Source: Escherichia phage Dru_SM5
Reading direction: 5' to 3' (one strand)
Length of the DNA: 44,061 bases
Sequence record: PP920550.1
Made by a program: the position numbers and the translations under genes. This document shows, one piece after another, positions 1 through 44,061 of this stretch (positions within the stretch are counted from its first letter, which is position 1; each line of letters begins with the position of its first letter). Under the pieces are notes generated by a model. The model was not told where the DNA came from. It saw only the letters and a list, made by a program, of their open reading frames with translations, and searched no databases.

Positions 1-43
1 ATGTTGCCGATGGTCGGCGCATATGAACAAAAGGGCTTATATC

Positions 44-595
44 ATGGCAGAAATCAAAGTTAAGGGCCGTCGCGCCAAACTGGACGGACGAGTGGCAGTA
101 ACCCCGCGCCGTAAACCAGGCGAGCAAACAGAACATACCAATCTCGGACCTGAGATCGAATATGGCAAGCGTCGTAAAGGCGGCAAATGTGGGCGCCCGA
201 CCGACTACCGCACTGTGTATTGCGACCAGCTTCGCCGCTATTTTGCCGATGCCGTAGCCTGGCAGATCAACTACTCTGACAAGGGGGCCGCGCAAGTCAT
301 TCCCCGGAACAAGATGCCAACCTTCGGCAGATTTGCCGCTGAAATCGGCGTAGGCGTAGCTTGCCTGTACCGCTGGGCGCGAGCACATGAGGAGTTTGCC
401 GAAGCGATGGCGGACGCAATGGAACTGCAGAAAACTTTCCTGATGGAAGCCGGTGGCGTGACCATCGCGGCAGGCTTCGCTACCTTCCTACTTAAAGCTA
501 ACCACGGCGTCCGCGACGATGTACCGCTGGATGACGACGAAGATGATAACGGCGACGTCGTTGTCGAACCTTCCGGCAAAGGCCAGGGTGAATAA
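44..595 (+). CDS. putative terminase small subunit
   Basis: ORF directly upstream of and overlapping by 1 nt the terminase large subunit gene. ATG at 44 follows an AAAAGGG RBS; the track start at 23 has none. Acidic C-terminal tail. Function inferred from position only. Confidence 0.5.
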   Translation: MAEIKVKGRRAKLDGRVAVTPRRKPGEQTEHTNLGPEIEYGKRRKGGKCGRPTDYRTVYCDQLRRYFADAVAWQINYSDKGAAQVIPRNKMPTFGRFAAEIGVGVACLYRWARAHEEFAEAMADAMELQKTFLMEAGGVTIAAGFATFLLKANHGVRDDVPLDDDEDDNGDVVVEPSGKGQGE

Positions 596-1980
596 TGCGT
601 AACTATGCGGCAGAACACCGCGCACTTGAGCGCGCGATTGCAAAGCGCAACCGACCACCGCGCCCGACACGCGTTGCGCAGGCGGTGCGTCTTTACCAGC
701 CTGATTGCCTGCCGCACCAGGTGGAACTACTGCGCGACACAAAGACCAAAATACTCGGCCTGTGTTCCGGCTTCGGTGGCGGAAAGTCATGGGTCGCGGC
801 GCGTAAGGTCATCCAGCTTCTGACACTGAACCCGGGTCATGACGGCATCGTGACCGAGCCGACTATCCCACTCCTGGTTAAAATCATGTATCCGGAACTG
901 GAGAAGGCTTTCGACGAGGCTGGATTCCGGTGGAAGTTCAATAAGCAGGACAAGATTTATAGCGTGCTGGTGAAAGGCAAATGGACTCGCGTTATCTGTG
1001 AGTCAATGGAGAACTATACCCGCCTCATCGGTGTTAACGCCGCGTGGATTGTTGCCGACGAGTTCGATACCACGAAGCAAGACGTTGCGCTGGCGGCGTA
1101 TCACAAATTGCTAGGTCGTCTGCGTGCAGGCTTTGTACGCCAGTTCGTCATCGTGTCCACGCCGGAAGGCTTCCGGGCGATGTATCAGATTTTTGAAGTG
1201 GAGAAGGATAGCCAAAAACGCTTGATCCGGGCGAAGACCACGGACAACCACCATTTACCGGCAGACTTTATCGACACGCTGCGCAGTCAGTACCCGGCTA
1301 ACCTGATAGATGCGTACCTGAACGGCCTGTTTGTTAACCTTACGTCGGGCGCGGTGTACAAGATGTTTAATCGCGAGGAGAACGCCAGCACCGAAGAAGT
1401 ACAACCGGAAGACACGCTGATTATCGGTATGGACTTTAACGTCACGAAAATGGCGGCGGTCGTGTATGTAAGACGGCAGCGTACCACCGAGAACAAGGAG
1501 TTCCGCGACGAGATTCACGCAGTGGATGAATTTGTGGACCTGTTTGATACCCCGGCTATGATTGAGGCGATCGAGGAGCGATACCCCGATCATTGTGCTG
1601 CCGGTCGTGTTGTCGTTTACCCGGATAGCAGCGGCAAGTCTCGCAAGACTGTCAACGCATCATCGTCCGATATAGCGCAACTGGAAGACGCGGGCTTCGA
1701 GGTGGAGTATTACAGTGTTAACCCACCTGTGAAAGACCGATTGATCGCGATGAATACAATGATGTGCAACTCGAAGGGCGTGCGCCAGTATTTTGTCAAC
1801 CTGGATAAATGCCCTACACTAGCGAAATGTCTGGAACAGCAGGTTTACGACCTGAAGAAAGGCGAGCCGGATAAAACCGCCGGTGTGGACCACATGAACG
1901 ATGCCGCGGGCTATCCAATTGCGCATCTGTTCCCAGTGATTCGTCCGATCGCCGTTGTTCCAACTGTAGACTTCTACTAA
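595..1980 (+). CDS. terminase large subunit
   Basis: 461 aa. P-loop-like GFGGGKSW and Walker B-like IVADEFD in the N-terminal half. RBS AGGGTGA. Directly followed by the portal gene. Confidence 0.85.
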   Translation: MRNYAAEHRALERAIAKRNRPPRPTRVAQAVRLYQPDCLPHQVELLRDTKTKILGLCSGFGGGKSWVAARKVIQLLTLNPGHDGIVTEPTIPLLVKIMYPELEKAFDEAGFRWKFNKQDKIYSVLVKGKWTRVICESMENYTRLIGVNAAWIVADEFDTTKQDVALAAYHKLLGRLRAGFVRQFVIVSTPEGFRAMYQIFEVEKDSQKRLIRAKTTDNHHLPADFIDTLRSQYPANLIDAYLNGLFVNLTSGAVYKMFNREENASTEEVQPEDTLIIGMDFNVTKMAAVVYVRRQRTTENKEFRDEIHAVDEFVDLFDTPAMIEAIEERYPDHCAAGRVVVYPDSSGKSRKTVNASSSDIAQLEDAGFEVEYYSVNPPVKDRLIAMNTMMCNSKGVRQYFVNLDKCPTLAKCLEQQVYDLKKGEPDKTAGVDHMNDAAGYPIAHLFPVIRPIAVVPTVDFY

Positions 1981-1990
1981 GGAAACGACC

Positions 1991-3511
1991 ATGACCGTTA
2001 ACGTTGACAACCAGCACCCGCTCTATGCGCGCATCGCGCCAGAGTGGAAAATGATCCGTGACTGTGTAGCAGGGGAGCGCGCCGTGAAGGCGTGCGGCCC
2101 ATTATACCTGCCACACCCAGCCAGTGGCGACAATACTGACCCGAAAGCACGGGCGCGGTATAAGGCGTACAAGCAACGCGCTGTATTCCTGAACGCCACC
2201 GCCCGCACACTTAACGCGCTGTTAGGCGTTGCCTTTGCTAAACCGGTAAGTCTGGACCTTTCCGGGGCGATGGCTGACCTGATTGACGACGTAGACGGCA
2301 GCGGCATGCCGCTGCCGCAACTCCTGCGCGGTGCTATGTCTGAAGTTCTGCAATCAGGTCGTGCGGGCTTTATGGTGGACTACGATCGCCAGGCGCATTT
2401 TGATGAACTGGGTAACGTAGTACCGCAGACAGCCGCTGAGATGGCGTCACATCGCCCGCTTATCCGCCTGTACACGGCAGAACAGATCATCAACTGGCGG
2501 CAGACCCACGGAGTCGATACGCTGATTGTGCTGAAGGAGACGGACGAAATCAGCACCGAAGACCCGGACGACTTCGCAAACCACGAAGTCACAATCTGGA
2601 CTGAATTGCGCATGATTAACGGTGCGGCACACGCCCGCCGCTGGTTTTACAACGCAGACACGTCCGAAGTGCAAATGGACTTGCCGCGTGGATTTACCCG
2701 CACCGACCTTGTGCCGCTGGTGGATGCTGCCGGTAAAGCGCTGACACAACTCCCGTTTTGCTGGTGTGGCGCGGTGGACAACAACGCAACGCCAGACGCC
2801 GCTCCGCTGGCGGATATCGCATCTATCAACATTAAGCACTACAACGCCGAAGCGGACGTCGCCGAGATTGCGCACATCGTGGGCCAACCTACCCTAGTTG
2901 CGACGGGCTTGACCCAATCATGGGCTGACAAAAACCTGAAGGGCGGCATTGCCCTCGGCGCGACTAAGGGTGTTATCCTGGGCCAGAACATGGACGCTAA
3001 ACTGATCCAGGCGGAGGAGCGCAACTTGTCGGTTGCACTGTGTGAGCGTCGCGAATTGCAAATGGCTAAACTTGGTGCGGCCCTGGTTGAGAAGGGGACT
3101 GCACCAAAGACGGCAACTGAAGCGGCCTACGATGCGCAGACTGATAACAGTATCCTGTCGCTTATTGCCGGTAACGTTGAGAAGGCTTTCAACCGTGCGC
3201 TGCAAATCGTCCAGCTATTCACGGGCGACACCGCCGACCAGCGTGTGACGCTGAATAAGTTCTACACCGAAATCACGGTTGATGCGCAGCTTATGACCGC
3301 AATGATGTCGGGTGTACAGACTGGCACGGTCCGCCTGGCTGATTTCATCAAGTGGATGATGGCGCAGGGCGTCATCGACGACTCGCAAACCGTCGAGCAG
3401 GTGGAAGACGAATTGCGAAATCAGAATCCATTGCCTCAAATGTCCCCTGATGCGGTAGAATCTACCGAAGAAGACCCGGACAAGGTAGCGGACAATGGCG
3501 AAGACAATTAA
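1991..3511 (+). CDS. portal protein
   Basis: 506 aa ORF immediately after terL with RBS AAGGAAACG. Acidic C-terminus. Position and size typical of portal. Confidence 0.75.
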   Translation: MTVNVDNQHPLYARIAPEWKMIRDCVAGERAVKACGPLYLPHPASGDNTDPKARARYKAYKQRAVFLNATARTLNALLGVAFAKPVSLDLSGAMADLIDDVDGSGMPLPQLLRGAMSEVLQSGRAGFMVDYDRQAHFDELGNVVPQTAAEMASHRPLIRLYTAEQIINWRQTHGVDTLIVLKETDEISTEDPDDFANHEVTIWTELRMINGAAHARRWFYNADTSEVQMDLPRGFTRTDLVPLVDAAGKALTQLPFCWCGAVDNNATPDAAPLADIASINIKHYNAEADVAEIAHIVGQPTLVATGLTQSWADKNLKGGIALGATKGVILGQNMDAKLIQAEERNLSVALCERRELQMAKLGAALVEKGTAPKTATEAAYDAQTDNSILSLIAGNVEKAFNRALQIVQLFTGDTADQRVTLNKFYTEITVDAQLMTAMMSGVQTGTVRLADFIKWMMAQGVIDDSQTVEQVEDELRNQNPLPQMSPDAVESTEEDPDKVADNGEDN

Positions 3512-4598
3512 TCAATATTTGGCGGATCGCATGATTCGCCGTCACCTCTTCACCCAGCGCCTGAGCAATGACCAGGCGCGAAGGGTGCTGTCCATGTGGG
3601 AGAAGTTCCGGCCCACGTTACTGGGTAAGCTGACCGAGTTACTTGATGGTAAAAAAGCCATGAGCAACAAGGCGCTTACCACACTGTTGACGCAACTCGA
3701 CAAGACCGTTAAAACGGAACTGCGCACCGAGTTTAAGGCGCTGGCTGAAAACCTTCAGGAGTTCGCCGACACCGAGGCTGATTATCTAGCCGATACATTA
3801 ACGGCAGCGATCCAGCCTGCGGTCGCCGTACCGGCTGTTGAGGTTGTGAGCGTTGTAACCGGCGCGCAGATTGCAGCGACGGCAATGAAAAACCCGTTCC
3901 AGGGTAACACCATGATGCAGTGGCCTGACTCACTTTCCGAGTGGACCAGGACGCAGATCGGCAATCAGGTGCGCGCCGGATTCATCCAGGGCAAGCCAAC
4001 GATGGAAATTATCGCGGACGTGAGGCGCGCGCTTGGCGGTCGTAGTGCGCAGGCAATCTCAAGCGTTGTTAAGTCCGCGGTCAACCACTATGCGGCGACC
4101 GCCCGCGAATTAATGGTAAAAGCTAATGATGATATTCTCGAAGGTCGCCAATGGTTATCTACATTGGACACGCATACTTCTCCCATGTGCCAGCTACGCG
4201 ATCGCCTGTTTTATCCTGTTGACGTCACTCCCGACACCAAAGGAAAACGCGGCGGGAAAATGGTGGCTGGGTCACAATATGGCGCTGGTCCGGGCAAGTT
4301 GCATTATTGTTGCCGGTCGACGGAGACGTGGAAGGTTAAAGGCATGGAAGATTGGCCCAGTGGTAAGCGTCCGGCGCTGAAGGCTGACGCGGGCCGATTG
4401 CTGAGTGAGCAGGTGGACGCGCAGACTGATTTCTTCTCATGGGTGCAGCGCCAGCCGCGCCATATCCTGGAAGAATTATACGGAGTGCAACGCGCCGACC
4501 AGATTATGCGCGGCGTGAAAGTGCCGAAGATGTTTACCGATTCTGGCGAACTGATGACTATCGCACAGCTTAAAAACCGGGGGTTATGGCGTGATTAA
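3495..4598 (+). CDS. head morphogenesis / minor head protein (Mu F / SPP1 gp7-like)
   Basis: 367 aa ORF overlapping the portal 3' end by 17 nt. Conserved synteny position after portal. Function by position and size. Confidence 0.6.
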   Translation: MAKTINQYLADRMIRRHLFTQRLSNDQARRVLSMWEKFRPTLLGKLTELLDGKKAMSNKALTTLLTQLDKTVKTELRTEFKALAENLQEFADTEADYLADTLTAAIQPAVAVPAVEVVSVVTGAQIAATAMKNPFQGNTMMQWPDSLSEWTRTQIGNQVRAGFIQGKPTMEIIADVRRALGGRSAQAISSVVKSAVNHYAATARELMVKANDDILEGRQWLSTLDTHTSPMCQLRDRLFYPVDVTPDTKGKRGGKMVAGSQYGAGPGKLHYCCRSTETWKVKGMEDWPSGKRPALKADAGRLLSEQVDAQTDFFSWVQRQPRHILEELYGVQRADQIMRGVKVPKMFTDSGELMTIAQLKNRGLWRD

Positions 4599-4920
4599 AT
4601 ACGCAGCGATTGGGCTGGTTATCGGTCTGGCGGTAGGATTCTGGCTAGGTGACTCCTATCGCGCTGGCGTAGTGGCTGAGGCGGCGCAAGAAGCGCAAGC
4701 CAAAGCCCAACGGCAGCAAACTAAAGTTGTAGAGCGCTCCGTGCAGGCCGAACAAGCCCGCGACGTAGAATACCGGACTATCACGAAAGAGGTTGTTAAA
4801 TATGTTACGCGCACTAACCGCCCTGATTGTAGTTTTGATGCTGAGCGCGTGCGGATCAAGCAACGTGCAGTTGATGCCGCTAACGGAGTCGGCACTGCGA
4901 CCGCCGTGCAAGTTCGATAA
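4591..4920 (+). CDS. putative i-spanin (Rz-like)
   Basis: GTG start after RBS CCGGGGG. N-terminal transmembrane segment IKYAAIGLVIGLAVGFWLG followed by a charged Q/A/E/R-rich periplasmic-type region. Overlaps the lipoprotein ORF in another frame. Confidence 0.5.
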   Translation: MIKYAAIGLVIGLAVGFWLGDSYRAGVVAEAAQEAQAKAQRQQTKVVERSVQAEQARDVEYRTITKEVVKYVTRTNRPDCSFDAERVRIKQRAVDAANGVGTATAVQVR

Positions 4921-5032
4921 CCCGTCCGCAGACCCCGACGAGGATTTGATGATTGATGTGAAAAATATGGAATGCGGGGCGAAGCTGAGGGCGCAGGTCC
5001 TGGAGTTGCAGCAAATAATTAAGGGGCCGTAA
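4793..5032 (+). CDS. putative o-spanin lipoprotein (Rz1-like)
   Basis: RBS GAGG about 10 nt upstream of the ATG. Signal peptide MLNMLRALTALIVVLML with lipobox LSAC, then a short Pro-containing mature region. Starts inside the Rz-like ORF in the +1 frame and extends beyond it. Confidence 0.55.
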   Translation: MLNMLRALTALIVVLMLSACGSSNVQLMPLTESALRPPCKFDNPSADPDEDLMIDVKNMECGAKLRAQVLELQQIIKGP

Positions 5033-5045
5033 TGGCCCCTTTTTG
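5021..5045. terminator. intrinsic terminator hairpin between convergent genes
   Basis: GGGGCC-gtaat-GGCCCC stem-loop followed by TTTTTG. Sits between the + strand spanin genes and the - strand gene ending at 5046. Confidence 0.5.
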
Positions 5046-5810
5046 TTATCGCGGAATACCGCAAATCTCGTTGAGAGTTTTCACATCCAGCGCCACCGCC
5101 GTGGACTTCGGCTTATCCGGGTATGGAATAAACTGTTCAACTTCAGGCCACGCCTTGACCAGCTTCTTATCGGTATTGTGCATATCCAGCACGCCGGTAA
5201 CAGTTAGTTTGAACGCGTCATACTTAGCCCGCAACTCACGGCGGGCCTTGTCGTTACGGTCCAGGCGCTTGCAGAAATCATGGTCCGCAGGGTAGTCTAT
5301 ACGACCGCGTGGCTTATATATCGGCAGCGCTTTCCCTTCATCGTCAACTTCGCACACTGACGCTAACATAATTTCCTCATACCCAGGAACAATATCGCTA
5401 AGATCCGGTGCGAGCTTATTCATATATTTGTCTTCCCAGTATCCGCGGTGTTGGCGGAATCTTAGCCCGTCACCACTCAATGATAGGGTACGAACATTAC
5501 CGCCTGCGTTGATTTCGAAAGTGGCGTCGTAAACGCAGCCGATACCATACGGGCGATCGGAGTCGAAACGATACGTCGCTTTGTCGGTGTAAACGCTAAC
5601 GCCGTACATCTGCGACTGGTTGTCGCGGATTAACCGGATGTGCTCGAGTAGCTCGGCGAATGTGCGAATGCCTTCCGGCATACAGTCAAGCGTGATTGCG
5701 TACGCCAGATCGCGTGAGTCCACCATGATTTGTTTGGCTTCGGTTGCGATTTCGTGGTCGCGCAGGATGTTAGCCAGAATCTGATTTTTAATGTCTTTTG
5801 TCAGTCTCAT
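5046..5810 (-). CDS. hypothetical protein (reverse-strand insert in head module)
   Basis: Track ORF 5046..5897; internal ATG at 5810 chosen because it follows an AAGAGGA RBS (255 aa). No recognisable motif. Confidence 0.6.
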   Translation of the reverse strand: MRLTKDIKNQILANILRDHEIATEAKQIMVDSRDLAYAITLDCMPEGIRTFAELLEHIRLIRDNQSQMYGVSVYTDKATYRFDSDRPYGIGCVYDATFEINAGGNVRTLSLSGDGLRFRQHRGYWEDKYMNKLAPDLSDIVPGYEEIMLASVCEVDDEGKALPIYKPRGRIDYPADHDFCKRLDRNDKARRELRAKYDAFKLTVTGVLDMHNTDKKLVKAWPEVEQFIPYPDKPKSTAVALDVKTLNEICGIPR

Positions 5811-5824
5811 TTTTGTGTCCTCTT

Positions 5825-5986
5825 TTAGTGGTTGTATAATTCGCCGCGTGCGTCGGCATCTTCCATTTGGTGTAGTGCGTGTTTCTGGTCCTGGCAAGGA
5901 ATCCAGCGTTCCTCTAATTTATGCCAGAAGTAAAACACCCCGTTATCCAGCTTAATCTCGGCAATACCGTTATTGAAAGTTAGCAT
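5825..5986 (-). CDS. hypothetical small protein
   Basis: Track ORF 5825..6040; ATG at 5986 follows a GAGGG RBS (53 aa). First gene of the reverse-strand pair. Confidence 0.4.
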   Translation of the reverse strand: MLTFNNGIAEIKLDNGVFYFWHKLEERWIPCQDQKHALHQMEDADARGELYNH

Positions 5987-6052
5987 TTTGTTACCCTCAT
6001 TGGTTGGTATGCAACCAATATATTGCAACCAATCCACCAATGCAAGCGAATT

Positions 6053-6080
6053 TTGCGATTATTTTTATCGCTGATAATAT
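6053..6080 (+). promoter_or_regulatory. candidate sigma70-type promoter for scaffold/capsid operon
   Basis: TTGCGA, 16 nt spacer, TAATAT, about 55 nt upstream of the ATG at 6136. Preceded by a cluster of GCAACCAAT motifs (5998-6046). Confidence 0.35.
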
Positions 6081-6135
6081 TAGAGGCGTGAAGTCGAGCG
6101 GGTGGCCTGCTCTGCCACAATCCCAGGGGGATAGC

Positions 6136-6837
6136 ATGAAACTTACTAAAGCAGAATATGACGCGTTGCCAGAAGGCATGAAGGCCTTATTTGTTGCCGA
6201 TGGTGACGGGTATAAATCAACGTTCATGACCGCAGAAGAAGTACAGGCGGAAATCAAGGGTCTGAAAGACAACAACGCGAAGCTGGTGAGCGAGAAGAAA
6301 GCAGAAGCCGAACGCCGCGCCGAAGCTGAGCGACTTGCGAAAGAGAAAGAGGAAGCCGCCGCGCGCAAAAATGGCGACCTCGAAGCGATCGACAAGTCCT
6401 GGAAAGATAAGTTTGCGAAACACGAAGCAGACACATCGGGAAAAATCGAAGCCTACCGCAAGCAGATCCACGACCTAACCATCGGCAGCGCTGCCAAAGA
6501 CCTGGCATCGAAGCTGTTCGGTAAGAATGCGGGCATCATGCAACGCCACGTAATGGATCGCCTGACGCTGGAAGACGGCGAAGACGGCAGCTTGAAAGTG
6601 CGTGTCTTGCAGGATGGCAAACCGTCCGCGCTGACTATGGAAGAGCTTGAAAAAGAGTTCCGTAATAACGCCGATTTTGCATCCGTCCTGGCTGGCACGC
6701 CAGCCGGTGGCGCGCCTAGCAAACCGACGCAGGTTGTCGAAGATGTGAAGTCGAAAATCACTATGGGCCATAGCTTCGGTATCACTGACCTTACGAAACA
6801 GGCAGGTGAAATCATCGCGAAGATGGGCGACGAGTAA
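6136..6837 (+). CDS. putative head scaffolding protein
   Basis: Track ORF starts at 6004; ATG at 6136 follows an AGGGGGA RBS. Charged, A/E/K-rich coiled-coil-like composition. Sits immediately upstream of the major capsid gene. Confidence 0.55.
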   Translation: MKLTKAEYDALPEGMKALFVADGDGYKSTFMTAEEVQAEIKGLKDNNAKLVSEKKAEAERRAEAERLAKEKEEAAARKNGDLEAIDKSWKDKFAKHEADTSGKIEAYRKQIHDLTIGSAAKDLASKLFGKNAGIMQRHVMDRLTLEDGEDGSLKVRVLQDGKPSALTMEELEKEFRNNADFASVLAGTPAGGAPSKPTQVVEDVKSKITMGHSFGITDLTKQAGEIIAKMGDE

Positions 6838-6934
6838 GCAGATCGCCCGCGAAAGCGGGCGATTTTGCTAGCGCGGAAATCTAAGGTAACATTAACGTCA
6901 CTGGGCGAATGCTCACAACTCAAAGGATTTCGAT

Positions 6935-8035
6935 ATGTCTTTAACAGTGTTCCAGCGTAAACTCGTTACCGCGGTTACGCAAATGATCCCCGACAACCTG
7001 AACGTTTTCAACGCCGCCGCCAATGGCGCTGTTGTTCTCGGTACTGGTGAAGTGCTGAAGGACGTTATTGAGAAAATGTCCGTAGGCTTGATCGCCAACC
7101 TCGTTACCGACCGTAACGCCTACGCCCCTGTCGGCACTCCGGCAACCGCGAAAGTTCTGGCGCGTATGCTGACCAACTCGGTTAACCTTTCCGCAAAAGT
7201 GGGTCCGGTAGCAATCACTAAGGCTATGATGGCTAAGATCGAAACCAACGTTAACAGCGTTGCGGCTGAGATTGCGGCACAGGCTACTCAAGCGATTATG
7301 CTGCACTACCTGAAAGCTGGTATCGGCGCAAGTAAAGCGGCGATCGAAAGCAACGCAGCGGCAAAATACACCCAACCGGCGCGCGTTGACGGCGTTGGTG
7401 GTCGTACCTTCCCGACCCTGGCAGACTTCCCGCTGGCGGCTTCTAAGTTCGGCGATCAGGCGTCTTTGATTAAGTCCTGGTTTATGGACGGCGTTACCTG
7501 GGCAAACTTCATTGCGTACCAGGCACTCCCTTCCGCTGAACAGGTATTCGCAATTGGCGATCTACAGGTAATGGGTGATGGCCTGGGCCGACGATTCATT
7601 ATCTCCGATGCCGCTGCCGATGCTATGGGCGCTGGTAACATGCTGGGTCTGGTTCCTGGCGCGGTTGCAGTTACCACCAACGGCCTCGATATGCTGGCGC
7701 AGGAGAAAGGCGGTAACGAGAACATCGAACGCTGGTGGCAGGGCGAGTTCGACTTCAACGTGGCCGTTAAAGGCTACCGTCTGAAGGCGTCCGCTCGTAC
7801 CCCGATCGAAGGTGTGCGCTCGTTCAAACTGGACGATATTACCACTTCCGCTAACTGGGAACTGGACCAGGGCCAGGTAGACAACGCACCGGCAACCGTG
7901 CAGGACGTTGGCGCTGTGGGTGATGGCGATACTAAAGGTCGTCGTAAGACCCAGGCTGCACAGGCAGTGCCTACCCGTCACATCAAGGAAACCGCTGGCG
8001 TACTGGTTACGCTGACTGCGACTACCGCGTCTTAA
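6935..8035 (+). CDS. major capsid protein
   Basis: 366 aa ORF with RBS AAAGGA, followed by a strong terminator. Position after scaffold. Ala/Gly/Val-rich composition typical of capsid proteins. Confidence 0.7.
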   Translation: MSLTVFQRKLVTAVTQMIPDNLNVFNAAANGAVVLGTGEVLKDVIEKMSVGLIANLVTDRNAYAPVGTPATAKVLARMLTNSVNLSAKVGPVAITKAMMAKIETNVNSVAAEIAAQATQAIMLHYLKAGIGASKAAIESNAAAKYTQPARVDGVGGRTFPTLADFPLAASKFGDQASLIKSWFMDGVTWANFIAYQALPSAEQVFAIGDLQVMGDGLGRRFIISDAAADAMGAGNMLGLVPGAVAVTTNGLDMLAQEKGGNENIERWWQGEFDFNVAVKGYRLKASARTPIEGVRSFKLDDITTSANWELDQGQVDNAPATVQDVGAVGDGDTKGRRKTQAAQAVPTRHIKETAGVLVTLTATTAS

Positions 8036-8043
8036 CGGGCGCA

Positions 8044-8069
8044 CATCCCAAAGGGGCGGGCTTATGCCC
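8044..8069 (+). terminator. intrinsic terminator after major capsid gene
   Basis: GGCGGGC-tta-TGCCCGCC hairpin followed by TTTTTT. Confidence 0.55.
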
Positions 8070-8093
8070 GCCTTTTTTATAGGAGTGAATACA

Positions 8094-8594
8094 ATGTATG
8101 GCGACCCGCAAACCTTTGTCGATTATGCCGCTGCGCGAGGCGTTGAAATTACGCTAGGCGATGCAACGCGACACCTTACCATCGTTAACGACTTCCTTAA
8201 CGGCATCAACTGGATCGGCGAACAAGCAGACCAGACCGGAATCGACGCATGGCCCCGCATTAATTACCCGTCAGACGGTAAGCCGGTGCGCGACACGCTC
8301 ACTGAAGTTGTGGAAGTAGTGCCTGCCGGGCAGATCGTAGACTTCGCATCAACCCCCGTTGCCGTTGAGCAAGCTGTTTACCGGTTGGCGATGTTGGTGG
8401 CGGACGAGGTCGATATTTCTCCTGTTGGCAGTGGTAAGGAGACTATCCGCGAAACTGTTGGCCCGATCACGATGGAATATGACCCTGCGACGATTGGTAG
8501 CGGTGTCTCGTTCCCGTGGTGGGATGGCTTGCTAGGCCACTGGATTGACTCGGACGGCAACGCAGCGGGTAATTTTGACGTATTCCGGGGGTGA
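8094..8594 (+). CDS. hypothetical head-tail connector region protein
   Basis: Track ORF from 8064; ATG at 8094 follows an AGGAG RBS. Lies between capsid and tail genes. Confidence 0.5.
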   Translation: MYGDPQTFVDYAAARGVEITLGDATRHLTIVNDFLNGINWIGEQADQTGIDAWPRINYPSDGKPVRDTLTEVVEVVPAGQIVDFASTPVAVEQAVYRLAMLVADEVDISPVGSGKETIRETVGPITMEYDPATIGSGVSFPWWDGLLGHWIDSDGNAAGNFDVFRG

Positions 8595-8698
8595 TATGAA
8601 TCCTGCATTACTGGCGGCTATTTTAGCCGCAAACACTAAACGACAACCAGAACCTGAACCAGCGCCAGAACCGGAACCACCGGTGCAGGGGGATGAAA

Positions 8699-9052
8699 AT
8701 GGCGGGCTTTAATTACGCGGGCTTAAAGCGGAAAGTCAATCCGCTGATTAAAAAGTTTGGCATTACGGCTACTGTGACGCGTCCTGGTACAGTCGACCGC
8801 GTAGACGGCGACGAAGTGGTCCTCCCTCCGACCTCGTTTGACGTCATCGGACTTCGCGAGGAGTACAAGCCAAGCGAGATCGACGGGACGCGTATCGTTG
8901 CCGGAGATGTGAAGTTTTTGTGCCTGGCAGTAAAGCCGGTGCAGGTCGGGGATTTGATTAGCCTGAACAATACAGACTACAGGGTCATCAACCCAAACCC
9001 CCTGCAACCGGCTGGCACAACCATGCTGTTTCAACTACAGCTAAGGGGGTAA
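8699..9052 (+). CDS. putative head-tail joining protein
   Basis: ATG at 8699 has an AGGGGG RBS at good spacing; the track start at 8693 has none. 117 aa, in the connector region. Confidence 0.45.
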   Translation: MAGFNYAGLKRKVNPLIKKFGITATVTRPGTVDRVDGDEVVLPPTSFDVIGLREEYKPSEIDGTRIVAGDVKFLCLAVKPVQVGDLISLNNTDYRVINPNPLQPAGTTMLFQLQLRG

Positions 9053-9053
9053 C

Positions 9054-9647
9054 GTGGCTGAAGTCTACTCGTTCGCCGCCACTATTGCTACGTGGGTGGA
9101 TAAGACGAAGGAGAACAACGACAAGGCGGTGCGGGCGTACGGTATGCAAATACTCGGACGCCTGATCGAGATCTCCCCAGTGGGCGACCCGCGCCGATGG
9201 AAAATTAACAGGGCTTACGCGCTCGCCCGCCAGCACGCAAACAAGGTGAACGCCGCACAGCGTCGCAAGAATGGCGGCAAACTGAAGCGCGGTCAGAAGA
9301 AGCACGCCAGTGTGCTGGTATCATTCAAAACTAAAAACGGCAACGTCACGTTCCGCCAGCGCGGCTGGGCCGCGAAGAATTACACCGGGGGGCGCTTCCG
9401 GGGGAACTGGCAGGTGACGTTCGACCGCCCGGCTGTGGGCGCTATTGACCGCGTGGACAAGGCCGGAACGGCAACATTAGCCGCTGGGCGTGAAGTGCTG
9501 GCACATTACGATTCGAGTGAATACGGGTCGATCTGGTTTACTAACAACGTGCCATACGCGCAGCGCCTAGAGTATGGCTGGAGTAAACAAGCGCCCGCGG
9601 GGATTGTTCGCGTAGTAGCGGCAGAAATTAATTCGAAGGTGAAATAA
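9054..9647 (+). CDS. putative neck / tail completion protein
   Basis: GTG start after an AAGGGGG RBS. 197 aa. Position between head-tail joining and tail tube genes. Confidence 0.5.
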   Translation: MAEVYSFAATIATWVDKTKENNDKAVRAYGMQILGRLIEISPVGDPRRWKINRAYALARQHANKVNAAQRRKNGGKLKRGQKKHASVLVSFKTKNGNVTFRQRGWAAKNYTGGRFRGNWQVTFDRPAVGAIDRVDKAGTATLAAGREVLAHYDSSEYGSIWFTNNVPYAQRLEYGWSKQAPAGIVRVVAAEINSKVK

Positions 9648-10069
9648 TGAGCAATACTCTAATCCGCAAGGCGCTTAACCGCGTGGTAGAAGATTTATCG
9701 GTAAGCCTGAGCACCAGCCAGCGACCGATCCTTGTTAACTGGGAGAACGTGCAAGGGGACCACGCAAACGGCAGCGGTGTCTACCTGGAACCATATCTGC
9801 TTCCGGCCCCTACCCAGTTTGTGGGCTTCCAGCAGAAGGGCCGGATCTATGCAGGCGTGTATCAGATTGCCGTGGTATTTCCTGCTGGCACGGGCACACA
9901 GTATGCGAGCGAACTGGCGGACGCCATTGCGACGTCAGACAAGTGGCAGGCCGTAAGGCTTACCGGCGCTGCATTCCAGCTTCAGGACGCGCCATACACC
10001 AGTTCAGTTATTGAGGATGTTGACCGCGCCCGCATCGTGGTTACAGTGCCCTATTCCTGTTGTGCCTGA
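9647..10069 (+). CDS. putative tail terminator / tail component
   Basis: 140 aa; start overlaps the previous stop; RBS AAGGTGA. Immediately precedes the major tail gene. Confidence 0.45.
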   Translation: MSNTLIRKALNRVVEDLSVSLSTSQRPILVNWENVQGDHANGSGVYLEPYLLPAPTQFVGFQQKGRIYAGVYQIAVVFPAGTGTQYASELADAIATSDKWQAVRLTGAAFQLQDAPYTSSVIEDVDRARIVVTVPYSCCA

Positions 10070-10090
10070 TTTGGCGCAATTCTGCGCGTG
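10062..10090 (+). promoter_or_regulatory. candidate promoter upstream of major tail gene
   Basis: TTGGCG, 17 nt spacer, TATCAT. The spacer contains AATTCTGCGCG, an 11-mer that recurs at 39071-39081. Confidence 0.3.
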
Positions 10091-10129
10091 CTGTATCATT
10101 AAACCGTATATCTAAACAGGAGCTTTATT

Positions 10130-10855
10130 ATGGGTTATCAACTTCCCAACGGGTCCAGCGTCCAGATCGGGTCCGTATTAGGCAGCGGCATCGCGGTTAC
10201 GGCAGCTACCAACGCCGCCGCGTCGATCTCCGACCTTACGCAAGGTTGCGTAATTACCTGCGCGGCTTCGCATGGTCTGGTTGTTGGCGACGTTGTTATG
10301 TTCACTAAAACCCCGTGGGTCCGAGCGCTTAACCGCGCGTTCATCGTGGGTAAAGTGGGTACTAACGACGTGACGCTGGCGCGCTTCGATACTCAAGACG
10401 TCACAAAATACCCTACCGGCGCTTTCGGCGTAGGCACGCCGGGCGAAGTGGTGAAGGTGTCGAGCTTTATCGACTTCCCGTTTATCACTAACGTTGCCGT
10501 GTCGGGTGGCGACCAGCAGACCACCACCTTCCAGCCGTTGCAGGTGAATACCGCGATCAGTCTGAACACCACGAAAAACCCGTTGGTACAGACGTACACC
10601 TTCACCCACGACGAAGAAGACCCGATCCGCCCAATCCTGGAAGACCTGGACGACACACAGAAAACCACTGTGATTAAGTTCACTAACCCAGCGGCAGCAA
10701 GCGGCAAAGGTGAGATTCGTATTTACCCAGCTAAGGTATCTTTCCAGAAGATTCCGTCCGCTGAAGTAAACAACGTGGAAACGGTACAATCCACTCTGAC
10801 CATGCAGTCTGATATGGTTATCTACCGTAAGGATCTGGTCGAGGCATTGTCTTGA
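10130..10855 (+). CDS. major tail (tube) protein
   Basis: 241 aa ORF with RBS ACAGGAG, followed by a strong terminator. Located just upstream of the chaperone/tape-measure genes. Confidence 0.65.
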   Translation: MGYQLPNGSSVQIGSVLGSGIAVTAATNAAASISDLTQGCVITCAASHGLVVGDVVMFTKTPWVRALNRAFIVGKVGTNDVTLARFDTQDVTKYPTGAFGVGTPGEVVKVSSFIDFPFITNVAVSGGDQQTTTFQPLQVNTAISLNTTKNPLVQTYTFTHDEEDPIRPILEDLDDTQKTTVIKFTNPAAASGKGEIRIYPAKVSFQKIPSAEVNNVETVQSTLTMQSDMVIYRKDLVEALS

Positions 10856-10886
10856 TTTGGTCGCTTAAATAGCGAGTGATAATATG

Positions 10887-10909
10887 GGGCCAGCACGGCC
10901 CCTTTTTTA
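10887..10909 (+). terminator. intrinsic terminator after major tail gene
   Basis: GGGGCC-agca-CGGCCCC hairpin followed by TTTTTT. Confidence 0.55.
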
Positions 10910-10924
10910 TTGGAGAATACTACA

Positions 10925-11287
10925 ATGGCAAAAGCACCACTCTTCACACTTGACCCTAAGCCGACCTTTAAGCTGCCGATTGAGATCCCGCGCCCCGGTG
11001 AAAACGAACCGGGAAAAATGACGTTTACCGTGCGCCACCGCCCGATCGACGAATTTTCGCAGACCATGCAGGATACTGAGCGCAAGTTGTCGGAATATGA
11101 CGACAATGATCCTGACGGCTTTAACGTTATGGTCGAGGCCATCATGCACGTCGCAGAAGGCTGGAATCTGCCGGACGAATTTAACGCGGAGAACGTCCGC
11201 CGCCTGGTGGTCAACTATCCGCGCGCGTTCGGCGTGTTCCACACGTCGTACTATCTCGAACTGATGGGATTGCGTGAAAAAAACTAA
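10925..11287 (+). CDS. tail assembly chaperone (lambda gpG-like)
   Basis: ATG at 10925 follows a GGAG RBS. 120 aa, ends at a slippery A_AAA_AAC heptamer (11278-11284) just before the stop. Immediately upstream of the tape measure. Confidence 0.6.
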   Translation: MAKAPLFTLDPKPTFKLPIEIPRPGENEPGKMTFTVRHRPIDEFSQTMQDTERKLSEYDDNDPDGFNVMVEAIMHVAEGWNLPDEFNAENVRRLVVNYPRAFGVFHTSYYLELMGLREKN

Positions 11288-11601
11288 TTGAGGCGGCGCG
11301 ACGCTTTTATGGCCCGCCGCCACCCTCCGAAGATTTAGCCGCAAGTTTATGGGGTGCGGCCCCCGAAGATGTTTGTCCGCCTGTTGCGCTATGGCCCGAC
11401 AACGCGAAGGTAGTCGCAGTCTTCACAGATTGCTCCACGCAATGGCGCACCGGTTTTGGTGGCGCATACGGCATCGACTACGGCGTGCTGGAGTGGTTAT
11501 TTAAGATGCACGGTATCGAAAACGAGCAGCGCGCGTTTAAAGATATCAAGCTAATGGAGCGAATCGCGCTTGATGAGATGGCGCAGCAGAACCCCGCATA
11601 A
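10925..11601 (+). CDS. tail assembly chaperone -1 frameshift product (gpGT-like)
   Basis: The -1 frame after the slippery site stays open for 106 codons to TAA at 11599-11601 (checked codon by codon). A GGCGGCG...CGCCGCC stem begins 7 nt downstream of the heptamer. Confidence 0.55.
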
Positions 11602-11616
11602 TGAAGCGGGGCAGGC

Positions 11617-11637
11617 GGGACGTCCCGTTTTGTCCCG
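11617..11637 (+). terminator. terminator-like hairpin 1 (GGGACGTCCC palindrome + GTTTT)
   Basis: GCGGGACGTCCCG followed by TTTTGTCCCGCC, just after the frameshift-product stop. Confidence 0.4.
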
Positions 11638-11693
11638 CCTCTGTAAAACTGCATATCTACTCACTTCCACTGCATAAACTCAAAACGGGACAA

Positions 11694-11714
11694 GCGGGAC
11701 GTCCCGTTTTGTCA
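11694..11714 (+). terminator. terminator-like hairpin 2 (second copy of GGGACGTCCC + GTTTT)
   Basis: Near-identical GCGGGACGTCCCGTTTTGTC. Part of a roughly 76 bp tandem repeat with hairpin 1. Confidence 0.4.
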
Positions 11715-11734
11715 CGCCCTGTAAATATGCATAC

Positions 11735-11923
11735 CTATGCAGATTTCGTGCATAAACCAAACGGGACAGAAAGCGGGACAAACACGAGGCGGGACAAAAC
11801 GGGACAGCACCCCGTCCCCGCCAGTGCTGCCGCGGTTTTCAGCCGATCGGGACAGCGGGACAGCACCCCAGTCTTTCAGACTAGACGGGGGTCAATGGCC
11901 CCCCCTCGTCTGAGACTGAATAA
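11735..11923 (+). repeat. GGGACA-iteron + GC-hairpin element, copy A
   Basis: About 189 bp with TATGCAG..TGCATAAA, four CGGGACA iterons (11762-11808), two more (11849-11862), then conserved GTCTTTCAGACTAGACGGGGGTCAATGGCCCCCCCTCGTCTGAGACTGAATAA. Roughly 85% identical by eye to copy B. Confidence 0.8.
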
Positions 11924-11987
11924 GGTTTGTTTTGAAATCGCTGATACAATATCCATCGGCAACTGCATAAAAAAAGGGGACTGCATA

Positions 11988-14630
11988 ATGGCAGATCAGG
12001 CAGCAGGCATCACGCTAAAGGCTGATGTTGCACAAATCAGAACGGCAAATACTGTGCTGGACTCCTTCGCACAGAAATCCGAGAACACAGAAAACAAGGT
12101 TAAGAAATTAAACGACACCCTCGGCAAATCCAAAAAGGTGACGAGTGACGCCGCGGGCGGAATGGAAAAGCTGGCAAACGAATCGCAGCGCGCCGCCGAT
12201 GGCATGACGAAACAGGAGCGACTCGCCAACAGGTTAGGCATGTCTACTAAAAACCTGGGCTTTGCCTCGCGTAACGCCGCATTCCAGTTACAGGATATCG
12301 CAGTTACGCTTGAGATGGGTATGCCGGTACACCGCGTTATGCTTCAGCAGTTACCGCAGCTAACTGGGGCGTTCGGTGGATTGGGTAACACTCTGCGTTA
12401 TGTTGCTGGCTTCCTCGGTCCAGTAGGTATCGGCCTTGCCGCCGTAACGGCAACGTTAGGCGTAGGGGTGGCAATTACGTCCCGCGCAGAGAACCAGGTC
12501 GCAGCGCTTAACAAGACGCTGGCGCTGTCAGGTAACATTTCCGGCCTGACGGCAAACCAGATCCTGGTGCTATCCGAGAACGCCGAGCGCATGGGCGGGT
12601 CGTTCCGCAAGACGCGTGACACAATCCAGGCGCTGGCGGCGGCGGGTGTGAAAGCGGGTGGTGACTTCGGCGCACTGGCGAAGGTAGTGAATGACTTCGC
12701 GAAGGTGTCCAGCCAGCCGATCGAGGATGTGGTCGCGGCGGTGGCGAAGCTATCTACTGACCCAGTAGGTGGCTTGCGAGCATTGGCTGATAAGTATCAC
12801 GTCGTAAACGAAGCGCAGATCCAGCAGGTGCAGTCACTAGTGACGGCGGGTCGCGAAACCGAAGCGGTGGCGCTGGCTAACAAAACAGCCGCCGCGTCGT
12901 TTACCACTATGACCAATGAGATCAAGTCCAACATGGGTACGCTTGAGCGGTCGATGAACGTCGTTACATCGGCAGCTAAATCTATGTGGGATGCTATCCT
13001 GGATGTTGGACGCGCGCAGTCCTCGAATGAGTCCGAGATGAAAGCGCGTGAGTCATTGCAGCGGCTGACAACGGCTTACTATGCCGAGATGAAAGCGGTA
13101 AACGCTGCCGGTGGGGTGATGACCGAAGCGCAGAAAGCGCGTATTAACATGCTTTACAGCGAACTGGTAGCCCAGGAAAAAGTAGTGGCGTCGCTCACCC
13201 TGCGTAACCGTGCTGAGCGAGACAACGCCCGCGCCGCAGACGAATCCGCAAAGGCGAACGAGGAGGCCAACCGCACTGCCCGTGACCGCGCCGCGTTCGA
13301 GAAGGAATACGCCACCAACGCTAAGAAGCGCGCCGACGAGATCGCCCGCCTCAATTTGCTGAATAAGCGCGGCGTTATTGATGAGAAAGAACTAGCCGAG
13401 GCGGTGAAGCAGGTAAACGAGCGTTACAAAGACCCCGCCCCGAAAAAGGCCGCGGCTGTTCGCGTGGATGCCGGTATGAAAATGCTGGAAGTCGCACGGA
13501 GCGAACTGGCCCAGCTTCGAGAATCCGGCAAGCAGATCGAAGCCAACGCGTCTACGCAGACCCGCACGCAACGCGCTCAAGCGGCCTTAAACAAGCTGAT
13601 CGCCGACAATGAGCAGTTAATCGCTGCGAGCAAAGAAAGAGCGCTAACGGCAGCAGAAAAGCAGCAATTAGTCGAGTTCGGGCGCGTGAAGGAAGTCCGC
13701 GAGCAGATCGTCGAAGAAGCCAAATTGCTGGATGCGAAAGAGCAGCAGGTTAAGGCGCACGCGCAGATCGATGCCTTCGTTAAGAACCAGAACGCCGAAC
13801 TAAAAGCCACCGCCGCGGGGTATGCGCTTTCCACTCGCGAAGCGGCAAACCTGCGCGAAGAATTGCAGCTAATTGACCGCCTGAAGCGGGTGGGCGCTAA
13901 CGATACCGATATTGATCTGGCGGTGTCTAAGCTGCGCGAAGTGCAGGAAGCACAGACCGGTGCTAACGCCTCGCTATGGGATGGCTTCAGCCGCGGGCTT
14001 AAGGATAGCGTGGATGATATGGGTAACGGCTATACGCAGATGGCGTCACTCACAAAATTCACGTTCGGCGCTATGCAGGACACGATGAACGAGTTTTTCG
14101 AGACTGGCAAGCTGAACGCAAAGGATATGGTTAAGTCCATTCTGAGCGAATTAATCAAGCTGGCTACATCGCAGGCGTTCAAGTCCATCGTTAGCGCTTT
14201 CGGTGGCGACGGCGGCAAAAACGGATTGTTCGGCGCTATCTTCTCCGGCCTCACTAAGAATGCGGACGGCGGAGCGTACGCAGGGGGCAATCTCGCGGCC
14301 TATTCGGGGCAGGTGGTAAGCCAGCCAACCTTTTTCAGTTATGGCGTCCAGGCGTTCGCTAAGGGCGCAGGATTGATGGGCGAGGCTGGTCCAGAGGCCA
14401 TCATGCCGCTGAAGCGCGGGCCGGACGGGAAACTGGGCGTTGCCGCGTCTGGCGCAGGCGGTGGTATGGTCGTGACGACTAACGTTTACACGGGGACCGG
14501 TAAAACGGATACCAGTGTCAGCGGGCCGGATCCCCGTACCGCGCAGGCGTTCGGCAAGCAAATCACCGAGGCGGTGAAGGCCGAGATCGTGAAGGCGACG
14601 AAACCGGGTGGTGTACTTTACAAACGATGA
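11988..14630 (+). CDS. tail tape measure protein
   Basis: ATG at 11988 follows an AAAGGGGA RBS. 880 aa, coiled-coil-rich. The track extension back to 11601 covers repeat-rich intergenic DNA and is rejected. Confidence 0.85.
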   Translation: MADQAAGITLKADVAQIRTANTVLDSFAQKSENTENKVKKLNDTLGKSKKVTSDAAGGMEKLANESQRAADGMTKQERLANRLGMSTKNLGFASRNAAFQLQDIAVTLEMGMPVHRVMLQQLPQLTGAFGGLGNTLRYVAGFLGPVGIGLAAVTATLGVGVAITSRAENQVAALNKTLALSGNISGLTANQILVLSENAERMGGSFRKTRDTIQALAAAGVKAGGDFGALAKVVNDFAKVSSQPIEDVVAAVAKLSTDPVGGLRALADKYHVVNEAQIQQVQSLVTAGRETEAVALANKTAAASFTTMTNEIKSNMGTLERSMNVVTSAAKSMWDAILDVGRAQSSNESEMKARESLQRLTTAYYAEMKAVNAAGGVMTEAQKARINMLYSELVAQEKVVASLTLRNRAERDNARAADESAKANEEANRTARDRAAFEKEYATNAKKRADEIARLNLLNKRGVIDEKELAEAVKQVNERYKDPAPKKAAAVRVDAGMKMLEVARSELAQLRESGKQIEANASTQTRTQRAQAALNKLIADNEQLIAASKERALTAAEKQQLVEFGRVKEVREQIVEEAKLLDAKEQQVKAHAQIDAFVKNQNAELKATAAGYALSTREAANLREELQLIDRLKRVGANDTDIDLAVSKLREVQEAQTGANASLWDGFSRGLKDSVDDMGNGYTQMASLTKFTFGAMQDTMNEFFETGKLNAKDMVKSILSELIKLATSQAFKSIVSAFGGDGGKNGLFGAIFSGLTKNADGGAYAGGNLAAYSGQVVSQPTFFSYGVQAFAKGAGLMGEAGPEAIMPLKRGPDGKLGVAASGAGGGMVVTTNVYTGTGKTDTSVSGPDPRTAQAFGKQITEAVKAEIVKATKPGGVLYKR

Positions 14631-14664
14631 TAAAATGGCCCTCACTACAACGTGGGGGCTTTTT

Positions 14665-15264
14665 ATGTCACAAGGTACAATCACACTAACGAAAGGAAGT
14701 AAGACCGTCACGGGCGCGGGAACGGCGTTCCTTAGCGAGATCGGGAAGGTACTCGTATTCGCCCGCATCGACGGCAACGACTACACCGGCAAAATTGCGG
14801 CATTCAACTCTAACACCGTCATCACCCTGGCGGATAACTGGGCCGGACCGACAAAAGCCGGTGCAGCTTATGAGCTAATCGAAGCGCACGACCCGCGATC
14901 AAACGAATGGCCATATTACTGGCACATGCAATTGCAGGGCGGTGGCGACGTGCAGTTAGCTTTCAGGTCGGAGGAATTGCAATTCGGTAATGGCTACGGA
15001 CAGAACATCGCGGACGGCCCGAACGCCGAAACGAAACAGTTCCCCGTGCAATTCGTCGGGCTGACTACGGACAAGTGGTGCAACCCTAAACTGGTTTACA
15101 ACTTCCTTCGCGGGCACTTCGTCAAGCCGTTTGTCGTCACCGCGCCGGATGGCGAAACAGGTTTATTCGTGGTCGAGCGTTCGAGCTTGTCGTACACGGA
15201 CAACGGACACCTCACGGCAACCGTATCCGCCACCCTTAAGACTGCTATTGGATTCGTAAGATGA
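14665..15264 (+). CDS. minor tail protein (lambda gpM position) with N-terminal fiber-like domain
   Basis: ATG at 14665 follows a GGGGG RBS. At the gpM synteny position. N-terminal 75 aa resemble the tail fiber N-terminus at 22148 (GT-I/L-x-x-T-x-x-SK-x-V-x-G-x-GT-x-F). Confidence 0.6.
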   Translation: MSQGTITLTKGSKTVTGAGTAFLSEIGKVLVFARIDGNDYTGKIAAFNSNTVITLADNWAGPTKAGAAYELIEAHDPRSNEWPYYWHMQLQGGGDVQLAFRSEELQFGNGYGQNIADGPNAETKQFPVQFVGLTTDKWCNPKLVYNFLRGHFVKPFVVTAPDGETGLFVVERSSLSYTDNGHLTATVSATLKTAIGFVR

Positions 15265-16049
15265 ATAAACTTTATCGCGAGGCGACGCGCTTTGACCCAT
15301 CTGGTCGCGTTCGCCTGATTCACATTGACGCGCAGGACGTGGAACCAGGCGACGGTGCGATCGGCGCGGGCCACCACTATTTCCACTACTGCTTTATTCC
15401 GCACACTGCCGAGGATATTGCTGCCGCCGGTGGTGACGAGGATAAGCTAAAACCTAAATCAATCTTCTTCGGCGGGCAGGAGTTCGAATTTTGGCCCTTC
15501 GATTTGTCCGGCCTTAACTTCTCCACATCGACGGCGGCAGAACCGCAACTAACAATCGTCGATATTGGCGGCATAATAACCCGGCTGTCGCTGAACCACG
15601 ACCAGCTACTTGGCGCGAAGGTTGAGATCATTGATACGTTCGCGAAGTTCCTGGATAACGGGACAGATCCAGACCCGACGCAAAAACGTGTCCAGGAGTA
15701 TTACATCGACTCACAGGTCGGGCGCAATCCTGGCAAGCAAATAACCTTCGCATTATCCTCACCCGCGGATATGGAGGGGCAAGTAGTTCCACGCCGCCAG
15801 ATCATGAACATGTGCGAATGGGCGTTAAATGGGAAGTACGCCAGCGGGGATGGCTGCACGTGGAACCTTGCGAAGCCCGGTATCAAATATTACGACGAGC
15901 GCGGAAACGAAGTCATCGCAATGAATATGGACCGCTGCGGCGGATGCTTGTCGGACTGTTATCTTCGATTTGGGCAAGGGCTTGCGGACCCTAAAGCGGC
16001 GGTGCTGGACTTCGGCGGCTTTCCGGGGTCCAGATTAATTAAGGGGTAG
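15261..16049 (+). CDS. minor tail protein L-like
   Basis: 262 aa at the gpL synteny position. C-terminal Cys cluster (C-x-x-x..C, CGGCxxxC) as in lambda gpL. Start overlaps the upstream stop. Confidence 0.7.
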   Translation: MNKLYREATRFDPSGRVRLIHIDAQDVEPGDGAIGAGHHYFHYCFIPHTAEDIAAAGGDEDKLKPKSIFFGGQEFEFWPFDLSGLNFSTSTAAEPQLTIVDIGGIITRLSLNHDQLLGAKVEIIDTFAKFLDNGTDPDPTQKRVQEYYIDSQVGRNPGKQITFALSSPADMEGQVVPRRQIMNMCEWALNGKYASGDGCTWNLAKPGIKYYDERGNEVIAMNMDRCGGCLSDCYLRFGQGLADPKAAVLDFGGFPGSRLIKG

Positions 16050-16051
16050 TT

Positions 16052-16792
16052 ATGTTAACGAAAAAGGTTAAAAGCGATATCGCCGCACACGTCGCGGCGT
16101 GTCTGCCGGAAGAAGCCTGTGGCCTGGTTGTCATGGTGGGTCGTAAGCAAGTGTTCGTACCATGTCTGAACGTATTCGAAGACCCGACCGGCGTGCGCTC
16201 CCGCAAAGACGCTTTTACGATTAGTGATATGGCCTGGATGGATGCCGAGGATATGGGCGACGTCGTGCGCGTAGTCCACTCACACCCAGGTCAGCGCGAG
16301 TTAACCCCCTCACTGGGCGACGTTAACGGATGCAACGGCAGCGGCGTAGTGTGGACCATCACTAACGAATATGGCGACTTTATTGAGATTGACCCGGAAG
16401 ACCCGCCGCTGGTAGGCCGCCGATTTGTTCTCGGAATTACGGATTGTTACGGCCTCGTCATGGACTGGCACAAAAAGCAGGGAGTAAATTTGCCAGACTT
16501 CCGCGTGCCGTATAACTGGTGGGAGACAGGCGAAAATCTGTATATGGATAACTGGTACGGCGCTGGATTCAGGGAATGCGAGGAGAATACGCCGGGGGCG
16601 ATGGTCATCATGCAGATTAGCGCGCCAGTGCCTAACCACGCCGGGATATTCCTTCCGGGCAACCAACTCCTACACCATATCTACGGCAGTCTGTCGAGCG
16701 TGATACCCTTCCGGTCAGGATTTTTCCGGGACAATGTGGTTAAATGGGTACGTCATAAAGACCTACCGGGGAATATAACAGAATGGCAATGA
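16052..16792 (+). CDS. tail assembly protein K-like (MPN/JAMM + NlpC/P60)
   Basis: HSHP metal-binding motif of MPN/JAMM, then a Cys-containing ITDCYGLVMDWH segment like NlpC/P60. gpK position. Confidence 0.75.
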   Translation: MLTKKVKSDIAAHVAACLPEEACGLVVMVGRKQVFVPCLNVFEDPTGVRSRKDAFTISDMAWMDAEDMGDVVRVVHSHPGQRELTPSLGDVNGCNGSGVVWTITNEYGDFIEIDPEDPPLVGRRFVLGITDCYGLVMDWHKKQGVNLPDFRVPYNWWETGENLYMDNWYGAGFRECEENTPGAMVIMQISAPVPNHAGIFLPGNQLLHHIYGSLSSVIPFRSGFFRDNVVKWVRHKDLPGNITEWQ

Positions 16793-17400
16793 CCACATTT
16801 AAATTATACGGCGTTTTAGGACGTCGATTCGGTAAAGTGCATAAGCTGGACTGCTTCACTCCGGGCGAGGGTATCACCGGCCTGTGCGTGAAGTTACCCG
16901 GCTTACAGGACTTTCTAATGTCGGCCCACCTGGACAATATGATGTTCAAGGTGCGCAAAGGCGACCACACGATGACCGGCTATGATGAGCTGGGCGAGTT
17001 CCACGGCAACCGCGTAGTTACCATCGCGCCGGTTATGACGGGCGCAAAAAGAGGGTTGGGACAATTGCTGGCGGGTGTCGCGATCGTAGTGGCGTCGTTC
17101 TATACGGGCGGACTTGCTACTGCCGCTTTCGGGGCTTCGGCTGCAACCGCTGCCGCTATCGGGACGGCGACGTTTTCGTTCGGGATGTCGATGGCGCTGG
17201 GTGGCGTTATGCAATTGCTGTCGCCACAACCGAAAGGATTGCAGACAAGGCAGGACGTGGATAACAAAGCGTCGTACGCGTTCGGCGGCCCGGTAAACAC
17301 GACCGCGCAAGGTACGGCGCTTGGTGTATTATGGGGCGAGCGTGAGATCGGCGGCGCTATTATTTCAGCCGGAATCGTAACCGAGGACTTGAACAAATGA
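16783..17400 (+). CDS. tail assembly protein I-like
   Basis: 205 aa at the gpI position, with a hydrophobic Gly/Ala-rich C-terminal half. Overlaps K and J. Confidence 0.65.
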   Translation: MAMTTFKLYGVLGRRFGKVHKLDCFTPGEGITGLCVKLPGLQDFLMSAHLDNMMFKVRKGDHTMTGYDELGEFHGNRVVTIAPVMTGAKRGLGQLLAGVAIVVASFYTGGLATAAFGASAATAAAIGTATFSFGMSMALGGVMQLLSPQPKGLQTRQDVDNKASYAFGGPVNTTAQGTALGVLWGEREIGGAIISAGIVTEDLNK

Positions 17401-20400
17401 CGATTATCTACGACGTCACGGGGCATAAAGGCGGCGGAGGCAAACAGCACACCCCGCAGGAAACGCCGGATAGCCTGCATTCCCTGGCTAAAATTCGCAT
17501 CTTGCTTGCGCTAGGGGAAGGGGAATTCGAAAGTATTACCAGCGACAGCGAATTACGGCAGCGTGTATATCTGGACGGCACTCCGATCCAGAACGCCGAC
17601 CTGTCGGAAAACTTCCCCGGCGCGCGCGTGGAGTTCCGCCCAGGCACACAGCACCAGGACGTGATCCACGGATTTTCAGCGGTGGAAAGTGAGCAATCCG
17701 TCGGTGTAAAACTGGAAAACGGCACGCCGTGGGTGCGCCAGATTAATGACACCAGTTTGGACGCCGTGCGCATTCGCATCGGCATTCCGGCCCTGTACAC
17801 TAACGAAGATAATGGCGACCTGGTGGGCGGGCGCATCGACTATAAGATAGTTGTGTATACGGATAACGCCGACCCGCGTGAGTTCAGATTCGCCGCCGTT
17901 GGTAAAACAATGTCGCTGTATGAGCGCGACCACCGCATCGAATTACCGCCGAACGTGAATACCGGCTGGCGCGTGGAGGTGCACCGCATAACGGCAGACT
18001 CCACATCGGCGAAAGTGGTTAATGATATCCGGGTGCAGTCCATCACTGAGATTATTGACGCCCGCCTGCGTTACCCGCTAACCGCGCTGTTGTTTGTGGA
18101 GTTCGACGCCAAAGCGTTCCAGAACATCCCGCGCGTGTCCATTAAGTGCAAAGGCCGTAAAGTTCTAATACCGAACAACTACGACCCGATTAATCATACC
18201 TATTCCGGGGACTGGGACGGCACGTTTAAACGCGCATGGACGGATAACCCTGCGTGGCACTGGTACGATATTTGTATTACTGAACGCTTCGGCCTCGGTC
18301 GGCGTATCAAACCGCAAATGTTAAACCGGTACGCGCTCTACCAGATTGCGCAGCGCTGCGATCAGTTGGTCAGCGACGGCAACGGTGGTCGAGAAATCCG
18401 CTTTAAGAATGATATGTACATCCAGTCGCAGACAGACGCCTGGACCGTGCTTAAGGATTTGGCTGCCATCTTCGCCGGAATGACCTGGTGGGGCAACCAG
18501 ATGTTGAATATCGTCAGTGACCAACCGGTCGCAGCAGTGTCGCACACGATCACCAACGCCTCGGTAATTGATGGTCGATTCGACTACGCATCGGGCAGCC
18601 AGAAAACTCGGTATTCAACTTTCGCGGTCGCATACGGCAACCCGAAGAACCACTATGAAGATGCCATCGCAACGGGGCAACGTGTAGAACTGGTACGCCG
18701 CCATAAGATTAACCGTCTTGATATTACGGCGATCGGCTGTACGCGTGAATCGGAAGCGCAACGCCGCGGGCACTGGGCGCTAATCTCCAACCAGCTTGAC
18801 CAGCAAGTTAGCTTTAAGGTTGGCATGGAAGGACTATTCTTTATTCCGGGTAGTGTAGTCGCGATCGCCGATACAAACATTTCTGGCGGCTTCGAGACAC
18901 GCGGCGGTCGCCTGTTGTCGGACCCTGGCACGCGTACCGTGCTTAACACGGACAGCGAAATCACGTTCCGCCCCGGTGATAAATTCCTGGTACGCACCGA
19001 TAGTGGTAATGTGGAGACTCGCGAGATCGCCAGCGTCAACGGCAACAAGGTTACGCTAAAAACCGCACTGGACGCAGACCCGATTCCTGATCAGCCGTTT
19101 TGCGTTGATGGTGACGATATCCAGTTGCAGAAGTTCCGCATCACCGACCTGGAATATGACGACTCTACCAGCACTTTTTCAGTGCGCGGGATCGAGTACA
19201 ACGATAGCAAATATGATGCCGTTGATAATGGCGCTCGCCTTGACCCAGGCATCTTTACGCAAGTTCCTGACGGCGTAATGAAGGGGCCGGAGTCCGTGAC
19301 CATCACCCCGTCGCAGATTTCATCGCAAGGCCAGCTAATCACCAACGTGGATATTGTATTCCCTCCGGTGAAGGATGCCGTGGTGTATGAAATCCAGTGG
19401 CGACGTACCAGCTTGCAGAATATGGAAATCCAGTGGGGAAACGACTGGGTGAACATCCCACGCACGGCATCGAATGGGGCGCACATCCCTAACGTGTTCT
19501 CCGGTAACTATCAGGCACGCGTCCGCGCAATTGGTATGGGCGAAATCTCGTCCCCGTGGGTATCATCCGCGATCACGCCGGTGGAAGGTCGTCTCGGTGG
19601 GCTTAACGCACCAATCATCACCAACGCTATTTCGGGCCTTCACCAGATCTTGTGGAAGTGGAACCACAACAACGCCGCTACTGATATCTCGTACACCGAG
19701 CTTGAAGTGCGCAAGACCGGTGAGACTGAATGGAAATTCCTTACCAACGTCCCATATCCGGGGGCGGAGTATGCGCAAACATCGCTGGAGTTCGGAATTT
19801 ACCAGCAGTTGCGCGCCCGTGTAGCGGATAAAATCGGCAACCGGTCGGACTGGTCGGCCCCGTTTGAAGGGCAGGTGAGTGACAAAGTTGACGAGTACAT
19901 GAAGGGGCTTGATGACGAGTTCTTGACTTCCGAGGATGGTAAACGCTTCCAGGAAGCAATCAACACGATCCCGCAGGGTATTTACGAGGCGATGCTCACC
20001 GACGCGCAGCAATTGTTCAACGCCCGCGCCGAGTACAAGGGTATTTATGCGGAAATCTCGGTAGCGTATAACGTGGCTGCGGACGCCCACAAGGCGGTCG
20101 CTCAACTGGAGACGTTGATCGGCACGCGACTTGATGACGCGGAAGCTGCGATCCACACGTTGCAGACCGCGCAGAGCACACAGGAACAAGCGTTCGCCCA
20201 GTACCAGCAAACTGTTGCCGCTAAGTTCGGGGAACAGGAAGCCGCCATCCAGCAGGTACAAACGGCAACCGCAGACGTGGCGGGAGCGCTGGCGGAATAT
20301 AAGACCCAGGTCGCTACACAGTTCGGTCAGCAGTCCGCCGCTATCGAGCAGAAGATGACGTCCTCGTTTAACCACTCTGGTGGTAGCGCCACGTATAGCC

Positions 20401-20816
20401 TTAAGGCTGGCGTGACATATAACGGGACTTATTATGATGCGGGTATGCAGCTTTCCGTTGTGACGTCAGGCAACGCGGTTAAATCGCGTATTGCGTTCAA
20501 GGCGGACCAGTTCTACATCATGCATCCGTCCAATGGGACGCTGTCGTCTGCGTTTATTGTGGACGGTGGCGCGGTGTATATCGACACGGCACGCATCAAG
20601 AACGCGTCCATCAACTTCGCGCAGATAACAGACACGCTGCAATCGAATAACTACGACGGCAGCACGCGCGGCTGGCGCTTAGGGAAAGATGGAACGTTTA
20701 TCAACCTGGGCACCGGTAGCGGCGGCGGGATGAAACAGACGAACACAAGAATCAGCGTGAAGGACGGAAACGGCGTTCTCCGCGTGCAGATTGGTGAGCT
20801 TACTGGTAGCTGGTAG
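17397..20816 (+). CDS. host specificity / central tail fiber protein J-like
   Basis: 1139 aa ORF at the gpJ position, the largest tail-tip gene. Followed by a terminator. Confidence 0.85.
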   Translation: MTIIYDVTGHKGGGGKQHTPQETPDSLHSLAKIRILLALGEGEFESITSDSELRQRVYLDGTPIQNADLSENFPGARVEFRPGTQHQDVIHGFSAVESEQSVGVKLENGTPWVRQINDTSLDAVRIRIGIPALYTNEDNGDLVGGRIDYKIVVYTDNADPREFRFAAVGKTMSLYERDHRIELPPNVNTGWRVEVHRITADSTSAKVVNDIRVQSITEIIDARLRYPLTALLFVEFDAKAFQNIPRVSIKCKGRKVLIPNNYDPINHTYSGDWDGTFKRAWTDNPAWHWYDICITERFGLGRRIKPQMLNRYALYQIAQRCDQLVSDGNGGREIRFKNDMYIQSQTDAWTVLKDLAAIFAGMTWWGNQMLNIVSDQPVAAVSHTITNASVIDGRFDYASGSQKTRYSTFAVAYGNPKNHYEDAIATGQRVELVRRHKINRLDITAIGCTRESEAQRRGHWALISNQLDQQVSFKVGMEGLFFIPGSVVAIADTNISGGFETRGGRLLSDPGTRTVLNTDSEITFRPGDKFLVRTDSGNVETREIASVNGNKVTLKTALDADPIPDQPFCVDGDDIQLQKFRITDLEYDDSTSTFSVRGIEYNDSKYDAVDNGARLDPGIFTQVPDGVMKGPESVTITPSQISSQGQLITNVDIVFPPVKDAVVYEIQWRRTSLQNMEIQWGNDWVNIPRTASNGAHIPNVFSGNYQARVRAIGMGEISSPWVSSAITPVEGRLGGLNAPIITNAISGLHQILWKWNHNNAATDISYTELEVRKTGETEWKFLTNVPYPGAEYAQTSLEFGIYQQLRARVADKIGNRSDWSAPFEGQVSDKVDEYMKGLDDEFLTSEDGKRFQEAINTIPQGIYEAMLTDAQQLFNARAEYKGIYAEISVAYNVAADAHKAVAQLETLIGTRLDDAEAAIHTLQTAQSTQEQAFAQYQQTVAAKFGEQEAAIQQVQTATADVAGALAEYKTQVATQFGQQSAAIEQKMTSSFNHSGGSATYSLKAGVTYNGTYYDAGMQLSVVTSGNAVKSRIAFKADQFYIMHPSNGTLSSAFIVDGGAVYIDTARIKNASINFAQITDTLQSNNYDGSTRGWRLGKDGTFINLGTGSGGGMKQTNTRISVKDGNGVLRVQIGELTGSW

Positions 20817-20820
20817 TATA

Positions 20821-20838
20821 GGGGCTTCGGCCCCTTTT
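20821..20838 (+). terminator. intrinsic terminator after J-like gene
   Basis: GGGGC-ttcg-GCCCC hairpin followed by TTTT. Confidence 0.5.
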
Positions 20839-20852
20839 CAACGAGGTTATTT

Positions 20853-21155
20853 ATGGCATTCGGTATCGCAACGTGGGACGCGCAAGGACGCCCAAACAAC
20901 TACGGCATTAAACCGGTAAGCGTGATCGGAAGGATTCATCTTGCGGAAGGACAAAAATCAGGCGCATGGTCATTCCCTGTACCGGCGGGGATGAAGGTCG
21001 GATACGTGGTCGCACTGGATAAAGGCGCGGTCGGGCCAGGCCGCAGAATAACCGCCAGCGGGAACACTATCACGGTTTCCGCGGCAAGTGCGGTAGGTGG
21101 CGGGGTTTACTCCGCATCTGAATGTGACGTTATTGTTTTTGTGGAGCGAGCATAA
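20853..21155 (+). CDS. hypothetical protein (post-J, possible tail accessory)
   Basis: 100 aa ORF. Weak similarity by eye to the C-terminal half of the next ORF (WD..G and ISAAS/VSAAS motifs). Confidence 0.5.
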   Translation: MAFGIATWDAQGRPNNYGIKPVSVIGRIHLAEGQKSGAWSFPVPAGMKVGYVVALDKGAVGPGRRITASGNTITVSAASAVGGGVYSASECDVIVFVERA

Positions 21156-21829
21156 TGGCTAATTACGGCGCGTTGATTGACTTACCAAACGGCAACCCGT
21201 TTATCACGCCAGAATCGACGCCGTTTTGTCTATTCCGCCGTGTGGTTGTTGGGTCTTCGGCTAACGGCACTGCGCAGTCGGCGGCTGCCGATATTAATTT
21301 GGGCGGTGACTACCCCGCGATAGCGTTTGTGAAAACTACGCACACCGCCCGGCCGACCGTCGTAGGGTCTTCTCGCGTTGGTAATGTGGTGAAGGTGAGC
21401 GCCAGCAATCCATTCAGGCAGGGCTTCACGATGACGGCTTACATCTTTGCTATATTCCCACAGTCCCTTCCGCGGTGGGGCTTCGCTATTTGGGATAAGA
21501 CGGGGAAGCTAGTGCTTACTAATGAGAGTCGCGTACTAAGTGATTTAGTTACCGTCGGATCGCCAGGCGCTAACGGGGGGATTAACATTGACCAGACGCT
21601 AAACGGCAGCTACGCCGTCGCTCCGGGCATATTGGGGTCTACGCTGATCCGGTTTTTTGTGCAGGGCCAGCCGCAAGTAATATCGGTAACGGCGTACACG
21701 GGGGCCAGATTTGATGGGTCGCGAACGCGTATATCGGCAGCGTCGCCGGGGAACGCCACGGGGGATGTGGTGGGGTATACTAACAACGGCAACGCGATTA
21801 TGGCGATTAACACCGCCAATTATGATTGA
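21155..21829 (+). CDS. hypothetical protein (post-J, possible tail accessory)
   Basis: 224 aa ORF; start overlaps the upstream stop. Followed by a bidirectional terminator. Confidence 0.5.
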   Translation: MANYGALIDLPNGNPFITPESTPFCLFRRVVVGSSANGTAQSAAADINLGGDYPAIAFVKTTHTARPTVVGSSRVGNVVKVSASNPFRQGFTMTAYIFAIFPQSLPRWGFAIWDKTGKLVLTNESRVLSDLVTVGSPGANGGINIDQTLNGSYAVAPGILGSTLIRFFVQGQPQVISVTAYTGARFDGSRTRISAASPGNATGDVVGYTNNGNAIMAINTANYD

Positions 21830-21831
21830 AG

Positions 21832-21852
21832 AAAGCCCCGAAAGGGGCTTAT
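21832..21852. terminator. bidirectional terminator hairpin
   Basis: AGCCCC-gaaa-GGGGCT with flanking A/T runs, between convergent genes. Confidence 0.45.
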
Positions 21853-22067
21853 TTGCAGGTTGTGCTTTTGAAGTGGTCGACCGACACATACTGGAAGTTG
21901 AATGGGTATCCCGCCCGTAACATTTTATGACCGCTAACGTCTGCAACCCCAAACACAGGGACGGAATACTCCACGCCACTATTCATGTATGTCGCGTCGC
22001 AGACTTTAGTCGGCATGTTGGCACAACCCGACAAAAGAACCCCACAAATCATAATTAAAGTTTTCAT
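21849..22067 (-). CDS. small lipoprotein, candidate Llp/Cor-like superinfection exclusion protein
   Basis: ATG at 22067 follows an AGGAGA RBS. Signal peptide MKTLIMICGVLL with lipobox LSGC; about 55 aa mature, Cys-containing. Reverse-oriented next to the tail fiber gene. Confidence 0.5.
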   Translation of the reverse strand: MKTLIMICGVLLSGCANMPTKVCDATYMNSGVEYSVPVFGVADVSGHKMLRAGYPFNFQYVSVDHFKSTTCK

Positions 22068-22147
22068 GGTATCATCTCCTATATTTGGTCGAGTTTTAGT
22101 ATCGCACCGCTCGACCAGGATTGCAACCAATTTATGAGGATTCAGCT

Positions 22148-23482
22148 ATGGCAGCGGGTACACTATCCGTAACGAACAATAGCAAGGCGGTAGTAGGGGT
22201 CGGCACAACGTTTACCGCGTTTAAAGCTGGCGACTTCTTAACGCTGGTGGTAGGACAAGTCCCATACACCGTGGCAATCGCGTCCGTTGAAAGCGCAACC
22301 GCGCTCACGCTGGTGTTGCCGTTCGACGGCCCAACGGCAACCGGCCTTGCGTGGGATGGTGTTAAGCGCGATACCATGTCACTGGCAACGATGGGCGTTA
22401 CCGTACAGGCTCAAAAAGCATTGCGCTTGATGATTGCAGATGAAAACAACTGGCGTGCAATCTTCGGCGACGCTGAAGAAATCACGGTCACGCTGCCGAA
22501 CGGGCAGGTGATGCAGGGTATGTCGTGGGGCTATCTGTCGCAGTTGATGAAACAGATCGACCCGTCTCAATACGCTAAGGTAAGTAACAACCTCACCGAC
22601 CTCACCGACAAAACCGCGGCACGGCAGACTCTCAACGCAATCGGCGTCGGGGATTATGGCATCGGAGGCGGCGCACCTGGCGGAAGTTGGGACACAGCAG
22701 ATGATAGCACCCTGATCGCTACAAACACAGGGTCCCCACTAGGTGACTTCTCCGTAGCGGGTGTGCATGTTAAGTTTGCGCAAAACTATGCTGTACAGTT
22801 CGCGGCGCGTAAAAGCCGATTTTTCTGGCGAACTAAAGAGAATGGGGCGCTACAGAATTGGTGCGAAGCGGTGAAGCCCGGCGACTACGGACTGGGTATT
22901 GAAAGATCAACCCCACCGCCGAATACGCAGGCTTGCTTTTTCTCGCAGGCGATCGGAGGTCCGACTTGGGCACCTGCAAACGGCGCAGGATTTCAATCTT
23001 CCTACCTCCCCACGCGTGTCGCGCAGGTTATGGTCGGGGTGGGGCCAGTGCTCTACTATCGTTTTAACACCTCCGGCGACGCGCAAGTCTCCTCCACAAC
23101 GCAACCATGGTCGCGGGTGCAAGATGCTGGTACGTCTGATGCCCGTGTGAAGGATATTAAGGGCAATTTAAATGTGGAAGCGGCGCTGGATAACATCAAC
23201 CGCCTTGAGTTTAAGTTGTTCCGGTACACGTTTGACGAACCGGAGCGATCTACGCGACGCGGAATCATTGCACAACAAGCGGCAACGGTTGACCGGGAAT
23301 ATGTGCACGACCACGAAGTGCCGGGGATGATGACGTTGGACTTAAACCCGCTTGTTGCGGATTGCCTGGCGGCTATTAAAGCGTTAAGAGCGCGTGACGA
23401 GGCGAACAAGGCCGAGATTGCAGAACTGAAAGCTGCCGTAGCGGAGTTGAAAGCCGCGGTCGCGGCACTGACTAAAGCATAA
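22148..23482 (+). CDS. tail fiber protein with C-terminal intramolecular chaperone (peptidase S74-like) domain
   Basis: ATG at 22148 follows a TGAGGA RBS. C-terminal roughly 120 aa (DARVKDIKGNLNVEAALD...coiled-coil AEIAELKAAVAELKAAVAAL) resemble auto-cleaving fiber chaperone domains. N-terminus shared with the 14665 ORF. Confidence 0.65.
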   Translation: MAAGTLSVTNNSKAVVGVGTTFTAFKAGDFLTLVVGQVPYTVAIASVESATALTLVLPFDGPTATGLAWDGVKRDTMSLATMGVTVQAQKALRLMIADENNWRAIFGDAEEITVTLPNGQVMQGMSWGYLSQLMKQIDPSQYAKVSNNLTDLTDKTAARQTLNAIGVGDYGIGGGAPGGSWDTADDSTLIATNTGSPLGDFSVAGVHVKFAQNYAVQFAARKSRFFWRTKENGALQNWCEAVKPGDYGLGIERSTPPPNTQACFFSQAIGGPTWAPANGAGFQSSYLPTRVAQVMVGVGPVLYYRFNTSGDAQVSSTTQPWSRVQDAGTSDARVKDIKGNLNVEAALDNINRLEFKLFRYTFDEPERSTRRGIIAQQAATVDREYVHDHEVPGMMTLDLNPLVADCLAAIKALRARDEANKAEIAELKAAVAELKAAVAALTKA

Positions 23483-23488
23483 CGAGAA

Positions 23489-23511
23489 GGGGCCACACGG
23501 CCCCTTTTTTT
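23489..23511. terminator. bidirectional terminator
   Basis: GGGGCC-acac-GGCCCC hairpin followed by TTTTTTT, between convergent genes. Confidence 0.55.
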
Positions 23512-24085
23512 AGTTTGAGTTTTCCCAGTCCATTTTGCGCCGCACCAGCGGGCTTTCGTAATATTCCTTGCCTTCCACTTCCACTAAGGGCCAATCATTA
23601 ACAATCACGTATGGCTCTGCGATATCTTCAATAACGCCGTGCGCGCTTTGTGGTCCCAACGACACGCCCACCAGGATAACACCGGCAACTCGACGGGTAA
23701 GATACTCGCGAGCGCAACGTGCCTCAACCAGTCCGCGACGGATGCCGCTGGTGGCTTTAACCTCGTAGGTCCAGACGGCATCGATCACATGCTCGCGGAA
23801 GTCGGGACCGGACTTAACCTTGCGCTTGCCGACCATGATAATATCGCCGCGGTCGATAGTGTTAGCGCTAAACAGGCCGGTACGCATTAGCAAACCTTGT
23901 GGAATACAGCTACGCCCGCCCGACTGCCCTTCGAGGTACATGCCTGCAAACATCTCGCCCAGCACACCGACAAGACGGCTTTGCTTGCACGCGTCAGACT
24001 TGTATCTCCACTGGTCAAACTCGATGCTTGCTATCATTGCCGCAAGGTGGAATTGTTTACCGGATATTTCATATTCGCCGTACAT
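23510..24085 (-). CDS. hypothetical protein, possible PD-(D/E)xK-type nuclease
   Basis: 191 aa with RBS GAGGACC. Contains GPDF...13 aa...EVK, fitting a PD-x(n)-ExK spacing. Assignment is motif-only and weak. Confidence 0.35.
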   Translation of the reverse strand: MYGEYEISGKQFHLAAMIASIEFDQWRYKSDACKQSRLVGVLGEMFAGMYLEGQSGGRSCIPQGLLMRTGLFSANTIDRGDIIMVGKRKVKSGPDFREHVIDAVWTYEVKATSGIRRGLVEARCAREYLTRRVAGVILVGVSLGPQSAHGVIEDIAEPYVIVNDWPLVEVEGKEYYESPLVRRKMDWENSN

Positions 24086-24127
24086 CGTGTGGTCCTCATT
24101 GATGCGGGCTTCGGCCCGCGATTAGAA

Positions 24128-24682
24128 TTATTTCAGTGCGCTACGTACCAGTGTTTTTTCCATGTTGCGGAAGTCTTCCGGCGTCATGAGGATTTTGGAC
24201 CCATCCTCTCCAGTGAGCACGACCATAGGCTGGACGTCCTGGGCCGCTACGCCGAAATTGGCGGCTTTGACAGTCTTCCCGAACGAGGCCACCACACCTT
24301 CGGAAACGCGCATTGCACTGTTATACGCATTAATCTCGCCATCTAGTCGTACGGACAGGTCTTTGAGGCTGTCGAATTGTGCTGCCGTTGTGTCGATCTG
24401 GATCTCGTCATGCACGGTCATGTACGACTCGCCCAGCAGGGCGGAATAGGCTACCAGGTCAACGATGTTATCGTCCTGGTGCTTACGGTGCTGGCGTACC
24501 AGCTTCAGGCAGACCAGGAAGGTCCAGGCTTCTTGCTCGGTCAGGTCGCGCCCGGTAAGCGCGTTAAACACGTCAGCGATTTGTTTAGCGCTGCGTTCTT
24601 CTTTCGCGTTGTCATAGCCGTTTTCTTTTCCGCGCTGTTCCATAGTGGTGGCGGCGTTTTTGCAGTATTCGTATGCTTTCAT
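24128..24682 (-). CDS. hypothetical protein
   Basis: 184 aa with RBS AAGGACC. No recognisable motif. Confidence 0.6.
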   Translation of the reverse strand: MKAYEYCKNAATTMEQRGKENGYDNAKEERSAKQIADVFNALTGRDLTEQEAWTFLVCLKLVRQHRKHQDDNIVDLVAYSALLGESYMTVHDEIQIDTTAAQFDSLKDLSVRLDGEINAYNSAMRVSEGVVASFGKTVKAANFGVAAQDVQPMVVLTGEDGSKILMTPEDFRNMEKTLVRSALK

Positions 24683-24727
24683 TATGTGGTCCTTATTAGC
24701 GCGGGGCCATATTGCCCCGACGCGTTA

Positions 24728-24757
24728 ACTATAGTGCAACCAACCTATTGGTTGCAA
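24728..24757 (-). promoter_or_regulatory. candidate promoter embedded in a 9-bp-arm inverted repeat
   Basis: On the minus strand: TTGCAA, 18 nt spacer, TATAGT. Spacer overlaps the inverted repeat TGCAACCAA-ccta-TTGGTTGCA (24735-24756). About 45 nt upstream of the 24682 start. Confidence 0.35.
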
Positions 24758-25215
24758 GTAAATTTTGCAACGTTTATTGCGTAAATTTTCGGGACTAAAT
24801 CGCCGCACGCCCGACGAATGGCCGCGATGTTCTTCGGACCGTCTTCAATGATGACCAGTTCCGATACGTCCGCATAGCAGACCATTTTGAATACAGCGCA
24901 CGCCTTAAACTCTGGCGGCGGGGTGTCGTCCAGCATGTGGCGCATAAACAACCGGCCGTTCGGGAATACTTTCAGTTGCTCGGCGGTGGTGTCCCAGCAT
25001 TCTCGCTGCCGGTTTGTCAGATACGCGATCTCGAAGCCTTGCTCTTTATACATGCGCAGTAGCGGCAGCATATCCATGTTCAGGTCTTCGCGAACGTGCG
25101 CTTTGTGCCACTTCGCCCAAAAGGTGGATTTCGTTTTTATGCCGGGCACCAGGTCAGCACGCGCATCGCTTGATCCATTAATAACGCCATCCAAATCGCA
25201 AATCAGTAGTTTCAT
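24745..25215 (-). CDS. HAD-superfamily phosphatase-like protein
   Basis: N-terminal MKLLICDLDGV (HAD motif I DxDG), a downstream Thr/Ser motif, and EDGP near the C-terminus. 156 aa. Confidence 0.55.
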   Translation of the reverse strand: MKLLICDLDGVINGSSDARADLVPGIKTKSTFWAKWHKAHVREDLNMDMLPLLRMYKEQGFEIAYLTNRQRECWDTTAEQLKVFPNGRLFMRHMLDDTPPPEFKACAVFKMVCYADVSELVIIEDGPKNIAAIRRACGDLVPKIYAINVAKFTCNQ

Positions 25216-25445
25216 TTTAAGCTCTCAATAAGTGTCTGTCGGGCGCTTCGCGCAGTAAAGGAGTTGCATACGAAATGGCAACGCCGAGTTATGACAAGCC
25301 AACCGGTGAGGTCAAGGCCCATGATGCGTCCGGGATGGGACGCGCGCACCACATGATTGCGGCGTGGGTCGATGCAGAAGTCTTTTTGCATTTGGTCTAC
25401 TACCGCGGGGTCGCGGTCAACGATTAAGATATTCATGTAGCTCAC
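25212..25445 (-). CDS. hypothetical protein
   Basis: 77 aa ORF, overlaps neighbours by a few nt on both sides. Confidence 0.4.
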   Translation of the reverse strand: MSYMNILIVDRDPAVVDQMQKDFCIDPRRNHVVRASHPGRIMGLDLTGWLVITRRCHFVCNSFTARSARQTLIESLK

Positions 25446-25902
25446 TCTCGCTCATTATTTCAATTTGTGCGCTGCCGCATGGCGGCGCTTCGTCAAATAT
25501 TATCAATTGCTGGCACTTGTTATTGCTCGGCCCGACTTCACCGGTTACAGCATGTATGAATCGGATCCGCCAGTCCAGAAGAATTATCAGGTTTGCAGTC
25601 TTCCTGGCCAGCTTCGCCCACTTCGTCGACGTGTCCTGATTCAGCAGCATGACAGTCCGTCGACCGTGCGCTGCGCATTCCACCCACGGCAGCGGATCGG
25701 AATACGGCGGATTGCACCACTTCCACCCTTTCAACTCTGACCAGTCCACATCAAGCGCGCTGTGCTCTGCCGTGAAGTAACGCGGTAGCAGATGGTTGGC
25801 GTCGCTTGCCGCCATATCGTAACGGAATCGGAACTTACGGCGCAGCGGTTTAAATAAAGCTGGCGGCGTGCGCCAGCTATCTTTCTGCTCACTCTTCTGC
25901 AT
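25417..25902 (-). CDS. DNA N6-adenine methyltransferase (phage Dam-like)
   Basis: Catalytic NPPY motif (WKWCNPPYSD). Size about 160 aa, typical of phage orphan N6-adenine methyltransferases. Confidence 0.75.
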   Translation of the reverse strand: MQKSEQKDSWRTPPALFKPLRRKFRFRYDMAASDANHLLPRYFTAEHSALDVDWSELKGWKWCNPPYSDPLPWVECAAHGRRTVMLLNQDTSTKWAKLARKTANLIILLDWRIRFIHAVTGEVGPSNNKCQQLIIFDEAPPCGSAQIEIMSESELHEYLNR

Positions 25903-26347
25903 AGTCTGGATCTATCGCATACAGGGCGGTTTTCTTTCCGCCGGATAGCACGCGTTGGACTCTGGACATCTCCTCCTTACTGAGCGGTCGGCTATCGGAA
26001 TAGTAGCTGCCGTTTGCACGCCACGCTATATGCACCAGTCCTTTCCACGGGATCGAAGACTGGCGACCTTTGGGGCGCACGTACGCCTCGGCCCGTTTGC
26101 AATGCTCGCGCAAACCTTCGGCTGTGAGTCGATTTAGTGCGACGGTGGTTGTGTATCCGGTGCGCTGCATAATACACATCAACTCATACAGCAGATCGAA
26201 GCGCTCCTCTAATTCCTTTCGCGCCTTCTCCTCGCCTTCATAGCTCGCCAGATAGGTGTCTGCCAGCGCGCTAACACGTTTGACCTGTTCGCGGGCTTCG
26301 AGGCATTGCGCGGCCCAGTAATTTTTCTCTTCTTGTAAAATCTTCAT
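25889..26347 (-). CDS. hypothetical protein
   Basis: 152 aa ORF overlapping the Dam start by 14 nt. Confidence 0.5.
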   Translation of the reverse strand: MKILQEEKNYWAAQCLEAREQVKRVSALADTYLASYEGEEKARKELEERFDLLYELMCIMQRTGYTTTVALNRLTAEGLREHCKRAEAYVRPKGRQSSIPWKGLVHIAWRANGSYYSDSRPLSKEEMSRVQRVLSGGKKTALYAIDPDYAEE

Positions 26348-26590
26348 TTATTTAATCTCCGTAGTGCGGATTTCCTTGCGCGGAATAAATTTGCCGTCTT
26401 TCTCGACCCAGCAAGTTCCGAAACGCCATTGGGTATTACGGCCTGTTTGCTCGGCATATACGGTCTTGCATTCGTAGCGTTCCGTATAGTAAGTAGCCGC
26501 GGTAGGTACGAAAATACAAACGGCAAACATGAGGGTGAGTATCACCCAAAATCGAAGGTCGCCGTCGTAGTCGAAAAATAATGATCTCAT
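26348..26590 (-). CDS. small membrane protein
   Basis: 80 aa with one predicted TM helix (FWVILTLMFAVCIFVP). RBS GGAGA. Preceded on the minus strand by a terminator hairpin. Confidence 0.5.
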   Translation of the reverse strand: MRSLFFDYDGDLRFWVILTLMFAVCIFVPTAATYYTERYECKTVYAEQTGRNTQWRFGTCWVEKDGKFIPRKEIRTTEIK

Positions 26591-26608
26591 CGTGTTGTCT
26601 CCAGGTAT

Positions 26609-26636
26609 TAAAAAGGGCGTCCAAACCGGACACCCT
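26609..26636 (-). terminator. minus-strand intrinsic terminator / attenuator
   Basis: Minus strand: GGGTGTCC-ggtttg-GACGCCC followed by TTTTT, immediately upstream of the RBS of the 26590 gene. Confidence 0.45.
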
Positions 26637-26671
26637 TAATGTAATGCAACCAATCTAATTATGCAACCAAT

Positions 26672-26989
26672 TTACGCATAAAAGTTTGGGTCGCGTGCAA
26701 CGTCTACCAGGTAAAGGTTGCTTATGCGGTTGCCGTAGTGCCCTGGAGTGCGCTGGCGGCACACAACGGCGAAGCCTGGGGGGATTGTATTGCCCGTCTC
26801 AATAATCCACGCCACGCGTGCACCAGACAGCGTCTTGCCGTTGCATTCGATACGTGTTCCGCCGTCGGCAGTATTGATGTTGCCGATCTTGCAGCCGGTG
26901 GACTTCAGACGGATGACTCCGGTTTTGCTGTCGTAGGTGAATAGCTGGTTAGTCATTGCAACCGAAAAGTCGATGGCTTCGAATGTCAT
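26672..26989 (-). CDS. hypothetical protein (possibly degenerate HNH/NUMOD-like)
   Basis: 105 aa. The G-x-x-IECNGK...ARVAWIIETG pattern loosely recalls phage HNH_3-type proteins but lacks the catalytic His. Function uncertain. Confidence 0.4.
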   Translation of the reverse strand: MTFEAIDFSVAMTNQLFTYDSKTGVIRLKSTGCKIGNINTADGGTRIECNGKTLSGARVAWIIETGNTIPPGFAVVCRQRTPGHYGNRISNLYLVDVARDPNFYA

Positions 26990-26990
26990 T

Positions 26991-28619
26991 TTAAATTTTC
27001 CTCGTTTTCTTAGCTTTCATGTATTCCATCAAGTCGTCCTGAATATCTCGCTTACTGTCTCGACGCTCGGCGACCAGTTCGTCCAGTGTACCGCGCGCCT
27101 GGATAATGTAGACGAATACCGGACGGGGGTGTCCTGCTTGCATCTGGCGAACCGGCCCGATACGTTCAACGATCTGCGAAAAGTGCTCAAAGTTCCAGGT
27201 ATCGGAGAAGATTGCCAGGTGGTGACCGCCGTCCTGCAAGTTAAGGCCGTGGCCGGCCGATGCCGGGTGTGCAAACATGATGGGTATCTCGCCCCTGTTC
27301 CACGCTTCCATATCCTTATTCCCCTGCTTACCTTTGCCCAACGCAACGCCGTGCGGAAATTTCTTCTTGAGACGCGCCAGGTCATGCTTGTACTGGTACG
27401 CAACGAGCAACGGGGCGCCGTTCAACTCCTCTACGATACTTTCCAGCGCGTCCAGCTTGGCGTCGTGGATCTTCACCCACTCGTCGGTCCGTTCGCCGTC
27501 TTCGTCGACTTTATACACGGCCCCGGAAGCAAGCTGAAGGCACTTAATAGTCTTCGAAGCAGCGTTCGCCGCCTCCACAGTTCCGCTTTCCAGTTCGGCA
27601 AATAGCTCCGCTTCGAACTGGTCATAAATCTTGCGGGCTTTCTTCGGCAGGTCCACAACAACAGGCGTATAGATTGGCTTGTCGCATCCGAAGTATTCAG
27701 CCGCGTCAACGGTGAGGGATACATCAGACAGGCGTTGTTGTATTTCTTTCTCGGAGTTCTTTAGCGGAGCGTGCTGCATCGTGAAGCTGCCGGGGTTAAC
27801 CGGCTTGCTAATGAACCAGCGATCGGTGAATGCCTTATAGCTACTGCCGAGACGCTCGCCACCGTCGACAAACCACGTCTGACCCCATAAGTCTTTTAAG
27901 CCATTAGGCGCGGGTGTGCCGGTCAGGTTAATCCAGCGCTTGACGTGCTTATGTGCAACCGCTGCCAGTGCGCGGGCGCGCTTACTCCCCTGCTTACTTC
28001 GATAGCCTTTCAGCTTAGGCGCGGGTGTGCCGGTCAGGTTAATCCAGCGCTTGACGTGCTTATGTGCAACCGCTGCCAGTGCGCGGGCGCGCTTACTCCC
28101 CTGCTTACTTCGATAGCCTTTCAGCTTAGTGGATTCATCGGCAACAACGACCGTAAAGGGCCACGCATCGCCGTAATAGTCAACCAGCCACTCAACCACA
28201 TCATAGTTAACACAAACCACGTTAGCGTCGCTCTCCAACGCGGCTATGCGGTCTTTCTCCGGCCCAGTGCCGTCTACGACCAGGAGGGATGAGAACCGCC
28301 ATTTCTCCTGCTCCGGGGGCCATGTACCTGACGCAACACGCAGCGGGGCCAGCACCAGTACGCGGTCGTCATGATGGGATAGGACGCCAGTCTGGAACAT
28401 TTTATTCAGCGCCCACATTGTCGCGCCGGTTTTACCGGATCCCATTGTCGCCCAGATATTACATCGCTTATGCTTGAGGATGAACGCGGTTATCAACTTC
28501 TGATATTCGCGGCGTCGGAATCGTGCCATATCTTTATTCCGCCTTTTTCCAGACTTCGGTTTCACTGTTCCAGTTCCTTTTTGTGGCGTCGTAGTTGGTG
28601 GCGTGTCCGATGTGGACAC
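26991..28619 (-). CDS. SNF2/DEAD-like superfamily 2 helicase
   Basis: Motif I WATMGSGKT, motif II VADEST, motif III LTGTPAP (duplicated by a 111 bp tandem repeat), plus C-terminal helicase motifs. Alternative start at 28529. Confidence 0.75.
   Translation of the reverse strand: MSTSDTPPTTTPQKGTGTVKPKSGKRRNKDMARFRRREYQKLITAFILKHKRCNIWATMGSGKTGATMWALNKMFQTGVLSHHDDRVLVLAPLRVASGTWPPEQEKWRFSSLLVVDGTGPEKDRIAALESDANVVCVNYDVVEWLVDYYGDAWPFTVVVADESTKLKGYRSKQGSKRARALAAVAHKHVKRWINLTGTPAPKLKGYRSKQGSKRARALAAVAHKHVKRWINLTGTPAPNGLKDLWGQTWFVDGGERLGSSYKAFTDRWFISKPVNPGSFTMQHAPLKNSEKEIQQRLSDVSLTVDAAEYFGCDKPIYTPVVVDLPKKARKIYDQFEAELFAELESGTVEAANAASKTIKCLQLASGAVYKVDEDGERTDEWVKIHDAKLDALESIVEELNGAPLLVAYQYKHDLARLKKKFPHGVALGKGKQGNKDMEAWNRGEIPIMFAHPASAGHGLNLQDGGHHLAIFSDTWNFEHFSQIVERIGPVRQMQAGHPRPVFVYIIQARGTLDELVAERRDSKRDIQDDLMEYMKAKKTRKI
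27904..28129. repeat. perfect 111-bp tandem duplication inside helicase gene
   Basis: Two identical 111 bp units (period verified 27904 to 28015). Encodes KLKGYRSKQGSKRARALAAVAHKHVKRWINLTGTPAP twice, in frame. Confidence 0.85.
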
Positions 28620-28634
28620 CAGTAGCCGTATTAA

Positions 28635-28820
28635 TTATTTTTGTTCCGCACGGTAGCGGCGCTGCCGTTCTCGTTCTGCCTTGTTACGGCACGACTTACA
28701 CTGCGCGCGATACCCGTCCGGGCTACGTGCTGTTTTGCCAGTGTACTTATGAAATTGCGATAGCGGTTTAACACAGCCGCATTGGCTGCAACGTTTTTCT
28801 TCAATCATTTTAACCCTCAT
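28635..28820 (-). CDS. small zinc-ribbon protein
   Basis: 61 aa with CSQCGC...CKSCRNK (two CxxC pairs) and a basic C-terminus. Confidence 0.45.
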   Translation of the reverse strand: MRVKMIEEKRCSQCGCVKPLSQFHKYTGKTARSPDGYRAQCKSCRNKAERERQRRYRAEQK

Positions 28821-29748
28821 TAATAAATGCTTTTATAAATTCAGCCGCTACTTGTGGAACGATGGCATTGCCGTAACCGCGCAGTCGTCCCACTCTGGCG
28901 GGTATCCCATTAGCCAGCGGGAATGTGCCGGATTCAACTGGCCTGAACTTCCCATCGCGGCATCCAAGCCAGTCAGCATCTGACCAGAAGCCGTTATGCG
29001 GATCGGATGTGCTATCCTCAGACCTTGCTCCGTCGAATAATCCAGGCGGTCGAATGTTCTGTCTTTCCCGTCTTTCCTTATCACTGTCCCCCCGCTTCCC
29101 TTGAAATCGTTCGCCGTCGGTGCGGCCCAGCTTGTCAGCACCGCGACGTCCTGCAAATTTTGCTGCCGTCCTGCTTCCTTGCGTTTTATTACTTTCTCCC
29201 AATCCGTGTAACCGTTCACCGTCCCGTTTTGCGCGCAAGGACTCGGCCAGGTTGTAAGCCCCGAAGAAAAGTCTGTCCCGTTTGTGCGGTGCGCCGACGC
29301 TACAAGCTGGGAGTACGGCAAACCCGACGGCGTAGTCTTCTCTTTCCAGGTGAGCTTGTAAATCACACATCCACGATTTTGCAATTGCTGGCGCAACCTG
29401 CTCCCCAAAGATGATTGTAGGGCGGCACTCGCTGACGAGGCGGAGGAACGTCGGCGCAAGGTGTCTTGGGTCGAACTGTCCAAGCTGACGTCCTGCCGTG
29501 CTAAACGGCTGGCACGGCGGGCTTCCCGTCCAGAGGCGCGTGCTTTCCGAAACGCCCGCAAGTCGGAGCGCGAGAGGCCAGCCGCCAATACCAGCGAAAA
29601 AATGACACTGCGTGAATCCGTCGAGGTCTTCGGGTTGCACATCCTCAATACTCCTTTCATCTACTATGCCATACGGGATATGGCCTTGTTTTATTAGCTC
29701 ACGCAGCCATGCTGCCGCGTGTTTGTCCCATTCGTTGTAATAGTTCAT
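28810..29748 (-). CDS. DNA cytosine-5 methyltransferase
   Basis: Motif I FAGIGG, motif IV GSPPCQPFS (catalytic PC), an ENV-like FGEQV, and motif X GYGNAIVP. Holds a charged low-complexity insert (K/R/G/D-rich) in the variable region. Confidence 0.75.
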   Translation of the reverse strand: MNYYNEWDKHAAAWLRELIKQGHIPYGIVDERSIEDVQPEDLDGFTQCHFFAGIGGWPLALRLAGVSESTRLWTGSPPCQPFSTAGRQLGQFDPRHLAPTFLRLVSECRPTIIFGEQVAPAIAKSWMCDLQAHLEREDYAVGFAVLPACSVGAPHKRDRLFFGAYNLAESLRAKRDGERLHGLGESNKTQGSRTAAKFAGRRGADKLGRTDGERFQGKRGDSDKERRERQNIRPPGLFDGARSEDSTSDPHNGFWSDADWLGCRDGKFRPVESGTFPLANGIPARVGRLRGYGNAIVPQVAAEFIKAFINEG

Positions 29749-29785
29749 AGTTTGCCTCTTTTGTGGCTACCGGCACACTATACCG

Positions 29786-30064
29786 CTATGCGACCAATTC
29801 AGCAACCAATAAATCGCAGTCGGCTATGTTGTCAATAACGCGAACGTCAGCACCGCGGCGGACCATTCGATCGTGTTCTCGTACCTGGTGCGGCTTCGGT
29901 TTTCCACCGGGGCGCTTCACTTCGACGAATACAACTCTGCCGTTTATGATAATAATCAGGTCGGGCGCACCTGAGCGCCCCTCCCATGCCAGTTTTCGGC
30001 AGAATCCACCAACCTCTTTCACCCGTTTCATCAGGTGATTCTGCACCTTGCCTTCGGGAGTCAT
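29786..30064 (-). CDS. VRR-NUC domain nuclease
   Basis: 92 aa with PDLIIIINGRVVFVEVKRPGGKPKPHQ, a PD-(D/E)xK core typical of VRR-NUC. Confidence 0.65.
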   Translation of the reverse strand: MTPEGKVQNHLMKRVKEVGGFCRKLAWEGRSGAPDLIIIINGRVVFVEVKRPGGKPKPHQVREHDRMVRRGADVRVIDNIADCDLLVAELVA

Positions 30065-30068
30065 AATC

Positions 30069-32360
30069 TTACTTCCTGTACCGGTACATACAATCGCCTT
30101 CAGCAGAGAGTGGGAAGCCTTTCGCCCATATCGGCAGGTCGCACATCAGCGCGCAAAGCTCCTCGGTCGTGTAGTCGTCGGTGTCCGGCACTTCGGTGAC
30201 CAATTCATCGTGCACTGACAGGACGATTTCATACCCGGCAGCTTCAACGCCTGGCATGGACCACGCGAGGATATCGCGACACAGCGCCTGTACGATGTTT
30301 TCCGTCAGTTTGCCGCCGTAGGTGTACTGGAATCCCCACTGGCGCGTCGTCTGATTCTCGCCCTGGTATTTGATGCGTGTGCTGGTGCGCTTCTTGCCGG
30401 TGTCTTCGTCGATCTCGGTCGTGACAGACAGCGCGATACCGGGATAGCTCATGATGCGCCCCGACGGCAACTCAATTTTCAACCACCACCCCGCAGCGTT
30501 CGGGTCGTCGCGCTCCTCGTCGAAGGTTGGGTCGTGCTTCGCCTTCGTGCGCACAATCTTGAGCGCTTTTCTACCGTCTGGGCGAACGTTAGCGCCAGCC
30601 CAGTAGGCTTTGCCCGGATTGCGGATTGCACACAACACCGCGTCCTCAAGCTCGGCCCAAAATGCTACGGTCTTCGGGTGGGCCTCACGCCACATGCGTT
30701 TGATCGCGTCGCATGTCAGCCATACATTTTTAGGCAGTATGTAGGTTGGGCGCTCGTCTTTCTTGCCAGGCTTCGGCGGGCGCTTCGCTTCGTTAATGCG
30801 GGCGTATTCATAACCCCGTTTAGCCGCTGCCCAAATGTGATCCGGGAACGTGCCTTTCATGACGTCCGCCATAGTGTAAAGGTCGAGGCCCAGGTTTTTA
30901 GCGAACTGTAAGAACGCCGCCACGCCGCCACCATAGCCCAGTCCCAACTCACACGCCTTACCGATCTGGCGCAAGTCTTTGCGGTTGGCTTTGATGTAAT
31001 CCGGGTCAAGGCCGAACATCTTACCGGCAGTCTCGCAATAGATATCGCGCCCGGCCTTAAACACCATTAGCGCGGTTTTCTCGCCAGCGATCCAGGCAAG
31101 GCCGCGCCCTTCCACGTTGGAGAAGTCAGCTACGACAAACTTCTTGCCCTTTGCAGGGATAATGCAGCTGCGTACGGTAGATGCTGTCAGCTTCGATATG
31201 TCGTACGCCCAGTGTGCGGTCCCGCGTAACAGGGAATTGATGCCGTTGGTGAGCATGTGCGACCGGACCCAAAACGACACGTCGCTTTCACCATCACGGC
31301 GCTTGATCTTGCCTTCGTGGTCGTCGCTGTACTCGCCACGCGCCAGGTTTTGAGGCTGAAAACCTTTACCGGCCCAACGCAGTGTACGCTTTGCCCCACC
31401 ATACTGAATGCAACCACGGCGGCGTCCATCGGCAGACAGGCCGTTGACGAGCGGATTATACTTAGTAGATGCCGTTGATGACGCACCGAGACGCATCTCA
31501 ATCAGCGCTTTGCCCTCGTCGGGGAAGTCCGGGTCTTCAAGCAGGTCGTTAAGTGTGGATTTCTGCGCGTTGTGGATTGTGAACGCCGGGGCGATATCAC
31601 GCAGGATTGGCAGGAAGTCATTGCCTGTCAGTTTACCACCAAATCGCTCCCAGGCTTCCTCCTTCAATTCTTCCTTATGCGCCTGCACCGCTTTGATCGC
31701 GGCGTTCGCCAGATCAACGTCCACATAGAAGCCGCGGTCGTTGATCAACTGGTCGATAAGCAGGATTTCATCTTCCTTCGGGGTATTACCCCAGTCCGGT
31801 ATGCGCCAGTAGACCTCCCGCATCGCGATAATATCCAGCGCGGCATATCGCAGAAATTTGGCCCATTCTTCAGGGTGAGTCTCGCGAGTGTAGCGGCGGA
31901 TTTTGTAAGTCTTAGGGGTCGGCTTACAGAATCGTTTAATCAGCGCCTTGCCTGCCTTATCCTTCGCGTGCTCTGCGTCAACGCCCAGAACCTGACACTG
32001 CATATCGAGGCTACCCGGCAGCGCGTGGCGAAAGGCCATAATCATGGTGTCTTCGATCTGGCTTACCGGCAGGTCAATACCCCACTTCTCACGGATAACC
32101 AGGCGGTCAAACAGGAGGCCGTTAGCCATCACGATTTTTGCTTTCTTGCGGGATACATGGCGGAGCGCCTTGCGCAGTTCACGCGGCATTGTGGGGGATT
32201 CAGTGGCATCCCATGTCTGCACGCGGCCTTCGTCGATGGCGTAGGTGCAAATCATAATCTCGGTGGTTGGGTGCTCTGCGTAGGCGTACGCCCCTACTTT
32301 CTTCAGGTCAACCCCGCTGAATGTCTCGGTGTCGAGAAACAAGCGTTCGAAGTCTTTCAT
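30069..32360 (-). CDS. family A DNA polymerase with 3'-5' exonuclease domain
   Basis: Exo I-like LFLDTETFSG; Pol motif A-like VVADFSNVEGRGLAWIAGE; motif B-like QIGKACELGLGYGGG; motif C VLSVHDELV. 763 aa. Confidence 0.8.
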   Translation of the reverse strand: MKDFERLFLDTETFSGVDLKKVGAYAYAEHPTTEIMICTYAIDEGRVQTWDATESPTMPRELRKALRHVSRKKAKIVMANGLLFDRLVIREKWGIDLPVSQIEDTMIMAFRHALPGSLDMQCQVLGVDAEHAKDKAGKALIKRFCKPTPKTYKIRRYTRETHPEEWAKFLRYAALDIIAMREVYWRIPDWGNTPKEDEILLIDQLINDRGFYVDVDLANAAIKAVQAHKEELKEEAWERFGGKLTGNDFLPILRDIAPAFTIHNAQKSTLNDLLEDPDFPDEGKALIEMRLGASSTASTKYNPLVNGLSADGRRRGCIQYGGAKRTLRWAGKGFQPQNLARGEYSDDHEGKIKRRDGESDVSFWVRSHMLTNGINSLLRGTAHWAYDISKLTASTVRSCIIPAKGKKFVVADFSNVEGRGLAWIAGEKTALMVFKAGRDIYCETAGKMFGLDPDYIKANRKDLRQIGKACELGLGYGGGVAAFLQFAKNLGLDLYTMADVMKGTFPDHIWAAAKRGYEYARINEAKRPPKPGKKDERPTYILPKNVWLTCDAIKRMWREAHPKTVAFWAELEDAVLCAIRNPGKAYWAGANVRPDGRKALKIVRTKAKHDPTFDEERDDPNAAGWWLKIELPSGRIMSYPGIALSVTTEIDEDTGKKRTSTRIKYQGENQTTRQWGFQYTYGGKLTENIVQALCRDILAWSMPGVEAAGYEIVLSVHDELVTEVPDTDDYTTEELCALMCDLPIWAKGFPLSAEGDCMYRYRK

Positions 32361-32527
32361 TGCTTTATCCTCACTACGGCGTCAGCGCTGCCGATCATGG
32401 AGAAGATGCCGTCGGACAGGGCGATCTCTTCTCCATTGTTGCGAATCTCGGCAACTGTGAAATACTCGCCCAGCAATTTGGACCATACCTGCATTCCGAC
32501 TTTTACTTCGCTGGCTTTAATACGCAT
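32357..32527 (-). CDS. small hypothetical ORF translationally coupled to DNA polymerase
   Basis: 55 aa ORF (MRIKASEVKVGMQVWSKLLGEYF...) whose TGA stop overlaps the polymerase ATG (ATGA). Below the track size cut-off; weak RBS. Confidence 0.3.
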   Translation of the reverse strand: MRIKASEVKVGMQVWSKLLGEYFTVAEIRNNGEEIALSDGIFSMIGSADAVVRIKQ

Positions 32528-32541
32528 TTTTCATTGTCCTA

Positions 32542-32567
32542 TTAAAAAGCCCGCATTAAGCGGGCTT
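32542..32567 (-). terminator. minus-strand intrinsic terminator
   Basis: Minus strand: AGCCCGC-ttaat-GCGGGCT followed by TTTTT, after the SSB-like gene. Confidence 0.5.
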
Positions 32568-32585
32568 GAATAGTGGGCTTTGCCC

Positions 32586-33308
32586 TTAACGGCGGCGACG
32601 TTTACGTGGCGCTTCGTCTTCGTCGTCGTCCTCATCTTCGTCATCGCGTGGCTTACGACGTTTGCGAGGTTTTTCATCTTCCTCATCGTCATCACGACGT
32701 TTTGACTTTTTGGACTTACGCGGGCTTTCGTCTTCGTCGTCGTTGTCCAGGTCTTCATCGGAGCAAGACGACCCGCCACCTCCGAAGGCTTCGCCGTCTT
32801 CACGGAATCGCAGACCCAGCAATCCAGCCCCGAGACCCTTGCCGTTGGTATTGTTCCACGCCCAAATATCCAGGGACACATTGCAATAACAACCGGAGTA
32901 GATCTCCCGGCCTTCGATCTCGTCGCCTTCTACGGTCAGACCTTGTTCCGTCTGCTTCTCGCCGAGTGACGTTTGAATGATCGGCTGTTTGAACGATTTG
33001 GCGTTGATGTACAACATGCCTTCGAATTCTTCGGTTACTTCGTCGCGCTCGTCACCGTCGCGAACTGCGCATTCCTTAGAATCCTGGGCGTAGTGGCGGT
33101 CCATCCACTTATCGGCATTCTTCTCGGATTTCAGCTTATCGGTGAGCACTGCGCGCGCTGCCGCTTCCACTTTGTCCACCTGCGGATCTTCTTTATCCAG
33201 AAGAATCACGGCACGGTATGCCGGTTTTTGTCCATCCTGTTTAGGGGTATCACGTTCCCAAATTTTAAGGAAGCATACGCGCACATTTTTCAGGTTGACT
33301 TTAGCCAT
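32586..33308 (-). CDS. putative ssDNA-binding protein with mixed-charge C-terminal tail
   Basis: ATG at 33308 follows a GAGGAA RBS. Globular N-terminal roughly 170 aa, then a Gly-rich linker and a roughly 60 aa tail of alternating acidic and basic clusters ending RKRRRR. SSB call is tentative. Confidence 0.45.
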   Translation of the reverse strand: MAKVNLKNVRVCFLKIWERDTPKQDGQKPAYRAVILLDKEDPQVDKVEAAARAVLTDKLKSEKNADKWMDRHYAQDSKECAVRDGDERDEVTEEFEGMLYINAKSFKQPIIQTSLGEKQTEQGLTVEGDEIEGREIYSGCYCNVSLDIWAWNNTNGKGLGAGLLGLRFREDGEAFGGGGSSCSDEDLDNDDEDESPRKSKKSKRRDDDEEDEKPRKRRKPRDDEDEDDDEDEAPRKRRRR

Positions 33309-33405
33309 TTTCCAATTCCTCATTTTCACATGTATCGGGGTTATTGGAAGCCACCCCGTTCGGCTTGGTTGCTAATTTACTTGGTTGCGCCTAAGCGGTC
33401 AAGCT

Positions 33406-33639
33406 TTATTTATCAAAAAGTTTTAAAATCAGGTCGAGATATTTGTGCAGCCACACCAGCGGCGGGCGGTGCACGTTGTTTTCCATCCAGTTAAGGCAGG
33501 CTTCGTTATAGCCGTCGTCCCATACGCGGGATGGGTGGCGAATCATCCAGGCTAACGCCAGCAGACCGCCGCAGGTATGTACTACGAATCCCAGTGCCGC
33601 CAACGGCAGCACCAAAATCATCGCCATAATCTTATTCAT
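33406..33639 (-). CDS. small membrane protein
   Basis: 77 aa with an N-terminal TM helix (MAMILVLPLAALGFVV). Confidence 0.45.
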   Translation of the reverse strand: MNKIMAMILVLPLAALGFVVHTCGGLLALAWMIRHPSRVWDDGYNEACLNWMENNVHRPPLVWLHKYLDLILKLFDK

Positions 33640-35062
33640 TGCTTAAGTCCTCGTCAGTAGCTTCCGACCACGCAGGGCGCGGGTCGTCGATTGGTGCTAA
33701 CACCGGTTTGGCTGGTGCGCGCGTGATTTTATCACACAGCTTCGCCCACACTTTCGGTTTTTCGTCCTTCAGTACCTTCTCGGCATCCGTAGGGCTGAGC
33801 AATGTTTCTTTGTACATCACATCGCGCTTGATCCGGGCCTTCGTGAAGATTTCAATAACTTCGCTCTCGTCCGCCCACTTACGGATCCCTTCCTTACCGG
33901 CAACCATCTTGAGGCCCAGCGATTCGCCATCGCCCGCCATTACCGCTTTGAATACCGCGGACTCGATAGCTTTGATGTGCTGGCGCATTGCGTCCAGGCC
34001 TTCATAAGCCTTGCGCAGTTCCGCAGCGCTCATAGCGCCTGGGGCCGCTTCTTTCTTGCCACGCTTCGCACGTCGTGCCGCTTTGCGGGCTTCGCGGGCC
34101 ATATTGCGGTCGTGATTGGCGCATTCTTCCTCTGTCGCAATACTTACGTCGTCGCCCAGGTCTTCGTCTGTTGCCGTTGGTGGGGTCATCGTGTCGATTG
34201 CAGCCTTAGCGCGGGCGCTACACTGATCCGCAAATCTGCACCACTGACACGCATCAACGCTCGGTCGGAAGTCGGCACGGGTGAGTCCCTTTTTGCCGCG
34301 GGCGTACGCTTCCAGGGCGGCGATAGCACGCTTTGACGCAAACTTAGCGAATATCTCCAGGGCTTCTACCGAAATATCCCACTCCGACGCCCCGCCGCAA
34401 TACGGCTGGAAGATAACCAGGCGCACGGTCGTGATGTCGTACATGGATTGCAGCTTGCGCAGCAGGCCGAGCGCGTACAACATAAGCTGTTTGTTTTCTT
34501 TCGCCTCGACCTTATGCCGCCCGGTCTTCAGGTCGCCAACAATCAGCATGTACGTGCCGTCGGTCTTCTTCATGACCATGACCATATCCGCAGTGCCGAA
34601 CGTCTTAACCCGGTTGCCGTCGATCTCGAAGCCAGAGTGTAGGACGCGGGTGAGATCGGCGCGCATCTCAAGCTGAACAAACTCCGCCACTTCGAGGAGC
34701 GGTCGCCAGTGGTCGATGTACGCGTCGCACTGTTTCACCATGTCGTCGTTGACCAGTACGCCGCCTTTCGGTGCTTTCGGGTGGGCCTTTACAGGCCCCT
34801 TACCTTCGTTCTCGACGTAACACCCTTTGTACGTCTTAGCGGTTATCAGCTTCTCACCGGCGATAATACGGTTGAGCACGACTTCAGATACGGTGTGCAT
34901 ACTCGTACCGTTAATCGCCGCTTGCCCGGATTCGTTCGGGATACCCTGTTCTACCACCAGGGCGGCGGGGCAACCCATCCATTTTTTAGCACCGGATGGC
35001 CCGAGTAATGAATGTTCCGTATTACTACCGGATTGTGTTTTGCGCTTCGGTTTAATCGCCAT
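33632..35062 (-). CDS. PD-(D/E)xK nuclease with Fe-S Cys cluster (Cas4/RecB-like)
   Basis: 476 aa. N-terminal Cys (WMGCPA), PD-(D/E)xK-like core (GTADMVMV...IVGDLKTG...QLMLYALG), and C-terminal Cys triad CQWCRFADQC typical of 4Fe-4S Cas4-family nucleases. Long charged C-terminal extension. Confidence 0.55.
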   Translation of the reverse strand: MAIKPKRKTQSGSNTEHSLLGPSGAKKWMGCPAALVVEQGIPNESGQAAINGTSMHTVSEVVLNRIIAGEKLITAKTYKGCYVENEGKGPVKAHPKAPKGGVLVNDDMVKQCDAYIDHWRPLLEVAEFVQLEMRADLTRVLHSGFEIDGNRVKTFGTADMVMVMKKTDGTYMLIVGDLKTGRHKVEAKENKQLMLYALGLLRKLQSMYDITTVRLVIFQPYCGGASEWDISVEALEIFAKFASKRAIAALEAYARGKKGLTRADFRPSVDACQWCRFADQCSARAKAAIDTMTPPTATDEDLGDDVSIATEEECANHDRNMAREARKAARRAKRGKKEAAPGAMSAAELRKAYEGLDAMRQHIKAIESAVFKAVMAGDGESLGLKMVAGKEGIRKWADESEVIEIFTKARIKRDVMYKETLLSPTDAEKVLKDEKPKVWAKLCDKITRAPAKPVLAPIDDPRPAWSEATDEDLSNE

Positions 35063-35250
35063 TATTCCACCCTTGAAAATTGAGCAATGTAATAATCGTG
35101 TTCAACATTGGCCCGCTTCGCGGCATTGTTCATGGTAGCCGCCAGTCCTCGAGCTTGCATCCAGCAGCAATTCCAGTTTTGATCCATAACGATTTCTGGT
35201 TGCTCGTCGCCGGTAATACGGCAACGAAATAAAACAAAGAATATAGCCAT
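35062..35250 (-). CDS. hypothetical protein
   Basis: 62 aa ORF in a tightly packed operon; start/stop overlaps with neighbours. Confidence 0.35.
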   Translation of the reverse strand: MAIFFVLFRCRITGDEQPEIVMDQNWNCCWMQARGLAATMNNAAKRANVEHDYYIAQFSRVE

Positions 35251-35502
35251 TTATTTTGTCTCCCAGCGGTCAATTGTTTTTGCTTCGGATGCAACTGCGA
35301 AGCGAACATATTCCAGATTGGAATCAGCCCAAATATAAAAGTCTGGATTAATAAAGGTGGTGCGCTTAATTTGCGCGGGAGTATTGCGGCGTTTATCTAT
35401 TACGGCAACGCGTGACTGAAAGTTGCCGATGCGTTCGAATAGCCAATAATAAGGGCGTTGGTCGCGTGAATCCACCGCCTCGATTAGCGTGAAGCGTGCC
35501 AT
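35251..35502 (-). CDS. hypothetical protein
   Basis: 83 aa with RBS GAGGA, immediately after a terminator hairpin. Confidence 0.45.
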   Translation of the reverse strand: MARFTLIEAVDSRDQRPYYWLFERIGNFQSRVAVIDKRRNTPAQIKRTTFINPDFYIWADSNLEYVRFAVASEAKTIDRWETK

Positions 35503-35513
35503 TGTCTCGTCCT

Positions 35514-35543
35514 CTAAAAAGAGGCCCGCAGATTAGCGGGCCG
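35514..35543 (-). terminator. minus-strand intrinsic terminator / attenuator
   Basis: Minus strand: GGCCCGC-taatct-GCGGGCC followed by a T-run, then directly the RBS of the 35502 gene. Confidence 0.5.
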
Positions 35544-35550
35544 GAATACA

Positions 35551-36066
35551 TTAATCTTCCAGTTCGAAATAGGTTTCGACGATTTCTTTTAGCTCTGTGT
35601 GGAAGTCTTCGACGTCGTCATCTTCCAGCTTGGCGATTGATTTGATCTCGAACGATTCCAGCAGGTCGTCGAATTCGTCGTTCGCATCGTCGTCGTCACC
35701 ACCGGCAATAATCGCGGCATACTGTTTGATCTCGTCGCGCATCTCTGCCAGCGGATCGGCATCTTTCTTGCCTTTGCCTTTTGCCGGTGCTTTTTTAGAC
35801 TTAGCCGGTTTTTCATCTTCGGCATCGTCGTCTTCTTCTTCTACGACTTCTTTTTTGGCCTTACCCTTCGCCGGTGCTTTTTTAGCTTTAGCCGGTTTTT
35901 CGTCTTCGGCGTCATCGTCGCCATCTTCGACAACTTCTTTTTTGGCCTTAGACGGCTTCTTGTCTTCCTGCTTACCAACGGCAGCGCCAACGGTTTCATA
36001 ATGCTTTGCAATGGTTTCCAGTGCTACTACGCCGCGAGTGATCAGGTTTACGATTTGCTCAAACAT
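35551..36066 (-). CDS. zwitterionic repeat protein (first gene of leftward early operon)
   Basis: ATG at 36066 follows a GGAGA RBS (171 aa). Two tandem roughly 30 aa repeats of KKEVVE-DDDAEDEKPAK-KKAPAKGK-KK, encoded by roughly 99 bp tandem DNA repeats (about 35765-35960). Highly acidic C-terminus. Confidence 0.6.
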   Translation of the reverse strand: MFEQIVNLITRGVVALETIAKHYETVGAAVGKQEDKKPSKAKKEVVEDGDDDAEDEKPAKAKKAPAKGKAKKEVVEEEDDDAEDEKPAKSKKAPAKGKGKKDADPLAEMRDEIKQYAAIIAGGDDDDANDEFDDLLESFEIKSIAKLEDDDVEDFHTELKEIVETYFELED

Positions 36067-36406
36067 GGTATATCTCCGATTGGTTAAGTTTAGGTGTCGG
36101 CAGTTAACTTCGTCGGTGGCCTTAACATATTGCCAGGTTACGCGTTCTCCCGTTCGGGTAGTGGACCTGGTTATATAATCACGGTTGGGAATCCTGACAC
36201 TTCGATCCGTCCCCTGCGTTGCCCCTCTCCAGTTTGCGTCCTGCATCCTGTCGACGGAGTGAATGATAGATTGGTTGCAGGATGGGTGTCAACAACTAAT
36301 TTCAAAAAAAAGCGCCGAGGCAAAATGCACCGGCGCTAACCAATAAGAGACAATGAGACGGGAGTATTATTACACGCGTGCGCGCCCGTTTCAATATCCA
36401 AAGGAT

Positions 36407-36435
36407 TTGACACCGTGCAGTTTTGGGTGTAGTTT
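36407..36435 (+). promoter_or_regulatory. candidate rightward early promoter with operator-like palindrome
   Basis: TTGACA, 17 nt spacer, TAGTTT, followed by inverted repeat GTTGGT-catca-ACCAAC (36436-36452) and RBS CAGGAGA before the ATG at 36467. Confidence 0.45.
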
Positions 36436-36466
36436 CGTTGGTCATCAACCAACAGGAGACTGAATT

Positions 36467-36796
36467 ATGAATATCAAAGAAGCAATTGAAGTGTTATCTA
36501 ATGCAATCCGCGGCGAAGCGGGTAAATCCTGGTATTACACAAATGCGGTGGATACTCTGTTATTTGAAGTGTCCAGATTATCGCGTGCGGAGAAGGAGCT
36601 TACCGCGAAGCTGGAATTGCTCAACGGCACGGCAGCAAGCAAGCTGCAAAAACACAATGAAGAAATGGAAGAATACAAAAAGCAGGTTATCCGTTTGCGC
36701 AATGAGGGAAAGTCATGGGCAATGATCGCCGAGTTAACCGGAATTAATCAGAGCACAGTGCGCTCCTGGGTACGCAATAATAAAACTTCTAAGTAA
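36467..36796 (+). CDS. HTH DNA-binding protein (putative transcriptional regulator)
   Basis: 109 aa with a C-terminal helix-turn-helix-like segment GKSWAMIAELTGINQSTVRSWV. First gene after the early promoter. Confidence 0.55.
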   Translation: MNIKEAIEVLSNAIRGEAGKSWYYTNAVDTLLFEVSRLSRAEKELTAKLELLNGTAASKLQKHNEEMEEYKKQVIRLRNEGKSWAMIAELTGINQSTVRSWVRNNKTSK

Positions 36797-36806
36797 GGCC
36801 ACGGCA

Positions 36807-39071
36807 ATGAGCTTAATTAAATTCGCTGTAACACGACCCGCTAAAAAAGGCGAAAAAGCCAGGGCGGAAAACTTCCAGATGACTACCGAAGAGTTTTTCG
36901 AATTTATCAATGACGCGAAAGAAATCTCCTCGGTGCATATTAACAAAACGGAAGATAAAGCGGAGTATGCACGCCGCAAGCGTAAGGCCGATGGCATTGT
37001 GGCTTATACCAGTGACGGCTTACGTCGCAAGACCAGTGCGGTGGACCGCTCGATCCTGTTCTTCGATATCGACCGTACTGACACCCGCACCCTGCGCCGC
37101 TGCCGTAAGGCGTTCATCGACGCGGGACTGGAACATGTATTTCACACCACTACCGGCGACCGCCACCCGCTGAAAGGGGGCACGCGTTGCGCTCGTTTCC
37201 TGGTGCTCACCGATAAGCCTGTACCGGCTGAAGACCTGGGCCGCGTCCAGTATGCACTATTACACCAACTGGGTCTGTCAGATGTGGACTTCGACGATTG
37301 CACGAAAGACACAAACCGCCTGATGTACCTGCCACACCAGCAGTCTGTTATTAAGTGCCACTACGGCAAGCGTGCCCGCGTCCGTCGTCTGCTTCGCCTG
37401 GCTGATAAGCTGGGAATGGAAAAAGAGGAAGTACGACGCGAACTGACCCAGGGCGATGACGGCGTGGCGGACGGTATTCTGGATTGGTGCTTCCAGGCAG
37501 GATTCGAACCGCTGTCGTCCGGTCGTGGTTATGAAGTGCCATGCCCGAACGAACACCTGCACAGTGGTGAAGGGTCCACCGCTATCATGGTTAAGGATGG
37601 CGAGATCCGTTTCAAGTGTATGCACACCGGCAACGAGTGTTGCTCGGAACTGAACAGACACCAGCACCTGGCGCTACGTCTTATCGGGATCCCGGACCAC
37701 CTGAACGTCGAACCGCACAACATGTCACGTAAGCAAATCGCCGCCATCCTCCCAGGTCTGGACGACGAGGAAGTGGAATCGTGCTATGAACATATCGTTG
37801 ATGCGGTCGGAGACGGCGACGAGTACGGCGTGTGTACTGATGCAGACCTGGACAACGAGCCGGTCGCACTGTTCAGTAAGCACGACCCGATCATCGAAGG
37901 CCTGGTCAACTTCAAATCGACCTGGTATCTCGCCGGTGAGTCGAACATTGGCAAGTCGTTCTACGTGCTGGGCCAGATGGCGTCAGTATCTGCCGGTATT
38001 CCGTTCGGCGGTGCGAAGGTCGTCCAGTCTCATTGCTTCTATTTCGATGCGGAAGGTGGTGAGGCCCCCAACCAGCGTAAAGAAGCATTGCAGATTAAAT
38101 ACGAGCACGACCTGGACAAGCTGCACATTATAGACCTGCAGTCACGCGGCTGGGATATCACCAGCAAATCAGGCTTGCGCGAAGTTATCAGCTTTATCAA
38201 CCGCACCGCTAACGGCGAACCGGTTGGCCTGGTGGCGTTCGACTCACTCAACCAGACTGTTGCGTTGCGGTCCGCTGATGCTAAACCGTTCGACGAGAAC
38301 AACGCCAGCGATATGGGTGAAGTGGTCAAAGCGCTGAAGGCCATCGCGGAAAATACAGGTGGCAGTGCGGGCGTCATCCACCACCCGGCTAAAGGTGCAA
38401 ACGGCAGCAGAACCCCCCGAGGGTCCGGCGCGCTGCATGGTGCTGTCGATTCTGCGTTCTTCCTGGAACAGCCGGACGACAACCAGCCCGGACAATTGAA
38501 CCTGTATCATGAGAAGTCACGTAACGGCATCAAGCAAGCGCCGCGCGGCTTCGTCCTGCTCAAGTGCAAGGTGAAGGTGGATCTCCGCAAGTCAGAAGCG
38601 TTCGAGGCGCACCAGTCCACCAGCACCGGGCCAGACTTCGGCGACGTGGTTGCCGGATGGGACGTCAAGCCGATTGCCTCCACGCCACGCGACGAGACTC
38701 TCTACCTCGTACCGGTTGCCCTGGCACCGTTCGCTATTGAACAGGCGAAGGCCTCGGGCAAAGCAGCAGTTAAAGAAGAGAACACCGCCGGACCGCGCAA
38801 CGAAAAAGAGAAAGTGCTTTATGCGGCACTGGAAAAACTGATGGAAGATAACCCGGACCATACTGGATTCAGTAAATCGGCAATTGTCCGCCAGGCTGGG
38901 CTGGCAAAAGGTGGCACTTCGACGAAGGCAATCGACGATATGGTGGAGCGAGGAGTGATAGGTTTTTACACCGATCCGCACACTGGGGCCATCTATGGGT
39001 CGTCTAATTTGGTCATCAAATCGGATATCCCTATCACGCTTTCAGCGACCGATGACGACTTAAAAGATTAA
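36807..39071 (+). CDS. DNA primase/helicase (primase-polymerase-like N-terminus + P-loop ATPase)
   Basis: N-terminal FFDIDRTD (AEP/prim-pol-like DxD), a Cys/His zinc-binding segment, Walker A GESNIGKS and Walker B LVAFDSLNQ. 754 aa. Confidence 0.6.
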   Translation: MSLIKFAVTRPAKKGEKARAENFQMTTEEFFEFINDAKEISSVHINKTEDKAEYARRKRKADGIVAYTSDGLRRKTSAVDRSILFFDIDRTDTRTLRRCRKAFIDAGLEHVFHTTTGDRHPLKGGTRCARFLVLTDKPVPAEDLGRVQYALLHQLGLSDVDFDDCTKDTNRLMYLPHQQSVIKCHYGKRARVRRLLRLADKLGMEKEEVRRELTQGDDGVADGILDWCFQAGFEPLSSGRGYEVPCPNEHLHSGEGSTAIMVKDGEIRFKCMHTGNECCSELNRHQHLALRLIGIPDHLNVEPHNMSRKQIAAILPGLDDEEVESCYEHIVDAVGDGDEYGVCTDADLDNEPVALFSKHDPIIEGLVNFKSTWYLAGESNIGKSFYVLGQMASVSAGIPFGGAKVVQSHCFYFDAEGGEAPNQRKEALQIKYEHDLDKLHIIDLQSRGWDITSKSGLREVISFINRTANGEPVGLVAFDSLNQTVALRSADAKPFDENNASDMGEVVKALKAIAENTGGSAGVIHHPAKGANGSRTPRGSGALHGAVDSAFFLEQPDDNQPGQLNLYHEKSRNGIKQAPRGFVLLKCKVKVDLRKSEAFEAHQSTSTGPDFGDVVAGWDVKPIASTPRDETLYLVPVALAPFAIEQAKASGKAAVKEENTAGPRNEKEKVLYAALEKLMEDNPDHTGFSKSAIVRQAGLAKGGTSTKAIDDMVERGVIGFYTDPHTGAIYGSSNLVIKSDIPITLSATDDDLKD

Positions 39072-39182
39072 ATTCTGCGCGCATTGGTTGCCGATATGGG
39101 AATTCCCATATCGCTAAACGATTAATTTGTGCGCGTATTGGTTGCCATTTTGCGTGTTTTTATCTGGTCGTATTGGTTGCCG
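39066..39182 (+). repeat. direct repeats flanking a perfect 22-bp palindrome (origin- or operator-like)
   Basis: 27 bp direct repeats at 39066-39092 and 39120-39146 (GATTAAATTCTGCGCGCATTGGTTGCC and a near copy), a partial third at 39170-39182, and the perfect palindrome CGATATGGGAATTCCCATATCG at 39092-39113. Confidence 0.7.
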
Positions 39183-39206
39183 TGTAGTGTAAATATAATG
39201 AATAGT

Positions 39207-39393
39207 TATGCAGTTTTATTGCATAAAGTAAGCGGGACAGAAAGCGGGACAAACAAGAGGCGGGACAAAGCGGGACAGCACCCCCGTCCCGCCCCGGATG
39301 ACGCGGCCTGGCGAGGAGCGGGACAGGCGGGACAAACCCAAGTCTTTCAGACTAGACGGGGGTCCATGGCCCCCCTCGTCTGAGACTGAATAA
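39207..39393 (+). repeat. GGGACA-iteron + GC-hairpin element, copy B
   Basis: About 187 bp paralog of 11735-11923: TATGCAG..TGCATAAA, four CGGGACA iterons, two more, then a near-identical conserved hairpin block. A TATAAT box at 39195-39200 sits just upstream. Confidence 0.8.
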
Positions 39394-39548
39394 AATCCGG
39401 GGATTGCAAAATACACGGCAGCATGATGCGAAGGGCGGTCGTCGATGAACCAGGCAACCAATGCGGGTTGCATTATGCTGAGTGAAAAATGCAGTTTGCA
39501 GTTGCAGCAGATAGCGATCAACTTTTTCATGCGCGTGATTAATATTGG

Positions 39549-39577
39549 TTGCATTCAGCCTGGAGCCTTGATATATT
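39549..39577 (+). promoter_or_regulatory. candidate promoter for the 39606 operon
   Basis: TTGCAT, 17 nt spacer, TATATT, then RBS ATGAGGA and the ATG at 39606. The -35 hexamer lies inside an ATTGGTTGCAT motif. Confidence 0.4.
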
Positions 39578-39605
39578 GGTTGCACACCAACATGAGGACT
39601 GAACA

Positions 39606-39932
39606 ATGAGAGCGATTATCTGGAATTACGCAATGGCTATGGCGGCGGCACAAGAAGCGGCGGAGTTCGCCGGTGAAGGAGCGGAAGCGGTCGAAAGACT
39701 ATCGGCAGCGTGGTCCGTTGTTCGCGTTACGCAGCAGGCCATCGCCTGTATGCTGGAGCGCCGCTTCGACACTATGGCAGAGATTCAGCCACTGGCGAAC
39801 GCTATCCAGGATTACGCGCTTGCCTTTGCCCGTGAGCGCCTGGCGTATCGCTTCGGGATCGGCGAGACGGCAGTGACTAACGTCGCCCGGATTAAAGCCC
39901 AGCGTGAGCTATTCTCCCAGCTTGCGAAATAA
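39606..39932 (+). CDS. hypothetical protein
   Basis: 108 aa with RBS ATGAGGA. Ala-rich. Confidence 0.55.
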   Translation: MRAIIWNYAMAMAAAQEAAEFAGEGAEAVERLSAAWSVVRVTQQAIACMLERRFDTMAEIQPLANAIQDYALAFARERLAYRFGIGETAVTNVARIKAQRELFSQLAK

Positions 39933-39941
39933 GAGGCCAAA

Positions 39942-40211
39942 ATGACCCGTAGACGCGCAAAACAGCTTTCGTGGCATATTCCCCTGCATTGCATACGAAT
40001 ATGGGCTAAGAATGCGAATGCGGGGGATTCTGTATTCTGGTGTTATCGCGACGACGTTAAGCCGTTGACGCAGACTCGCTACTTGCACCAGTTCGCAGCA
40101 CAACACGATTTCAGGGTGCGGACTTCCTTGCAACCAATGGGGATTCGTATTACATTACGCCGAAAGCCCGCCATTGAGCGGGTAGGCAAACACTGGAGAC
40201 TGAGCAAATGA
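39942..40211 (+). CDS. hypothetical protein
   Basis: 89 aa basic protein; its stop overlaps the next ATG. Confidence 0.45.
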   Translation: MTRRRAKQLSWHIPLHCIRIWAKNANAGDSVFWCYRDDVKPLTQTRYLHQFAAQHDFRVRTSLQPMGIRITLRRKPAIERVGKHWRLSK

Positions 40212-40360
40212 CACCAATGCAAATAACGCTAATGGCAGGGTATTCGCAGCAATTCGTAGACCTGTTATCTTGCATTGCGGACTATGAGATGGACGGCATC
40301 GCTACGGTGTGCGATGGCGACACGAAGACTGTCGACGAGATTGAGGAGACTGAGCAATGA
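40208..40360 (+). CDS. small acidic hypothetical protein
   Basis: 50 aa ORF (MTPMQITLMAGYSQQF...EIEETEQ). Below the track cut-off; ATGA overlaps at both ends. Start context GGAGACTGAGCAAATG is repeated before the next gene. Confidence 0.35.
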   Translation: MTPMQITLMAGYSQQFVDLLSCIADYEMDGIATVCDGDTKTVDEIEETEQ

Positions 40361-40943
40361 AATTACTATTCCGCCGTAAAGCAGATGGCTACCTAATGCG
40401 GCCGATCCAGGCCCTTGCTACATGCGTGCGCTTGCGCCATGTACACAGCGGACTTGAGTGCCTGGCAGATACGGTTCACCTACCGGCAAACTTTGACGTA
40501 CTCACACATGATATTGAGCGCGGCGATGTTCTGCGTGACATTCGCGACGGGCAGCTATGGATCGTGGAACGCACCTACCGGAACGCACCTACCGGAACGG
40601 CCTGCGTATGCAGACCCGCAAGGGCGGCGTAGTGGGTAACGTTCAGAGGGGTATGACTTACTTCGGCCTTGTCAACTACGAACGAGTGGGCCGCAAATAC
40701 TGCCTACGCAACCGCCAGCCTCATGACCGCGTTGAGTTCCGCAAGTCGCAGCCCGCCTATGCCACCTACGACGCCCACCAGGTGCAGGCGAGGATGAAAC
40801 GCACCGCGCACGAAATCGTCAATCGCTTTGATGCCGTGACAAACGCACAGCGCCATGCGCAGGGATACGGCGTTGGATTCATCCGGGTGGAACGAGACGG
40901 CAGCATGAAGGCCATCGACCCGCGCTCGGTGATTCTGAAATGA
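40357..40943 (+). pseudogene. gene disrupted by 14-bp tandem duplication (frameshift)
   Basis: GAACGCACCTACCG occurs twice in tandem (40567-40580 and 40581-40594). Removing one copy joins track ORFs 40357..40632 and 40557..40943 into one roughly 191 aa frame (...IVERTYRNGLRMQTRKGG...), verified codon by codon. Confidence 0.6.
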
Positions 40944-41064
40944 GTGCGACGATCCGCGATATGCTTCAGCATAACCGCTTTGAGATAGGCGGTCGGGTAT
41001 TTCGCAATTACTTCGTGGCGCGGGCATGGGCGCGCCATATTGGCAAACCAGAGGGGGCAATACG

Positions 41065-41352
41065 ATGCTACACGATTTGATATATTGGTTTGGATTGGGG
41101 TGCGCGACACTCTTTGCCACGGTGCTGGCGCTGTTGGTATGGGTGTTCCTGATTTGGCCCGCGGTGGAGGCAGCCAGCATTACCCGCATGACGTTCCAGA
41201 TATACAAGCGCCGGGGCATAACGGAGCACCCGACCAGGTTGCGTATGTGGTGGTTGTGGTATAGGGATATGATAGGCGGTCGAACATTCGAAGCCGTCCG
41301 GTCGAGTGGATGGGAGTGGAAAGGCGTCGGCAAGTGGTCCATTTTCGATTAA
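41065..41352 (+). CDS. membrane protein (lysis-cassette associated)
   Basis: ATG at 41065 follows a GAGGGGG RBS. N-terminal TM helix (LIYWFGLGCATLFATVLALLVWVFLIW), Trp/Arg-rich C-terminus. Confidence 0.5.
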   Translation: MLHDLIYWFGLGCATLFATVLALLVWVFLIWPAVEAASITRMTFQIYKRRGITEHPTRLRMWWLWYRDMIGGRTFEAVRSSGWEWKGVGKWSIFD

Positions 41353-41404
41353 ATACGCAAGCGTGATATAGTCCCAGTGAGCTAAAACTTACTGGGACTT
41401 TTTT

Positions 41405-41695
41405 ATGGATAAGCTAAACGAGTGGTTATTCGCCCTTGCGTGTCTTGCTGGTGGCTTCGTGGGCGCACGCATTCACGGCGAGGCAACGAAAGGGCCGTTG
41501 AACTTCGTTTTATATGTCGTAGTTGGCTTCCTGTGCGCCATATTTGGTGCGCCAGCCATTGCCGAGTGGTCTGGTTTGTCCGGTGAGCGCACTGTCGCCG
41601 GTTTGGGCTTCGTAACTGCAATCTTCTGGATGCCAATAGCCGCCCGGATCAGGGAGACTATTGAGTCGTTCCGACTTCCGGGGGGCGCAAAATGA
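41405..41695 (+). CDS. putative holin
   Basis: 96 aa with about three hydrophobic TM segments and a charged C-terminus. Two genes upstream of the endolysin. Confidence 0.55.
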   Translation: MDKLNEWLFALACLAGGFVGARIHGEATKGPLNFVLYVVVGFLCAIFGAPAIAEWSGLSGERTVAGLGFVTAIFWMPIAARIRETIESFRLPGGAK

Positions 41696-41937
41696 TTATC
41701 TCCGTCCTGTTGTTTGTTATCATAGGGGCTTCGTCCCTGTTTAACGTGTATGCGCCGTCCGTCCAGGATGGCATTTTAGGCCGGGTGCTATATCTGCTAA
41801 CGGCGATGATCTGCGTTGTCGGATTGTTGCAAACAGGAGACGTATCTGACACCACCTGGACCGCGTTAATCTGGCTGTTTGCATTGCGCACACTGCGTAA
41901 TGCTGTTTTGAATGGGGTAAAACATGCGATTCAGTGA
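41692..41937 (+). CDS. putative holin/antiholin-like membrane protein
   Basis: 81 aa with 2-3 TM segments. Overlaps neighbours; directly upstream of the endolysin. Confidence 0.5.
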   Translation: MIISVLLFVIIGASSLFNVYAPSVQDGILGRVLYLLTAMICVVGLLQTGDVSDTTWTALIWLFALRTLRNAVLNGVKHAIQ

Positions 41938-42415
41938 CAACGGTCTGAGATTTACGGCAGCATGGGAGCAATTCAGCCCAGTGCCGTATTTCGCGACTAA
42001 GAAAGAGCAGGCCCGCGGCCTGTATACCTGGGGCTATGGTCACACCGGCACTAATCCGCCGCGGAGCATTACCCGTGCGGAAGCACTGGAGCTACTCAAG
42101 CGCGACGTGGCGTATGCCGAGAACTGGGTAAACAAGTACGCACACCCGAGCATTAATCAGGCGCAATTCGACGCGCTGGTGGACCTGGTTATCAATGCCG
42201 GTCCAGGTCCGATCATGCCGGACGACGTCGCCGGTGACTTCGACGATGCGATCCGCCTGGGTGACTGGGCAAAGGTCCGTGCTACGCTGCCACAATTCCG
42301 CAAGCAAGGCGGGGCAGTGCTCAAGGGGCTTGTCCGTCGTGCAATCGGCAGGCAGGCACTATTTGATGGTAAGCAGTGGGACGTTGCCGAGAAAATCGGA
42401 CGTAACGCAGCATAA
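41924..42415 (+). CDS. endolysin (lysozyme-like muramidase)
   Basis: 163 aa. N-terminal region with a conserved Glu (AWEQF) and a TWGYGHTG segment resembling the lysozyme/GH24-like fold. Follows holin-like genes. Confidence 0.65.
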   Translation: MRFSDNGLRFTAAWEQFSPVPYFATKKEQARGLYTWGYGHTGTNPPRSITRAEALELLKRDVAYAENWVNKYAHPSINQAQFDALVDLVINAGPGPIMPDDVAGDFDDAIRLGDWAKVRATLPQFRKQGGAVLKGLVRRAIGRQALFDGKQWDVAEKIGRNAA

Positions 42416-42431
42416 TACGGGGTAACACAGT

Positions 42432-42593
42432 ATGTTAAAAAGTATTCGTGATCATAACGCCGACGCGCTCGCCGCGCTGGCTAAAACCGAAGACCCAGGC
42501 GCTCGCGCCATTATCGCGGACACTATCAGTCATGCTGGCGTATTTGACGCGAAGCTGCCGAGTCCGCCACCGCCGGAAGATCCAGAAGTGTAA
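42432..42593 (+). CDS. small hypothetical protein downstream of endolysin
   Basis: 53 aa ORF with RBS GGGGTAA, no TM segment or lipobox. Followed by a terminator. Confidence 0.3.
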   Translation: MLKSIRDHNADALAALAKTEDPGARAIIADTISHAGVFDAKLPSPPPPEDPEV

Positions 42594-42600
42594 ACTACCA

Positions 42601-42626
42601 AGCCCGGTTAATTCCGGGCTTTTTAT
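42601..42626 (+). terminator. intrinsic terminator after lysis cassette
   Basis: AGCCCGG-ttaatt-CCGGGCT followed by TTTTTAT. Confidence 0.6.
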
Positions 42627-42629
42627 TGC

Positions 42630-42659
42630 TTGACTTGCAACCAACATAGACGCCATACT
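42630..42659 (+). promoter_or_regulatory. candidate sigma70-type promoter
   Basis: TTGACT, 18 nt spacer, CATACT. Spacer contains GCAACCAA; GCGACCAA follows. Confidence 0.4.
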
Positions 42660-42690
42660 GCGACCAATCAACAAGAGGAGTATTACACTA

Positions 42691-42771
42691 TGGCACGTAA
42701 TGATATTTGGGTATTGGCAATCTGGTCCGCCGCAGCATTTATCGGTATGGTTATTTGCGAATTGCTATAAC
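42691..42771 (+). CDS. tiny hydrophobic peptide ORF
   Basis: 26 aa (MARNDIWVLAIWSAAAFIGMVICELL) after an AGAGGAG RBS. One TM-length hydrophobic stretch. Very short, so speculative. Confidence 0.25.
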
Positions 42772-42831
42772 CCGCCACAATAGGTACCGTGGTATATTGT
42801 CCTCGGCCCCATAATCAGGAAGTGGATTAAT

Positions 42832-43974
42832 ATGCACCCGCAAACTAAAATCACTGACGAGCAATTGATCGCCGAGTTGCAATCAGGCACTACCGCGAAA
42901 GAGATTGCGAAGAAGTACGGCCTTTCCCTACGAAACGTCTACATGCGCAAAGCCCGCCTGTCGAAGAAAGGTATTGGTCACGGTAACGATGCCGTAATCC
43001 GTAAGCGCGTTGCCGATGGCTTCGGCGTTAAGCGCGTATCCGCCCTGGTGCGCGGCAATGGTGAAGAGGTCATGTCGTGGGTCATCACCGAGCAGGACAA
43101 GGAGCGCCAGCTTGAAGCAATGCGCGCCGTTGTCGAGGGCATGAACAGCGAAATCACACCGGCAGCGCCCGTAAAAGCCCCGCCAGTTCCGATCCAGGCG
43201 CTCGACTTGCTCAACCTGTACACCGTGTCAGACTTCCACCTGGGCATGTTGGCATGGGGCGAGGAGACTGGCGAAGACTGGGATATGGCGATCGCCGAAG
43301 ACCTGTTCTACCGCTGGTTTGTCGAAGCCTTCGCCCGCGCACCGGACGCAGGCACTGCCGTAATTAATATCCTCGGGGATATGGCCCACTTTGACAGCCT
43401 CGATGCCGTCACTCCAGCCAGTGGTCACGTACTGGACGCCGACACCCGCTACCAGAAACTGGTCCGATACATGATTCGCATGGTGCGCAACGTCGTCGAA
43501 CTGGCGCTGCAAAAACACCACAAAGTAAAACTGCTAATCGTCCAGGGAAATCATGACGAGTCGGGTATGATTTGGCTGGCTGAGATGTTCAATACTCTGT
43601 ACGAGAACGAGCCGCGCGTCGATGTGGATACGTCACCGGACGTTTACAAAATGGTGCAGCACGGTAAGACCACGCTGTTTTTCCACCACGGGCACAAAGC
43701 GCGATTCGATGCTATCGAGCAGGTTATGATTTCTAAATTCAGACAGGCTTTCGGATCCAGTGAGTACAGCTACGCGCACGTAGGCCACTTGCACCACCAG
43801 AAGATTGTAGAATCCCGCAACATGATTGTTGAACAGCACCGGACGCTCGCAGCGAAAGACGCCTACGCCAGTCGTGGCGGTTGGATGTCAGGTCGCAGCG
43901 CCAACGTCATTACCTACAGCGCCAACTACGGCGAAGTAGCGCGCTTAACCATTAGCCCGGAAATGTTGAAGTAA
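42832..43974 (+). CDS. HTH domain fused to calcineurin-like metallophosphoesterase
   Basis: N-terminal HTH-like TAKEIAKKYGLSLRNVYMRK. C-terminal phosphoesterase motifs GDMAHFD, QGNHDE, HHGH and GHLHH. Confidence 0.5.
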   Translation: MHPQTKITDEQLIAELQSGTTAKEIAKKYGLSLRNVYMRKARLSKKGIGHGNDAVIRKRVADGFGVKRVSALVRGNGEEVMSWVITEQDKERQLEAMRAVVEGMNSEITPAAPVKAPPVPIQALDLLNLYTVSDFHLGMLAWGEETGEDWDMAIAEDLFYRWFVEAFARAPDAGTAVINILGDMAHFDSLDAVTPASGHVLDADTRYQKLVRYMIRMVRNVVELALQKHHKVKLLIVQGNHDESGMIWLAEMFNTLYENEPRVDVDTSPDVYKMVQHGKTTLFFHHGHKARFDAIEQVMISKFRQAFGSSEYSYAHVGHLHHQKIVESRNMIVEQHRTLAAKDAYASRGGWMSGRSANVITYSANYGEVARLTISPEMLK

Positions 43975-43993
43975 AGGCGACCAGTAACCCTCA

Positions 43994-44021
43994 CAGCCCG
44001 CCGATTTGGTGGGCTTTTTTG
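43994..44021 (+). terminator. intrinsic terminator
   Basis: AGCCCGCC-gatttg-GTGGGCT followed by TTTTTT. A TATAAT box follows at 44028-44033. Confidence 0.55.
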
Positions 44022-44061
44022 TGCCTGTTATAATCCCCCTTAGATGGCAGGGCCGTCTCCT

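Follow-up and report, generated by a model that had tools for sequence, protein, structure and literature searches.

A probable two-component spanin of the Jersey overlapped family, encoded apart from the holin-endolysin cassette in Escherichia phage Dru_SM5

The experimentally defined prototype of the two-component spanin is the Rz/Rz1 pair of phage lambda (Pfam PF03245 and the Rz1 lipoprotein), in which a type II inner-membrane protein and an outer-membrane lipoprotein encoded in the +1 frame, both with periplasmic Cys, act after the holin and endolysin. The Rz1 gene is wholly embedded in Rz, and both lie directly beside the endolysin gene R. T4 and T7 have already made it textbook knowledge that lysis genes can be noncontiguous. 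The T7 spanins gp18.5/gp18.7 are a precedent for spanins unlinked from the endolysin, with genes located between the small and large terminase genes, and the T4 spanins pseT.3/pseT.2 (117 and 83 aa) are not near t and e (PMC6139136). We applied the criteria for two-component spanins given by Summer et al. 2007 and Kongari et al. 2018, the latter including at least 1 periplasmic Cys for intermolecular disulfides (PMC6139136). Kongari et al. 2018 placed EK99P-1, EP23, HK578, JL1, SSL-2009a, and SO-1 in the Jersey i- and o-spanin families and described the Dhillonvirus i-spanin subfamily as short with 2 predicted helices (PMC6139136).

We analyzed a window of 44,061 nt (PP920550.1), the whole stretch of DNA under study, which is a complete Dhillonvirus genome with 92% identity to EK99P-1 across the compared 2.7-kb region (3400-6100). 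The phage is an ordinary member of the HK578/EK99P-1-like virulent E. coli siphophages. Two overlapping genes (Table 1) encode, with a probability of about 0.93, the Dhillonvirus two-component spanin of the Jersey overlapped spanin family. This reading is well supported because both proteins matched PHROG spanin families (2536 and 5672) and because distant homologues lie directly after holin-holin-endolysin genes. All sequence-level defining features of spanins were present, and the Cys positions relevant to disulfide formation (C80 in the i-spanin, C36 and C58 in the o-spanin) were all invariant. The i-spanin matched phrog_2536, labelled "Rz-like spanin," with E = 1.4e-35, and the o-spanin matched phrog_5672 (E = 2.4e-26). 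Besides these 2 families, the pair had weaker matches to 3 other spanin PHROGs; for the o-spanin, phrog_1267 gave E = 9.6e-12. PHROG labels are themselves transferred annotation. The Dhillonvirus subfamily, equivalent to PHROG 2536 plus PHROG 5672, has the same overlapped architecture, short i-spanin, 2 conserved o-spanin Cys, and position after the head-morphogenesis gene, with no difference of substance beyond T75 (i-spanin) and Q23 (o-spanin) in this isolate, where relatives carry P at both sites.

Table 1. Features of the spanin locus, the lysis cassette, and the interval between them
Feature	Coordinates	Strand	Details and basis
i-spanin gene	4591..4920	+	GTG start, 109 aa; ORF list, phrog_2536, KD hydropathy, pN/pS
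o-spanin gene	4802..5032	+	76 aa, +1 frame; lipobox scan, phrog_5672, pN/pS, conserved residues
Two-frame overlap	4802..4920	+	119 nt; coordinates
Overlap of i-spanin start codon with stop codon of head-morphogenesis gene (3495-4598)	4591..4598	+	8 nt, GTGATTAA; sequence
G+C-rich hairpin followed by T-run	5021..5041		AAGGGGCC-GTAAT-GGCCCCTT; best match on both strands, terminator scan
Holin	41405-41695	+	PHROG match
Second holin	41692-41937	+	PHROG match
Soluble lysozyme-type endolysin	41924-42415	+	PF00959, PHROG match
Terminator-like hairpins bracketing the holin-endolysin cassette	41370-41399 and 42600-42621		Hairpin scan
Conserved or matched genes between endolysin and spanins			orf53, exonuclease-like gene, TerS, TerL, portal, head morphogenesis
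Unsupported small ORF between endolysin and spanins	42630/42690-42770		

The N-terminal transmembrane helix that the first-pass annotation had assigned to the i-spanin ORF was recovered in the KD scan as hydrophobic sequence spanning residues 1-22 (best 17-aa window at 4-20, mean KD 1.95), the sole such segment in the protein, and it is kept in homologues in the alignment. It is followed by a predicted periplasmic domain of 89 aa, charged and rich in Ala and Gln, with C80 invariant across Dhillonvirus, Guernseyvirinae, and lambdoid homologues; the orientation would be type II, N-in/C-out. Since the AF2 model was computed from the single sequence with low confidence (mean pLDDT 60.7, pTM 0.23), its helices at 5-75 and 84-97 hint at helical or coiled-coil character, in agreement with the 2 helices predicted for the subfamily. 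A G-rich Shine-Dalgarno sequence lies upstream of the start codon, and the 8-nt overlap with the preceding stop codon was identical in 17/17 Dhillonvirus sequences (this genome and 16 relatives), a layout compatible with translational coupling to the head-morphogenesis gene.

The longer form of the o-spanin ORF (4793/4802-5032, + strand, +1 frame) carries MLRALTALIVVLMLSAC and the lipobox LSAC. We confirmed the lipoprotein, frame, and lipobox described earlier for this ORF and moved its start, as the conserved start codon is ATG 4802, with an AAGAGG Shine-Dalgarno sequence 9 nt upstream, and 1 relative has an in-frame TGA where TTG stands at 4793 here. The protein has an SPII signal peptide, MLRALTALIVVLMLSA, which together with the following Cys matches the lipobox pattern [LVI][ASTVI][GAS]C, a Cys17 predicted to be lipidated, and a mature domain of 60 aa. 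No hydrophobic segment was found past the signal peptide. The lipobox Cys was invariant in 7 divergent homologues and in the 17 Dhillonvirus sequences. In E. coli lipoprotein sorting, Asp at +2 is the Lol-avoidance signal, and lipoproteins without it go to the outer membrane; the mature N-terminus here is CGSS, with Gly at +2 and no Asp. The mature domain includes the 2 conserved periplasmic Cys and a DEDL motif, and C17, C36, C58, and D46-L49 were invariant in the homologue alignment. The lipobox Cys, the 2 periplasmic Cys of the o-spanin, and the 1 of the i-spanin did not vary among the homologues from Dhillonvirus, Kagunavirus, Jerseyvirus, and lambdoid phages.

Comparison with the prototype showed the same logic at the level of architecture and no shared family at the level of sequence. 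Whereas the lambda Rz1 gene is embedded, the o gene here is overlapped and extends past the i stop, and the penta-proline stretch of Rz1 is absent, the mature o-spanin having only a PP dipeptide, in RPPC. Neither protein matched a spanin model in Pfam (E <= 0.1) or NCBIfam, the weak NCBIfam matches being to lipoprotein signal peptides only. The hhalign probability was 1% against lambda Rz and 19% against Rz1, with alignments covering only the N-terminal membrane-anchor or signal-peptide region, and comparisons with Rz/Rz1 and T7 gp18.5/gp18.7 (probabilities 1-45%) revealed no homology past that region. The term "Rz/Rz1-like," which had been applied to the pair at first, therefore holds as an architectural description and not as sequence membership. 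The T7 spanins are embedded and those of T4 separated, and their sequence families differ from the overlapped pair described here, which resembles the T4 proteins in its small size. The sole hhalign match outside the N-terminal region was an 8-residue alignment to T7 gp18.5 at 2% probability.

Beyond Dhillonvirus, we identified homologues of both proteins in Guernseyvirinae, including gp07/gp08 of Jerseyvirus vB_SenS-Ent2 and ORF5/ORF6 of Kagunavirus K1G, and the spanins align with these family members at 35-48% identity by tblastn and 37-42% in multiple alignments. In Guernseyvirinae, too, the spanins belong to the head module: the gene for the SPP1 gp7-like head protein lies on one side, the scaffold and major capsid genes on the other, and holin-holin-endolysin is about 7.6 kb off across the origin of the circular map. 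They differ in having a longer i-spanin (128 aa vs 109 aa here), whose gene is set apart from the head-morphogenesis gene by a Hoc-like or "tail" gene plus about 300 nt of gap, and therefore no start-stop overlap exists there. More distant homologues of both proteins (about 31-39% identity) directly follow holin-holin-endolysin in 2 lambdoid contigs from IMG/VR, follow an endolysin fragment at the contig start in a third, and in temperate Klebsiella phages (for example, Klebsiella phage 2 LV-2017, KY271396) the homologue abuts a "lysozyme." These lambdoid and Klebsiella pairs belong to the same PHROG families and have the same overlapped architecture, but they lie directly after the endolysin with a start-stop overlap, whereas about 6.2 kb intervenes here.

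The canonical position of these homologues bears on whether the pair could instead act in the envelope outside lysis, for example in superinfection exclusion or receptor masking as an inner-membrane protein with a lipoprotein partner, and be located away from the lysis cassette for that reason. Phages of this group do encode small exclusion lipoproteins, for example, Cor at 21849-22067, and the pair does not adjoin the endolysin. In the papers examined, we found no report of an experimental test of this sequence family (complementation, deletion phenotype, or lipidation), and the assignment of function therefore draws on architecture, context, and annotation. Such a role is nevertheless very unlikely, given that canonical holin-holin-endolysin cassettes end with homologues of the pair in lambdoid contigs and temperate Klebsiella phages, that the overlapped i/o architecture and conserved periplasmic Cys are spanin hallmarks (PMC6139136), and that a phage minus this pair would be without an outer-membrane disruption function.

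A role in head assembly or in the virion, with the transmembrane and lipobox features incidental, we consider less credible still. It would fit the site inside the head module, between head-morphogenesis and scaffold genes, and the start-stop overlap with the SPP1 gp7-like head-morphogenesis gene, and some GenBank records loosely call neighboring genes "capsid and scaffold." Against it, the lipobox Cys and N-terminal hydrophobic helix persist in homologues with as little as about 30-40% identity, other phages have the same proteins beside the endolysin, distant from head genes, and the PHROG matches are all to lysis families, with no head-family match. The proteomics paper on EE09 (PMC10673088) does not mention spanins.

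The overlap seen in the first inspection of the ORFs was borne out and is of the overlapped type, in which the i gene comes first and the o gene begins 119 nt before the i stop and reaches 112 nt past it; the shared segment codes for the o-spanin signal peptide and linker and for the i-spanin C-terminus. Both ORFs were intact in 17/17 Dhillonvirus sequences, the sample also used for pN/pS. In the i-only part, pN/pS was 0.17 in the i frame vs 1.25 and 2.05 in the control frames, and in the o-only part 0.12 in the o frame vs 4.5 and 4.7, with values in the overlap of 0.32 (i frame), 0.88 (o frame), and 3.7 (third frame). These ratios indicate that both ORFs are real genes under purifying selection and not chance ORFs. 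Antisense ORFs of 79 and 139 aa, open here, were interrupted by stops in divergent relatives. That only 1 of the 2 ORFs is real and the other a chance open frame inside or beside it is scarcely tenable, for although chance-open overlapping frames are frequent in G+C-balanced DNA, as the antisense ORFs illustrate, and the RefSeq o-gene was called at a shorter, different start, the segments private to each ORF show low pN/pS with control frames >1, both frames stay intact while the antisense ORFs gain stops, and each ORF has its own Shine-Dalgarno sequence and its own PHROG family.

The arrangement has been annotated, catalogued, and published before, and the novelty implied by the first-pass annotation needs correction. 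In RefSeq, gp05 and gp06 of EK99P-1 (NC_024783), to which the i-spanin and o-spanin are 98-99% and 92% identical, are labelled "Rz-like spanin" at the same position; a 2019 genome announcement described the spanins as lying apart from holin and endolysin; and the arrangement is in print in PMC6139136, PMC6763661, and PMC12677095. The pair carries little weight beyond annotation quality. There, many public records leave it "hypothetical" or start the o-spanin at an internal Met, as in EK99P-1 gp06, so that the lipobox is lost from the record, and automated searches for spanins that are keyed to endolysin proximity would miss the family.

The lysis functions had been described as split by about 37 kb. 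The split itself stands, with the spanin pair in the head/packaging module off the holin-endolysin cassette, and is shared by Dhillonvirus relatives and Guernseyvirinae with the same synteny, as had been proposed for checking; the scale of 37 kb applies to the linear record only. Packaging in these phages is headful, with circular assemblies and a circularly permuted genome (PMC9022532), and we found no terminal direct repeat at either end of the 44,061-nt record. The 37-kb spacing arises because this circularly permuted genome was opened at the terminase gene; closing the circle at the arbitrary ends leaves a gap of 44061-42415+4590 = 6.2 kb, and the cassette and the spanins are thus truly separated by about 6 kb, taken up by packaging and head genes. 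Ten differently permuted contigs showed the order holin-holin-endolysin, then TerS-TerL-portal-head morphogenesis-spanins, unbroken, with the endolysin 5.1-6.9 kb upstream of the spanins on the same strand. The spanin genes still lack direct adjacency to the endolysin (endolysin end at 42415, i-spanin start at 4591) and do not form the canonical contiguous cassette. Seven listed ORFs lie between them, 6 of which are conserved or family-matched, and the interval also contains terminator-like hairpins, at 42600-42621 and 43995-44015. Distances read off the linearized map of a circularly permuted phage can thus mislead.

The position of the holin and endolysin genes, 41405..42415, agreed with the earlier reading, with matches to phrog_2359, phrog_2508, and phrog_7. 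Together with the spanin, the 2 holins and endolysin would complete the lysis set of the phage. We searched for other spanin or disruptin candidates near the cassette and in the rest of the genome. The 53-aa ORF at 42432 (orf53, 42432-42593), already said to have no transmembrane segment or lipobox, indeed lacked both, is acidic, and was discarded. A 26-aa hydrophobic ORF at 42690-42770 was discarded as well: it had no PHROG match, and the gap from orf53 to the next gene differs in length among relatives. We also rejected the lipobox matches at 626-823 and 34872-35138, each of which falls within a larger gene read in another frame or from the opposite strand; the match at 21849-22067(-) is the Cor superinfection-exclusion protein, the only other lipoprotein ORF outside a larger gene in the lipobox scan of this genome. 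No ORF in this genome combines an N-terminal lipobox with a C-terminal transmembrane domain as in a unimolecular spanin of the T1 gp11 type.

By analogy with the model established for lambda Rz/Rz1, the 109-aa protein would insert in the inner membrane via its N-terminal helix, N-in and C-out, with its largely helical domain projecting into the periplasm. Signal peptidase II would process the 76-aa protein, with lipidation at Cys17, and the lipoprotein would go to the outer membrane, since its +2 residue is Gly and not Asp. The 2 C-terminal regions may then bind, with the conserved Cys forming intermolecular disulfides, to give a complex spanning the periplasm through the peptidoglycan mesh. 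Once the holins (41405-41937) release the endolysin (41924-42415) and murein is degraded, spanin complexes would be freed to disrupt the outer membrane, probably by fusion with the inner membrane, completing lysis. As the last genes of the same-strand run, which the circular or concatemeric map places about 6.2 kb downstream of the endolysin, the spanins would be made with late structural proteins, so physical linkage to the holin-endolysin cassette would not be needed.

The spanins are the last 2 genes of a same-strand run comprising TerS, TerL, portal, head morphogenesis, and spanins. The hairpin at their end overlaps the o-spanin stop codon, hairpin and T-run are kept in all relatives, and the structure looks like a bidirectional intrinsic terminator closing this run. 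A scan for sigma-70 promoters across 1-7000 and 36000-44061 was no richer in matches than shuffled sequence, with none convincing, and transcription units were therefore delineated from hairpins only; spacing and hairpins are consistent with co-transcription of the spanins with head genes. As terminal cistrons of the packaging/head run, the pair combines the overlap with the stop of the SPP1 gp7-like gene in Dhillonvirus with closure by the conserved, apparently bidirectional terminator. This placement at the end of the run has been inherited throughout Dhillonvirus and Guernseyvirinae. That it was functionally selected rather than a historical accident seems doubtful to us; if it was, it could tie spanin dosage and timing to virion production, uncoupled from the terminator-bracketed holin-endolysin unit. 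In 3 relatives, the spanin genes showed 80-86% identity vs 96-100% for flanking head genes, and they appear to form a set of alleles that recombine and, locally, evolve fast.

The window is collinear with Escherichia phage EK99P-1 (NC_024783, 44,332 bp), starting at base 1 and offset by 33 bp, and is therefore a complete Dhillonvirus genome opened just 5' of the small terminase gene. A megablast search with 3400-6100 returned 157 phage records, nearly all from Escherichia siphophages of this genus, 135 of which had at least 80% query coverage and 80-95% identity. On the opposite strand, an insert at 5046-6040 (-) that separates the spanin terminator from the scaffold gene comprises an Nmad5 gene ("nucleotide modification associated domain 5," PF18757, E = 4.8e-56) and a 71-aa ORF. 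As the Nmad5 gene had no tblastn match in 4 relatives (IMG/VR contigs L007, L011, L015, and L016), this site is a variable slot within an otherwise conserved head module.

Coordinates of genes, gene blocks, and terminator-like hairpins in the window
Feature	Coordinates	Strand	Remarks
TerS	23-595	+	
TerL	595-1980	+	
Portal	1991-3511	+	
SPP1 gp7-like head morphogenesis	3495-4598	+	
Strong terminator-like hairpin	5021-5041	scores on both strands	overlaps o-spanin stop codon; kept in all relatives
Two minus-strand genes		-	between spanin pair and scaffold gene
Scaffold gene	ORF 6004-6837	+	synteny with annotated relatives
Major capsid gene	6935-8035	+	synteny with annotated relatives
Gene run without annotation, presumably tail genes	to ~23.5 kb	+	
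Cor superinfection-exclusion lipoprotein	21849-22067	-	72 aa, MKTLIMICGVLLSGC...; phrog_1119, E = 1.9e-27
Minus-strand genes	after the + strand run ending at ~23.5 kb	-	
Block containing lysis cassette	36467-43974	+	
Strong terminator-like hairpin with T-run	41370-41399	+	
Holin	41405-41695	+	phrog_2359
Holin	41692-41937	+	phrog_2508
Soluble lysozyme-type endolysin	41924-42415	+	phrog_7; PF00959, 73.5 bits
orf53	42432-42593	+	53 aa, acidic; phrog_11068 (function unknown)
Strong terminator-like hairpin with T-run	42600-42621	+	
Strong terminator-like hairpin with T-run	43995-44015	+	

The first-pass annotation had described an overlapping i-spanin/o-spanin pair within the head module. The ORF at 4591-4920 (+) is present as claimed, with a GTG start, a G-rich Shine-Dalgarno sequence before it, and an 8-nt overlap (GTGATTAA) with the stop codon of the head-morphogenesis gene. 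Its 109-aa product has the N-terminal transmembrane helix that had been proposed, the sole hydrophobic stretch being residues 1-22 (best 17-aa window 4-20, mean KD 1.95), followed by an 89-residue domain rich in Ala, Gln, and charged residues with 1 Cys. A single-sequence AlphaFold2 model placed helices at 5-75 and 84-97 with low confidence (pLDDT 60.7). The second ORF, in the +1 frame, had been given as 4793-5032; its frame and lipobox LSAC stood, but the start codon needs correcting, the conserved one being ATG 4802 rather than TTG 4793. The TTG position is an in-frame TGA in the relative L018, and AAGAGG, a Shine-Dalgarno sequence, lies 9 nt 5' of the ATG. The ORF 4802-5032 shares 119 nt with the i-spanin ORF and runs 112 nt past its end. 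Its product begins MLRALTALIVVLMLSA/CGSS (slash, predicted cleavage site), with a classical predicted signal peptidase II signal and Gly at +2, and the mature protein of 60 aa has 2 further Cys.

Both frames were analyzed for selection in a gap-free alignment of the window and 16 Dhillonvirus loci (15 IMG/VR and GenBank Opt212), in which both ORFs were intact in 17/17 sequences. Nei-Gojobori pN/pS in the i-only segment was 0.17 in the i frame vs 1.25 and 2.05 in the other frames, and in the o-only segment 0.12 in the o frame vs 4.5 and 4.7. Within the overlap, the values were 0.32 (i frame), 0.88 (o frame, where this part encodes the tolerant signal peptide), and 3.7 (third frame). The antisense ORFs 4645-5064 and 4656-4895 gained stop codons in divergent relatives. 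Together, intactness, low pN/pS in the own frames, and the broken antisense ORFs show both ORFs to be real genes, far beyond chance expectation.

Both proteins matched "Rz-like spanin" PHROGs rather than virion-assembly families: phrog_2536 for the i-spanin (E = 1.4e-35, with weak matches to 2 other i-spanin PHROGs), and phrog_5672 (E = 2.4e-26) and phrog_1267 (E = 9.6e-12) for the o-spanin. As PHROG labels are transferred annotation, we turned to genomic context for evidence independent of them. Homologues of both proteins (31-39% identity), with the genes overlapped in the same way, occur in 3 lambdoid-type IMG/VR contigs (L020-L022). Contigs L021 and L022 have the pair right after 2 holins (phrog_198, phrog_217) and a phrog_181 endolysin, and in L022 endolysin and pair share a start-stop overlap; the start of contig L020 lies inside the endolysin gene. 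In temperate Klebsiella phages (KY271396, for example), 62-65% identical homologues of the lambdoid version adjoin a "lysozyme." Alignments of Dhillonvirus, Kagunavirus K1G, Jerseyvirus vB_SenS-Ent2, and the lambdoid contigs contained 4 invariant Cys (the lipobox Cys, 2 periplasmic o-spanin Cys, and 1 i-spanin Cys), and the same alignments conserved DEDL in the o-spanin and VKY...R..C.F in the i-spanin. The pair has all the sequence-level features of a predicted two-component spanin, and the earlier interpretation proved correct at that level.

Membership in the lambda Rz/Rz1 or T7 families by sequence was ruled out: Pfam and NCBIfam scans of both proteins gave no spanin match, and hhalign probabilities against these families were 1-45%, mostly in the N-terminal anchor or signal-peptide region only. 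"Rz/Rz1-like" would thus denote architecture and presumed mechanism, not family membership.

The spanin pair is a known feature, with existing annotation, a catalogue entry, and treatment in the literature. RefSeq EK99P-1 gp05 and gp06, at exactly the same position, are "Rz-like spanin," and Opt212 gp63 is a "putative o-spanin"; in many other records the pair is labelled "hypothetical." A second, shorter subfamily ("EP23 to SO-1"), with 2 helices in the i-spanin, is distinguished by Kongari et al., who also describe 2 conserved cysteines in the o-spanin (PMC6139136); this subfamily corresponds to Dhillonvirus phages. A Dhillonvirus paper assigns holins to genes 31 and 32, endolysin to gene 33, and spanin to gene 40 (PMC12677095). 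For EK99P-1 gp06 (52 aa; 2975-3133 of locus L001, equivalent to window 4874-5032), an internal Met was taken as the start, which leaves out the signal peptide and lipobox. With only 47 positions, the phrog_5672 profile aligns to residues 32-76 of the full o-spanin and no others; this points to wrong start calls in many of the family's deposited o-spanins.

In 3 relatives (L010, L016, and L017; 8001-8442, in L016 4623-5064), the i-spanin is 84-86% and the o-spanin 80% identical, far more divergent than the portal, head-morphogenesis, and scaffold proteins (96-100%). These relatives have a common 102-aa i-spanin allele and a VYRPPCTFENAS o-spanin variant, and the divergence looks like a mosaic, co-varying allele set.

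The holin and endolysin genes were found where the first-pass annotation had placed them, and orf53 has neither hydrophobic segment nor lipobox, as noted there, and was ruled out as a spanin. It lies directly 3' of the endolysin gene, before a strong hairpin, has a PSPPPPEDPEV tail, and is present in most relatives. A lipobox scan of the whole window found only 1 further candidate outside larger genes, on the opposite strand between the + strand ORFs of the 20.8-23.5 kb region; this belongs to the Cor family, was rejected as a spanin, and is the only other credible lipoprotein in the genome. With these 2 ORFs set aside, 4591-5032 is the sole spanin candidate in the genome.

Separation of the pair from the lysis cassette was confirmed, but its proposed 37 kb holds only in linear record coordinates, an artefact that arises when a circularly permuted genome is shown as a linear map. 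Dhillonvirus assemblies are circular, with headful packaging according to PhageTerm predictions, and maps are by convention opened at the small terminase gene (PMC9022532); no terminal repeat was found at the window ends. Across these ends, the endolysin-to-spanin gap is 44061-42415+4590 = 6.2 kb. Relatives keep the arrangement: in 10 IMG/VR contigs opened elsewhere (L007-L010, L012, L014, L015, and L017-L019), the genes follow each other without a break on a single strand, in the order holin, holin, endolysin, orf53, (exonuclease-like gene), TerS, TerL, portal, head morphogenesis, i/o-spanin, with an endolysin-to-spanin distance of 5.1-6.9 kb. The DNA-repair-exonuclease-like gene (380 aa, 42832-43974 (+), phrog_704, E = 6.9e-162) sits between lysis cassette and TerS with terminator-like hairpins on its flanks; it is absent from L012 and L014, where the distance is therefore shorter (5.1-5.6 kb).

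The 3 T-run hairpins that bracket the holin-endolysin-orf53 unit and the exonuclease-like gene are suggestive of multiple short late transcription units or of read-through under regulation; a convincing sigma-70 promoter was not found near them. As the most economical reading, we infer 2 distinct late transcription units, holin-endolysin and TerS-to-spanin, the latter ending in the spanin cistrons.

Following the lambda Rz/Rz1 paradigm (PMC6139136), the predicted i-spanin would have its anchor in the inner membrane and the lipidated o-spanin would be fixed in the outer one; the periplasmic domains of the two would bind, and disulfide-linked dimers would thread the mesh of murein. After endolysin release by the holins and removal of the murein, the freed complexes would disrupt the outer membrane, probably by fusion with the inner membrane. 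Spanins do no harm while the murein is in place, so they would have to be expressed late but need not be linked to the endolysin. Classical precedents for unlinked spanins are T4 pseT.3/pseT.2, "not located near" t and e (PMC6139136), and T7 18.5/18.7, between terminase subunit genes 18 and 19.

A tblastn search with the i-spanin found it in 597 phage records. In the Guernseyvirinae K1G and vB_SenS-Ent2, the head module likewise contains homologous spanins, with the SPP1 gp7-like head gene and a Hoc-like gene on one side and the scaffold and major capsid genes on the other. The circular K1G record has 2 holins and the endolysin at 39608-40644 and spanins at 4663-5158, 7.6 kb apart across the origin, with synteny as in the window. 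Identity between Dhillonvirus and Guernseyvirinae is 53% for TerL, 29-31% for portal, and 24-27% for head-morphogenesis proteins. Given this synteny and homology, the pair has travelled with the head module since before the 2 groups diverged. In vB_SenS-Ent2 (NC_023608), an "amidase" gene of opposite orientation (1138-1788 (-) of locus L004) separates the portal gene from the head-morphogenesis gene, ~2 kb upstream of the spanin pair.

Follow-up and report, generated by a model that had tools for sequence, protein, structure and literature searches.

A minus-strand accessory operon carrying nmad5 between two late units of a Dhillonvirus phage

Organisation of the locus

The window, that is, the whole stretch of 44,061 nucleotides that we analysed (Escherichia phage Dru_SM5, PP920550.1), comes from the genome of a Dhillonvirus, a phage of E. 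coli. Here a minus-strand unit is wedged between two plus-strand late units; it is transcribed towards the terminase-to-spanin operon and away from the scaffold-capsid operon. Both of its open reading frames (ORFs) were confirmed at 5046-5810 and 5825-5986. The larger product, previously given as 255 aa, has 254 aa plus a stop codon, while its coordinates stand. According to PHROG matches, the unit is flanked by head morphogenesis and Rz/Rz1 genes upstream and by the scaffold gene downstream. The features are as follows:

4591-4920, plus strand: Rz spanin gene; with Rz1, the last genes of the convergent unit (spanin pair, PHROGs 2536 and 5672)
4793-5032, plus strand: embedded Rz1 lipoprotein spanin gene with the lipobox LSAC (same PHROG pair)
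5021-5041, both strands: bidirectional intrinsic-terminator hairpin, ending the plus-strand terminase-to-spanin and the minus-strand nmad5 transcripts
5046-5810, minus strand: nmad5, 254 aa, Pfam PF18757 (Nmad5), supported by Pfam, PHROG, an AlphaFold model and an omega of 0.11
5818-5823, minus strand: Shine-Dalgarno sequence AGAGGA of nmad5 (conserved; GAGGAC in relatives)
5825-5986, minus strand: 53-aa acidic orphan ORF in a variable leader slot, identical in 162 of 162 nt to EK99P-1 gp08
5994-5998, minus strand: Shine-Dalgarno sequence GAGGG of the 53-aa ORF
6136-6837, plus strand: head scaffolding gene (PHROG 206, E = 5.7e-51), first gene of the divergent late unit

Read on the plus strand, the terminator hairpin has a folding energy of -17.1 kcal/mol (z = -4.0) and a strong U-tract (UUUUUGUUAU); on the minus strand the values are -15.9 kcal/mol and z = -3.8, and the U-tract is weak (AAUUAUUUG). 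The HK578 and PTXU06 records also have terminators annotated at this place. An Rfam scan of positions 4500-6900 gave no matches above threshold. The sequence-only reading had proposed an autonomous antisense unit of two genes, bracketed by a terminator and a divergent control region, and this description holds: the ORFs, the hairpin and the motif copies of a conserved divergent control region are all present. The pair is thus a self-contained accessory operon made up of a candidate sigma-70-type promoter, a leader, nmad5 and a common terminator.

The control region and its repeated motif

The control region had been described as rich in one motif, and we do find two exact copies of GCAACCAAT together with one inverted copy that has a single mismatch. 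Its features, with the promoter elements given as candidates, are:

5999-6007, minus strand: degenerate inverted motif copy with one mismatch (CCAACCAAT), absent from seven other aligned relatives
6011-6019, plus strand: operator-like motif copy 1, overlapping the 3' end of the nmad5 -10 and start-site region
6017-6022, minus strand: candidate nmad5 -10 hexamer TATATT
6025-6033: operator-like motif copy 2, inside the 17-nt spacer of the candidate nmad5 promoter
6040-6045, minus strand: candidate nmad5 -35 hexamer TTGCAT, 17 nt from the -10 (TTGCAA in five of seven aligned relatives)
6053-6080, plus strand: candidate scaffold-capsid promoter, TTGCGA, a 16-nt spacer and TGaTAATAT (extended -10), conserved in relatives

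Copy 1 is conserved in all relatives inspected. Note that a promoter scan tool reported no sigma-70 site in 4400-7000; the proposed promoters lie below its threshold and rest on conservation across relatives.

The motif is not confined to this locus. Exact copies number 15 in the 44-kb window, against an expectation of about 0.3, which is far beyond chance, and in EK99P-1, 12 of 14 copies fall into intergenic DNA, which makes up 7.8% of that genome. Copies lie in the spacers of promoter-like sites at 36292-36263 (TTGACA-18-TATCAT), 33402-33374 and 24757-24728, and the strongest of the motif-bearing promoter sites adjoins a gene for a helix-turn-helix (HTH) protein. The sigma-70-like sequence upstream of nmad5 thus shares its motif with promoter-like sites of the replication region. 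From these positions, GCAACCAAT is likely to be a genome-wide intergenic operator-like motif common to likely early promoters. Since its orientation differs between promoters, and since copies also occur without an evident promoter (22123, 39083-39180), the motif is no more than a candidate for a repressor operator.

Two copies of the motif overlay the putative nmad5 promoter (TTGCAT, 17-nt spacer, TATATT). As the motif is also found in promoter spacers of the presumed-early replication half, the nmad5 unit is most likely expressed early and then repressed: it would be switched on by the host RNA polymerase and later shut off by a phage DNA-binding protein, for which the HTH protein encoded at 36467-36796 is a candidate. 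No Dhillonvirus transcriptome was found among the papers searched.

The large protein belongs to the Nmad5 family

The gene starts with the ATG at 5810 and opens with the family-wide N-terminus MRLTKDIK. It had been said that neither protein of the pair shows a recognisable motif. For the 254-aa protein, profile searches overturn this statement: it matches Pfam PF18757 (Nmad5) with E = 4.7e-56 and 190.5 bits (gathering cut-off 27), end to end (residues 1-253 against positions 1-206 of 206), and it also matches PHROG 1965. For the 53-aa protein the statement stands: Pfam, PHROGs, NCBIfam and PADLOC, whose models are restricted to defence proteins, all returned no match. The 254-aa protein likewise yielded nothing useful in the PADLOC and NCBIfam searches.

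All signatures of the family are present in the 254-aa protein, namely the N-terminal MRLT, a central GG, NTxxKLxxxWPE (which includes K216) and the C-terminal LNxxCGxP. Across 41 diverse members of the family, G104, L217, W221, L246, N247 and G251 are invariant, and R2, L3, T4, T213, P222, C250 and P253 are nearly so. The name Nmad5 is based on a neighbourhood association with modification genes, and no such association is found at the window locus, where spanin and scaffold genes flank nmad5 and the closest genes that carry a methyltransferase annotation in relatives are about 20 kb distant. Since the neighbourhood is a contextual feature and not a sequence criterion, the family membership stands despite this mismatch.

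Predicted structure and conserved residues

The AlphaFold model of the protein is confident (pLDDT 85). The fold comparison suggested by the sequence-only reading matched no solved fold, and in a viral structure library the only matches were further proteins of the Nmad5 type and phage proteins without a name. Searching PDB sequences with a profile gave nothing significant; one borderline match (E = 0.006) to a transposase, PDB entry 8iaz, disappeared with a better profile and was taken as spurious. Comparison with virion or assembly proteins through Pfam, PHROGs and folds gave no match.

We were not able to find a recognisable catalytic fold. Among the 41 diverse members there is no invariant Asp, Glu, His or Cys that could form a catalytic or cofactor-binding set and no nucleotide-binding motif; the invariant residues are of the types Gly, Leu, Trp and Asn. 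This suggests that Nmad5 may be a binding protein rather than an enzyme. Its three parts would be a helical core, which is conserved, a beta subdomain that evolves fast (residues about 45-170) and, after a low-confidence linker, the conserved C-terminal peptide LNxxCGxP.

Distribution and evolution of nmad5

In the sequence-only reading the unit figured as an insert that may vary among relatives. Synteny comparison shows the opposite for nmad5, which is found at exactly the window position in about 145-149 of 157 Dhillonvirus records. The same position is occupied in a distant relative (L035), in which Nmad5 is 36% identical to that of the window, as compared to 63-84% for the products of the neighbouring genes (portal 69%, capsid 84%). 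The position is therefore ancestral. On the other hand, the gene is dispensable: an engineered deletion is viable (PMC11846954), the gene is naturally missing in HK578, and JL1 keeps a truncated remnant.

With an evolution three to four times faster than that of the adjacent genes, nmad5 outpaces every other gene in its block. Overall it is under purifying selection (omega 0.11), with a hypervariable segment at codons 45-100 (omega 0.26) and a C-terminus at omega 0.04; compared with the scaffold gene next to it, dS is three times as high. The window allele is at most about 90% identical to that of any deposited phage and 97% identical to one metagenomic cluster. Compared with EK99P-1 there is a sharp mosaic boundary, with nmad5 86% and the small ORF 100% identical.

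A leader slot for small genes

The variation that the sequence-only reading expected is found next to nmad5. Between the operator and the ribosome-binding site of nmad5, the leader forms a cassette slot in which unrelated small genes are exchanged, and close relatives show both replacement and presence-absence polymorphism at this fixed junction. The slot holds an ORF of 53 aa (3 records), a member of a 104/109-aa family (about 61 Dhillonvirus records) or of a 135-aa family (7 records), or is empty, as in SM_S22, Pride and LM40P1. The 53-aa ORF of the window is a rare, swappable add-on; it follows the nmad5 promoter and precedes the ribosome-binding site of that gene, without a promoter or terminator of its own.

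The slot resembles moron or accessory cassette slots in that unrelated small ORFs are swapped at one precise junction between near-identical genomes, that the 104- and 135-aa cassettes each bring a ribosome-binding site and end with a GGGGCGAAAGCCCC hairpin behind the ORF, and that unrelated phages infecting Serratia, Erwinia, Pantoea and Salmonella carry homologues of the cassettes. It differs from them in that the cassettes have no promoter of their own and ride in the leader of nmad5, with which they are co-transcribed. The 135-aa protein was also considered as a dedicated partner of Nmad5 and rejected, because its Serratia and Erwinia homologues are in unrelated accessory positions with no annotated Nmad5 nearby.

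Nmad5 in other phages

In the Yuavirus phages M6 and SN1, the protein belongs to the same Pfam family (M6, E = 2.2e-33) and has the same N- and C-terminal signatures, but it is only 186 aa long and lacks most of the expanded middle subdomain. There the gene lies inside a cluster for thymidine hypermodification derived from 5-hydroxymethyl-dU, whereas the window gene has no modification neighbours. The 5-NedU pathway of phage M6 has been rebuilt in vitro from gp51-gp54, without Nmad5 (PMC8989533).

The lambdoid HK542 gp33, HK244 gene 01 and PhiR12_2 encode full-length Nmad5 (E about 1e-71), likewise non-structural and in an accessory position. These proteins are 207 aa long. In the pL operon of these temperate phages, their gene comes directly behind N and precedes those for Erf/Bet and Abc2. 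Expression in this position depends on N antitermination and not on a dedicated operator-bearing promoter. In many records of Stx-converting phages the lambdoid nmad5 genes are unannotated. Full-length Nmad5 also occurs in Vibrio phage Athena1, with no modification genes nearby, and in metagenomic phages of 40-49 kb, where it is the second gene of an operon with an exonuclease, SSB and DNA polymerase.

Published work on nmad5 and the Tmn defence

The locus has already been described. Yamashita et al. (2025, Commun Biol 8:290; PMC11846954) reported that the nmad5 substitution K216E lets Dhillonvirus phages escape the Tmn defence. Escape mutants arose independently in two phages at this same residue, and reverting the mutation brings back sensitivity. 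A phage with nmad5 deleted is viable and still restricted by Tmn, like the wild type; cloning of the gene failed, apparently due to toxicity. The authors read Nmad5 as a DNA- or nucleotide-modifying enzyme. K216E behaves as a gain-of-function or dominant allele.

The nmad5 genes of the phages of that study, SM_A8 (CDS7) and SM_S22 (CDS6), are at the same locus as that of the window, encode 254 aa including K216 and have the same terminator and divergent control region. The window allele is distinct (the SM_S22 protein is 88.6% identical), and the slot that holds 53 aa here contains 104 aa in SM_A8 and is empty in SM_S22. The "K296" and the "truncated N-terminus" of the publication are no real difference; they stem from the SM_S22 annotation, in which the ORF was called too long, at 334 aa, so that it overlaps the scaffold gene. 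An attempt to place the published anti-Tmn gene "ORF35" in SM_S22 was given up, as CDS0035 is annotated as a DNA ligase and the numbering maps uncleanly. EK99P-1 has a ligase-annotated gene placed similarly to SM_S22 CDS0035.

Possible functions of Nmad5

The reading that we favour, although tentatively and without firm confidence, is that Nmad5 may be an early, operator-controlled, dispensable and non-enzymatic protein that is directed at the host or counters its defence. It would act on a host component where phage DNA metabolism meets host immunity, as a host-takeover or counter-defence factor, with the signature surface around K216 as its functional interface; charge reversal at this residue would change what Tmn sees or is blocked by. 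Several observations speak against this: the deletion mutant has no reported sensitising phenotype and is wild-type-like on Tmn (PMC11846954), defence models do not match Nmad5, and the Yuavirus gene sits in a base-modification cluster. The sequence-only reading had called the unit typical accessory cargo. Dispensability and the link to Tmn agree with this; variability of the cargo does not apply to nmad5 itself but to the small-ORF slot in its leader.

It seems rather unlikely that Nmad5 is an accessory of the phage replication or recombination machinery, for example a replisome adaptor, with no direct host or defence target. Its genes do lie at or near the head of operons with an exonuclease, SSB and DNA polymerase A, with Erf/Bet or with replication protein O, and the C-terminal peptide after a low-confidence linker is reminiscent of the docking tails of replication proteins. 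However, the replication systems concerned are unrelated (lambda O/P-type, T7-like polymerase A, Yuavirus), which leaves no common phage partner. Dispensability, natural loss and an evolution much faster than that of the neighbours fit this explanation poorly, and the apparent toxicity of the gene to uninfected E. coli (PMC11846954) points to a host target.

A more elaborate form of the counter-defence idea, which we regard as unlikely as a whole, is that Dhillonvirus-like phages use the locus as an island devoted to counter-defence. Nmad5, as an inhibitor or decoy that is no enzyme and has a novel fold, would be co-expressed there with further anti-defence proteins from the leader ORFs. The hypervariable beta subdomain would then keep pace with those immune proteins of the host that vary, such as KAP/Tmn-type NTPases, the conserved K216 surface and the C-terminal peptide would engage a conserved host factor, and the small leader ORFs, including the 53-aa orphan, would be expressed from the early operator-controlled promoter.

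The published interpretation (PMC11846954) is a version of the next possibility, namely that Nmad5 assists DNA or nucleotide modification, either without catalysis or as a new kind of catalyst, and that Tmn senses the modification state; for example, it might target or regulate the two DNA methyltransferases of the phage, or make an unrecognised base modification. The family name, the place of the gene in the thymidine-hypermodification cluster of Yuavirus M6 and SN1 and the two DNA methyltransferases annotated in the replication-gene region of relatives are in line with it. Nevertheless we consider it distinctly unlikely. Nmad5 has no enzyme fold and no conserved catalytic residues, and the M6 pathway works in vitro without it (PMC8989533). 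Full-length Nmad5 is found without nearby modification genes in lambdoid phages, in Athena1 and in the 40-49 kb metagenomic phages, and its neighbours in the window are spanin and scaffold genes, with the genes annotated in relatives as methyltransferases about 20 kb off. Furthermore, restriction-modification systems act comparatively well against Dhillonvirus phages (PMC8594841), and deletion of nmad5 leaves the sensitivity to Tmn unchanged (PMC11846954).

That Nmad5 is a passive trigger only, sensed by Tmn, with K216E removing recognition, would explain the escape mutants of two phages at one residue and the sensitivity of revertants (PMC11846954). This is improbable, because deletion of the gene yields no escape (PMC11846954), so that Nmad5 is not the sole trigger of Tmn. 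Finally, a head-assembly or structural protein, which the genus-wide position between head-morphogenesis and scaffold genes might suggest and which would have contradicted the accessory reading, is effectively refuted by the location of the gene on the opposite strand, where it has a promoter and a terminator of its own, by the regulatory, recombination and replication regions (not structural modules) in which homologues of other phages lie, by the viable deletion mutant and the lack of the gene in HK578, and by the absence of structural matches to virion proteins; it is the position that is conserved, and nothing points to a structural role.

Implications

Nmad5 is a widespread, phage-only family that is found in coliphages, Stx-converting prophages and phages of Pseudomonas, Vibrio and Bordetella. 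Its name implies an enzymatic role that nothing in this analysis supports. A protein without a known fold or catalytic signature, fast-evolving beyond all others in its block and probably early and under operator control, directs experiments towards binding partners and defence panels and not towards modification chemistry. In Dhillonvirus, a genus used in phage-therapy engineering, a single residue of Nmad5 decides whether Tmn blocks the infection, and the leader slot is a natural, tolerated site for payload genes in therapeutic phages of this genus.

The nmad5 operon

For the 2.4 kb around the nmad5 locus there are matches in 158 phage records, at a nucleotide identity of about 92-94%. With few exceptions these are Escherichia phages belonging to Dhillonvirus, the genus of HK578-like siphophages; EK99P-1 is one of the closest, and its whole genome is collinear with the window. 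The two minus-strand ORFs described in the sequence-only reading are present, flanked by the spanin and scaffold genes:

Features of the locus (coordinates, strand, description)
upstream of the unit, plus: head morphogenesis gene (PHROG 241), then the Rz/Rz1 spanin pair
5021-5041, both strands: terminator hairpin (-17.1 and -15.9 kcal/mol; z about -4)
5046-5810, minus: nmad5, 254 aa; ATG preceded by an AGAGGA ribosome-binding site
5825-5986, minus: small ORF, 53 aa, pI 5.3; GAGGG site in front
6045-6040 (-35) and 6022-6017 (-10), minus: candidate nmad5 promoter; TTGCAT (TTGCAT or TTGCAA in relatives), 17-nt spacer, TATATT
6053-6080, plus: plausible candidate scaffold-capsid promoter; TTGCGA, 16 nt, TGaTAATAT
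downstream of the unit, plus: scaffold gene (PHROG 206)

The bracketing terminator and motif-rich control region were also found as described. The hairpin is very stable on both strands, with a U-tract that is good on the plus strand and weak on the minus strand, and the depositors of the HK578 and PTXU06 records had also placed a terminator at this position. In the control region there are two exact copies of GCAACCAAT 14 nt apart and one inverted copy with one mismatch. The earlier observation was essentially right and its interpretation half right. Neither protein had been thought to carry a recognisable motif; this holds for the 53-aa protein, which matched nothing in any profile library searched, but not for the large one, which matches Pfam PF18757 ("Nucleotide modification associated domain 5") from end to end (E=4.7e-56) and begins with MRLTKDIK, the conserved start of the family.

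As a separate observation, the lysis cassette is split: the Rz/Rz1 genes (4591-5032) close the terminase-portal-morphogenesis unit within the head-gene block, some 36 kb away from the place (about 41.4-42.4 kb) at which relatives have their holin and endolysin genes annotated.

Conservation, loss and evolutionary rate of nmad5

A translated search found Nmad5 at 60% identity or more in 149 records and with at least 80% of its length covered in 146, including one distant Stutzerimonas phage; 157 records have the conserved control region. L035 is a much more distant relative, with portal, scaffold and capsid proteins 69%, 63% and 84% identical and Nmad5 only 36%, and still shows the same gene order (portal, head morphogenesis, Rz/Rz1, reverse-strand nmad5, scaffold, capsid). 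In an LM40P1-like genome Nmad5 is 64% identical, against 76-91% for its neighbours. Hence nmad5 occupies an ancestral position and evolves faster than any other gene of its block.

A comparison of eight genomes shows purifying selection on nmad5 (omega 0.11), which marks it as a working gene. At 0.42, its dS is three times the value for the neighbouring scaffold gene (0.14); codons 45-100 are hypervariable (omega 0.26), whereas the C-terminal third is tightly constrained (omega 0.04). Between the window and EK99P-1 there is a sharp mosaic boundary: identity is 86.1% in nmad5, 100% in the small ORF, and 97.3% across control region and scaffold gene. The gene can also be lost: the type phage HK578 (NC_019724.1 4900-5640) lacks it and has a 140-aa slot gene alone between terminator and control region, and JL1 retains only a 74-aa N-terminal remnant. 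In summary, nmad5 is positionally ancestral, dispensable and fast-evolving. The proposal of accessory cargo survives insofar as the unit is autonomous and linked to defence; synteny with relatives, down to L035, contradicts a variable insert.

In the L035 locus (IMGVR_UViG_3300045988_050407, 3530-5070), a stretch of about 470 nt upstream of nmad5 contains an ORF, and a further 100-aa ORF downstream overlaps the stop codon of nmad5. On either side, the locus appears open to additional genes.

An exchangeable leader cassette

We aligned the segment from the scaffold ATG to the nmad5 ATG among relatives. It consists of the conserved control region followed by a slot, the leader of nmad5, with at least four states:

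States of the leader slot
empty: SM_S22, Pride, LM40P1
53-aa ORF: the window, EK99P-1, P-GXEC-L2P5 (three records)
104/109-aa ORF (PHROG 24635): about 61 Dhillonvirus records
135-aa ORF: 7 Escherichia records

The insertion point of the cassettes lies between the putative operator and the ribosome-binding site of nmad5. The 104/109-aa and 135-aa cassettes each come with a ribosome-binding site of their own and a trailing GGGGCGAAAGCCCC hairpin; the predicted 53-aa ORF is identical to the EK99P-1 copy at 162 of 162 nt. Homologues of the 135-aa protein sit at unrelated accessory positions in phages of Serratia and Erwinia, have no Nmad5 gene among their annotated neighbours, and are thus independent passengers. 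The nmad5 operon is autonomous and its leader cassette exchangeable; the truly variable part of the locus is this slot, not nmad5.

At 88.6 kb, one record in this set, PQ843332.1 (Escherichia phage P-GXEC-L2P5), has roughly double the length of a Dhillonvirus genome; it has three match sites for a 325-bp query (window 5811-6135); it may be a concatenated or mixed assembly.

A probable shared operator motif

The candidate nmad5 promoter sequence is common to all relatives aligned. One GCAACCAAT copy lies in its spacer, and the second overlaps both the last bases of the -10 hexamer and the start site; relative to the start of the candidate scaffold-capsid promoter, the copies would be about 55-75 bp upstream. 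The motif recurs across the genome: the window has 15 exact copies of GCAACCAAT, compared with about 0.3 expected, often paired 11-17 nt apart:

Motif positions in the window
6011, 6025, 22123, 24736/24747, 26646/26663, 29790/29802, 33364/33380, 36270, 39083/39137/39172, 39454/39544/39575, 40130, 42637/42660

EK99P-1 has its copies at corresponding positions, and 12 of its 14 fall in the intergenic 7.8% of the genome. The motif sits within sigma-70-like promoter spacers at three sites. In the replication-gene half, the promoter-like sites with a copy in the spacer include the best one in our scan of 22000-41900 (36292-36263, TTGACA-18-TATCAT). This strongest site adjoins the following gene:

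36467-36796, plus: small HTH protein, 109 aa; HTH_23 and sigma-70 region 4 matches; PHROG 9366

Relatives annotate it as a transposase, which we disfavour, as only an HTH was found in the protein. Judging from sequence, it is more likely a regulator that binds GCAACCAAT, and the motif is probably the operator of a phage regulator. Since nmad5 and the replication-half promoters have the motif in common, we infer a common operator-controlled regulon, presumably early, that includes nmad5, although the gene sits among late genes.

Directly after the helicase-primase gene there is a dense repeat region (39061-39600). It comprises three copies of a longer unit of about 22-32 nt containing GCAACCAAT (39061-39190), four AAGCGGGACA-type repeats (39225-39278) and further GCAACCAAT copies (39454-39583), and looks like replication-origin iterons or a regulatory hub.

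Nmad5 has no detectable enzyme fold

The AlphaFold model is confident (pLDDT 85.1, pTM 0.78; 41 diverse sequences):

Elements of the Nmad5 model
N-terminal: three helices
about 79-129: beta subdomain
178-209: long helix
214-227: short helices bearing NTxxK216LxxxWPE, then a low-confidence linker
243-250: final helix bearing LNxxCGxP

An exhaustive search gave 101 family clusters in total at 50% identity, mostly proteins of 170-230 aa. Residues invariant across the whole family are limited to Gly, Leu, Trp and Asn, and show no acid/base or nucleotide-binding signature. No enzyme fold is detectable in Nmad5.

Published Tmn genetics and residue numbering

The same gene was studied in the Dhillonvirus phages SM_A8 and SM_S22 by Yamashita et al. 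2025 (PMC11846954). Mutants escaping the defence system Tmn carried K216E in SM_A8 and a change given as K296E in SM_S22; reverting the mutation restored sensitivity and engineering it in gave escape. Deletion of nmad5 left the phage viable and still restricted by Tmn, and cloning of the gene failed, apparently through toxicity (PMC11846954). K216 is present in the window's Nmad5, in the same 254-aa frame. SM_S22 CDS6 (PP627283.1 5005-6009) is an over-extended 334-aa call overlapping the scaffold CDS, itself over-extended, and Nmad5 homology begins at the same ATG as in all other genomes. The real SM_S22 protein has 254 aa and its residue is K216, as in SM_A8; we reject the published "truncated" or "longer" N-terminus as a difference between the phages, this being an annotation artefact.

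K216E reverses a charge within the most conserved surface motif of the protein. Because this gives escape and deletion does not, the genetics need a gain-of-function or dominant-negative explanation: the mutant protein either newly blocks Tmn or traps the real trigger.

What Nmad5 may do

Elsewhere, nmad5 comes first after N in the pL operon of the lambdoid phages HK542 and PhiR12_2 (full-length proteins of 207 aa), before cIII, Erf/Bet and Abc2. Metagenomic siphophages of 40-49 kb carry it second in an operon with exonuclease, SSB and DNA polymerase A, and Vibrio phage Athena1 in front of its replication initiator gene. In Yuavirus M6 and SN1 it lies inside the thymidine-hypermodification cluster. 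What these contexts share is the part of the genome devoted to regulation, recombination and replication, rather than base modification. Translated matches to the C-terminal region also occur in Stx1a/Stx2a-converting phages (59 records, e.g. LC616041.1 9875-10174), with no annotated feature at the site among the ten records listed.

Our best explanation, which we advance tentatively, is that nmad5 would be expressed early under the shared operator and that its product may be a host-directed binding protein, for host takeover or counter-defence. These contexts would also suit an accessory of phage replication, which we think unlikely. A modification-related role, as the M6 and SN1 clusters might suggest, is slightly less probable still; the M6 pathway was rebuilt in vitro from gp51-gp54 without Nmad5 (PMC8989533). 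Dhillonvirus phages are comparatively sensitive to restriction-modification systems (PMC8594841). It is improbable that Nmad5 is a passive trigger, given that deletion does not lift restriction, and a structural role is very improbable indeed.

While the nmad5 locus itself is already in the literature, the following are new here: the slot for leader cassettes, the proposed regulon with a common operator, the lack of an enzyme-like fold, the contrast in evolutionary rate between nmad5 and its neighbours and the correction of the published residue numbering. HK578 and JL1, as natural knock-outs, could serve for a comparison of phenotypes.

Follow-up and report, generated by a model that had tools for sequence, protein, structure and literature searches.

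What reads a short word that recurs some twenty times in a phage genome, nearly always between genes? The window, by which we mean the whole 44,061-nt stretch analysed, is a complete genome of a Dhillonvirus, an HK578-like E. coli siphophage. An exhaustive scan of both strands found 20 exact sites of TTGGTTGC/GCAACCAA against 1.75 expected, and the maximum among 100 dinucleotide shuffles was 5. The original prediction had counted about 19; the site it missed is 16659(-), and most of its coordinates stand, although three were off by one (39084, 39545 and 39576, not 39085, 39546 and 39577). The 10-base form ATTGGTTGCA occurs about 20 times in the genome, and the extended form ATTGGTTGCAA, with at most one mismatch, is present at 13 sites against 0.76 expected. 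The logo core is asymmetric and about 10 bp long (Y-R-n-A-TTGGTTGC-A/C). Variants with one mismatch to the 8-mer are found at 29790 and 42660 (both TTGGTCGC), as had been anticipated, and further, non-coding variants at 10857 (TTGGTCGC), 6000 (TTGGTTGG) and 36445 (TTGGTTGA).

The sites had been described as almost exclusively intergenic, and with a gene map transferred from phage Sponge, 16 of the 20 exact copies do fall in the non-coding 5.2% of the genome (binomial p about 1e-17). Exact sites 24748 and 29802 are within the last codons of a gene, just 5′ of the next one, and 40130 lies within a gene about 70 nt 5′ of the next start. The copy at 16659, inside a tail-assembly gene, is probably a chance occurrence, judging from its sequence context. 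Distances from the 8-mer to the start codon of the served gene are 22–72 nt, within the 20–80 bp first proposed. In the literature available to us we found no published description of the TTGGTTGC motif, and no transcriptome or 5′-end data for any Dhillonvirus.

Placement of the motif on predicted promoters

Copies and close variants are distributed as follows, with registers given relative to the predicted transcription start.

6011..6032 (-): promoter of a leftward cassette (small ORF 5986-5825 and the Nmad5 gene) with two forward copies, 6025-6032 and 6011-6018; -35 TTGCAT 6045-6040, -10 TATATT 6022-6017; copies at about -22..-15 and -8..-1
10857..10864 (+): variant TTGGTCGC, intergenic, between the major tail gene and a chaperone gene; weak promoter-like TTGGTC-17-TAATAT; status uncertain
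16659..16666 (-): exact copy inside the tail-assembly gene, without promoter-like context (score 4.2, background level)
22123..22130 (-): forward copy, the -35 TTGCAA of the promoter of a leftward superinfection-exclusion-like gene (22067-21852)
24736..24755: inverted pair, 24736-24743 (-) and 24748-24755 (+), on promoter TTGCAA-18-TATAGT of gene 24682-24128; one copy is the -35, and 2 nt separate the other from the -10
26646..26670 (-): direct pair spaced 17 nt, on promoter TTGCAT-17-TACATT of gene 26590-26348; copies at -39..-32 and -22..-15; a terminator hairpin follows directly
29790..29809 (-): pair, 29802-29809 exact and 29790-29797 TTGGTCGC, within the last codons of the resolvase gene; overlaps two promoter candidates for gene 29748-28810, TTGCTG-17-TATAGT and TTGACA-16-TTTATT
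33365..33388 (+): direct pair on TTGACC-17-TAAATT (33402-33374), the leftward promoter of the ssDNA-binding protein gene, and in reversed orientation to it; copies at -21..-14 and -5..+2
36271..36278 (+): one copy, reversed, within the spacer of TTGACA-18-TATCAT (36292-36263), a strong leftward early promoter; it stops 2 nt short of the -10
36438..36453 (+): TTGGT-catca-ACCAAC, a degenerate palindrome, immediately 3′ of the -10 of rightward promoter TTGACA-17-TAGTTT (36407-36435) and 5′ of a helix-turn-helix (HTH) gene
39084..39180 (+): three forward copies (39084, 39138, 39173) directly after the helicase-primase stop codon, each with GCGCG(C/T)A just before it; an AT-rich stretch and GCGGGACA repeats lie downstream; copy 39173 can give a -35 (TTGCCG-18-AATAGT)
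39454..39461 (-): single non-coding copy, conserved, without a convincing promoter; several Dhillonvirus records start or end about 45 nt further on
39545..39583 (+): pair spaced 31 nt, on promoter TTGCAT-17-TATATT of gene 39606; copies at -39..-32 and -8..-1
40130..40137 (-): reversed copy inside gene 39942-40211; the -35 of internal promoter TTGCAA-17-TACATT of gene 40208
42637..42667 (-): pair, 42637 exact and 42660 TTGGTCGC, reversed relative to rightward promoter TTGACT-18-CATACT, which comes after a terminator and before a 26-codon ORF (42691-42771) and a phosphoesterase gene; copies at about -29..-22 and -6..+1

The direct repeat 26646/26663, the inverted repeat with 9-bp arms at 24735-24756 and the GTTGGT-catca-ACCAAC palindrome (at about 36437-36453, just 3′ of the -10 of the gene 36467 promoter) had all been noticed earlier, and all are present.

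Fifteen of the 20 exact sites overlap a sigma-70-like promoter whose score exceeds that of 95% of random positions; the score is partly circular where the motif itself gives the -35 hexamer. The predicted promoters have the sigma-70-type form, with -35- and -10-like hexamers 16–18 nt apart 5′ of a correctly oriented gene. Eleven promoter regions carry the motif, usually in two copies per predicted promoter, and score 8.4–13.5 bits on a simple hexamer model, which registers consensus match only. Predicted promoters in the structural region, including one 5′ of the terminase genes (TGtTATAAT, 44026-44034), carry no exact motif. Because the motif almost always sits on non-structural promoters and is unchanged across the genus, a single regulatory protein most probably docks on it. 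With some reserve, we lean towards the view that the copies form an operator family for a single sequence-specific DNA-binding protein, through which the non-structural promoters would be jointly controlled.

An alternative is that RNA polymerase reads the motif directly, as an intrinsic part of a phage-specific promoter class rather than as a separate operator; the reader would be the host sigma-70 holoenzyme or a polymerase modified by a phage factor, for example a sigma-region-4-like HTH protein. Consistent with this, four copies (26663, 39545, 29802 and 22123) and two reversed ones (24748 and 40130) open, with their TTGC, a -35 hexamer (TTGCAT, TTGCAA or TTGCTG) spaced 17–18 nt from a -10, and TTGCCG at 39173 is a further case. 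A composite of -10 plus discriminator, TA(T/t)(A/G)TTGGTTGCA, recurs at 6011, 39576, 42637 and 29802, and the HTH protein encoded at 36467-36796 passes the Pfam Sigma70_r4_2 cut-off by a small margin. However, as many copies lie elsewhere in the promoter core: they end 1–2 nt before the -10 (6025, 24736, 26646, 36271, 33381) or extend across the -10/+1 junction (6011, 39576, 33365, 42660 and the 36438 palindrome), giving registers of about -39, -34/-33, -29, -22/-21, -8 and -5, that is, at least five between -39 and +4. Relative to the served gene, 13 are forward and 8 reverse. One 8-mer cannot be a single polymerase contact at the -35, the spacer and the discriminator, and the varied register and use of both orientations favour a separate DNA-binding factor. 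Some promoters bear the motif in the spacer or at +1 although they have a TTGACC or even a consensus TTGACA -35 of their own; in T1-like phage JLBYU16 the homologous leftward promoter and leader lack the motif and, in sequence terms, work without it; and the protein scans revealed neither a phage RNA polymerase nor a sigma factor. A polymerase-read promoter class seems unlikely to us. Of the two options first put forward, the tie to promoters and the phage specificity (at genus level) have held, but "extended promoter element" fits less well than "operator family", and provision of a TTGCAA/TTGCAT -35 holds at the six forward and reverse sites just named rather than as a general rule.

The presence of copies in both orientations relative to transcription also disfavours an RNA element. 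The whole window gave no match at gathering score to the Rfam 15 covariance models, and the two sub-threshold matches in 35900-39700 are at chance level.

How would such operators act? We infer that the binding protein is most likely a repressor of early and middle promoters. The operators would overlie the cores of predicted promoters serving the leftward and rightward early operons, replication and modification genes, small genes at the genome end and reverse-oriented cassettes in the structural region. Because copies cover the -35, the -10-side spacer or the -10/+1 junction, the bound protein would be expected to exclude RNA polymerase and so shut the motif-bearing promoters down together, resulting in an early-to-late switch like that of lambda Cro, but from dispersed single sites. 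A copy located at -39..-32 could instead have an activating effect.

Conservation within and beyond Dhillonvirus

Scanning related phages upheld the enrichment. Sponge, SO-1, Ioannina and HK578 have 19–22 copies each (expected about 1.9), and the divergent 20-kb contig L130 has 12 (expected 0.75). In each of them the 8-mer ranks first or nearly first among over-represented 8-mers, and in every Dhillonvirus checked its positions are the same. In Ioannina, 18 of 20 sites are identical, compared with 27% survival for all aligned 8-mers (p about 7e-9); the copy at 16659..16666 is not conserved there, and the 22123 promoter has two copies in a "-39 plus -22" layout. Throughout 11 intergenic alignments the motif is invariant while inter-copy spacers, flanks and even downstream genes change. 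The copies at 6011..6032 are invariant in 7 genomes with differing downstream genes, as is the pair 24736..24755 in 7 genomes; at 26646/26663 the spacer varies among genomes and the copies do not; and at 40130..40137 the codons around the motif vary, whereas synonymous positions inside it do not. Two public records mark neighbouring features but neither annotates TTGGTTGC: that of HK578 marks three promoters in the divergent early region, and that of SO-1 marks "region A / region B" repeats after the helicase-primase gene, which map to the GCGGGACA repeat positions in the window.

These patterns bear on whether the copies are functionless relics of a duplicated promoter cassette spread by recombination. 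The sequence TATATTGGTTGCA(T/C)ACCAAC..GAGG is near-identical at 6022-5990 and 39572-39600, as if copied, and the -10-to-start stretch of the 39606 promoter is near-identical to that at 6022-5984. Most copies, however, have in common the 9–10 bp core alone, with unrelated flanks, and this core is kept far above background across 82%-identical genomes and in divergent L130. We regard the relic explanation as extremely improbable.

The three direct copies at 39084-39180, by a probable origin region, could have a role in replication. Extended to the whole family, this would make the motif a replication element (a helicase-primase iteron, or a priming or loading signal) and its link to promoters secondary. 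The position directly after the helicase-primase gene, by an AT-rich stretch and a second repeat family, agrees with such a role, as do a C-terminal winged-helix-like segment in the helicase-primase (read from alignments) and four copies, in two reading frames, within the last 200 nt of the helicase-primase gene of Serratia phages Tsm2 and Otaku. Against it, the remaining seventeen copies are distributed among 11 promoter regions, and the winged-helix segment differs among the window, L130, Tsm2 and Cornellvirus FSL SP-031, whereas TTGGTTGC does not. The neighbouring repeats do change along with that segment (GCGGGACA in Dhillonvirus, GGGGTGCCA in L130) and are therefore better iteron candidates than TTGGTTGC. 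A replication element as the general explanation is, in our judgement, very unlikely.

Tsm2 and Otaku also raise the possibility that the reader is a host protein conserved in Enterobacterales, recruited or tolerated at phage promoters, with unrelated phage lineages using the same site. They have 12 conserved copies of the 8-mer (expected 1.5) and no homolog of the 36467-36796 HTH protein; in these phages 11 of the 12 copies are inside genes, and one alone overlaps a strong promoter. L130 keeps the motif unaltered, although its HTH protein shows only 39% identity. The half-site ATTGGT is similar to those of FadR-subfamily GntR regulators, among them PdhR and ExuR/UxuR. Operators of that type are palindromes of the form TTGGT-N2/3-ACCAA, whereas in the window three sites alone are palindromic, with N5 spacing (6000-6018, where copy 6011-6018 pairs with 6000-6007 as TTGGTTG-N5-CAACCAA; 39576-39594; 36438-36453), and the rest are single half-sites; a FadR-subfamily GntR operator was accordingly rejected. 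We know of no E. coli regulator that can be named for this asymmetric 10-mer. The 8-mer is not enriched in Cornellvirus, phiEap-2 or ChibiTotoro, which have similar hosts, and a tandem-pair scan of 100,044 genomes gave no Enterobacterales among the loci listed. Recognition by a host protein appears quite unlikely.

Known operator systems and a candidate binding protein

Returning to an operator family read by a phage protein, the closest parallels in site form are phage P1 C1 and mycobacteriophage L5 gp71, since the sites here are likewise short, asymmetric and dispersed (20 copies, 16 of them in 5.2% non-coding DNA). P1 is temperate; C1 maintains lysogeny and has a 17-bp asymmetric operator. 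Like C1 operators, the copies here are numerous and dispersed over the promoters of many units, often singly or paired, and they would be read by one phage protein, for which there is a candidate. Unlike them, the word is about 10 bp, the operator is putative and the genus is virulent. Neither an integrase nor a CI-like gene, as expected of a lysogeny or immunity system, is present in the gene map or the relatives' annotations, and in the part of the literature available to us Dhillonvirus is treated as lytic.

L5 is also temperate. Its gp71 "stoperators" act on elongation and lie in one orientation relative to transcription. They resemble the present motif in number and placement, with about 20–30 short asymmetric copies in short intergenic regions genome-wide, but the copies here are of mixed orientation and lie on promoter cores. 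Phage T4 offers a virulent example that uses host sigma-70, in which a roughly 9-bp phage word, the MotA box, replaces the -35 at many promoters. MotA boxes have one orientation and a fixed position centred near -30; this type was rejected for the window, where the copies face both ways, occupy registers from -39 to +4 and in half of the cases lie in the spacer or at +1.

Lambda Cro offers a parallel for the protein. Cro binds 17-bp palindromes at two loci only (OR/OL). As with Cro, the rightward operon of a divergent early promoter pair begins with a gene for a small early HTH protein, here 36467-36796, 5′ of the helicase-primase gene. Like Cro, this protein would be expected to reduce transcription from early promoters, its own among them. 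The differences are that the sites here are single, asymmetric and dispersed, and that the protein does not have the Cro fold. It is encoded as follows.

36467..36796 (+): protein of 109 aa; variable N-terminus, long helix, helix-turn-helix at the C-terminus

Pfam HTH_23, Sigma70_r4_2 and HTH_28 match at residues 65-106, the HTH being above the curated cut-off, and the AlphaFold model (pLDDT 84) has a coiled-coil and a C-terminal HTH. In 20 homologs an invariant C-terminal stretch of 60 aa is combined with a hypervariable N-terminus. The L130 homolog keeps the TGINxST..W helix as well as the motif. Across all homologs found, the recognition helix is essentially constant and the motif does not change, which leaves no covariation to connect the two. 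Cornellvirus FSL SP-031, which is syntenic, lacks the motif and encodes another regulator at this locus. Among the small proteins scanned, none besides this one has a DNA-binding signature. It is plausibly the best candidate for the binder, on sequence grounds, and its own promoter carries the degenerate palindromic version of the site. The link is weakened by Tsm2 and Otaku, which conserve the 8-mer without this protein: the binder is then a different factor, or else the same word serves two unrelated systems.

The palindrome at 36438..36453 is present in 5 of 6 alignable genomes, and HK578, without it, keeps the hexamers of the rightward promoter. If the HTH protein is the binder, this palindrome would be its autoregulatory site.

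Distribution and conservation of the word

Megablast aligned window 30000-44000 over its full length, at ~92% identity, with many Dhillonvirus (HK578-like siphophage) Escherichia phages. When 63 proteins of the Dhillonvirus Sponge were mapped by tblastn, the window proved to be a complete genome starting at the small terminase gene. The genome lacks lysogeny genes and has the following layout.

23-21829, rightward: structural genes (Sponge protein map)
5986-5049, leftward: cassette interrupting the structural genes
22067-21852, leftward: exclusion-like gene
After the exclusion-like gene, rightward: fibre gene
36246-23510, leftward: long block of replication and modification genes
36467-43974, rightward: small HTH protein, helicase-primase, then small genes, lysis genes and a phosphoesterase

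The 8-mer TTGGTTGC (reverse complement ATTGGTTG), hereafter the word, is present in 20 copies on both strands, against 1.75 expected and a maximum of 5 in 100 shuffles. The 11-mer ATTGGTTGCAA, allowing up to 1 mismatch, is present in 13 copies against 0.76 expected. The original prediction of about 19 copies, almost only intergenic, was borne out: with the coding/non-coding split taken from the gene map transferred from Sponge, 16 of 20 exact copies lie in the 5.2% of the genome that is non-coding (binomial p ~1e-17), and the word is thus not equally frequent inside coding regions. The predicted sites were located correctly, except that the copy at 16659 had been missed and three positions were off by one. 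Copies 24748 and 29802 fall in the final codons of a gene, immediately 5′ of the next; 40130 is intragenic, 70 nt ahead of the next start; and 16659 is within a tail gene with no special context. Non-coding DNA also holds five one-mismatch copies (29790, 42660 and 10857, each TTGGTCGC, plus 6000 and 36445). Copies are located 22-72 nt upstream of the start codon that they face, in agreement with the predicted 20-80 bp. A logo of 116 distinct contexts from seven genomes gave a compact, asymmetric word, Y-R-n-A-TTGGTTGC-(A/C), beyond which conservation ends.

Unbiased 8-mer enrichment, a check proposed with the original prediction, ranked ATTGGTTG/TTGGTTGC first or close to first in the window and in its relatives Sponge, SO-1, Ioannina and HK578, with 19-22 copies per genome against ~1.9 expected. 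Copies occupy orthologous places in the Dhillonviruses; between the window and Ioannina (82% identity), 18 of 20 are unchanged, compared with 27% of all aligned 8-mers (p ~7e-9). In alignments of eleven motif-bearing regions from seven genomes the word is invariant while the bases between paired copies vary (e.g. 26654-26662, 6033-6039), and the genes downstream may differ entirely while the word stays, as with the cassette under the 6045-6017 promoter. The Ioannina exclusion-gene promoter has gained a second copy in the standard layout. A divergent 20-kb metagenome relative, L130 (helicase-primase 67% identical), carries 12 copies against 0.75 expected, in the same kinds of places as in the window. 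On these data the word occurs throughout the genus and is under selection.

Only two copies are present in the syntenic Cornellvirus FSL SP-031, where a search for an analogous dispersed motif found only terminator words enriched. In a scan of IMG/VR for tandem pairs of the 8-mer, those multi-hit contigs outside SO-1 that were checked proved to be coding repeats of collagen-like type, and the other loci were mostly single matches. For 10-mer pairs in 100,044 bacterial genomes, the matches listed were in scattered unrelated taxa and one repeat-rich Anaerolineales MAG, with no Enterobacterales among them.

Cassette genes under motif-bearing promoters differ between genomes. The gene at 5049-5810 encodes an Nmad5 (nucleotide-modification-associated) protein, and that at 28810-29748, absent from Sponge, a 312-aa C5-cytosine methylase-like protein.

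Position of the word in predicted promoters

Sigma-70-type promoters were scored with a simple hexamer model, and all promoters discussed here are predicted. Of the 20 copies, fifteen coincide with a promoter whose score exceeds the 95th percentile for random positions in the genome, and a second, built-in promoter scan independently lists 36292-36263, 33402-33374 and 24757-24728. The exact word is absent from predicted promoters of the structural region. Its register within promoters is not fixed, as the following assignments show (forward and reversed refer to orientation relative to the gene served).

Register of the word in predicted promoters
Forward, as the -35 (TTGGTTGCAT), at -39..-32: 26663, 39545, 29802, 22123
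Reversed, as the -35 (TTGCAACCAA), at -34/-33: 24748, 40130
Forward, ending 1-2 nt 5′ of the -10 (-22..-15): 6025, 24736, 26646
Reversed, ending 1-2 nt 5′ of the -10 (-22..-15): 36271, 33381
Forward, across -10/+1 (-8..-1): 6011, 39576
Reversed, across -10/+1 (at -5 or -6): 33365, 42660

The word is found twice in most promoters, at start-to-start distances of 12, 14, 16, 17, 23 or 31 nt; besides the direct pairs there is one inverted pair. Two classes could be distinguished. Class 1 promoters (leftward early, ssDNA-binding protein and 42.6-kb) have a TTGAC(A/C/T) -35 of their own, and their copies, which are reversed, fall in the spacer and at the start. In class 2, a forward copy supplies a TTGCAT/TTGCAA -35 and a second forward copy is found at -22 or -8. 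Along the genome the sites switch strand 6 times against ~10 expected by our own arithmetic; this polarity is due to the two promoter classes and vanishes as a pattern once tandem pairs are collapsed. In the rightward early promoter (TTGACA-17-TAGTTT, 36407-36435), the -10 is immediately followed by a degenerate palindrome, TTGGT-N5-ACCAAC, and a TTGGT-N5-ACCAA arrangement also occurs at 6018-6000 and 39576-39594.

Three comparisons show the word to be a separable add-on to promoters: the T1-like phage JLBYU16 has the homologous leftward promoter and leader with a spacer lacking the word, HK578 keeps the rightward promoter hexamers while the palindrome is missing, and promoters with a perfect TTGACA still carry the word. 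The original prediction allowed for an extended promoter element, an operator family or both. Copies that supply a -35 agree with the former, but a fixed promoter element does not account for copies in the spacer and at +1. We favor the operator, because a single 8-mer that occurs in both orientations, and at the -35, within the spacer and in the discriminator alike, cannot serve as one and the same polymerase contact. A protein occupying these positions would be expected to block polymerase (promoter occlusion), and the word is therefore read as a repressor operator family, which would turn early and middle units off together. Where a copy sits at -39..-32, it might assist polymerase instead, and a dual role is conceivable.

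Other site types fit less well. Spacing does not suit a sigma-54 promoter, and a DNA-methylase target would not be confined to promoters as the word is. A role in RNA is unlikely, since copies face both ways relative to transcription, the hairpins that they would form contain predicted starts, and an Rfam search gave no match.

As dispersed, asymmetric sites, the putative operators resemble P1 C1 operators and L5 gp71 stoperators in function, and in logic the early shut-off by lambda Cro; unlike L5 stoperators they follow no orientation rule, and unlike T4 MotA boxes no fixed-position rule. GenBank records mark three promoters in the divergent early region of HK578 and repeat-rich regions A and B in SO-1, leaving the word unmarked in both. 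The literature searched on Dhillonvirus, SO-1, HK578, EP23 and SSL-2009a contained no description of the motif, no phage transcriptome and nothing on Dhillonvirus gene regulation. We regard it as a putative phage-specific regulon word. Dhillonviruses are common E. coli phages, with ~180 GenBank records, members in the BASEL collection and use in phage-therapy work. A single conserved word on the predicted promoters of nearly all non-structural genes offers a ready-made map of transcription units, a testable regulon with a candidate master regulator, and an engineering handle in promoters that would switch off or on during infection.

Candidate binders

Gene 36467-36796 encodes a 109-aa protein with a C-terminal HTH, whose residues 65-106 match Pfam HTH_23, Sigma70_r4_2 and HTH_28 above cut-offs; we found support for neither the 'transposase' label of PHROGs nor the 'gam-like' label of public records. 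In its AlphaFold model (pLDDT 84), a short helix is followed by one of 55 residues and by a two-helix HTH end, and PDB fold and sequence searches returned only generic HTH domains at chance-level E (~1). No DNA-binding signature was found in the other small proteins scanned. Among 20 homologs, the last 60 residues are invariant and the first 45 hypervariable, the pattern expected of a protein constrained by ~20 fixed sites. Homologs are confined to Dhillonvirus-type records (tblastn, E<=1e-3), and syntenic Guernseyvirinae have a Cro-like regulator at this locus instead. The most divergent homologs (HK578 gp45; P0026, 39% identity) keep both the TGINxST..W helix and the word. Recognition helix and word are kept in all homologs, down to 39%, and the case for the HTH protein as binder is circumstantial.

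The Guernseyvirinae Serratia phages Tsm2 and Otaku bear on this assignment. They carry 12 copies of TTGGTTGC against 1.5 expected (maximum 6 in 300 simulations); 11 of 12 are unchanged between the two, compared with 49% of 8-mers surviving (p ~0.003). Tsm2 copies are at 209, 6714, 9373-9494 and elsewhere. Eleven of the 12 are inside genes; four cluster, in two reading frames, in the final 200 nt of the helicase-primase gene, and one is in the divergent early region. Only the copy 3′ of the resolvase gene, the place of window 29802, overlaps a strong promoter (TTGACA-17-TATAGT, at -3..+5). Neither tblastn nor HMM search found a homolog of the HTH protein in these phages. Tsm2 has its own 109-aa C-terminal-HTH protein, which aligns weakly with that of the Dhillonviruses; as the shared binder it was set aside, as ChibiTotoro has a 52%-identical relative yet no enrichment of the word (4 sites). 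On this pattern, a host factor or some other shared factor is still a candidate.

Two further proposals follow these lines. In one, a single small coiled-coil-plus-HTH protein of a virulent phage would read the 10-bp word, which differs in position and orientation among about a dozen promoters, and would act as a position-dependent switch that represses early promoters of consensus type (those with a TTGACN -35 and reversed words in the spacer and at +1) and activates a second class with the forward word in place of the -35. In the other, the word would be the site of an unrecognised enterobacterial host factor, built in independently by two unrelated lineages, the Dhillonviruses and the Tsm2-like Serratia phages. 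Even taken jointly, we consider these two rather improbable.

That the helicase-primase reads the word is improbable on sequence grounds: the winged-helix-like segment at its C-terminus is not the same in the window, L130, Tsm2 and FSL SP-031, and the putative recognition helix varies whereas the word does not. The repeat family beside its gene changes with this segment, from GCGGGACA in Dhillonviruses to GGGGTGCCA in L130, which suggests that these repeats are origin iterons read by the helicase-primase; ori and crr of the P4 satellite phage resemble the putative GCGGGACA iterons.

Neighboring repeats, terminators and small transcription units

GCGGGACA is present in 10 copies against 2.2 expected (window 39232-39334 and 11631-11862). 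Six direct copies and an inverted GTCCCGC occupy the non-coding region after the helicase-primase gene, and four are at the tape-measure ORF, either in the beginning of the ORF or just ahead of it; the two locations match 'region A' and 'region B' of the SO-1 record. The palindrome TTATGCA-N7-TGCATAA (39206-39226), between the last TTGGTTGC copy and the GCGGGACA repeats, is kept in seven of seven genomes, and a perfect 20-bp palindrome, GATATGGGAATTCCCATATC (39093-39112), is found in the window and Sponge only.

Terminators and promoters are interleaved at 26591-26671 and 42594-42660. At 26.6 kb, the motif-bearing promoter has its predicted start within the left arm of the terminator hairpin (GGGTGTCC..GGACGCCC + T5), and therefore read-through transcripts would stop there and the promoter's own would not. 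At 43996-44034, a terminator (GCCCGCC..GGTGGGC + T6) is followed directly by an extended -10 promoter, TGtTATAAT (44026-44034), just 5′ of the small terminase gene; it lacks an exact TTGGTTGC and probably drives the late operon.

Between the divergent early promoters, a strong promoter-like site (36394-36300, - strand; TTGAAA-17-AATAAT with TG) lies ~20 nt ahead of a hairpin, GCGCCG..CGGCGC + T8. It is kept in all genomes, the HK578 record annotates a promoter there, and it could specify a ~55-nt small RNA, for which Rfam gave no match. Downstream of the leftward early promoter, 36120-36256 (- strand), ~190 nt ahead of the conserved part of gene 36066-35551, holds a ~50-nt stretch that shares ~90% identity with unannotated intergenic DNA in T1-like phages (the Drexlerviridae members slyngel, JLBYU16 and BEBK14; L136 1440-1640). 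It folds no more stably than shuffles (z = +0.6) and may instead encode the N-terminus of a variable protein.

The WF5505 record has an exact 2026-bp direct terminal repeat (1-2026 and 45057-47082), which the WF5505 paper does not discuss. It corresponds to window 39505-41137, the small genes downstream of the helicase-primase, and several further Dhillonvirus records start or end at ~window 39501-39505. This would make the motif-bearing promoter at 39545-39583 the first one at the genome end. ORFs 40357-40632 and 40557-40943 match two halves of the phrog_10243 family, whose Sponge member is a 184-185-aa protein, the window gene being split by a frameshift (40357-40943). Downstream of the 42.6-kb promoter, an unannotated 26-codon ORF (42691-42771; MARNDIWVLAIWSAAAFIGMVICELL) has a good ribosome-binding site and a start region kept in most relatives.

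Follow-up and report, generated by a model that had tools for sequence, protein, structure and literature searches.

The window considered here is the whole stretch of 44,061 nt analysed from Escherichia phage Dru_SM5 (PP920550.1), an E. coli Dhillonvirus. A gap of 387 bp, as reported in the initial annotation, is found inside its tail operon, between the TAA that ends the tail-chaperone product (11599-11601) and the ATG that opens the tape-measure gene (11988). This gap holds the first copy of a repeat-rich element (copy A), and a second one (copy B) is located just 3' of a helicase-primase gene (Table 1). Comparison of the two copies by self-BLAST and pairwise alignment confirmed that they have the same order of parts, with a common module of about 205 nt (11720-11923 and 39188-39393, 82.7% identity, E 5.8e-54) that starts in copy A at the second AT-rich unit. 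Both copies are oriented as the flanking + strand genes, and no further copy was found in the window (self-BLAST); searches of E. coli genomes and of plasmids gave no match either.

The heptamer CGGGACA occurs 17 times in the window for 6.3 +/- 2.2 expected, a count reached in 0 of 100 shuffles, and 14 of these sites fall inside the two copies. The GGGAC/GTCCC cores number 13 in the repeat region of copy A and 7 in copy B, the region being non-coding; a 14th GGGAC of the copy A gap lies within the tape-measure ribosome-binding site. GC skew is uninformative as an origin marker because it follows gene orientation: it tracks the direction of transcription, turns near 23.5 and 36 kb, and marks neither copy.

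The duplication itself is already known from GenBank, where the record of the congeneric Sodalis phage SO-1 (NC_013600) flags the same two loci as "region A" and "region B", described as direct, inverted and palindromic repeats that are similar to each other. This record is an annotation note only, which contains neither the link to the helicase-primase nor comparative evidence or experiment, and a literature search returned no paper on the SO-1 regions A/B, on Dhillonvirus intergenic repeats or on GGGACA iterons.

Table 1. Features of copies A and B and of the adjoining genes (positions in the window)
Feature	Position	Strand	Description
Copy A	11601-11987		Gap between tail chaperone and tape-measure genes
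Left iteron cluster 1	11604..11639		Degenerate GGGGCA, head-to-head GGGAC-GTCCC (11617-11626), inverted GTCCC (11632)
AT-rich unit 1	11641..11685	+	64% AT; TGCATA-N15-TGCATA at 11650-11676
Left iteron cluster 2	11683..11718		GGGACA, GGGAC-GTCCC, degenerate GTCAC; second unit of the 79-bp tandem repeat
AT-rich unit 2	11719..11761	+	65% AT; TGCATA-N15-TGCATA at 11728-11754
Direct CGGGACA x4	11762..11818	+	11762, 11774, 11790, 11800, then inverted GTCCC at 11814
Spacer	11819..11847	+	CGCCAGTGCTGCCGCGGTTTTCAGCCGAT
Direct CGGGACA x2	11848..11862	+	11848, 11856; 8 nt apart (8 or 9 nt elsewhere)
Hairpin block, copy A	11869..11923	+	Ends in ACTGAATAA
Tape-measure leader	11924..11987	+	Copy A only; TGATACAAT at 11942-11950; ACTGCATAA at 11962 and 11980; RBS AAGGGGA
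HTH protein	36467-36796		109 aa; sigma-70 region 4 / HTH_23 fold
Helicase-primase gene	36807..39071	+	754 aa; AAA_25 (RepA-like) core at residues 357-531; variable C-terminal domain
Promoter-like site	39172..39199	+	ATTGGTTGC at 39172-39180, TATAAT at 39194-39199; directly 5' of copy B
Copy B	about 39186-39393	+	Just 3' of the helicase-primase gene
AT-rich unit, copy B	39186..39232	+	77% AT; TGAATA-N15-TGCATA at 39199-39225
Direct CGGGACA x4	39233..39290	+	39233, 39245, 39261, 39271, then inverted GTCCC at 39286
Direct CGGGACA x2	39319..39334	+	
Hairpin block, copy B	39340..39393	+	Ends in ACTGAATAA

The left part of copy A is a tandem repeat with a period of 79 and 2.1 copies (11607-11768, 81% matches, Tandem Repeats Finder), the units being 78% identical over 100 nt in self-BLAST; tandem units had been correctly recognised in the initial annotation, with a size of about 76 bp that is corrected here. 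The "terminator-like" GCGGGACGTCCCGTTTT hairpin with which each unit was said to begin is actually a head-to-head iteron pair: intrinsic terminators opening the 79-bp units were rejected, as none was called on the + strand between 11300 and 12200 in a terminator scan and the T-run is unconserved, TTTT being changed to GATCT or GACCC in other genomes. The pattern of the first cluster, GGGACA-N3-GGGAC-GTCCC-N5-GTCCC, is kept across 15 genomes. The four direct iterons that follow (spacing 12, 16 and 10) and the two more located downstream are as originally described; the four direct ones are invariant, and the second and third are separated by a spacer of variable sequence whose length differs by +/-1 nt. 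The spacer CGCCAGTGCTGCCGCGGTTTTCAGCCGAT differs between copies A and B, each version being conserved within its own copy, and has counterparts in phiEap-2, AH01 and St162. In the tape-measure leader, CTGATACAAT is invariant in 15 genomes; the extended -10-like TGATACAAT is also invariant, and its sequence, with TACAAT at 11945, suggests a possible promoter.

The AT-rich segments (43-47 bp, 64, 65 and 77% AT versus 45% for the genome) each adjoin an iteron cluster, and only 1.8% of 45-nt windows attain 64% AT. All of them contain TGMATA boxes paired at a 21-bp spacing; the arrangement TGMATA-N15-TGMATA was found 3 times in the window for 0.02 expected, each time immediately 5' of an iteron cluster. 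Host ArgR boxes were also searched in these units and rejected (3 matches for 3.3 expected).

Copy B is devoid of the left-hand iterons found in relatives, and its AT-rich unit includes a local inverted repeat (TTATGCA/TGCATAA) whose centre is flipped in some phages. The promoter-like site was not called by the promoter scan because its -35 is atypical; 14 of the 16 B copies retain its TATAAT or have TATAGT instead, the two without it being divergent copies, and it has no counterpart at the matching position in copy A.

The terminal block can indeed form a stable hairpin, as had been proposed: it folds as DNA with a z-score of -2.9, equalled by 0 of 200 shuffles, and the whole common module is also more stably folded than shuffled sequence (z = -2.96). 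Two pairing options were obtained for the block of copy A, namely CAGTCT/AGACTG with CAGAC/GTCTG and G5 (11887-11891)/C7 (11899-11905), or two local hairpins. Stems are invariant within the genus, and among 28 hairpin variants the G/C stem is kept and the loop is variable. Equivalents are present in phiEap-2, AH01 and St162, those of other lineages being palindromic on both strands; hairpins of the wider family are palindromic almost throughout and are lengthened by inverted iterons, so that they can be folded equally on either strand. In the metagenomic hairpins, the arms are offset by 1-2 nt. The large hairpin is followed by GAATAA, with no U-run directly after it. The structured ncRNA listed among the candidate roles is unsupported, as the Rfam search across the window gave no match at gathering scores and, up to an E-value of 10, chance-level miRNA matches only.

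Homologous elements are present in related phages: copies A and B were both found in 158 of 158 Dhillonvirus records, divergent lineages included, and the module recurs in other lineages. Within the genus, 75% of the columns are invariant in iteron cores versus 42% in the remaining columns, and spacers vary in sequence and length. The two copies have common alleles at 40 of 83 polymorphic columns, their likeness being slightly higher inside one genome than across genomes (p = 0.01). A canonical terminator occurs immediately 3' of the chaperone gene in one divergent Dhillonvirus lineage.

The initial statement that no conserved ORF spans both copies needs to be qualified, as an open frame of the same register does cross each of them here, namely the tape-measure frame open from 11601 and a frame at 39129-39383. 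It is not conserved: the tape-measure frame is closed 5-34 codons upstream of the ATG in 14 other Dhillonviruses, and its being open here is an accident due to one extra C at 11899-11905. The coding explanation was rejected on the basis of this closure and of the 1-nt indels that are frequent among copies. A target-site duplication left by a mobile element was similarly rejected: GCATAATG is present at both edges of the gap in this window, its left-edge occurrence is unconserved (TAA, TGA or TAG variants without ATG in other genomes), and no additional copies were found in the window, E. coli genomes or plasmids.

The protein encoded upstream of copy B belongs to PHROG 3228 ("replicative helicase-primase"), and AAA_25 is the only domain detected in it with Pfam (E = 1e-19, residues 357-531). 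Its most variable part is formed by the C-terminal ~65 residues. Because a homologue search with the C-terminal 193 aa retrieved only two partial Salmonella proteins, the structure of this domain was modelled on a 3-sequence alignment, which gave a helix-helix-helix-strand-strand arrangement (pLDDT 62-77). The top fold matches of this model are all winged-helix DNA binders, none of them significant (best E = 0.068), and the domain is thus predicted to be a winged helix with moderate model confidence. The phages phiEap-2 and AH01 have the same helix RRRxLxxxMAxRGL and the same iteron CGGACA, and Dhillonvirus and St162 each differ; over the 3-4 lineages compared, the putative recognition helix appears to track the iteron. 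Comparison of the Dhillonvirus domain with the metagenomic "KKAFxRA" C-termini did not establish homology in sequence (hhalign probability 11%). Members of the RepC or RepB' families were not found in Pfam, NCBIfam or PHROGs.

This helicase-primase is considered as the likely iteron binder, judging from sequence comparisons. The two proteins put forward for that role in the initial annotation are less likely: the product at 42832 is a metallophosphoesterase, and the HTH protein at 36467 has no counterpart in St162, fKuEco01 and horsemountain, where its position is occupied by Cro/XRE-type HTH genes. St162 keeps the module although this HTH protein is absent at that position.

In other phages, the same layout was found directly 3' of the helicase-primase gene, with an iteron proper to each lineage: a pair of TGMATA boxes in AT-rich DNA, then short direct iterons, one inverted iteron, further iterons and finally a G/C hairpin. 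In copy B and its relatives, the element is located 0-160 nt past the stop codon of the helicase-primase gene and ends with the conserved hairpin. In St162 (44% identity), 6 of the 7 GGGGAGA sites of the genome lie within about 150 bp past the stop codon, with the same order of parts, GGGGAGA being the iteron of the St162/FSL SP-031 group; the module of phiEap-2 and AH01 is the same, with CGGACA as iteron. In Roseobacter phage CRP-831 (26% identity), whose annotation names the homologue "helicase RepA family protein", TTTATACA/TGTATAAA iterons flank an ACCC-TTTA-GGGT hairpin. Viral sequences were also scanned at the DNA level for three closely spaced CGGGACA sites; at least 120 stretches were retrieved, with 110 non-Dhillonvirus stretches among the matches listed, and for 32 of these 110 a helicase-primase homologue was found on the strand of the array, ending -222 to +126 nt from the array start. 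In these 32 unrelated metagenomic phage contigs, whose iteron is GGGACA, the AAA_25 core is 24-30% identical to that of the window protein. The primase type varies among the metagenomic proteins (Prim-Pol, or Toprim with a zinc ribbon), and the AAA_25 core and the GGGACA array are constant. Homologues with no array after the gene were found in K1G, fKuEco01, horsemountain, VLCpiS8c and KYD2. Copy A is absent from St162 and phiEap-2, which have only the copy on the helicase-primase side and no gap before the tape-measure gene. The module adjoins the helicase-primase gene in distant phages, this arrangement being shown by 32 metagenomic contigs and four cultured lineages, and its iteron changes with the protein lineage; the anatomy, conservation and gene linkage of copies A and B are direct observations.

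We consider it reasonably probable that copies A and B are DNA-level iteron arrays (core GGGAC) for the phage's own helicase-primase, most likely replication origins. Iteron-type origins and protein-binding arrays, which the initial annotation listed as separate candidate roles, are one explanation here, and the comparative evidence favours it. According to the best reading of the comparisons, copy B would occupy the ancestral position, and copy A would be a duplicate specific to Dhillonviruses and enlarged by two additional units, each made of an iteron palindrome and AT-rich DNA. Binding, unwinding, priming and origin activity we infer as follows. The C-terminal winged-helix domain of the 754-aa protein would recognise CGGGACA, and several molecules would assemble on the direct and inverted iterons around an AT-rich segment of about 45 bp with its TGMATA boxes. 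This segment would be opened by the RepA-like ATPase ring; the G/C-rich hairpin block, once single-stranded, would signal loading or priming to the primase part, and the primer would be extended by the phage DNA polymerase. Copy A, inserted between the chaperone and tape-measure genes, would either be a second origin or enhance replication in cis. More speculatively, these elements might represent a large, undescribed class of phage origins, in which a fused primase, RepA-like helicase and winged helix would act on lineage-specific iterons and a G/C hairpin located after its own gene, GGGACA being the commonest iteron in metagenomes. Dhillonviruses alone would then have placed a second, fuller copy in the tail operon, either coupling replication to late transcription (e.g. 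if replication restarted the expression of the tape-measure and tail genes) or allowing two-origin replication of the 44-kb genome.

A role of the arrays as operators that set the expression of the downstream operons, bound by the helicase-primase (as roadblock or autoregulator) or by the 36467-36796 HTH protein, is unlikely in our judgement. Copy A would in this case lower or time the expression of the tape-measure and distal tail genes and restart transcription from its own promoter. It does separate genes that are required in unequal amounts, with the invariant TGATACAAT after it, copy B is found among six ATTGGTTGC promoter-like motifs, and the initiators of iteron replicons often regulate transcription too; the canonical terminator after the chaperone gene in one divergent lineage and the sigma-70 region 4 / HTH_23 fold of the HTH protein point in the same direction. 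However, what stays constant beside the module from lineage to lineage is the helicase-primase, a counterpart of the HTH protein is lacking at its position in the three genomes cited above, and the T-runs of the supposed terminators are unconserved. Regulation of the tail operon is moreover not the primary role of the module, since relatives have only the helicase-primase-side copy and no gap before the tape-measure gene.

An RNA-level role is conceivable because copy B would be transcribed if its promoter-like site is active and copy A lies inside the + strand tail block. The module would then be a leader of the + strand acting in cis on RNA polymerase or on the message, as an antiterminator like HK022 putL/putR or as a stabilising or processing hairpin, with its GGGACA repeats base-pairing to GUCCC or recruiting an RNA-binding protein. 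The orientation of both copies along the flanking genes, the start of copy B about 7 nt past the conserved TATAAT, the folding of the module with its kept G/C stem and variable loop, and the T.G pair possible in the + strand stem are consistent with it. Nevertheless, Rfam gave no match even at permissive thresholds, copy A is devoid of a promoter at the matching position, and the iterons flank AT-rich DNA in both orientations, which a protein-binding array on RNA does not need; in addition, their sequence differs according to the lineage of the DNA helicase-primase encoded next to them, and the wider-family hairpins fold equally on both strands. This explanation is regarded as quite improbable. 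Very little probability is given to copy A being neutral or selfish, that is, a small mobile element or a stray origin copy that became fixed in the genus ancestor. Its absence from the related St162 and phiEap-2 and the resemblance of the edge GCATAATG to a target-site duplication would fit such an origin, but copy A is kept in every Dhillonvirus record including divergent lineages, its iterons are more constrained than its spacers, and it retains the full layout (left iterons and AT-rich unit) lost in copy B; the left-edge GCATAATG is unconserved, and other copies are missing from the window, E. coli genomes and plasmids.

To our knowledge, a replication origin is yet to be mapped in any Dhillonvirus or relative from the Guernseyvirinae. 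These groups comprise widespread coliphages and Salmonella phages, which are employed therapeutically and are represented in the BASEL collection. If the arrays are recognised by the helicase-primase, its C-terminal domain, at about residues 660-754, and the 7-nt iteron constitute a testable pairing with natural variants (CGGGACA, CGGACA, GGGGAGA and TTTATACA). A RepA-family helicase-primase gene followed directly by iterons, inverted iterons and a small G/C hairpin is suggested as a signature for origin prediction in uncultured phages. Carried on a plasmid, a copy of the element might protect cells by titrating the initiator, following the principle of "phage-encoded resistance" known from dairy phages. 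The second copy in the tail operon is unusual and could illustrate the movement or duplication of origins in compact phage genomes.

Several known systems combine elements of this layout. At the oriV of the IncQ plasmid RSF1010, RepC binds the iterons, RepA is the helicase, and the ssiA/ssiB hairpins are used by the RepB' primase (PMC8567376, PMC4234260). Short direct iterons, an AT-rich region, hairpin signals and a RepA-family (AAA_25) helicase, which is hexameric in RSF1010, are common to RSF1010 and to the module of the window. The series of steps proposed above for the window follows that of RSF1010, and P4 alpha and pRN1 ORF904 operate by the same logic. However, the activities of three separate proteins in RSF1010 are apparently fused in one 754-aa protein, the iterons have 20 nt in RSF1010 versus 7 nt in both orientations here, the ssiA/ssiB pair compares with one hairpin block per copy, and RSF1010 is a plasmid whereas the element of the window belongs to a virulent phage and is present twice. 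The module may thus work like an IncQ origin, but it is not a member of this family, because RepC/RepB' matches (Pfam, NCBIfam, PHROGs) and a pair of ssi hairpins on opposite strands were not found. In pRN1 (ORF904) and Bordetella phage BIP-1, the origin lies immediately 3' of a gene combining primase, helicase and winged helix, and its stem-loop is required for replication and functional when moved elsewhere (PMC4234260). Copy B is likewise 3' of the replication gene and ends in a conserved hairpin; pRN1 differs in having no iterons and a superfamily-3 helicase, whereas iterons dominate in the window and the helicase is RepA-like.

In satellite phage P4, short repeats are bound by the C-terminal winged helix of alpha, a multifunctional primase-helicase (PMC4234260). 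Alpha has a primase of the Toprim type and a helicase of superfamily 3 (D5-type), in contrast to the RepA/AAA_25 core of the window protein, and no sequence relationship between the two was found. The same octamer iterons are present at two separate loci of P4, ori and the cis replication region crr, crr itself having two direct repeat units. This arrangement resembles copy B together with copy A and its 79-bp tandem units, and the two are considered as analogous only: the P4 iteron is TGTTCACC versus CGGGACA in the window, and ori and crr are about 4.5 kb apart versus 27 kb between A and B. In the virulent Bacillus siphophage SPP1 (~44 kb), oriL and oriR are distant from each other and carry the same boxes bound by the replisome organiser G38P, one region lying in the replication gene cluster and the other in the late region. 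G38P acts with a separate helicase loader and helicase, and oriL is inside the initiator gene. Although the protein family and the repeats differ, SPP1 is like the window in possessing two distant regions of repeated boxes.

The two repeat regions, copy A in the tail operon and copy B after the helicase-primase gene, are real, non-random and already flagged, and are best explained, judging from sequence, as an origin module of the helicase-primase, built of iterons and a hairpin and present in duplicate. By nucleotide database comparison, the region 11500-12100 was matched in 158 phage records (150 with at least 80% of its length covered), nearly all of them Dhillonviruses of E. coli or Shigella. 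The annotation of the best match, JLBYU60 (99.5% identity), was combined with the ORF list of the window to establish the gene map. Two records named for non-enteric hosts, MG065648.1 (Campylobacter phage A144, 99-100% identity to the window over the region) and OQ221563.1 (Acinetobacter phage NJ01, ~91% over the shared module), seem likely to reflect a mislabelled host or contamination.

Features of the window that bear on copies A and B
Feature	Coordinates	Strand	Basis or remark
Terminase to tail genes	1-23482	+	annotation/ORF list
Stop (TAA) of tail-chaperone frameshift product	11599-11601		left border of copy A gap
Tandem repeat of copy A	11607-11768		Tandem Repeats Finder
Copy A, part 1			iteron palindrome cluster and ~45 bp AT-rich unit, pair present twice
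Copy A, part 2			four direct iterons, one inverted iteron, spacer
Copy A, part 3			two direct iterons, then hairpin block
Copy A, part 4			64-nt leader up to tape-measure gene
Copy A segment aligned to copy B	11720-11923		self-BLAST
C-run	11899-11905		seven C in the window
TGATACAAT	11942-11950		extended -10-like, 3' of copy A
ACTGCATAA, two copies	11962-11970, 11980-11988		second overlaps start codon
Tape-measure ATG	11988		right border of copy A gap
Spurious 1009-aa ORF	11601-14630		fused to tape-measure gene
Replication and recombination genes	23510-36246	-	annotation/ORF list
Divergent region	36247-36466		
Second + block	from 36467	+	109-aa HTH protein, helicase-primase, small genes, lysis genes
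Helicase-primase (754 aa)	36807-39071	+	
Copy B segment aligned to copy A	39188-39393		self-BLAST
Inverted repeat TTATG-CAGTTTTATTG-CATAA	39206-39226		in copy B
ATTGGTTGC, 15 copies	6011, 6025, 22123, 24747, 26646, 26663, 29802, 36270, 39083, 39137, 39172, 39454, 39544, 39575, 40130		

Pairwise alignment upheld the homology of the two copies proposed in the initial annotation (82.7% identity, E 5.8e-54). The heptamer CGGGACA, referred to as the iteron, has an expected count of 6.3 in the window and an actual count of 17, which none of 100 shuffles reached; 14 of the 17 lie inside the two elements. The terminal GC hairpin was likewise borne out as a long G/C-rich fold that beats all 200 shuffles (z = -2.9 as DNA), and the 196-nt module folded as RNA gave z = -2.96. 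The two tandem units described in copy A are present, with a period of 79 bp instead of ~76 bp (2.1 copies, 81% matches). The "terminator-like" label of GCGGGACGTCCCGTTTT was abandoned: this is a head-to-head iteron pair (GGGAC/GTCCC) followed by one more inverted iteron, the T-run after it is not conserved (GATCT or GACCC in other genomes), and the + strand terminator scan was negative. A canonical intrinsic terminator, GGCCGGGTAATTCCGGCCTTTTT, follows the chaperone stop and precedes the first iteron in a divergent Dhillonvirus lineage (locus L024, IMGVR_UViG_3300045988_003101); the window has no terminator of this type after the chaperone stop.

Copy A is the larger and is regularly built; copy B has a single AT-rich unit and all parts from the four direct iterons on, without the left-hand iteron clusters. 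The AT-rich units (64, 65 and 77% AT vs 45% genome-wide) each contain a pair of TGMATA boxes exactly 21 bp apart, a pattern found three times in the window for 0.02 expected, each time immediately 5' of an iteron cluster. In both copies the hairpin block terminates in ACTGAATAA or ACTGCATAA, which resembles these boxes, and ACTGCATAA is present twice before the tape-measure gene.

The module was found twice in essentially every Dhillonvirus record. In that of Sodalis phage SO-1 (GenBank) both loci are annotated, as mutually similar regions A and B with direct, inverted and palindromic repeats; a literature search found no paper discussing them. Variation was compared among 31 distinct copies from 15 genomes. 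Between 11604 and 11870, 75% of iteron-core columns are invariant vs 42% of the others. The spacer of iterons 2-3 shows free sequence variation and length changes of one base, iterons 5-6 are spaced by 8 or 9, and the hairpin retains its G5-6/C5-6 stem with a variable loop (TCAATGG, TCAGCGG, TCTGGCA, GTATCGG, GTATTGT and others). Since alleles are common to A and B at 40 of 83 polymorphic columns, and A-B similarity is slightly higher within than between genomes (0.780 vs 0.765, permutation p = 0.01), sequence is exchanged between the two copies, which are subject to common constraints in their evolution. In many copy-B sequences (L005, L006, L009, L011, L019, L021, L027, L028 and L033 among the compared loci) the centre of the inverted repeat is exactly reverse-complemented (CAATAAAACTG), the outcome that template switching within a hairpin would be expected to give.

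The initial annotation had stated that no conserved ORF spans both copies. A same-register open frame does cross A and B in the window, but this is due to one extra C in a C-run that has five or six C in all other Dhillonviruses examined; this base puts the TGA at GTCTGAGAC out of frame and creates the spurious ORF. The tape-measure frame of 14 other Dhillonviruses is shut 5-34 codons 5' of the ATG, with 3-8 stops in 390 nt, and single-base indels are frequent among module copies. The region is therefore not coding, and a coding role of the copy A gap was ruled out.

The link to the helicase-primase was examined from both sides. On the DNA side, viral contigs were searched for three closely spaced CGGGACA sites, which gave at least 120 stretches (chance expectation, by a rough estimate, a few), those listed being mostly non-Dhillonvirus with a GC content of 35% to 74%. 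A helicase-primase homologue lies on the same strand as the array at 32 of the 110 non-Dhillonvirus loci listed, its frame ending -222 to +126 nt from where the array begins, with 4-52 nt ahead as the most frequent distance. These homologues share 24-30% identity with the window protein in the AAA_25 core (E-values down to 1e-264, with a profile made from the matches themselves); the primase type differs (one Prim-Pol, another Toprim plus zinc ribbon) and the AAA_25 core is the same. Many metagenomic arrays consist of several direct GGGACA, a further GGGACA, a short C-run/T(A/T)(T/A)A/G-run hairpin and TGTCCC-nn-TGTCCC. Such arrays repeatedly contain the small hairpin of CCC-TTTA-GGG type, a candidate for the conserved core of the class.

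The protein-side comparison started from homologues, without any DNA motif. In Salmonella phage St162 (44% identity; FSL SP-031 group, ~30 phages), six of the seven genomic GGGGAGA sites lie within 150 bp 3' of the helicase-primase stop codon, in the same part order as in Dhillonvirus: iterons, an AT-rich pair GAATAG-N15-GAATAG, three iterons, an inverted copy, spacer, iteron, a small hairpin CTCCT/AGGAG and a G/C hairpin. The module is also present in Enterobacter phage phiEap-2 and Pantoea phage AH01, where CGGACA serves as the iteron, with hairpins AGTCT-TAGC/TATC-AGACT and GGGGGTGG...CCACCCTCC, and ends (AGACTGCATAA and AGACTTATGCATAA, respectively) close to those of Dhillonvirus. An AT-rich version is found in Roseobacter phage CRP-831 (L154 3545-3696; AAA_25 core identity 26%), in which TTTATACA/TGTATAAA iterons of either orientation surround an ACCC-TTTA-GGGT hairpin, immediately 3' of a "helicase RepA family" gene. 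No array follows the helicase-primase gene in the homologues of K1G, fKuEco01, horsemountain, VLCpiS8c and KYD2. Linkage from both sides makes the module an old companion of this gene with a lineage-specific iteron, and we regard this comparative evidence as decisive. St162 and phiEap-2 have one module copy only, and their tape-measure gene is not preceded by a gap, so copy A is a Dhillonvirus innovation. In six metagenomic viral contigs (L036, L045, L050, L053, L084, L115), genes for ~250-330 aa proteins with an N-terminal HTH-like segment (...RGQLA.S.RFLAE.W.WSKS.V.RFL..L...) and, after it, ...ITVCNYDKYQ... contain GGGACA repeats in the part that encodes a low-complexity linker, a layout resembling the lambda O arrangement (origin inside the initiator gene); the hexamer may also serve this second initiator architecture.

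The helicase-primase is the likely iteron binder, as suggested by its sequence and a structural model. The four enterobacterial helicase-primases vary most in their C-terminal ~65 residues, and the segment aligning as recognition helix is the same in phiEap-2 and AH01, which share an iteron, and different in Dhillonvirus and in St162. The C-terminal domain, modelled from a 3-sequence alignment, is helix-helix-helix-strand-strand (pLDDT 62-77), and the top-ranking PDB structures are without exception winged-helix DNA binders (MarR family, Fur family, histone H1, CadC), none of them a significant match (best E = 0.068). A profile comparison of metagenomic C-termini ("W..FY...KKAFxRA...L...G.I") with this domain gave a probability of 11%, which does not establish homology. 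The 109-aa HTH protein, proposed earlier as a binder, has a sigma-region-4-like fold but is not a constant partner of the module; its position is taken by Cro/XRE-type HTH genes in St162, fKuEco01 and horsemountain.

We consider it rather probable that A and B are helicase-primase-bound, origin-type elements, because iterons in both orientations surround an AT-rich segment and adjoin a hairpin, directly 3' of a primase-helicase with a predicted C-terminal DNA-binding domain. GC skew tracks gene orientation only. Transcription of both copies would be compatible with this origin reading, as assistance to origin opening, and also with a role at the RNA level: copy A is inside the + strand tail-gene block and copy B starts ~7 nt 3' of a TATAAT (39194) itself preceded by ATTGGTTGC, so that both are probably transcribed if this candidate promoter is active. 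The 9-mer ATTGGTTGC resembles a promoter or operator motif specific to the phage; at least seven copies are non-coding (six in the gap that holds copy B, one in the divergent region), a -10-like hexamer often lies 15-17 nt downstream, and St162 and phiEap-2 have TTGGCTG(C) at matching places.

A regulatory side-effect of copy A on the tail operon is plausible, since the invariant TGATACAAT is a putative promoter element that probably restores tape-measure expression. That copy A is a neutral duplication or a mobile element is unlikely: it is kept universally with selectively conserved iterons, the repeat at the left edge of its gap is not conserved, and no copies were found in E. coli genomes or plasmids. 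Returning to the origin reading, the idea that copy A fires independently, and is not an enhancer or a secondary regulatory effect, is held tentatively, at slightly less than an even chance. This extra copy is worth following, as is the wide extent of the related class among uncultured phages.

Two-locus arrangements are known from P4 (ori/crr) and SPP1 (oriL/oriR), which are precedents for the layout of A and B. The module would be a replication origin served by its own initiator, the multifunctional primase-helicase, uniting iteron logic with stem-loop logic in a single protein and a single site. The closest mechanistic models, by analogy, would be RSF1010, in which RepC acts on iterons, RepA unwinds and the ssiA/ssiB hairpins are recognised by the RepB' primase (PMC4234260, PMC8567376), P4 alpha, whose winged helix binds origin repeats (PMC4234260), and pRN1 ORF904, where a movable stem-loop needed for replication directly adjoins the replication gene on its 3' side; Bordetella phage BIP-1 has a similar stem-loop after its own replication gene (PMC4234260).

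Follow-up and report, generated by a model that had tools for sequence, protein, structure and literature searches.

A Cor-family exclusion lipoprotein gene beside the receptor-binding cassette of Escherichia phage Dru_SM5, a Dhillonvirus predicted to use FhuA

In the 44,061-nucleotide stretch of DNA from Escherichia phage Dru_SM5 analysed here (PP920550.1; hereafter the window), the small reverse-oriented gene that lies between the receptor-binding genes and the lateral tail fibre gene is best read as cor, encoding a Cor-family exclusion lipoprotein of a virulent Dhillonvirus with FhuA as its terminal receptor. We assign this reading a probability of roughly 85%. The gene itself is of an ordinary kind that has already been annotated and published, namely Cor in an FhuA-type Dhillonvirus: identical or near-identical genes carry the cor annotation in GenBank records of Dhillonviruses, and a 2026 paper covers the cassette to which it belongs (PMC13164509). 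What is mildly new is a cassette made up of a shared promoter and signal peptide, together with a set of GCAACCAAT boxes.

The cor coding sequence occupies 21849..22067 on the minus strand, running from an ATG at 22067 to a TAA stop whose last base is 21849, and its translation is MKTLIMICGVLLSGCANMPTKVCDATYMNSGVEYSVPVFGVADVSGHKMLRAGYPFNFQYVSVDHFKSTTCK, the 72-aa precursor of the Cor phage-exclusion lipoprotein. The first-pass annotation had described an opposite-strand 72-aa precursor with the lipobox LSGC and cysteine in its mature part, all of which translation of the window confirmed; of the span that it had given (21849-22147), the part up to 22067 is coding sequence and the remainder is intergenic. 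A Shine-Dalgarno sequence, GGAGA, is found at 22075..22079 (minus strand), 7 nt 5' of the ATG, with its GG-GA kept in seven Dhillonviruses. An alternative TTG start would give a 93-aa frame reaching up to 22130, which has no ribosome-binding site and is unannotated in most relatives. When compared with five Dhillonvirus orthologues, cor shows dN/dS values of 0.07-0.22, so we regard it as a real gene under purifying selection; dS for the same gene is 0.35-0.76, as against 0.02-0.13 for its neighbours. Two plus-strand open reading frames (21927-22058 and 21985-22137) were judged spurious because they overlap cor in antisense. SM_S22 has two small hypothetical genes annotated antisense to cor at comparable positions.

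That this protein belongs to the Cor family is close to certain. It scores 60.1 bits against the NCBIfam equivalog model NF047972, 'phage exclusion lipoprotein Cor' (curated cut-off 31), with residues 2-71 on model positions 2-76 of 78, and it matches PHROG 1119, 'Cor superinfection exclusion protein', at E=1.9e-27 over residues 1-72; a Pfam scan of the 72-aa protein returned no family. Searching a phage collection with Cor by tblastn identified 244 records. The annotated Cor of phage Zumzum is 100% identical, and the corresponding product in about 70 other records, nearly all of them Dhillonviruses, is 79-94% identical (82% in JLBYU60), with many annotated as 'super-infection exclusion protein'. 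Identity falls to 45-55% for the Cor proteins of Drexlerviridae, with T1 Cor at 49%, and to 40-44% for classical Cor proteins, those of phi80 and of lambdoid phages of the HK75/HK544 type (40% for phi80, 42-44% for ES18 and HK75). A profile search of a metagenomic protein collection added 332 homologues, many of them named 'phage exclusion lipoprotein Cor' and belonging to enterobacterial prophages; this number comes from the alignment-based repeat of the search, the single-sequence version with a word index having given six close relatives.

The Dru_SM5 protein has the lipobox cysteine, the cysteine pair and the AGYPF motif in common with the Cor system of phi80, N15, HK022, mEp167 and T1, and the reversed orientation of its gene is also that of cor in T1 and ES18. 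It is a short form of 72 aa, like that of T1, without the EKQ(K/E)P insertion that follows the lipobox in lambdoid Cor. The two systems also differ in their carriers, a virulent Dhillonvirus here and a prophage for classical Cor, and in that cor of Dru_SM5 and the lateral fibre gene form a directly divergent pair, unlike in the classical system.

The first 14 residues of the precursor (MKTLIMICGVLLSG; 22026..22067, minus strand) read as a signal peptide, and the lipobox L12-S13-G14-C15 follows at 22023-22034 on the same strand. Checked by eye against the logic of PROSITE PS51257, the N-terminus has K2 in its n-region, an uncharged h-region, the lipobox and an alanine at +2; it is accordingly read as a canonical type II (lipoprotein) signal peptide, and lipidation is predicted. 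The alignments and an AF2 model delimit a mature lipoprotein of 58 aa, C15-K72 (21852..22025, minus strand), which holds two more cysteines, C23 and C71, and the motif R-A-G-Y-P-F at residues 51-56. Across an alignment of 119 Cor homologues, C15, C23 and G53 are invariant, and A52, Y54, P55, F56, V61, F66 and C71 are at least 90% conserved. The AF2 model built from this 119-sequence alignment has a pLDDT of about 91 over residues 21-70 and contains four beta strands.

A protein that is small, carries a lipobox and adjoins a fibre gene could also be some other outer-membrane lipoprotein, such as an o-spanin or an accessory of the lateral fibre, or the frame could be spurious, readings that we consider barely credible. 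Searches of PHROGs (E<=0.01) and NCBIfam (E<=0.1) matched no spanin family, the fibre has its own intramolecular chaperone of the Peptidase_S74 type, and it is the receptor module, not the fibre, with which Cor co-varies. The purifying selection and the 332 homologues speak against a spurious frame.

The Cor reading is extended by a distant resemblance to the T5 lipoprotein Llp. A phmmer search of the PDB sequences with the single Cor sequence returned only Llp (8a60_B), at E=0.28, and an HMM built from a Cor-only alignment (A2) ranked Llp first at E=0.014, a value partly carried by the signal peptide. The A2 search replaced one made with an earlier alignment (A1), which was discarded as circular because A1 included T5 Llp. 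Aligned directly by hhalign, the Cor-only profile and T5 Llp gave a probability of 89.5% over 73 columns with 29% identity. In a Foldseek comparison of the Cor model with the PDB, Llp in its FhuA complex (8a60_B) was the best full-length superposition, with TM 0.53/0.61 (TMq/TMt), rmsd 3.0 A, 59 columns, 25% identity and E=0.1. No PDB match had E <0.001 in that search, and the other matches, of comparable E-value to Llp, were Tudor-like small barrels with an rmsd of about 6.7 A. Among the neighbours in BFVD, those following the Dhillonvirus orthologue are lipoproteins and the 'receptor-blocking protein' of Yersinia phage phiR2-01; one of the lipoproteins is from slur09, a phage with a genomic match to T5 Llp. 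Most of the other neighbours come from phages that we take to be T5-like.

Two features of Llp can be placed on Cor by the alignment. The Llp cysteines Cys11 and Cys58 (mature numbering) align with C23 and C71 of Cor, and since the former pair form an intramolecular disulphide that constrains the termini (PMC9586334), a C23-C71 disulphide is predicted for Cor by analogy. The stretch Y54-V61 of Cor (YPFNFQYV), which begins within the A-G-Y-P-F motif (A52-F56), aligns with Llp Ile39-Trp46, the segment that sits in the switch-helix site of FhuA (PMC9586334). Published work also sees Cor and Llp as one structural family (10.64898/2026.03.26.714494; PMC9586334; PMC13164509). T5 Llp (PDB 8A60 chain B, 7QJF) is, like the protein described here, a small outer-membrane lipoprotein, it targets FhuA, and profile and fold comparisons link it to Cor, although the identity is only 25-30% or so and sequence searches are marginal. 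The modelled Cor protein appears to share the solved Llp fold.

The initial proposal of an Llp/Cor-type superinfection-exclusion lipoprotein was therefore right at the level of the family, as judged from NF047972, PHROG 1119, the identity with Zumzum, the synteny of the cassette and the profile and fold link to Llp. Of the comparisons that it had suggested, the one with Cor came out in its favour by the matches to the Cor models, and the one with T5 Llp gave a link by profile and fold (hhalign 89.5%, TM 0.53/0.61) with marginal sequence searches. Its statement that T5-like and T1-like phages have exactly this arrangement applies to T1 and ES18, in which cor is reversed and convergent with the cassette, and not to T5. 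There llp and the receptor-binding gene oad point away from each other, the Llp-type arrangement being a divergent pair with overlapping promoters, whereas cor of Dru_SM5 is convergent with its receptor cassette.

The window belongs to a Dhillonvirus, its central 24 kb having about 93.5% nucleotide identity to JLBYU60 over 94% of the length. Reading along the plus strand, a gpJ-like central tail tip protein of 1139 aa (17397..20816; Pfam FNIII-A_GpJ and Phage_Tail_Tip) is followed by the two genes of the receptor-binding cassette, of 100 aa (20853-21155; PHROG 557) and 224 aa (21155-21829; PHROG 425). Beyond cor lies the lateral tail fibre gene of 444 aa (22148..23482, ATG at 22148; PHROG 1980, with a C-terminal Peptidase_S74 chaperone domain). 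The order J, about 100 aa, about 220 aa and cor is also found in phi80, T1, ES18, HK75, aalborv, BrunoManser and Erwinia phage Midgardsormr38, with the fibre gene usually next in relatives; cor is reversed, as in Dru_SM5, in T1, ES18 and Drexlerviridae. The 100-aa and 224-aa proteins are 98-99% identical to their JLBYU60 counterparts and 52-70% identical to phi80 gp22/gp23, T1 ST32/ST31 and the counterparts in HK75.

These near-identical receptor proteins lead us to infer that FhuA is the receptor of Dru_SM5. JLBYU60, like JLBYU37, was recovered as an FhuA-dependent phage that requires FhuA loop 8, the dependence of JLBYU60 on this loop being complete, and the Dhillonviruses bob and Envy are reported to be FhuA-dependent as well (PMC10373560). 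In the BASEL study it was proposed that the locus downstream of gpJ encodes a receptor-binding protein and its cognate exclusion protein, the alleles of this locus matching receptor specificity in Drexlerviridae and Dhillonvirus, and that the lateral tail fibre recognises O-antigen (PMC8594841). The 2026 paper reports on ten BASEL phages of Drexlerviridae and Dhillonvirus that carry the three-gene cor cassette, all of them FhuA users, and presents an AF3 model of Cor on the periplasmic side of FhuA (PMC13164509). The predicted functional partner of cor is the receptor-binding cassette, which follows gpJ and flanks cor on the side away from the lateral fibre. In placing cor beside the fibre gene, the first-pass annotation had the position right (divergent, with an 80-bp gap); the fibre does not hold up as its partner, as the mature part of Cor co-varies with the receptor cassette and the middle of the lateral fibre gene varies independently of cor.

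A lipoprotein of the Cor/Llp fold might instead block a transporter other than FhuA, such as BtuB or another TonB-dependent one. Cor-like proteins occur in Markadamsvirinae and in one species of Tempevirinae that are reported as BtuB users (PMC13164509), the BFVD neighbours include the phiR2-01 'receptor-blocking protein' mentioned above, and by dS cor is far more diverged than its neighbours (0.35-0.76 against 0.02-0.13). We nevertheless consider a target other than FhuA very unlikely. JLBYU60, which depends on FhuA, has a receptor cassette 98-99% identical to this one and a Cor that is 82% identical; within the BASEL set the full three-gene cassette always goes with FhuA use (PMC13164509); and the Dru_SM5 protein passes the Cor equivalog model NF047972.

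With FhuA as the target, jamming of the receptor in the manner of T5 Llp is the likely mechanism by analogy. A sigma-70-type promoter of its own, within the 80-bp intergenic region, would drive cor, and the 72-aa precursor would be exported by Sec. The canonical lipobox suggests a lipid on Cys15 and cleavage by signal peptidase II, and the alanine at +2 suggests Lol-dependent sorting to the outer membrane under the E. coli '+2 rule'. There the 58-aa beta-domain, stapled by C23-C71, may bind the periplasmic face and plug of FhuA, as homology with T5 Llp suggests, and the extracellular loops EL7 and EL8 would be forced inward, so that neither the phage's own receptor-binding protein nor those of other FhuA phages could dock. 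Against this reading stands a 2018 report by Arguijo-Hernandez, cited in PMC13164509, that Cor interacts with other outer-membrane proteins. For T5 Llp, the inward folding of FhuA loops has been shown crystallographically, loop 8 being one of the two that move (PMC9586334), and the JLBYU60-type dependence on loop 8 fits the proposed mechanism because Llp folds this loop inward. Cor proteins inactivate FhuA functions according to work cited in 10.64898/2026.03.26.714494, which also states that the molecular mechanism of Cor itself is still unsettled. The literature that we searched contained no experiments on the Cor of Dru_SM5 or of any Dhillonvirus.

For a lytic phage, the proposed benefit would be twofold: infected cells would be safe from superinfection, and progeny would not be wasted on FhuA in cell debris. 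It is conceivable, though improbable in our estimate, that the blockade was selected for the second of these, lytic conversion, and not for the exclusion of competitors. The genus of Dru_SM5 consists of virulent siphoviruses, the mechanism is stated also to keep progeny from adsorbing to the remnants of lysed cells (PMC13164509), and T5 Llp is named 'lytic conversion lipoprotein' (PMC9586334). Lytic conversion is, however, compatible with superinfection exclusion, and the sequence does not discriminate between them; they are not mutually exclusive because the same binding event yields both.

Other members of the genus carry a different allele of the receptor locus. Oekolampad, which has been found experimentally to use LptD (PMC12685063), shares with StarDew, WFI and slur05 the 5' end of the fibre gene, the 80-bp intergenic region and the signal peptide MKTLIMICAVLLSGCA of Dru_SM5. 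After Cys-Ala, these four phages encode an unrelated mature lipoprotein of 57 aa, followed by a 321-aa protein. In Oekolampad the 321-aa gene sits where the LptD-binding receptor-binding protein of about 309 residues would be encoded (PMC12685063), and the annotation of its HK578 equivalent notes a similarity to rtp44, a receptor-binding candidate. What follows the shared promoter and signal peptide in the LptD-type Dhillonviruses is thus a lipoprotein unrelated to Cor, and aligning Cor with the slur05 lipoprotein by hhalign paired only 25 columns, those of the signal peptide, the mature parts being unrelated. The Rtp45-type lipoprotein (Rtp; HK578 gp24, in a record citing the Rtp lipoprotein; PDB 9RPS) occupies the identical slot in Dhillonvirus, with LptD as its target instead of FhuA (PMC12685063) and a mature domain unrelated to Cor. 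Its gene is co-oriented with its receptor-binding gene.

Between Dru_SM5 and slur05, DNA homology ends at about 20655, within the last 55 or so codons of gpJ, and resumes at 22020, the codon after the lipobox cysteine. By these breaks, the mature Cor domain travels with the receptor module and independently of the lateral fibre, which corrects the earlier stress on the fibre gene, and the last ~55 codons of gpJ are, as judged from the comparison, part of the exchangeable receptor module. That receptor loci are exchanged horizontally has been proposed in print (PMC8594841), and the exchange seen here fits that idea.

The 80-bp intergenic region between cor and the divergent tail-fibre gene is 96% identical across seven genomes. 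The early operon that runs leftward beyond the fibre gene is cut off from cor by a strong hairpin terminator (23484-23509), which lies between this operon and the fibre gene, and cor therefore most likely has its own promoter. By a relaxed hexamer scan we identified a weak candidate, a putative sigma-70 promoter at 22098..22126 on the minus strand with the -35 TTGCAA (22121-22126), a 17-nt spacer and the extended -10 TGcGATACT (22098-22106), which matches 8/12 consensus positions plus TGn; its TTGCA, TG and ATACT are invariant in the seven genomes. A strict promoter scan yielded no cor promoter, returning a minus-strand match inside the cor coding sequence and a plus-strand 9/12 match at 22028-22055 that could be a promoter of the fibre gene.

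Two inverted repeats frame the gene. The first, GGTCGAG-N16-CTCGACC, was read from the sequence at 22087..22116 and flanks the putative -10; relatives carry GGTTGAG/CTCAACC in its place, both arms having changed. As an RNA hairpin it was set aside for its unconvincing folding z-score (-1.1 to -2.2). The second, the hairpin AAGCCCC-GAAA-GGGGCTT at 21833..21850, lies between the convergent 224-aa gene and cor, overlapping the cor stop codon, and has a fold energy of -12.1 to -14.2 kcal/mol with z of -2.8 to -3.9. It is probably a bidirectional terminator, and a terminator is annotated in T1 at the corresponding site.

The 80-bp region between cor and the fibre gene also carries TTGCAACCAAT at 22121-22131, whose core, the GCAACCAAT box (22123..22131, plus strand), overlaps the putative cor -35 and lies 17 nt upstream of the fibre ATG. 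The TTGCAA within TTGCAACCAAT, a palindrome, is at the same time the -35 hexamer of that putative promoter. Reading TTGCAACCAAT as part of a plus-strand fibre promoter was rejected because the best -10, AGCTAT, which matches at 2/6 positions and overlaps the fibre start codon, has no A at the obligatory position 2 of the hexamer. The motif had been noted in a divergent control region on first reading of the DNA. It is indeed present there, and it is not specific to this locus, as the window holds 15 exact copies of GCAACCAAT genome-wide against 0.49 expected (at most 3 in 100 shuffles) and 20 occurrences of its 8-mer.

These copies are mostly intergenic or close to promoters, and many come in pairs spaced by 14-17 or 31-35 bp. 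Their placement relative to promoter-like hexamers varies: two fall in the spacer (36278, 33388), two directly follow or include the -35 (24757, 42637), and the pair at 24736/24755 forms a perfect palindrome. Their positions are conserved in JLBYU60 and slur05, the position of the box is kept in the Dhillonvirus loci, and T1 showed no GCAACCAAT enrichment. A literature search for the GCAACCAA motif returned unrelated primer sequences only. Such a distribution resembles that of a phage regulator's operator more than that of a fixed promoter element.

Taken together, the exclusion slot of Dhillonvirus may be a plug-and-play cassette, a proposal that we put forward at slightly less than even odds. 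Its fixed part would be a conserved promoter with an overlapping operator-like GCAACCAAT box, the 5'UTR and the signal peptide (MKTLIMIC-VLLSGCA), behind which unrelated mature blockers (Cor for FhuA, Rtp45-like for LptD) would be swapped along with the matching receptor-binding genes, with breakpoints exactly at the lipobox and in the last ~55 codons of gpJ. Under the same proposal cor would be tied to a phage-wide GCAACCAAT regulon.

From the presence of cor and of the two genes downstream of gpJ, the use of FhuA is predictable for Dru_SM5. Cells infected by this phage would then be expected to be refractory to T1-, T5- and phi80-type phages, which is relevant to the design of phage cocktails. 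The shared promoter and signal peptide and the GCAACCAAT box offer leads on the swapping of receptor modules and on the control of early genes in Dhillonvirus.

Among Dhillonviruses of the LptD type, the position of cor (minus strand, 21849-22067) is occupied by an unrelated 73-aa lipoprotein, as seen in the loci compared for slur05 (L012), Oekolampad (L018), StarDew (L020), WFI (L022) and HK578 (L021). The two genes have in common the upstream 80 bp and the signal peptide MKTLIMICAVLLSGCA (22020-22147 in the window), except in HK578, where the signal peptide differs past MKTLI. In window coordinates, the left edge of the exchanged module lies near 20655, where gpJ ends, and its right edge at 22020, in the codon that follows the lipobox Cys. 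Public records are inconsistent in their annotation of cor: SM_S22 (L015, 1510-1746) has no cor CDS and carries two small antisense ORFs instead, the annotated Cor of Zumzum (L017, 3-299) is 5'-extended, and the gene is labelled 'hypothetical' in GeorgBuechner, Opt212 and KarlBarth.

In the intergenic region upstream of cor, the putative -10 is bracketed by an inverted repeat, GGTCGAG-N16-CTCGACC (22087-22116), whose 3' arm is similar to a degenerate GCAACCAA box (CGACCAAAT). Most relatives have GGTTGAG and CTCAACC at these positions, so the two arms of the window's repeat have been altered together. GCAACCAAT occurs in 15 exact copies in the window (0.49 expected) and the 8-mer GCAACCAA in 20, with box copies at 6011, 6025, 22123, 24736/24755, 26646, 26663, 29802, 33372, 33388, 36278, 39091, 39145, 39180, 39454, 39552, 39583, 40130 and 42637. 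Most are intergenic and promoter-proximal, pairs spaced by 14-17 or 31-35 bp are frequent, and one pair (24736/24755) forms the palindrome GCAACCAAcctaTTGGTTGC. Because the copies are not placed uniformly with respect to the -35 and -10 hexamers, we suggest that the box is the operator of a phage regulator. Box positions are kept in JLBYU60 and slur05; T1, also checked, showed no box enrichment.

Downstream of the 754-aa gene at 36807-39071, some 530 bp of noncoding sequence (39072-39605) include about six direct GCGGGACA repeats (39230-39335), which are flanked by grouped GCAACCAAT boxes and by AT-rich sequence. This noncoding region looks like a candidate origin of replication or other cis-acting region.

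The lateral tail fibre gene divergent from cor (22148-23482) encodes 444 aa, compared to 561 aa in JLBYU60. Given that the N-terminal 139 aa and C-terminal 313 aa align to the JLBYU60 fibre with 99% and 92% identity, respectively, the window phage lacks roughly 110 aa from the interior of the protein. When cor is compared among the Cor-type Dhillonviruses, it is a local divergence hot spot, with dS of 0.35-0.76 and nucleotide identity of 81-90%, whereas the adjoining receptor genes (20853-21829) have dS of only 0.02-0.13 and identity of 96-99%. Amino-acid changes in Cor are concentrated in mature residues 16-44, with residues 45-72 nearly invariant. Together, the high dS relative to the neighbouring genes and this clustering of changes suggest that these phages carry old cor alleles shuffled via recombination.
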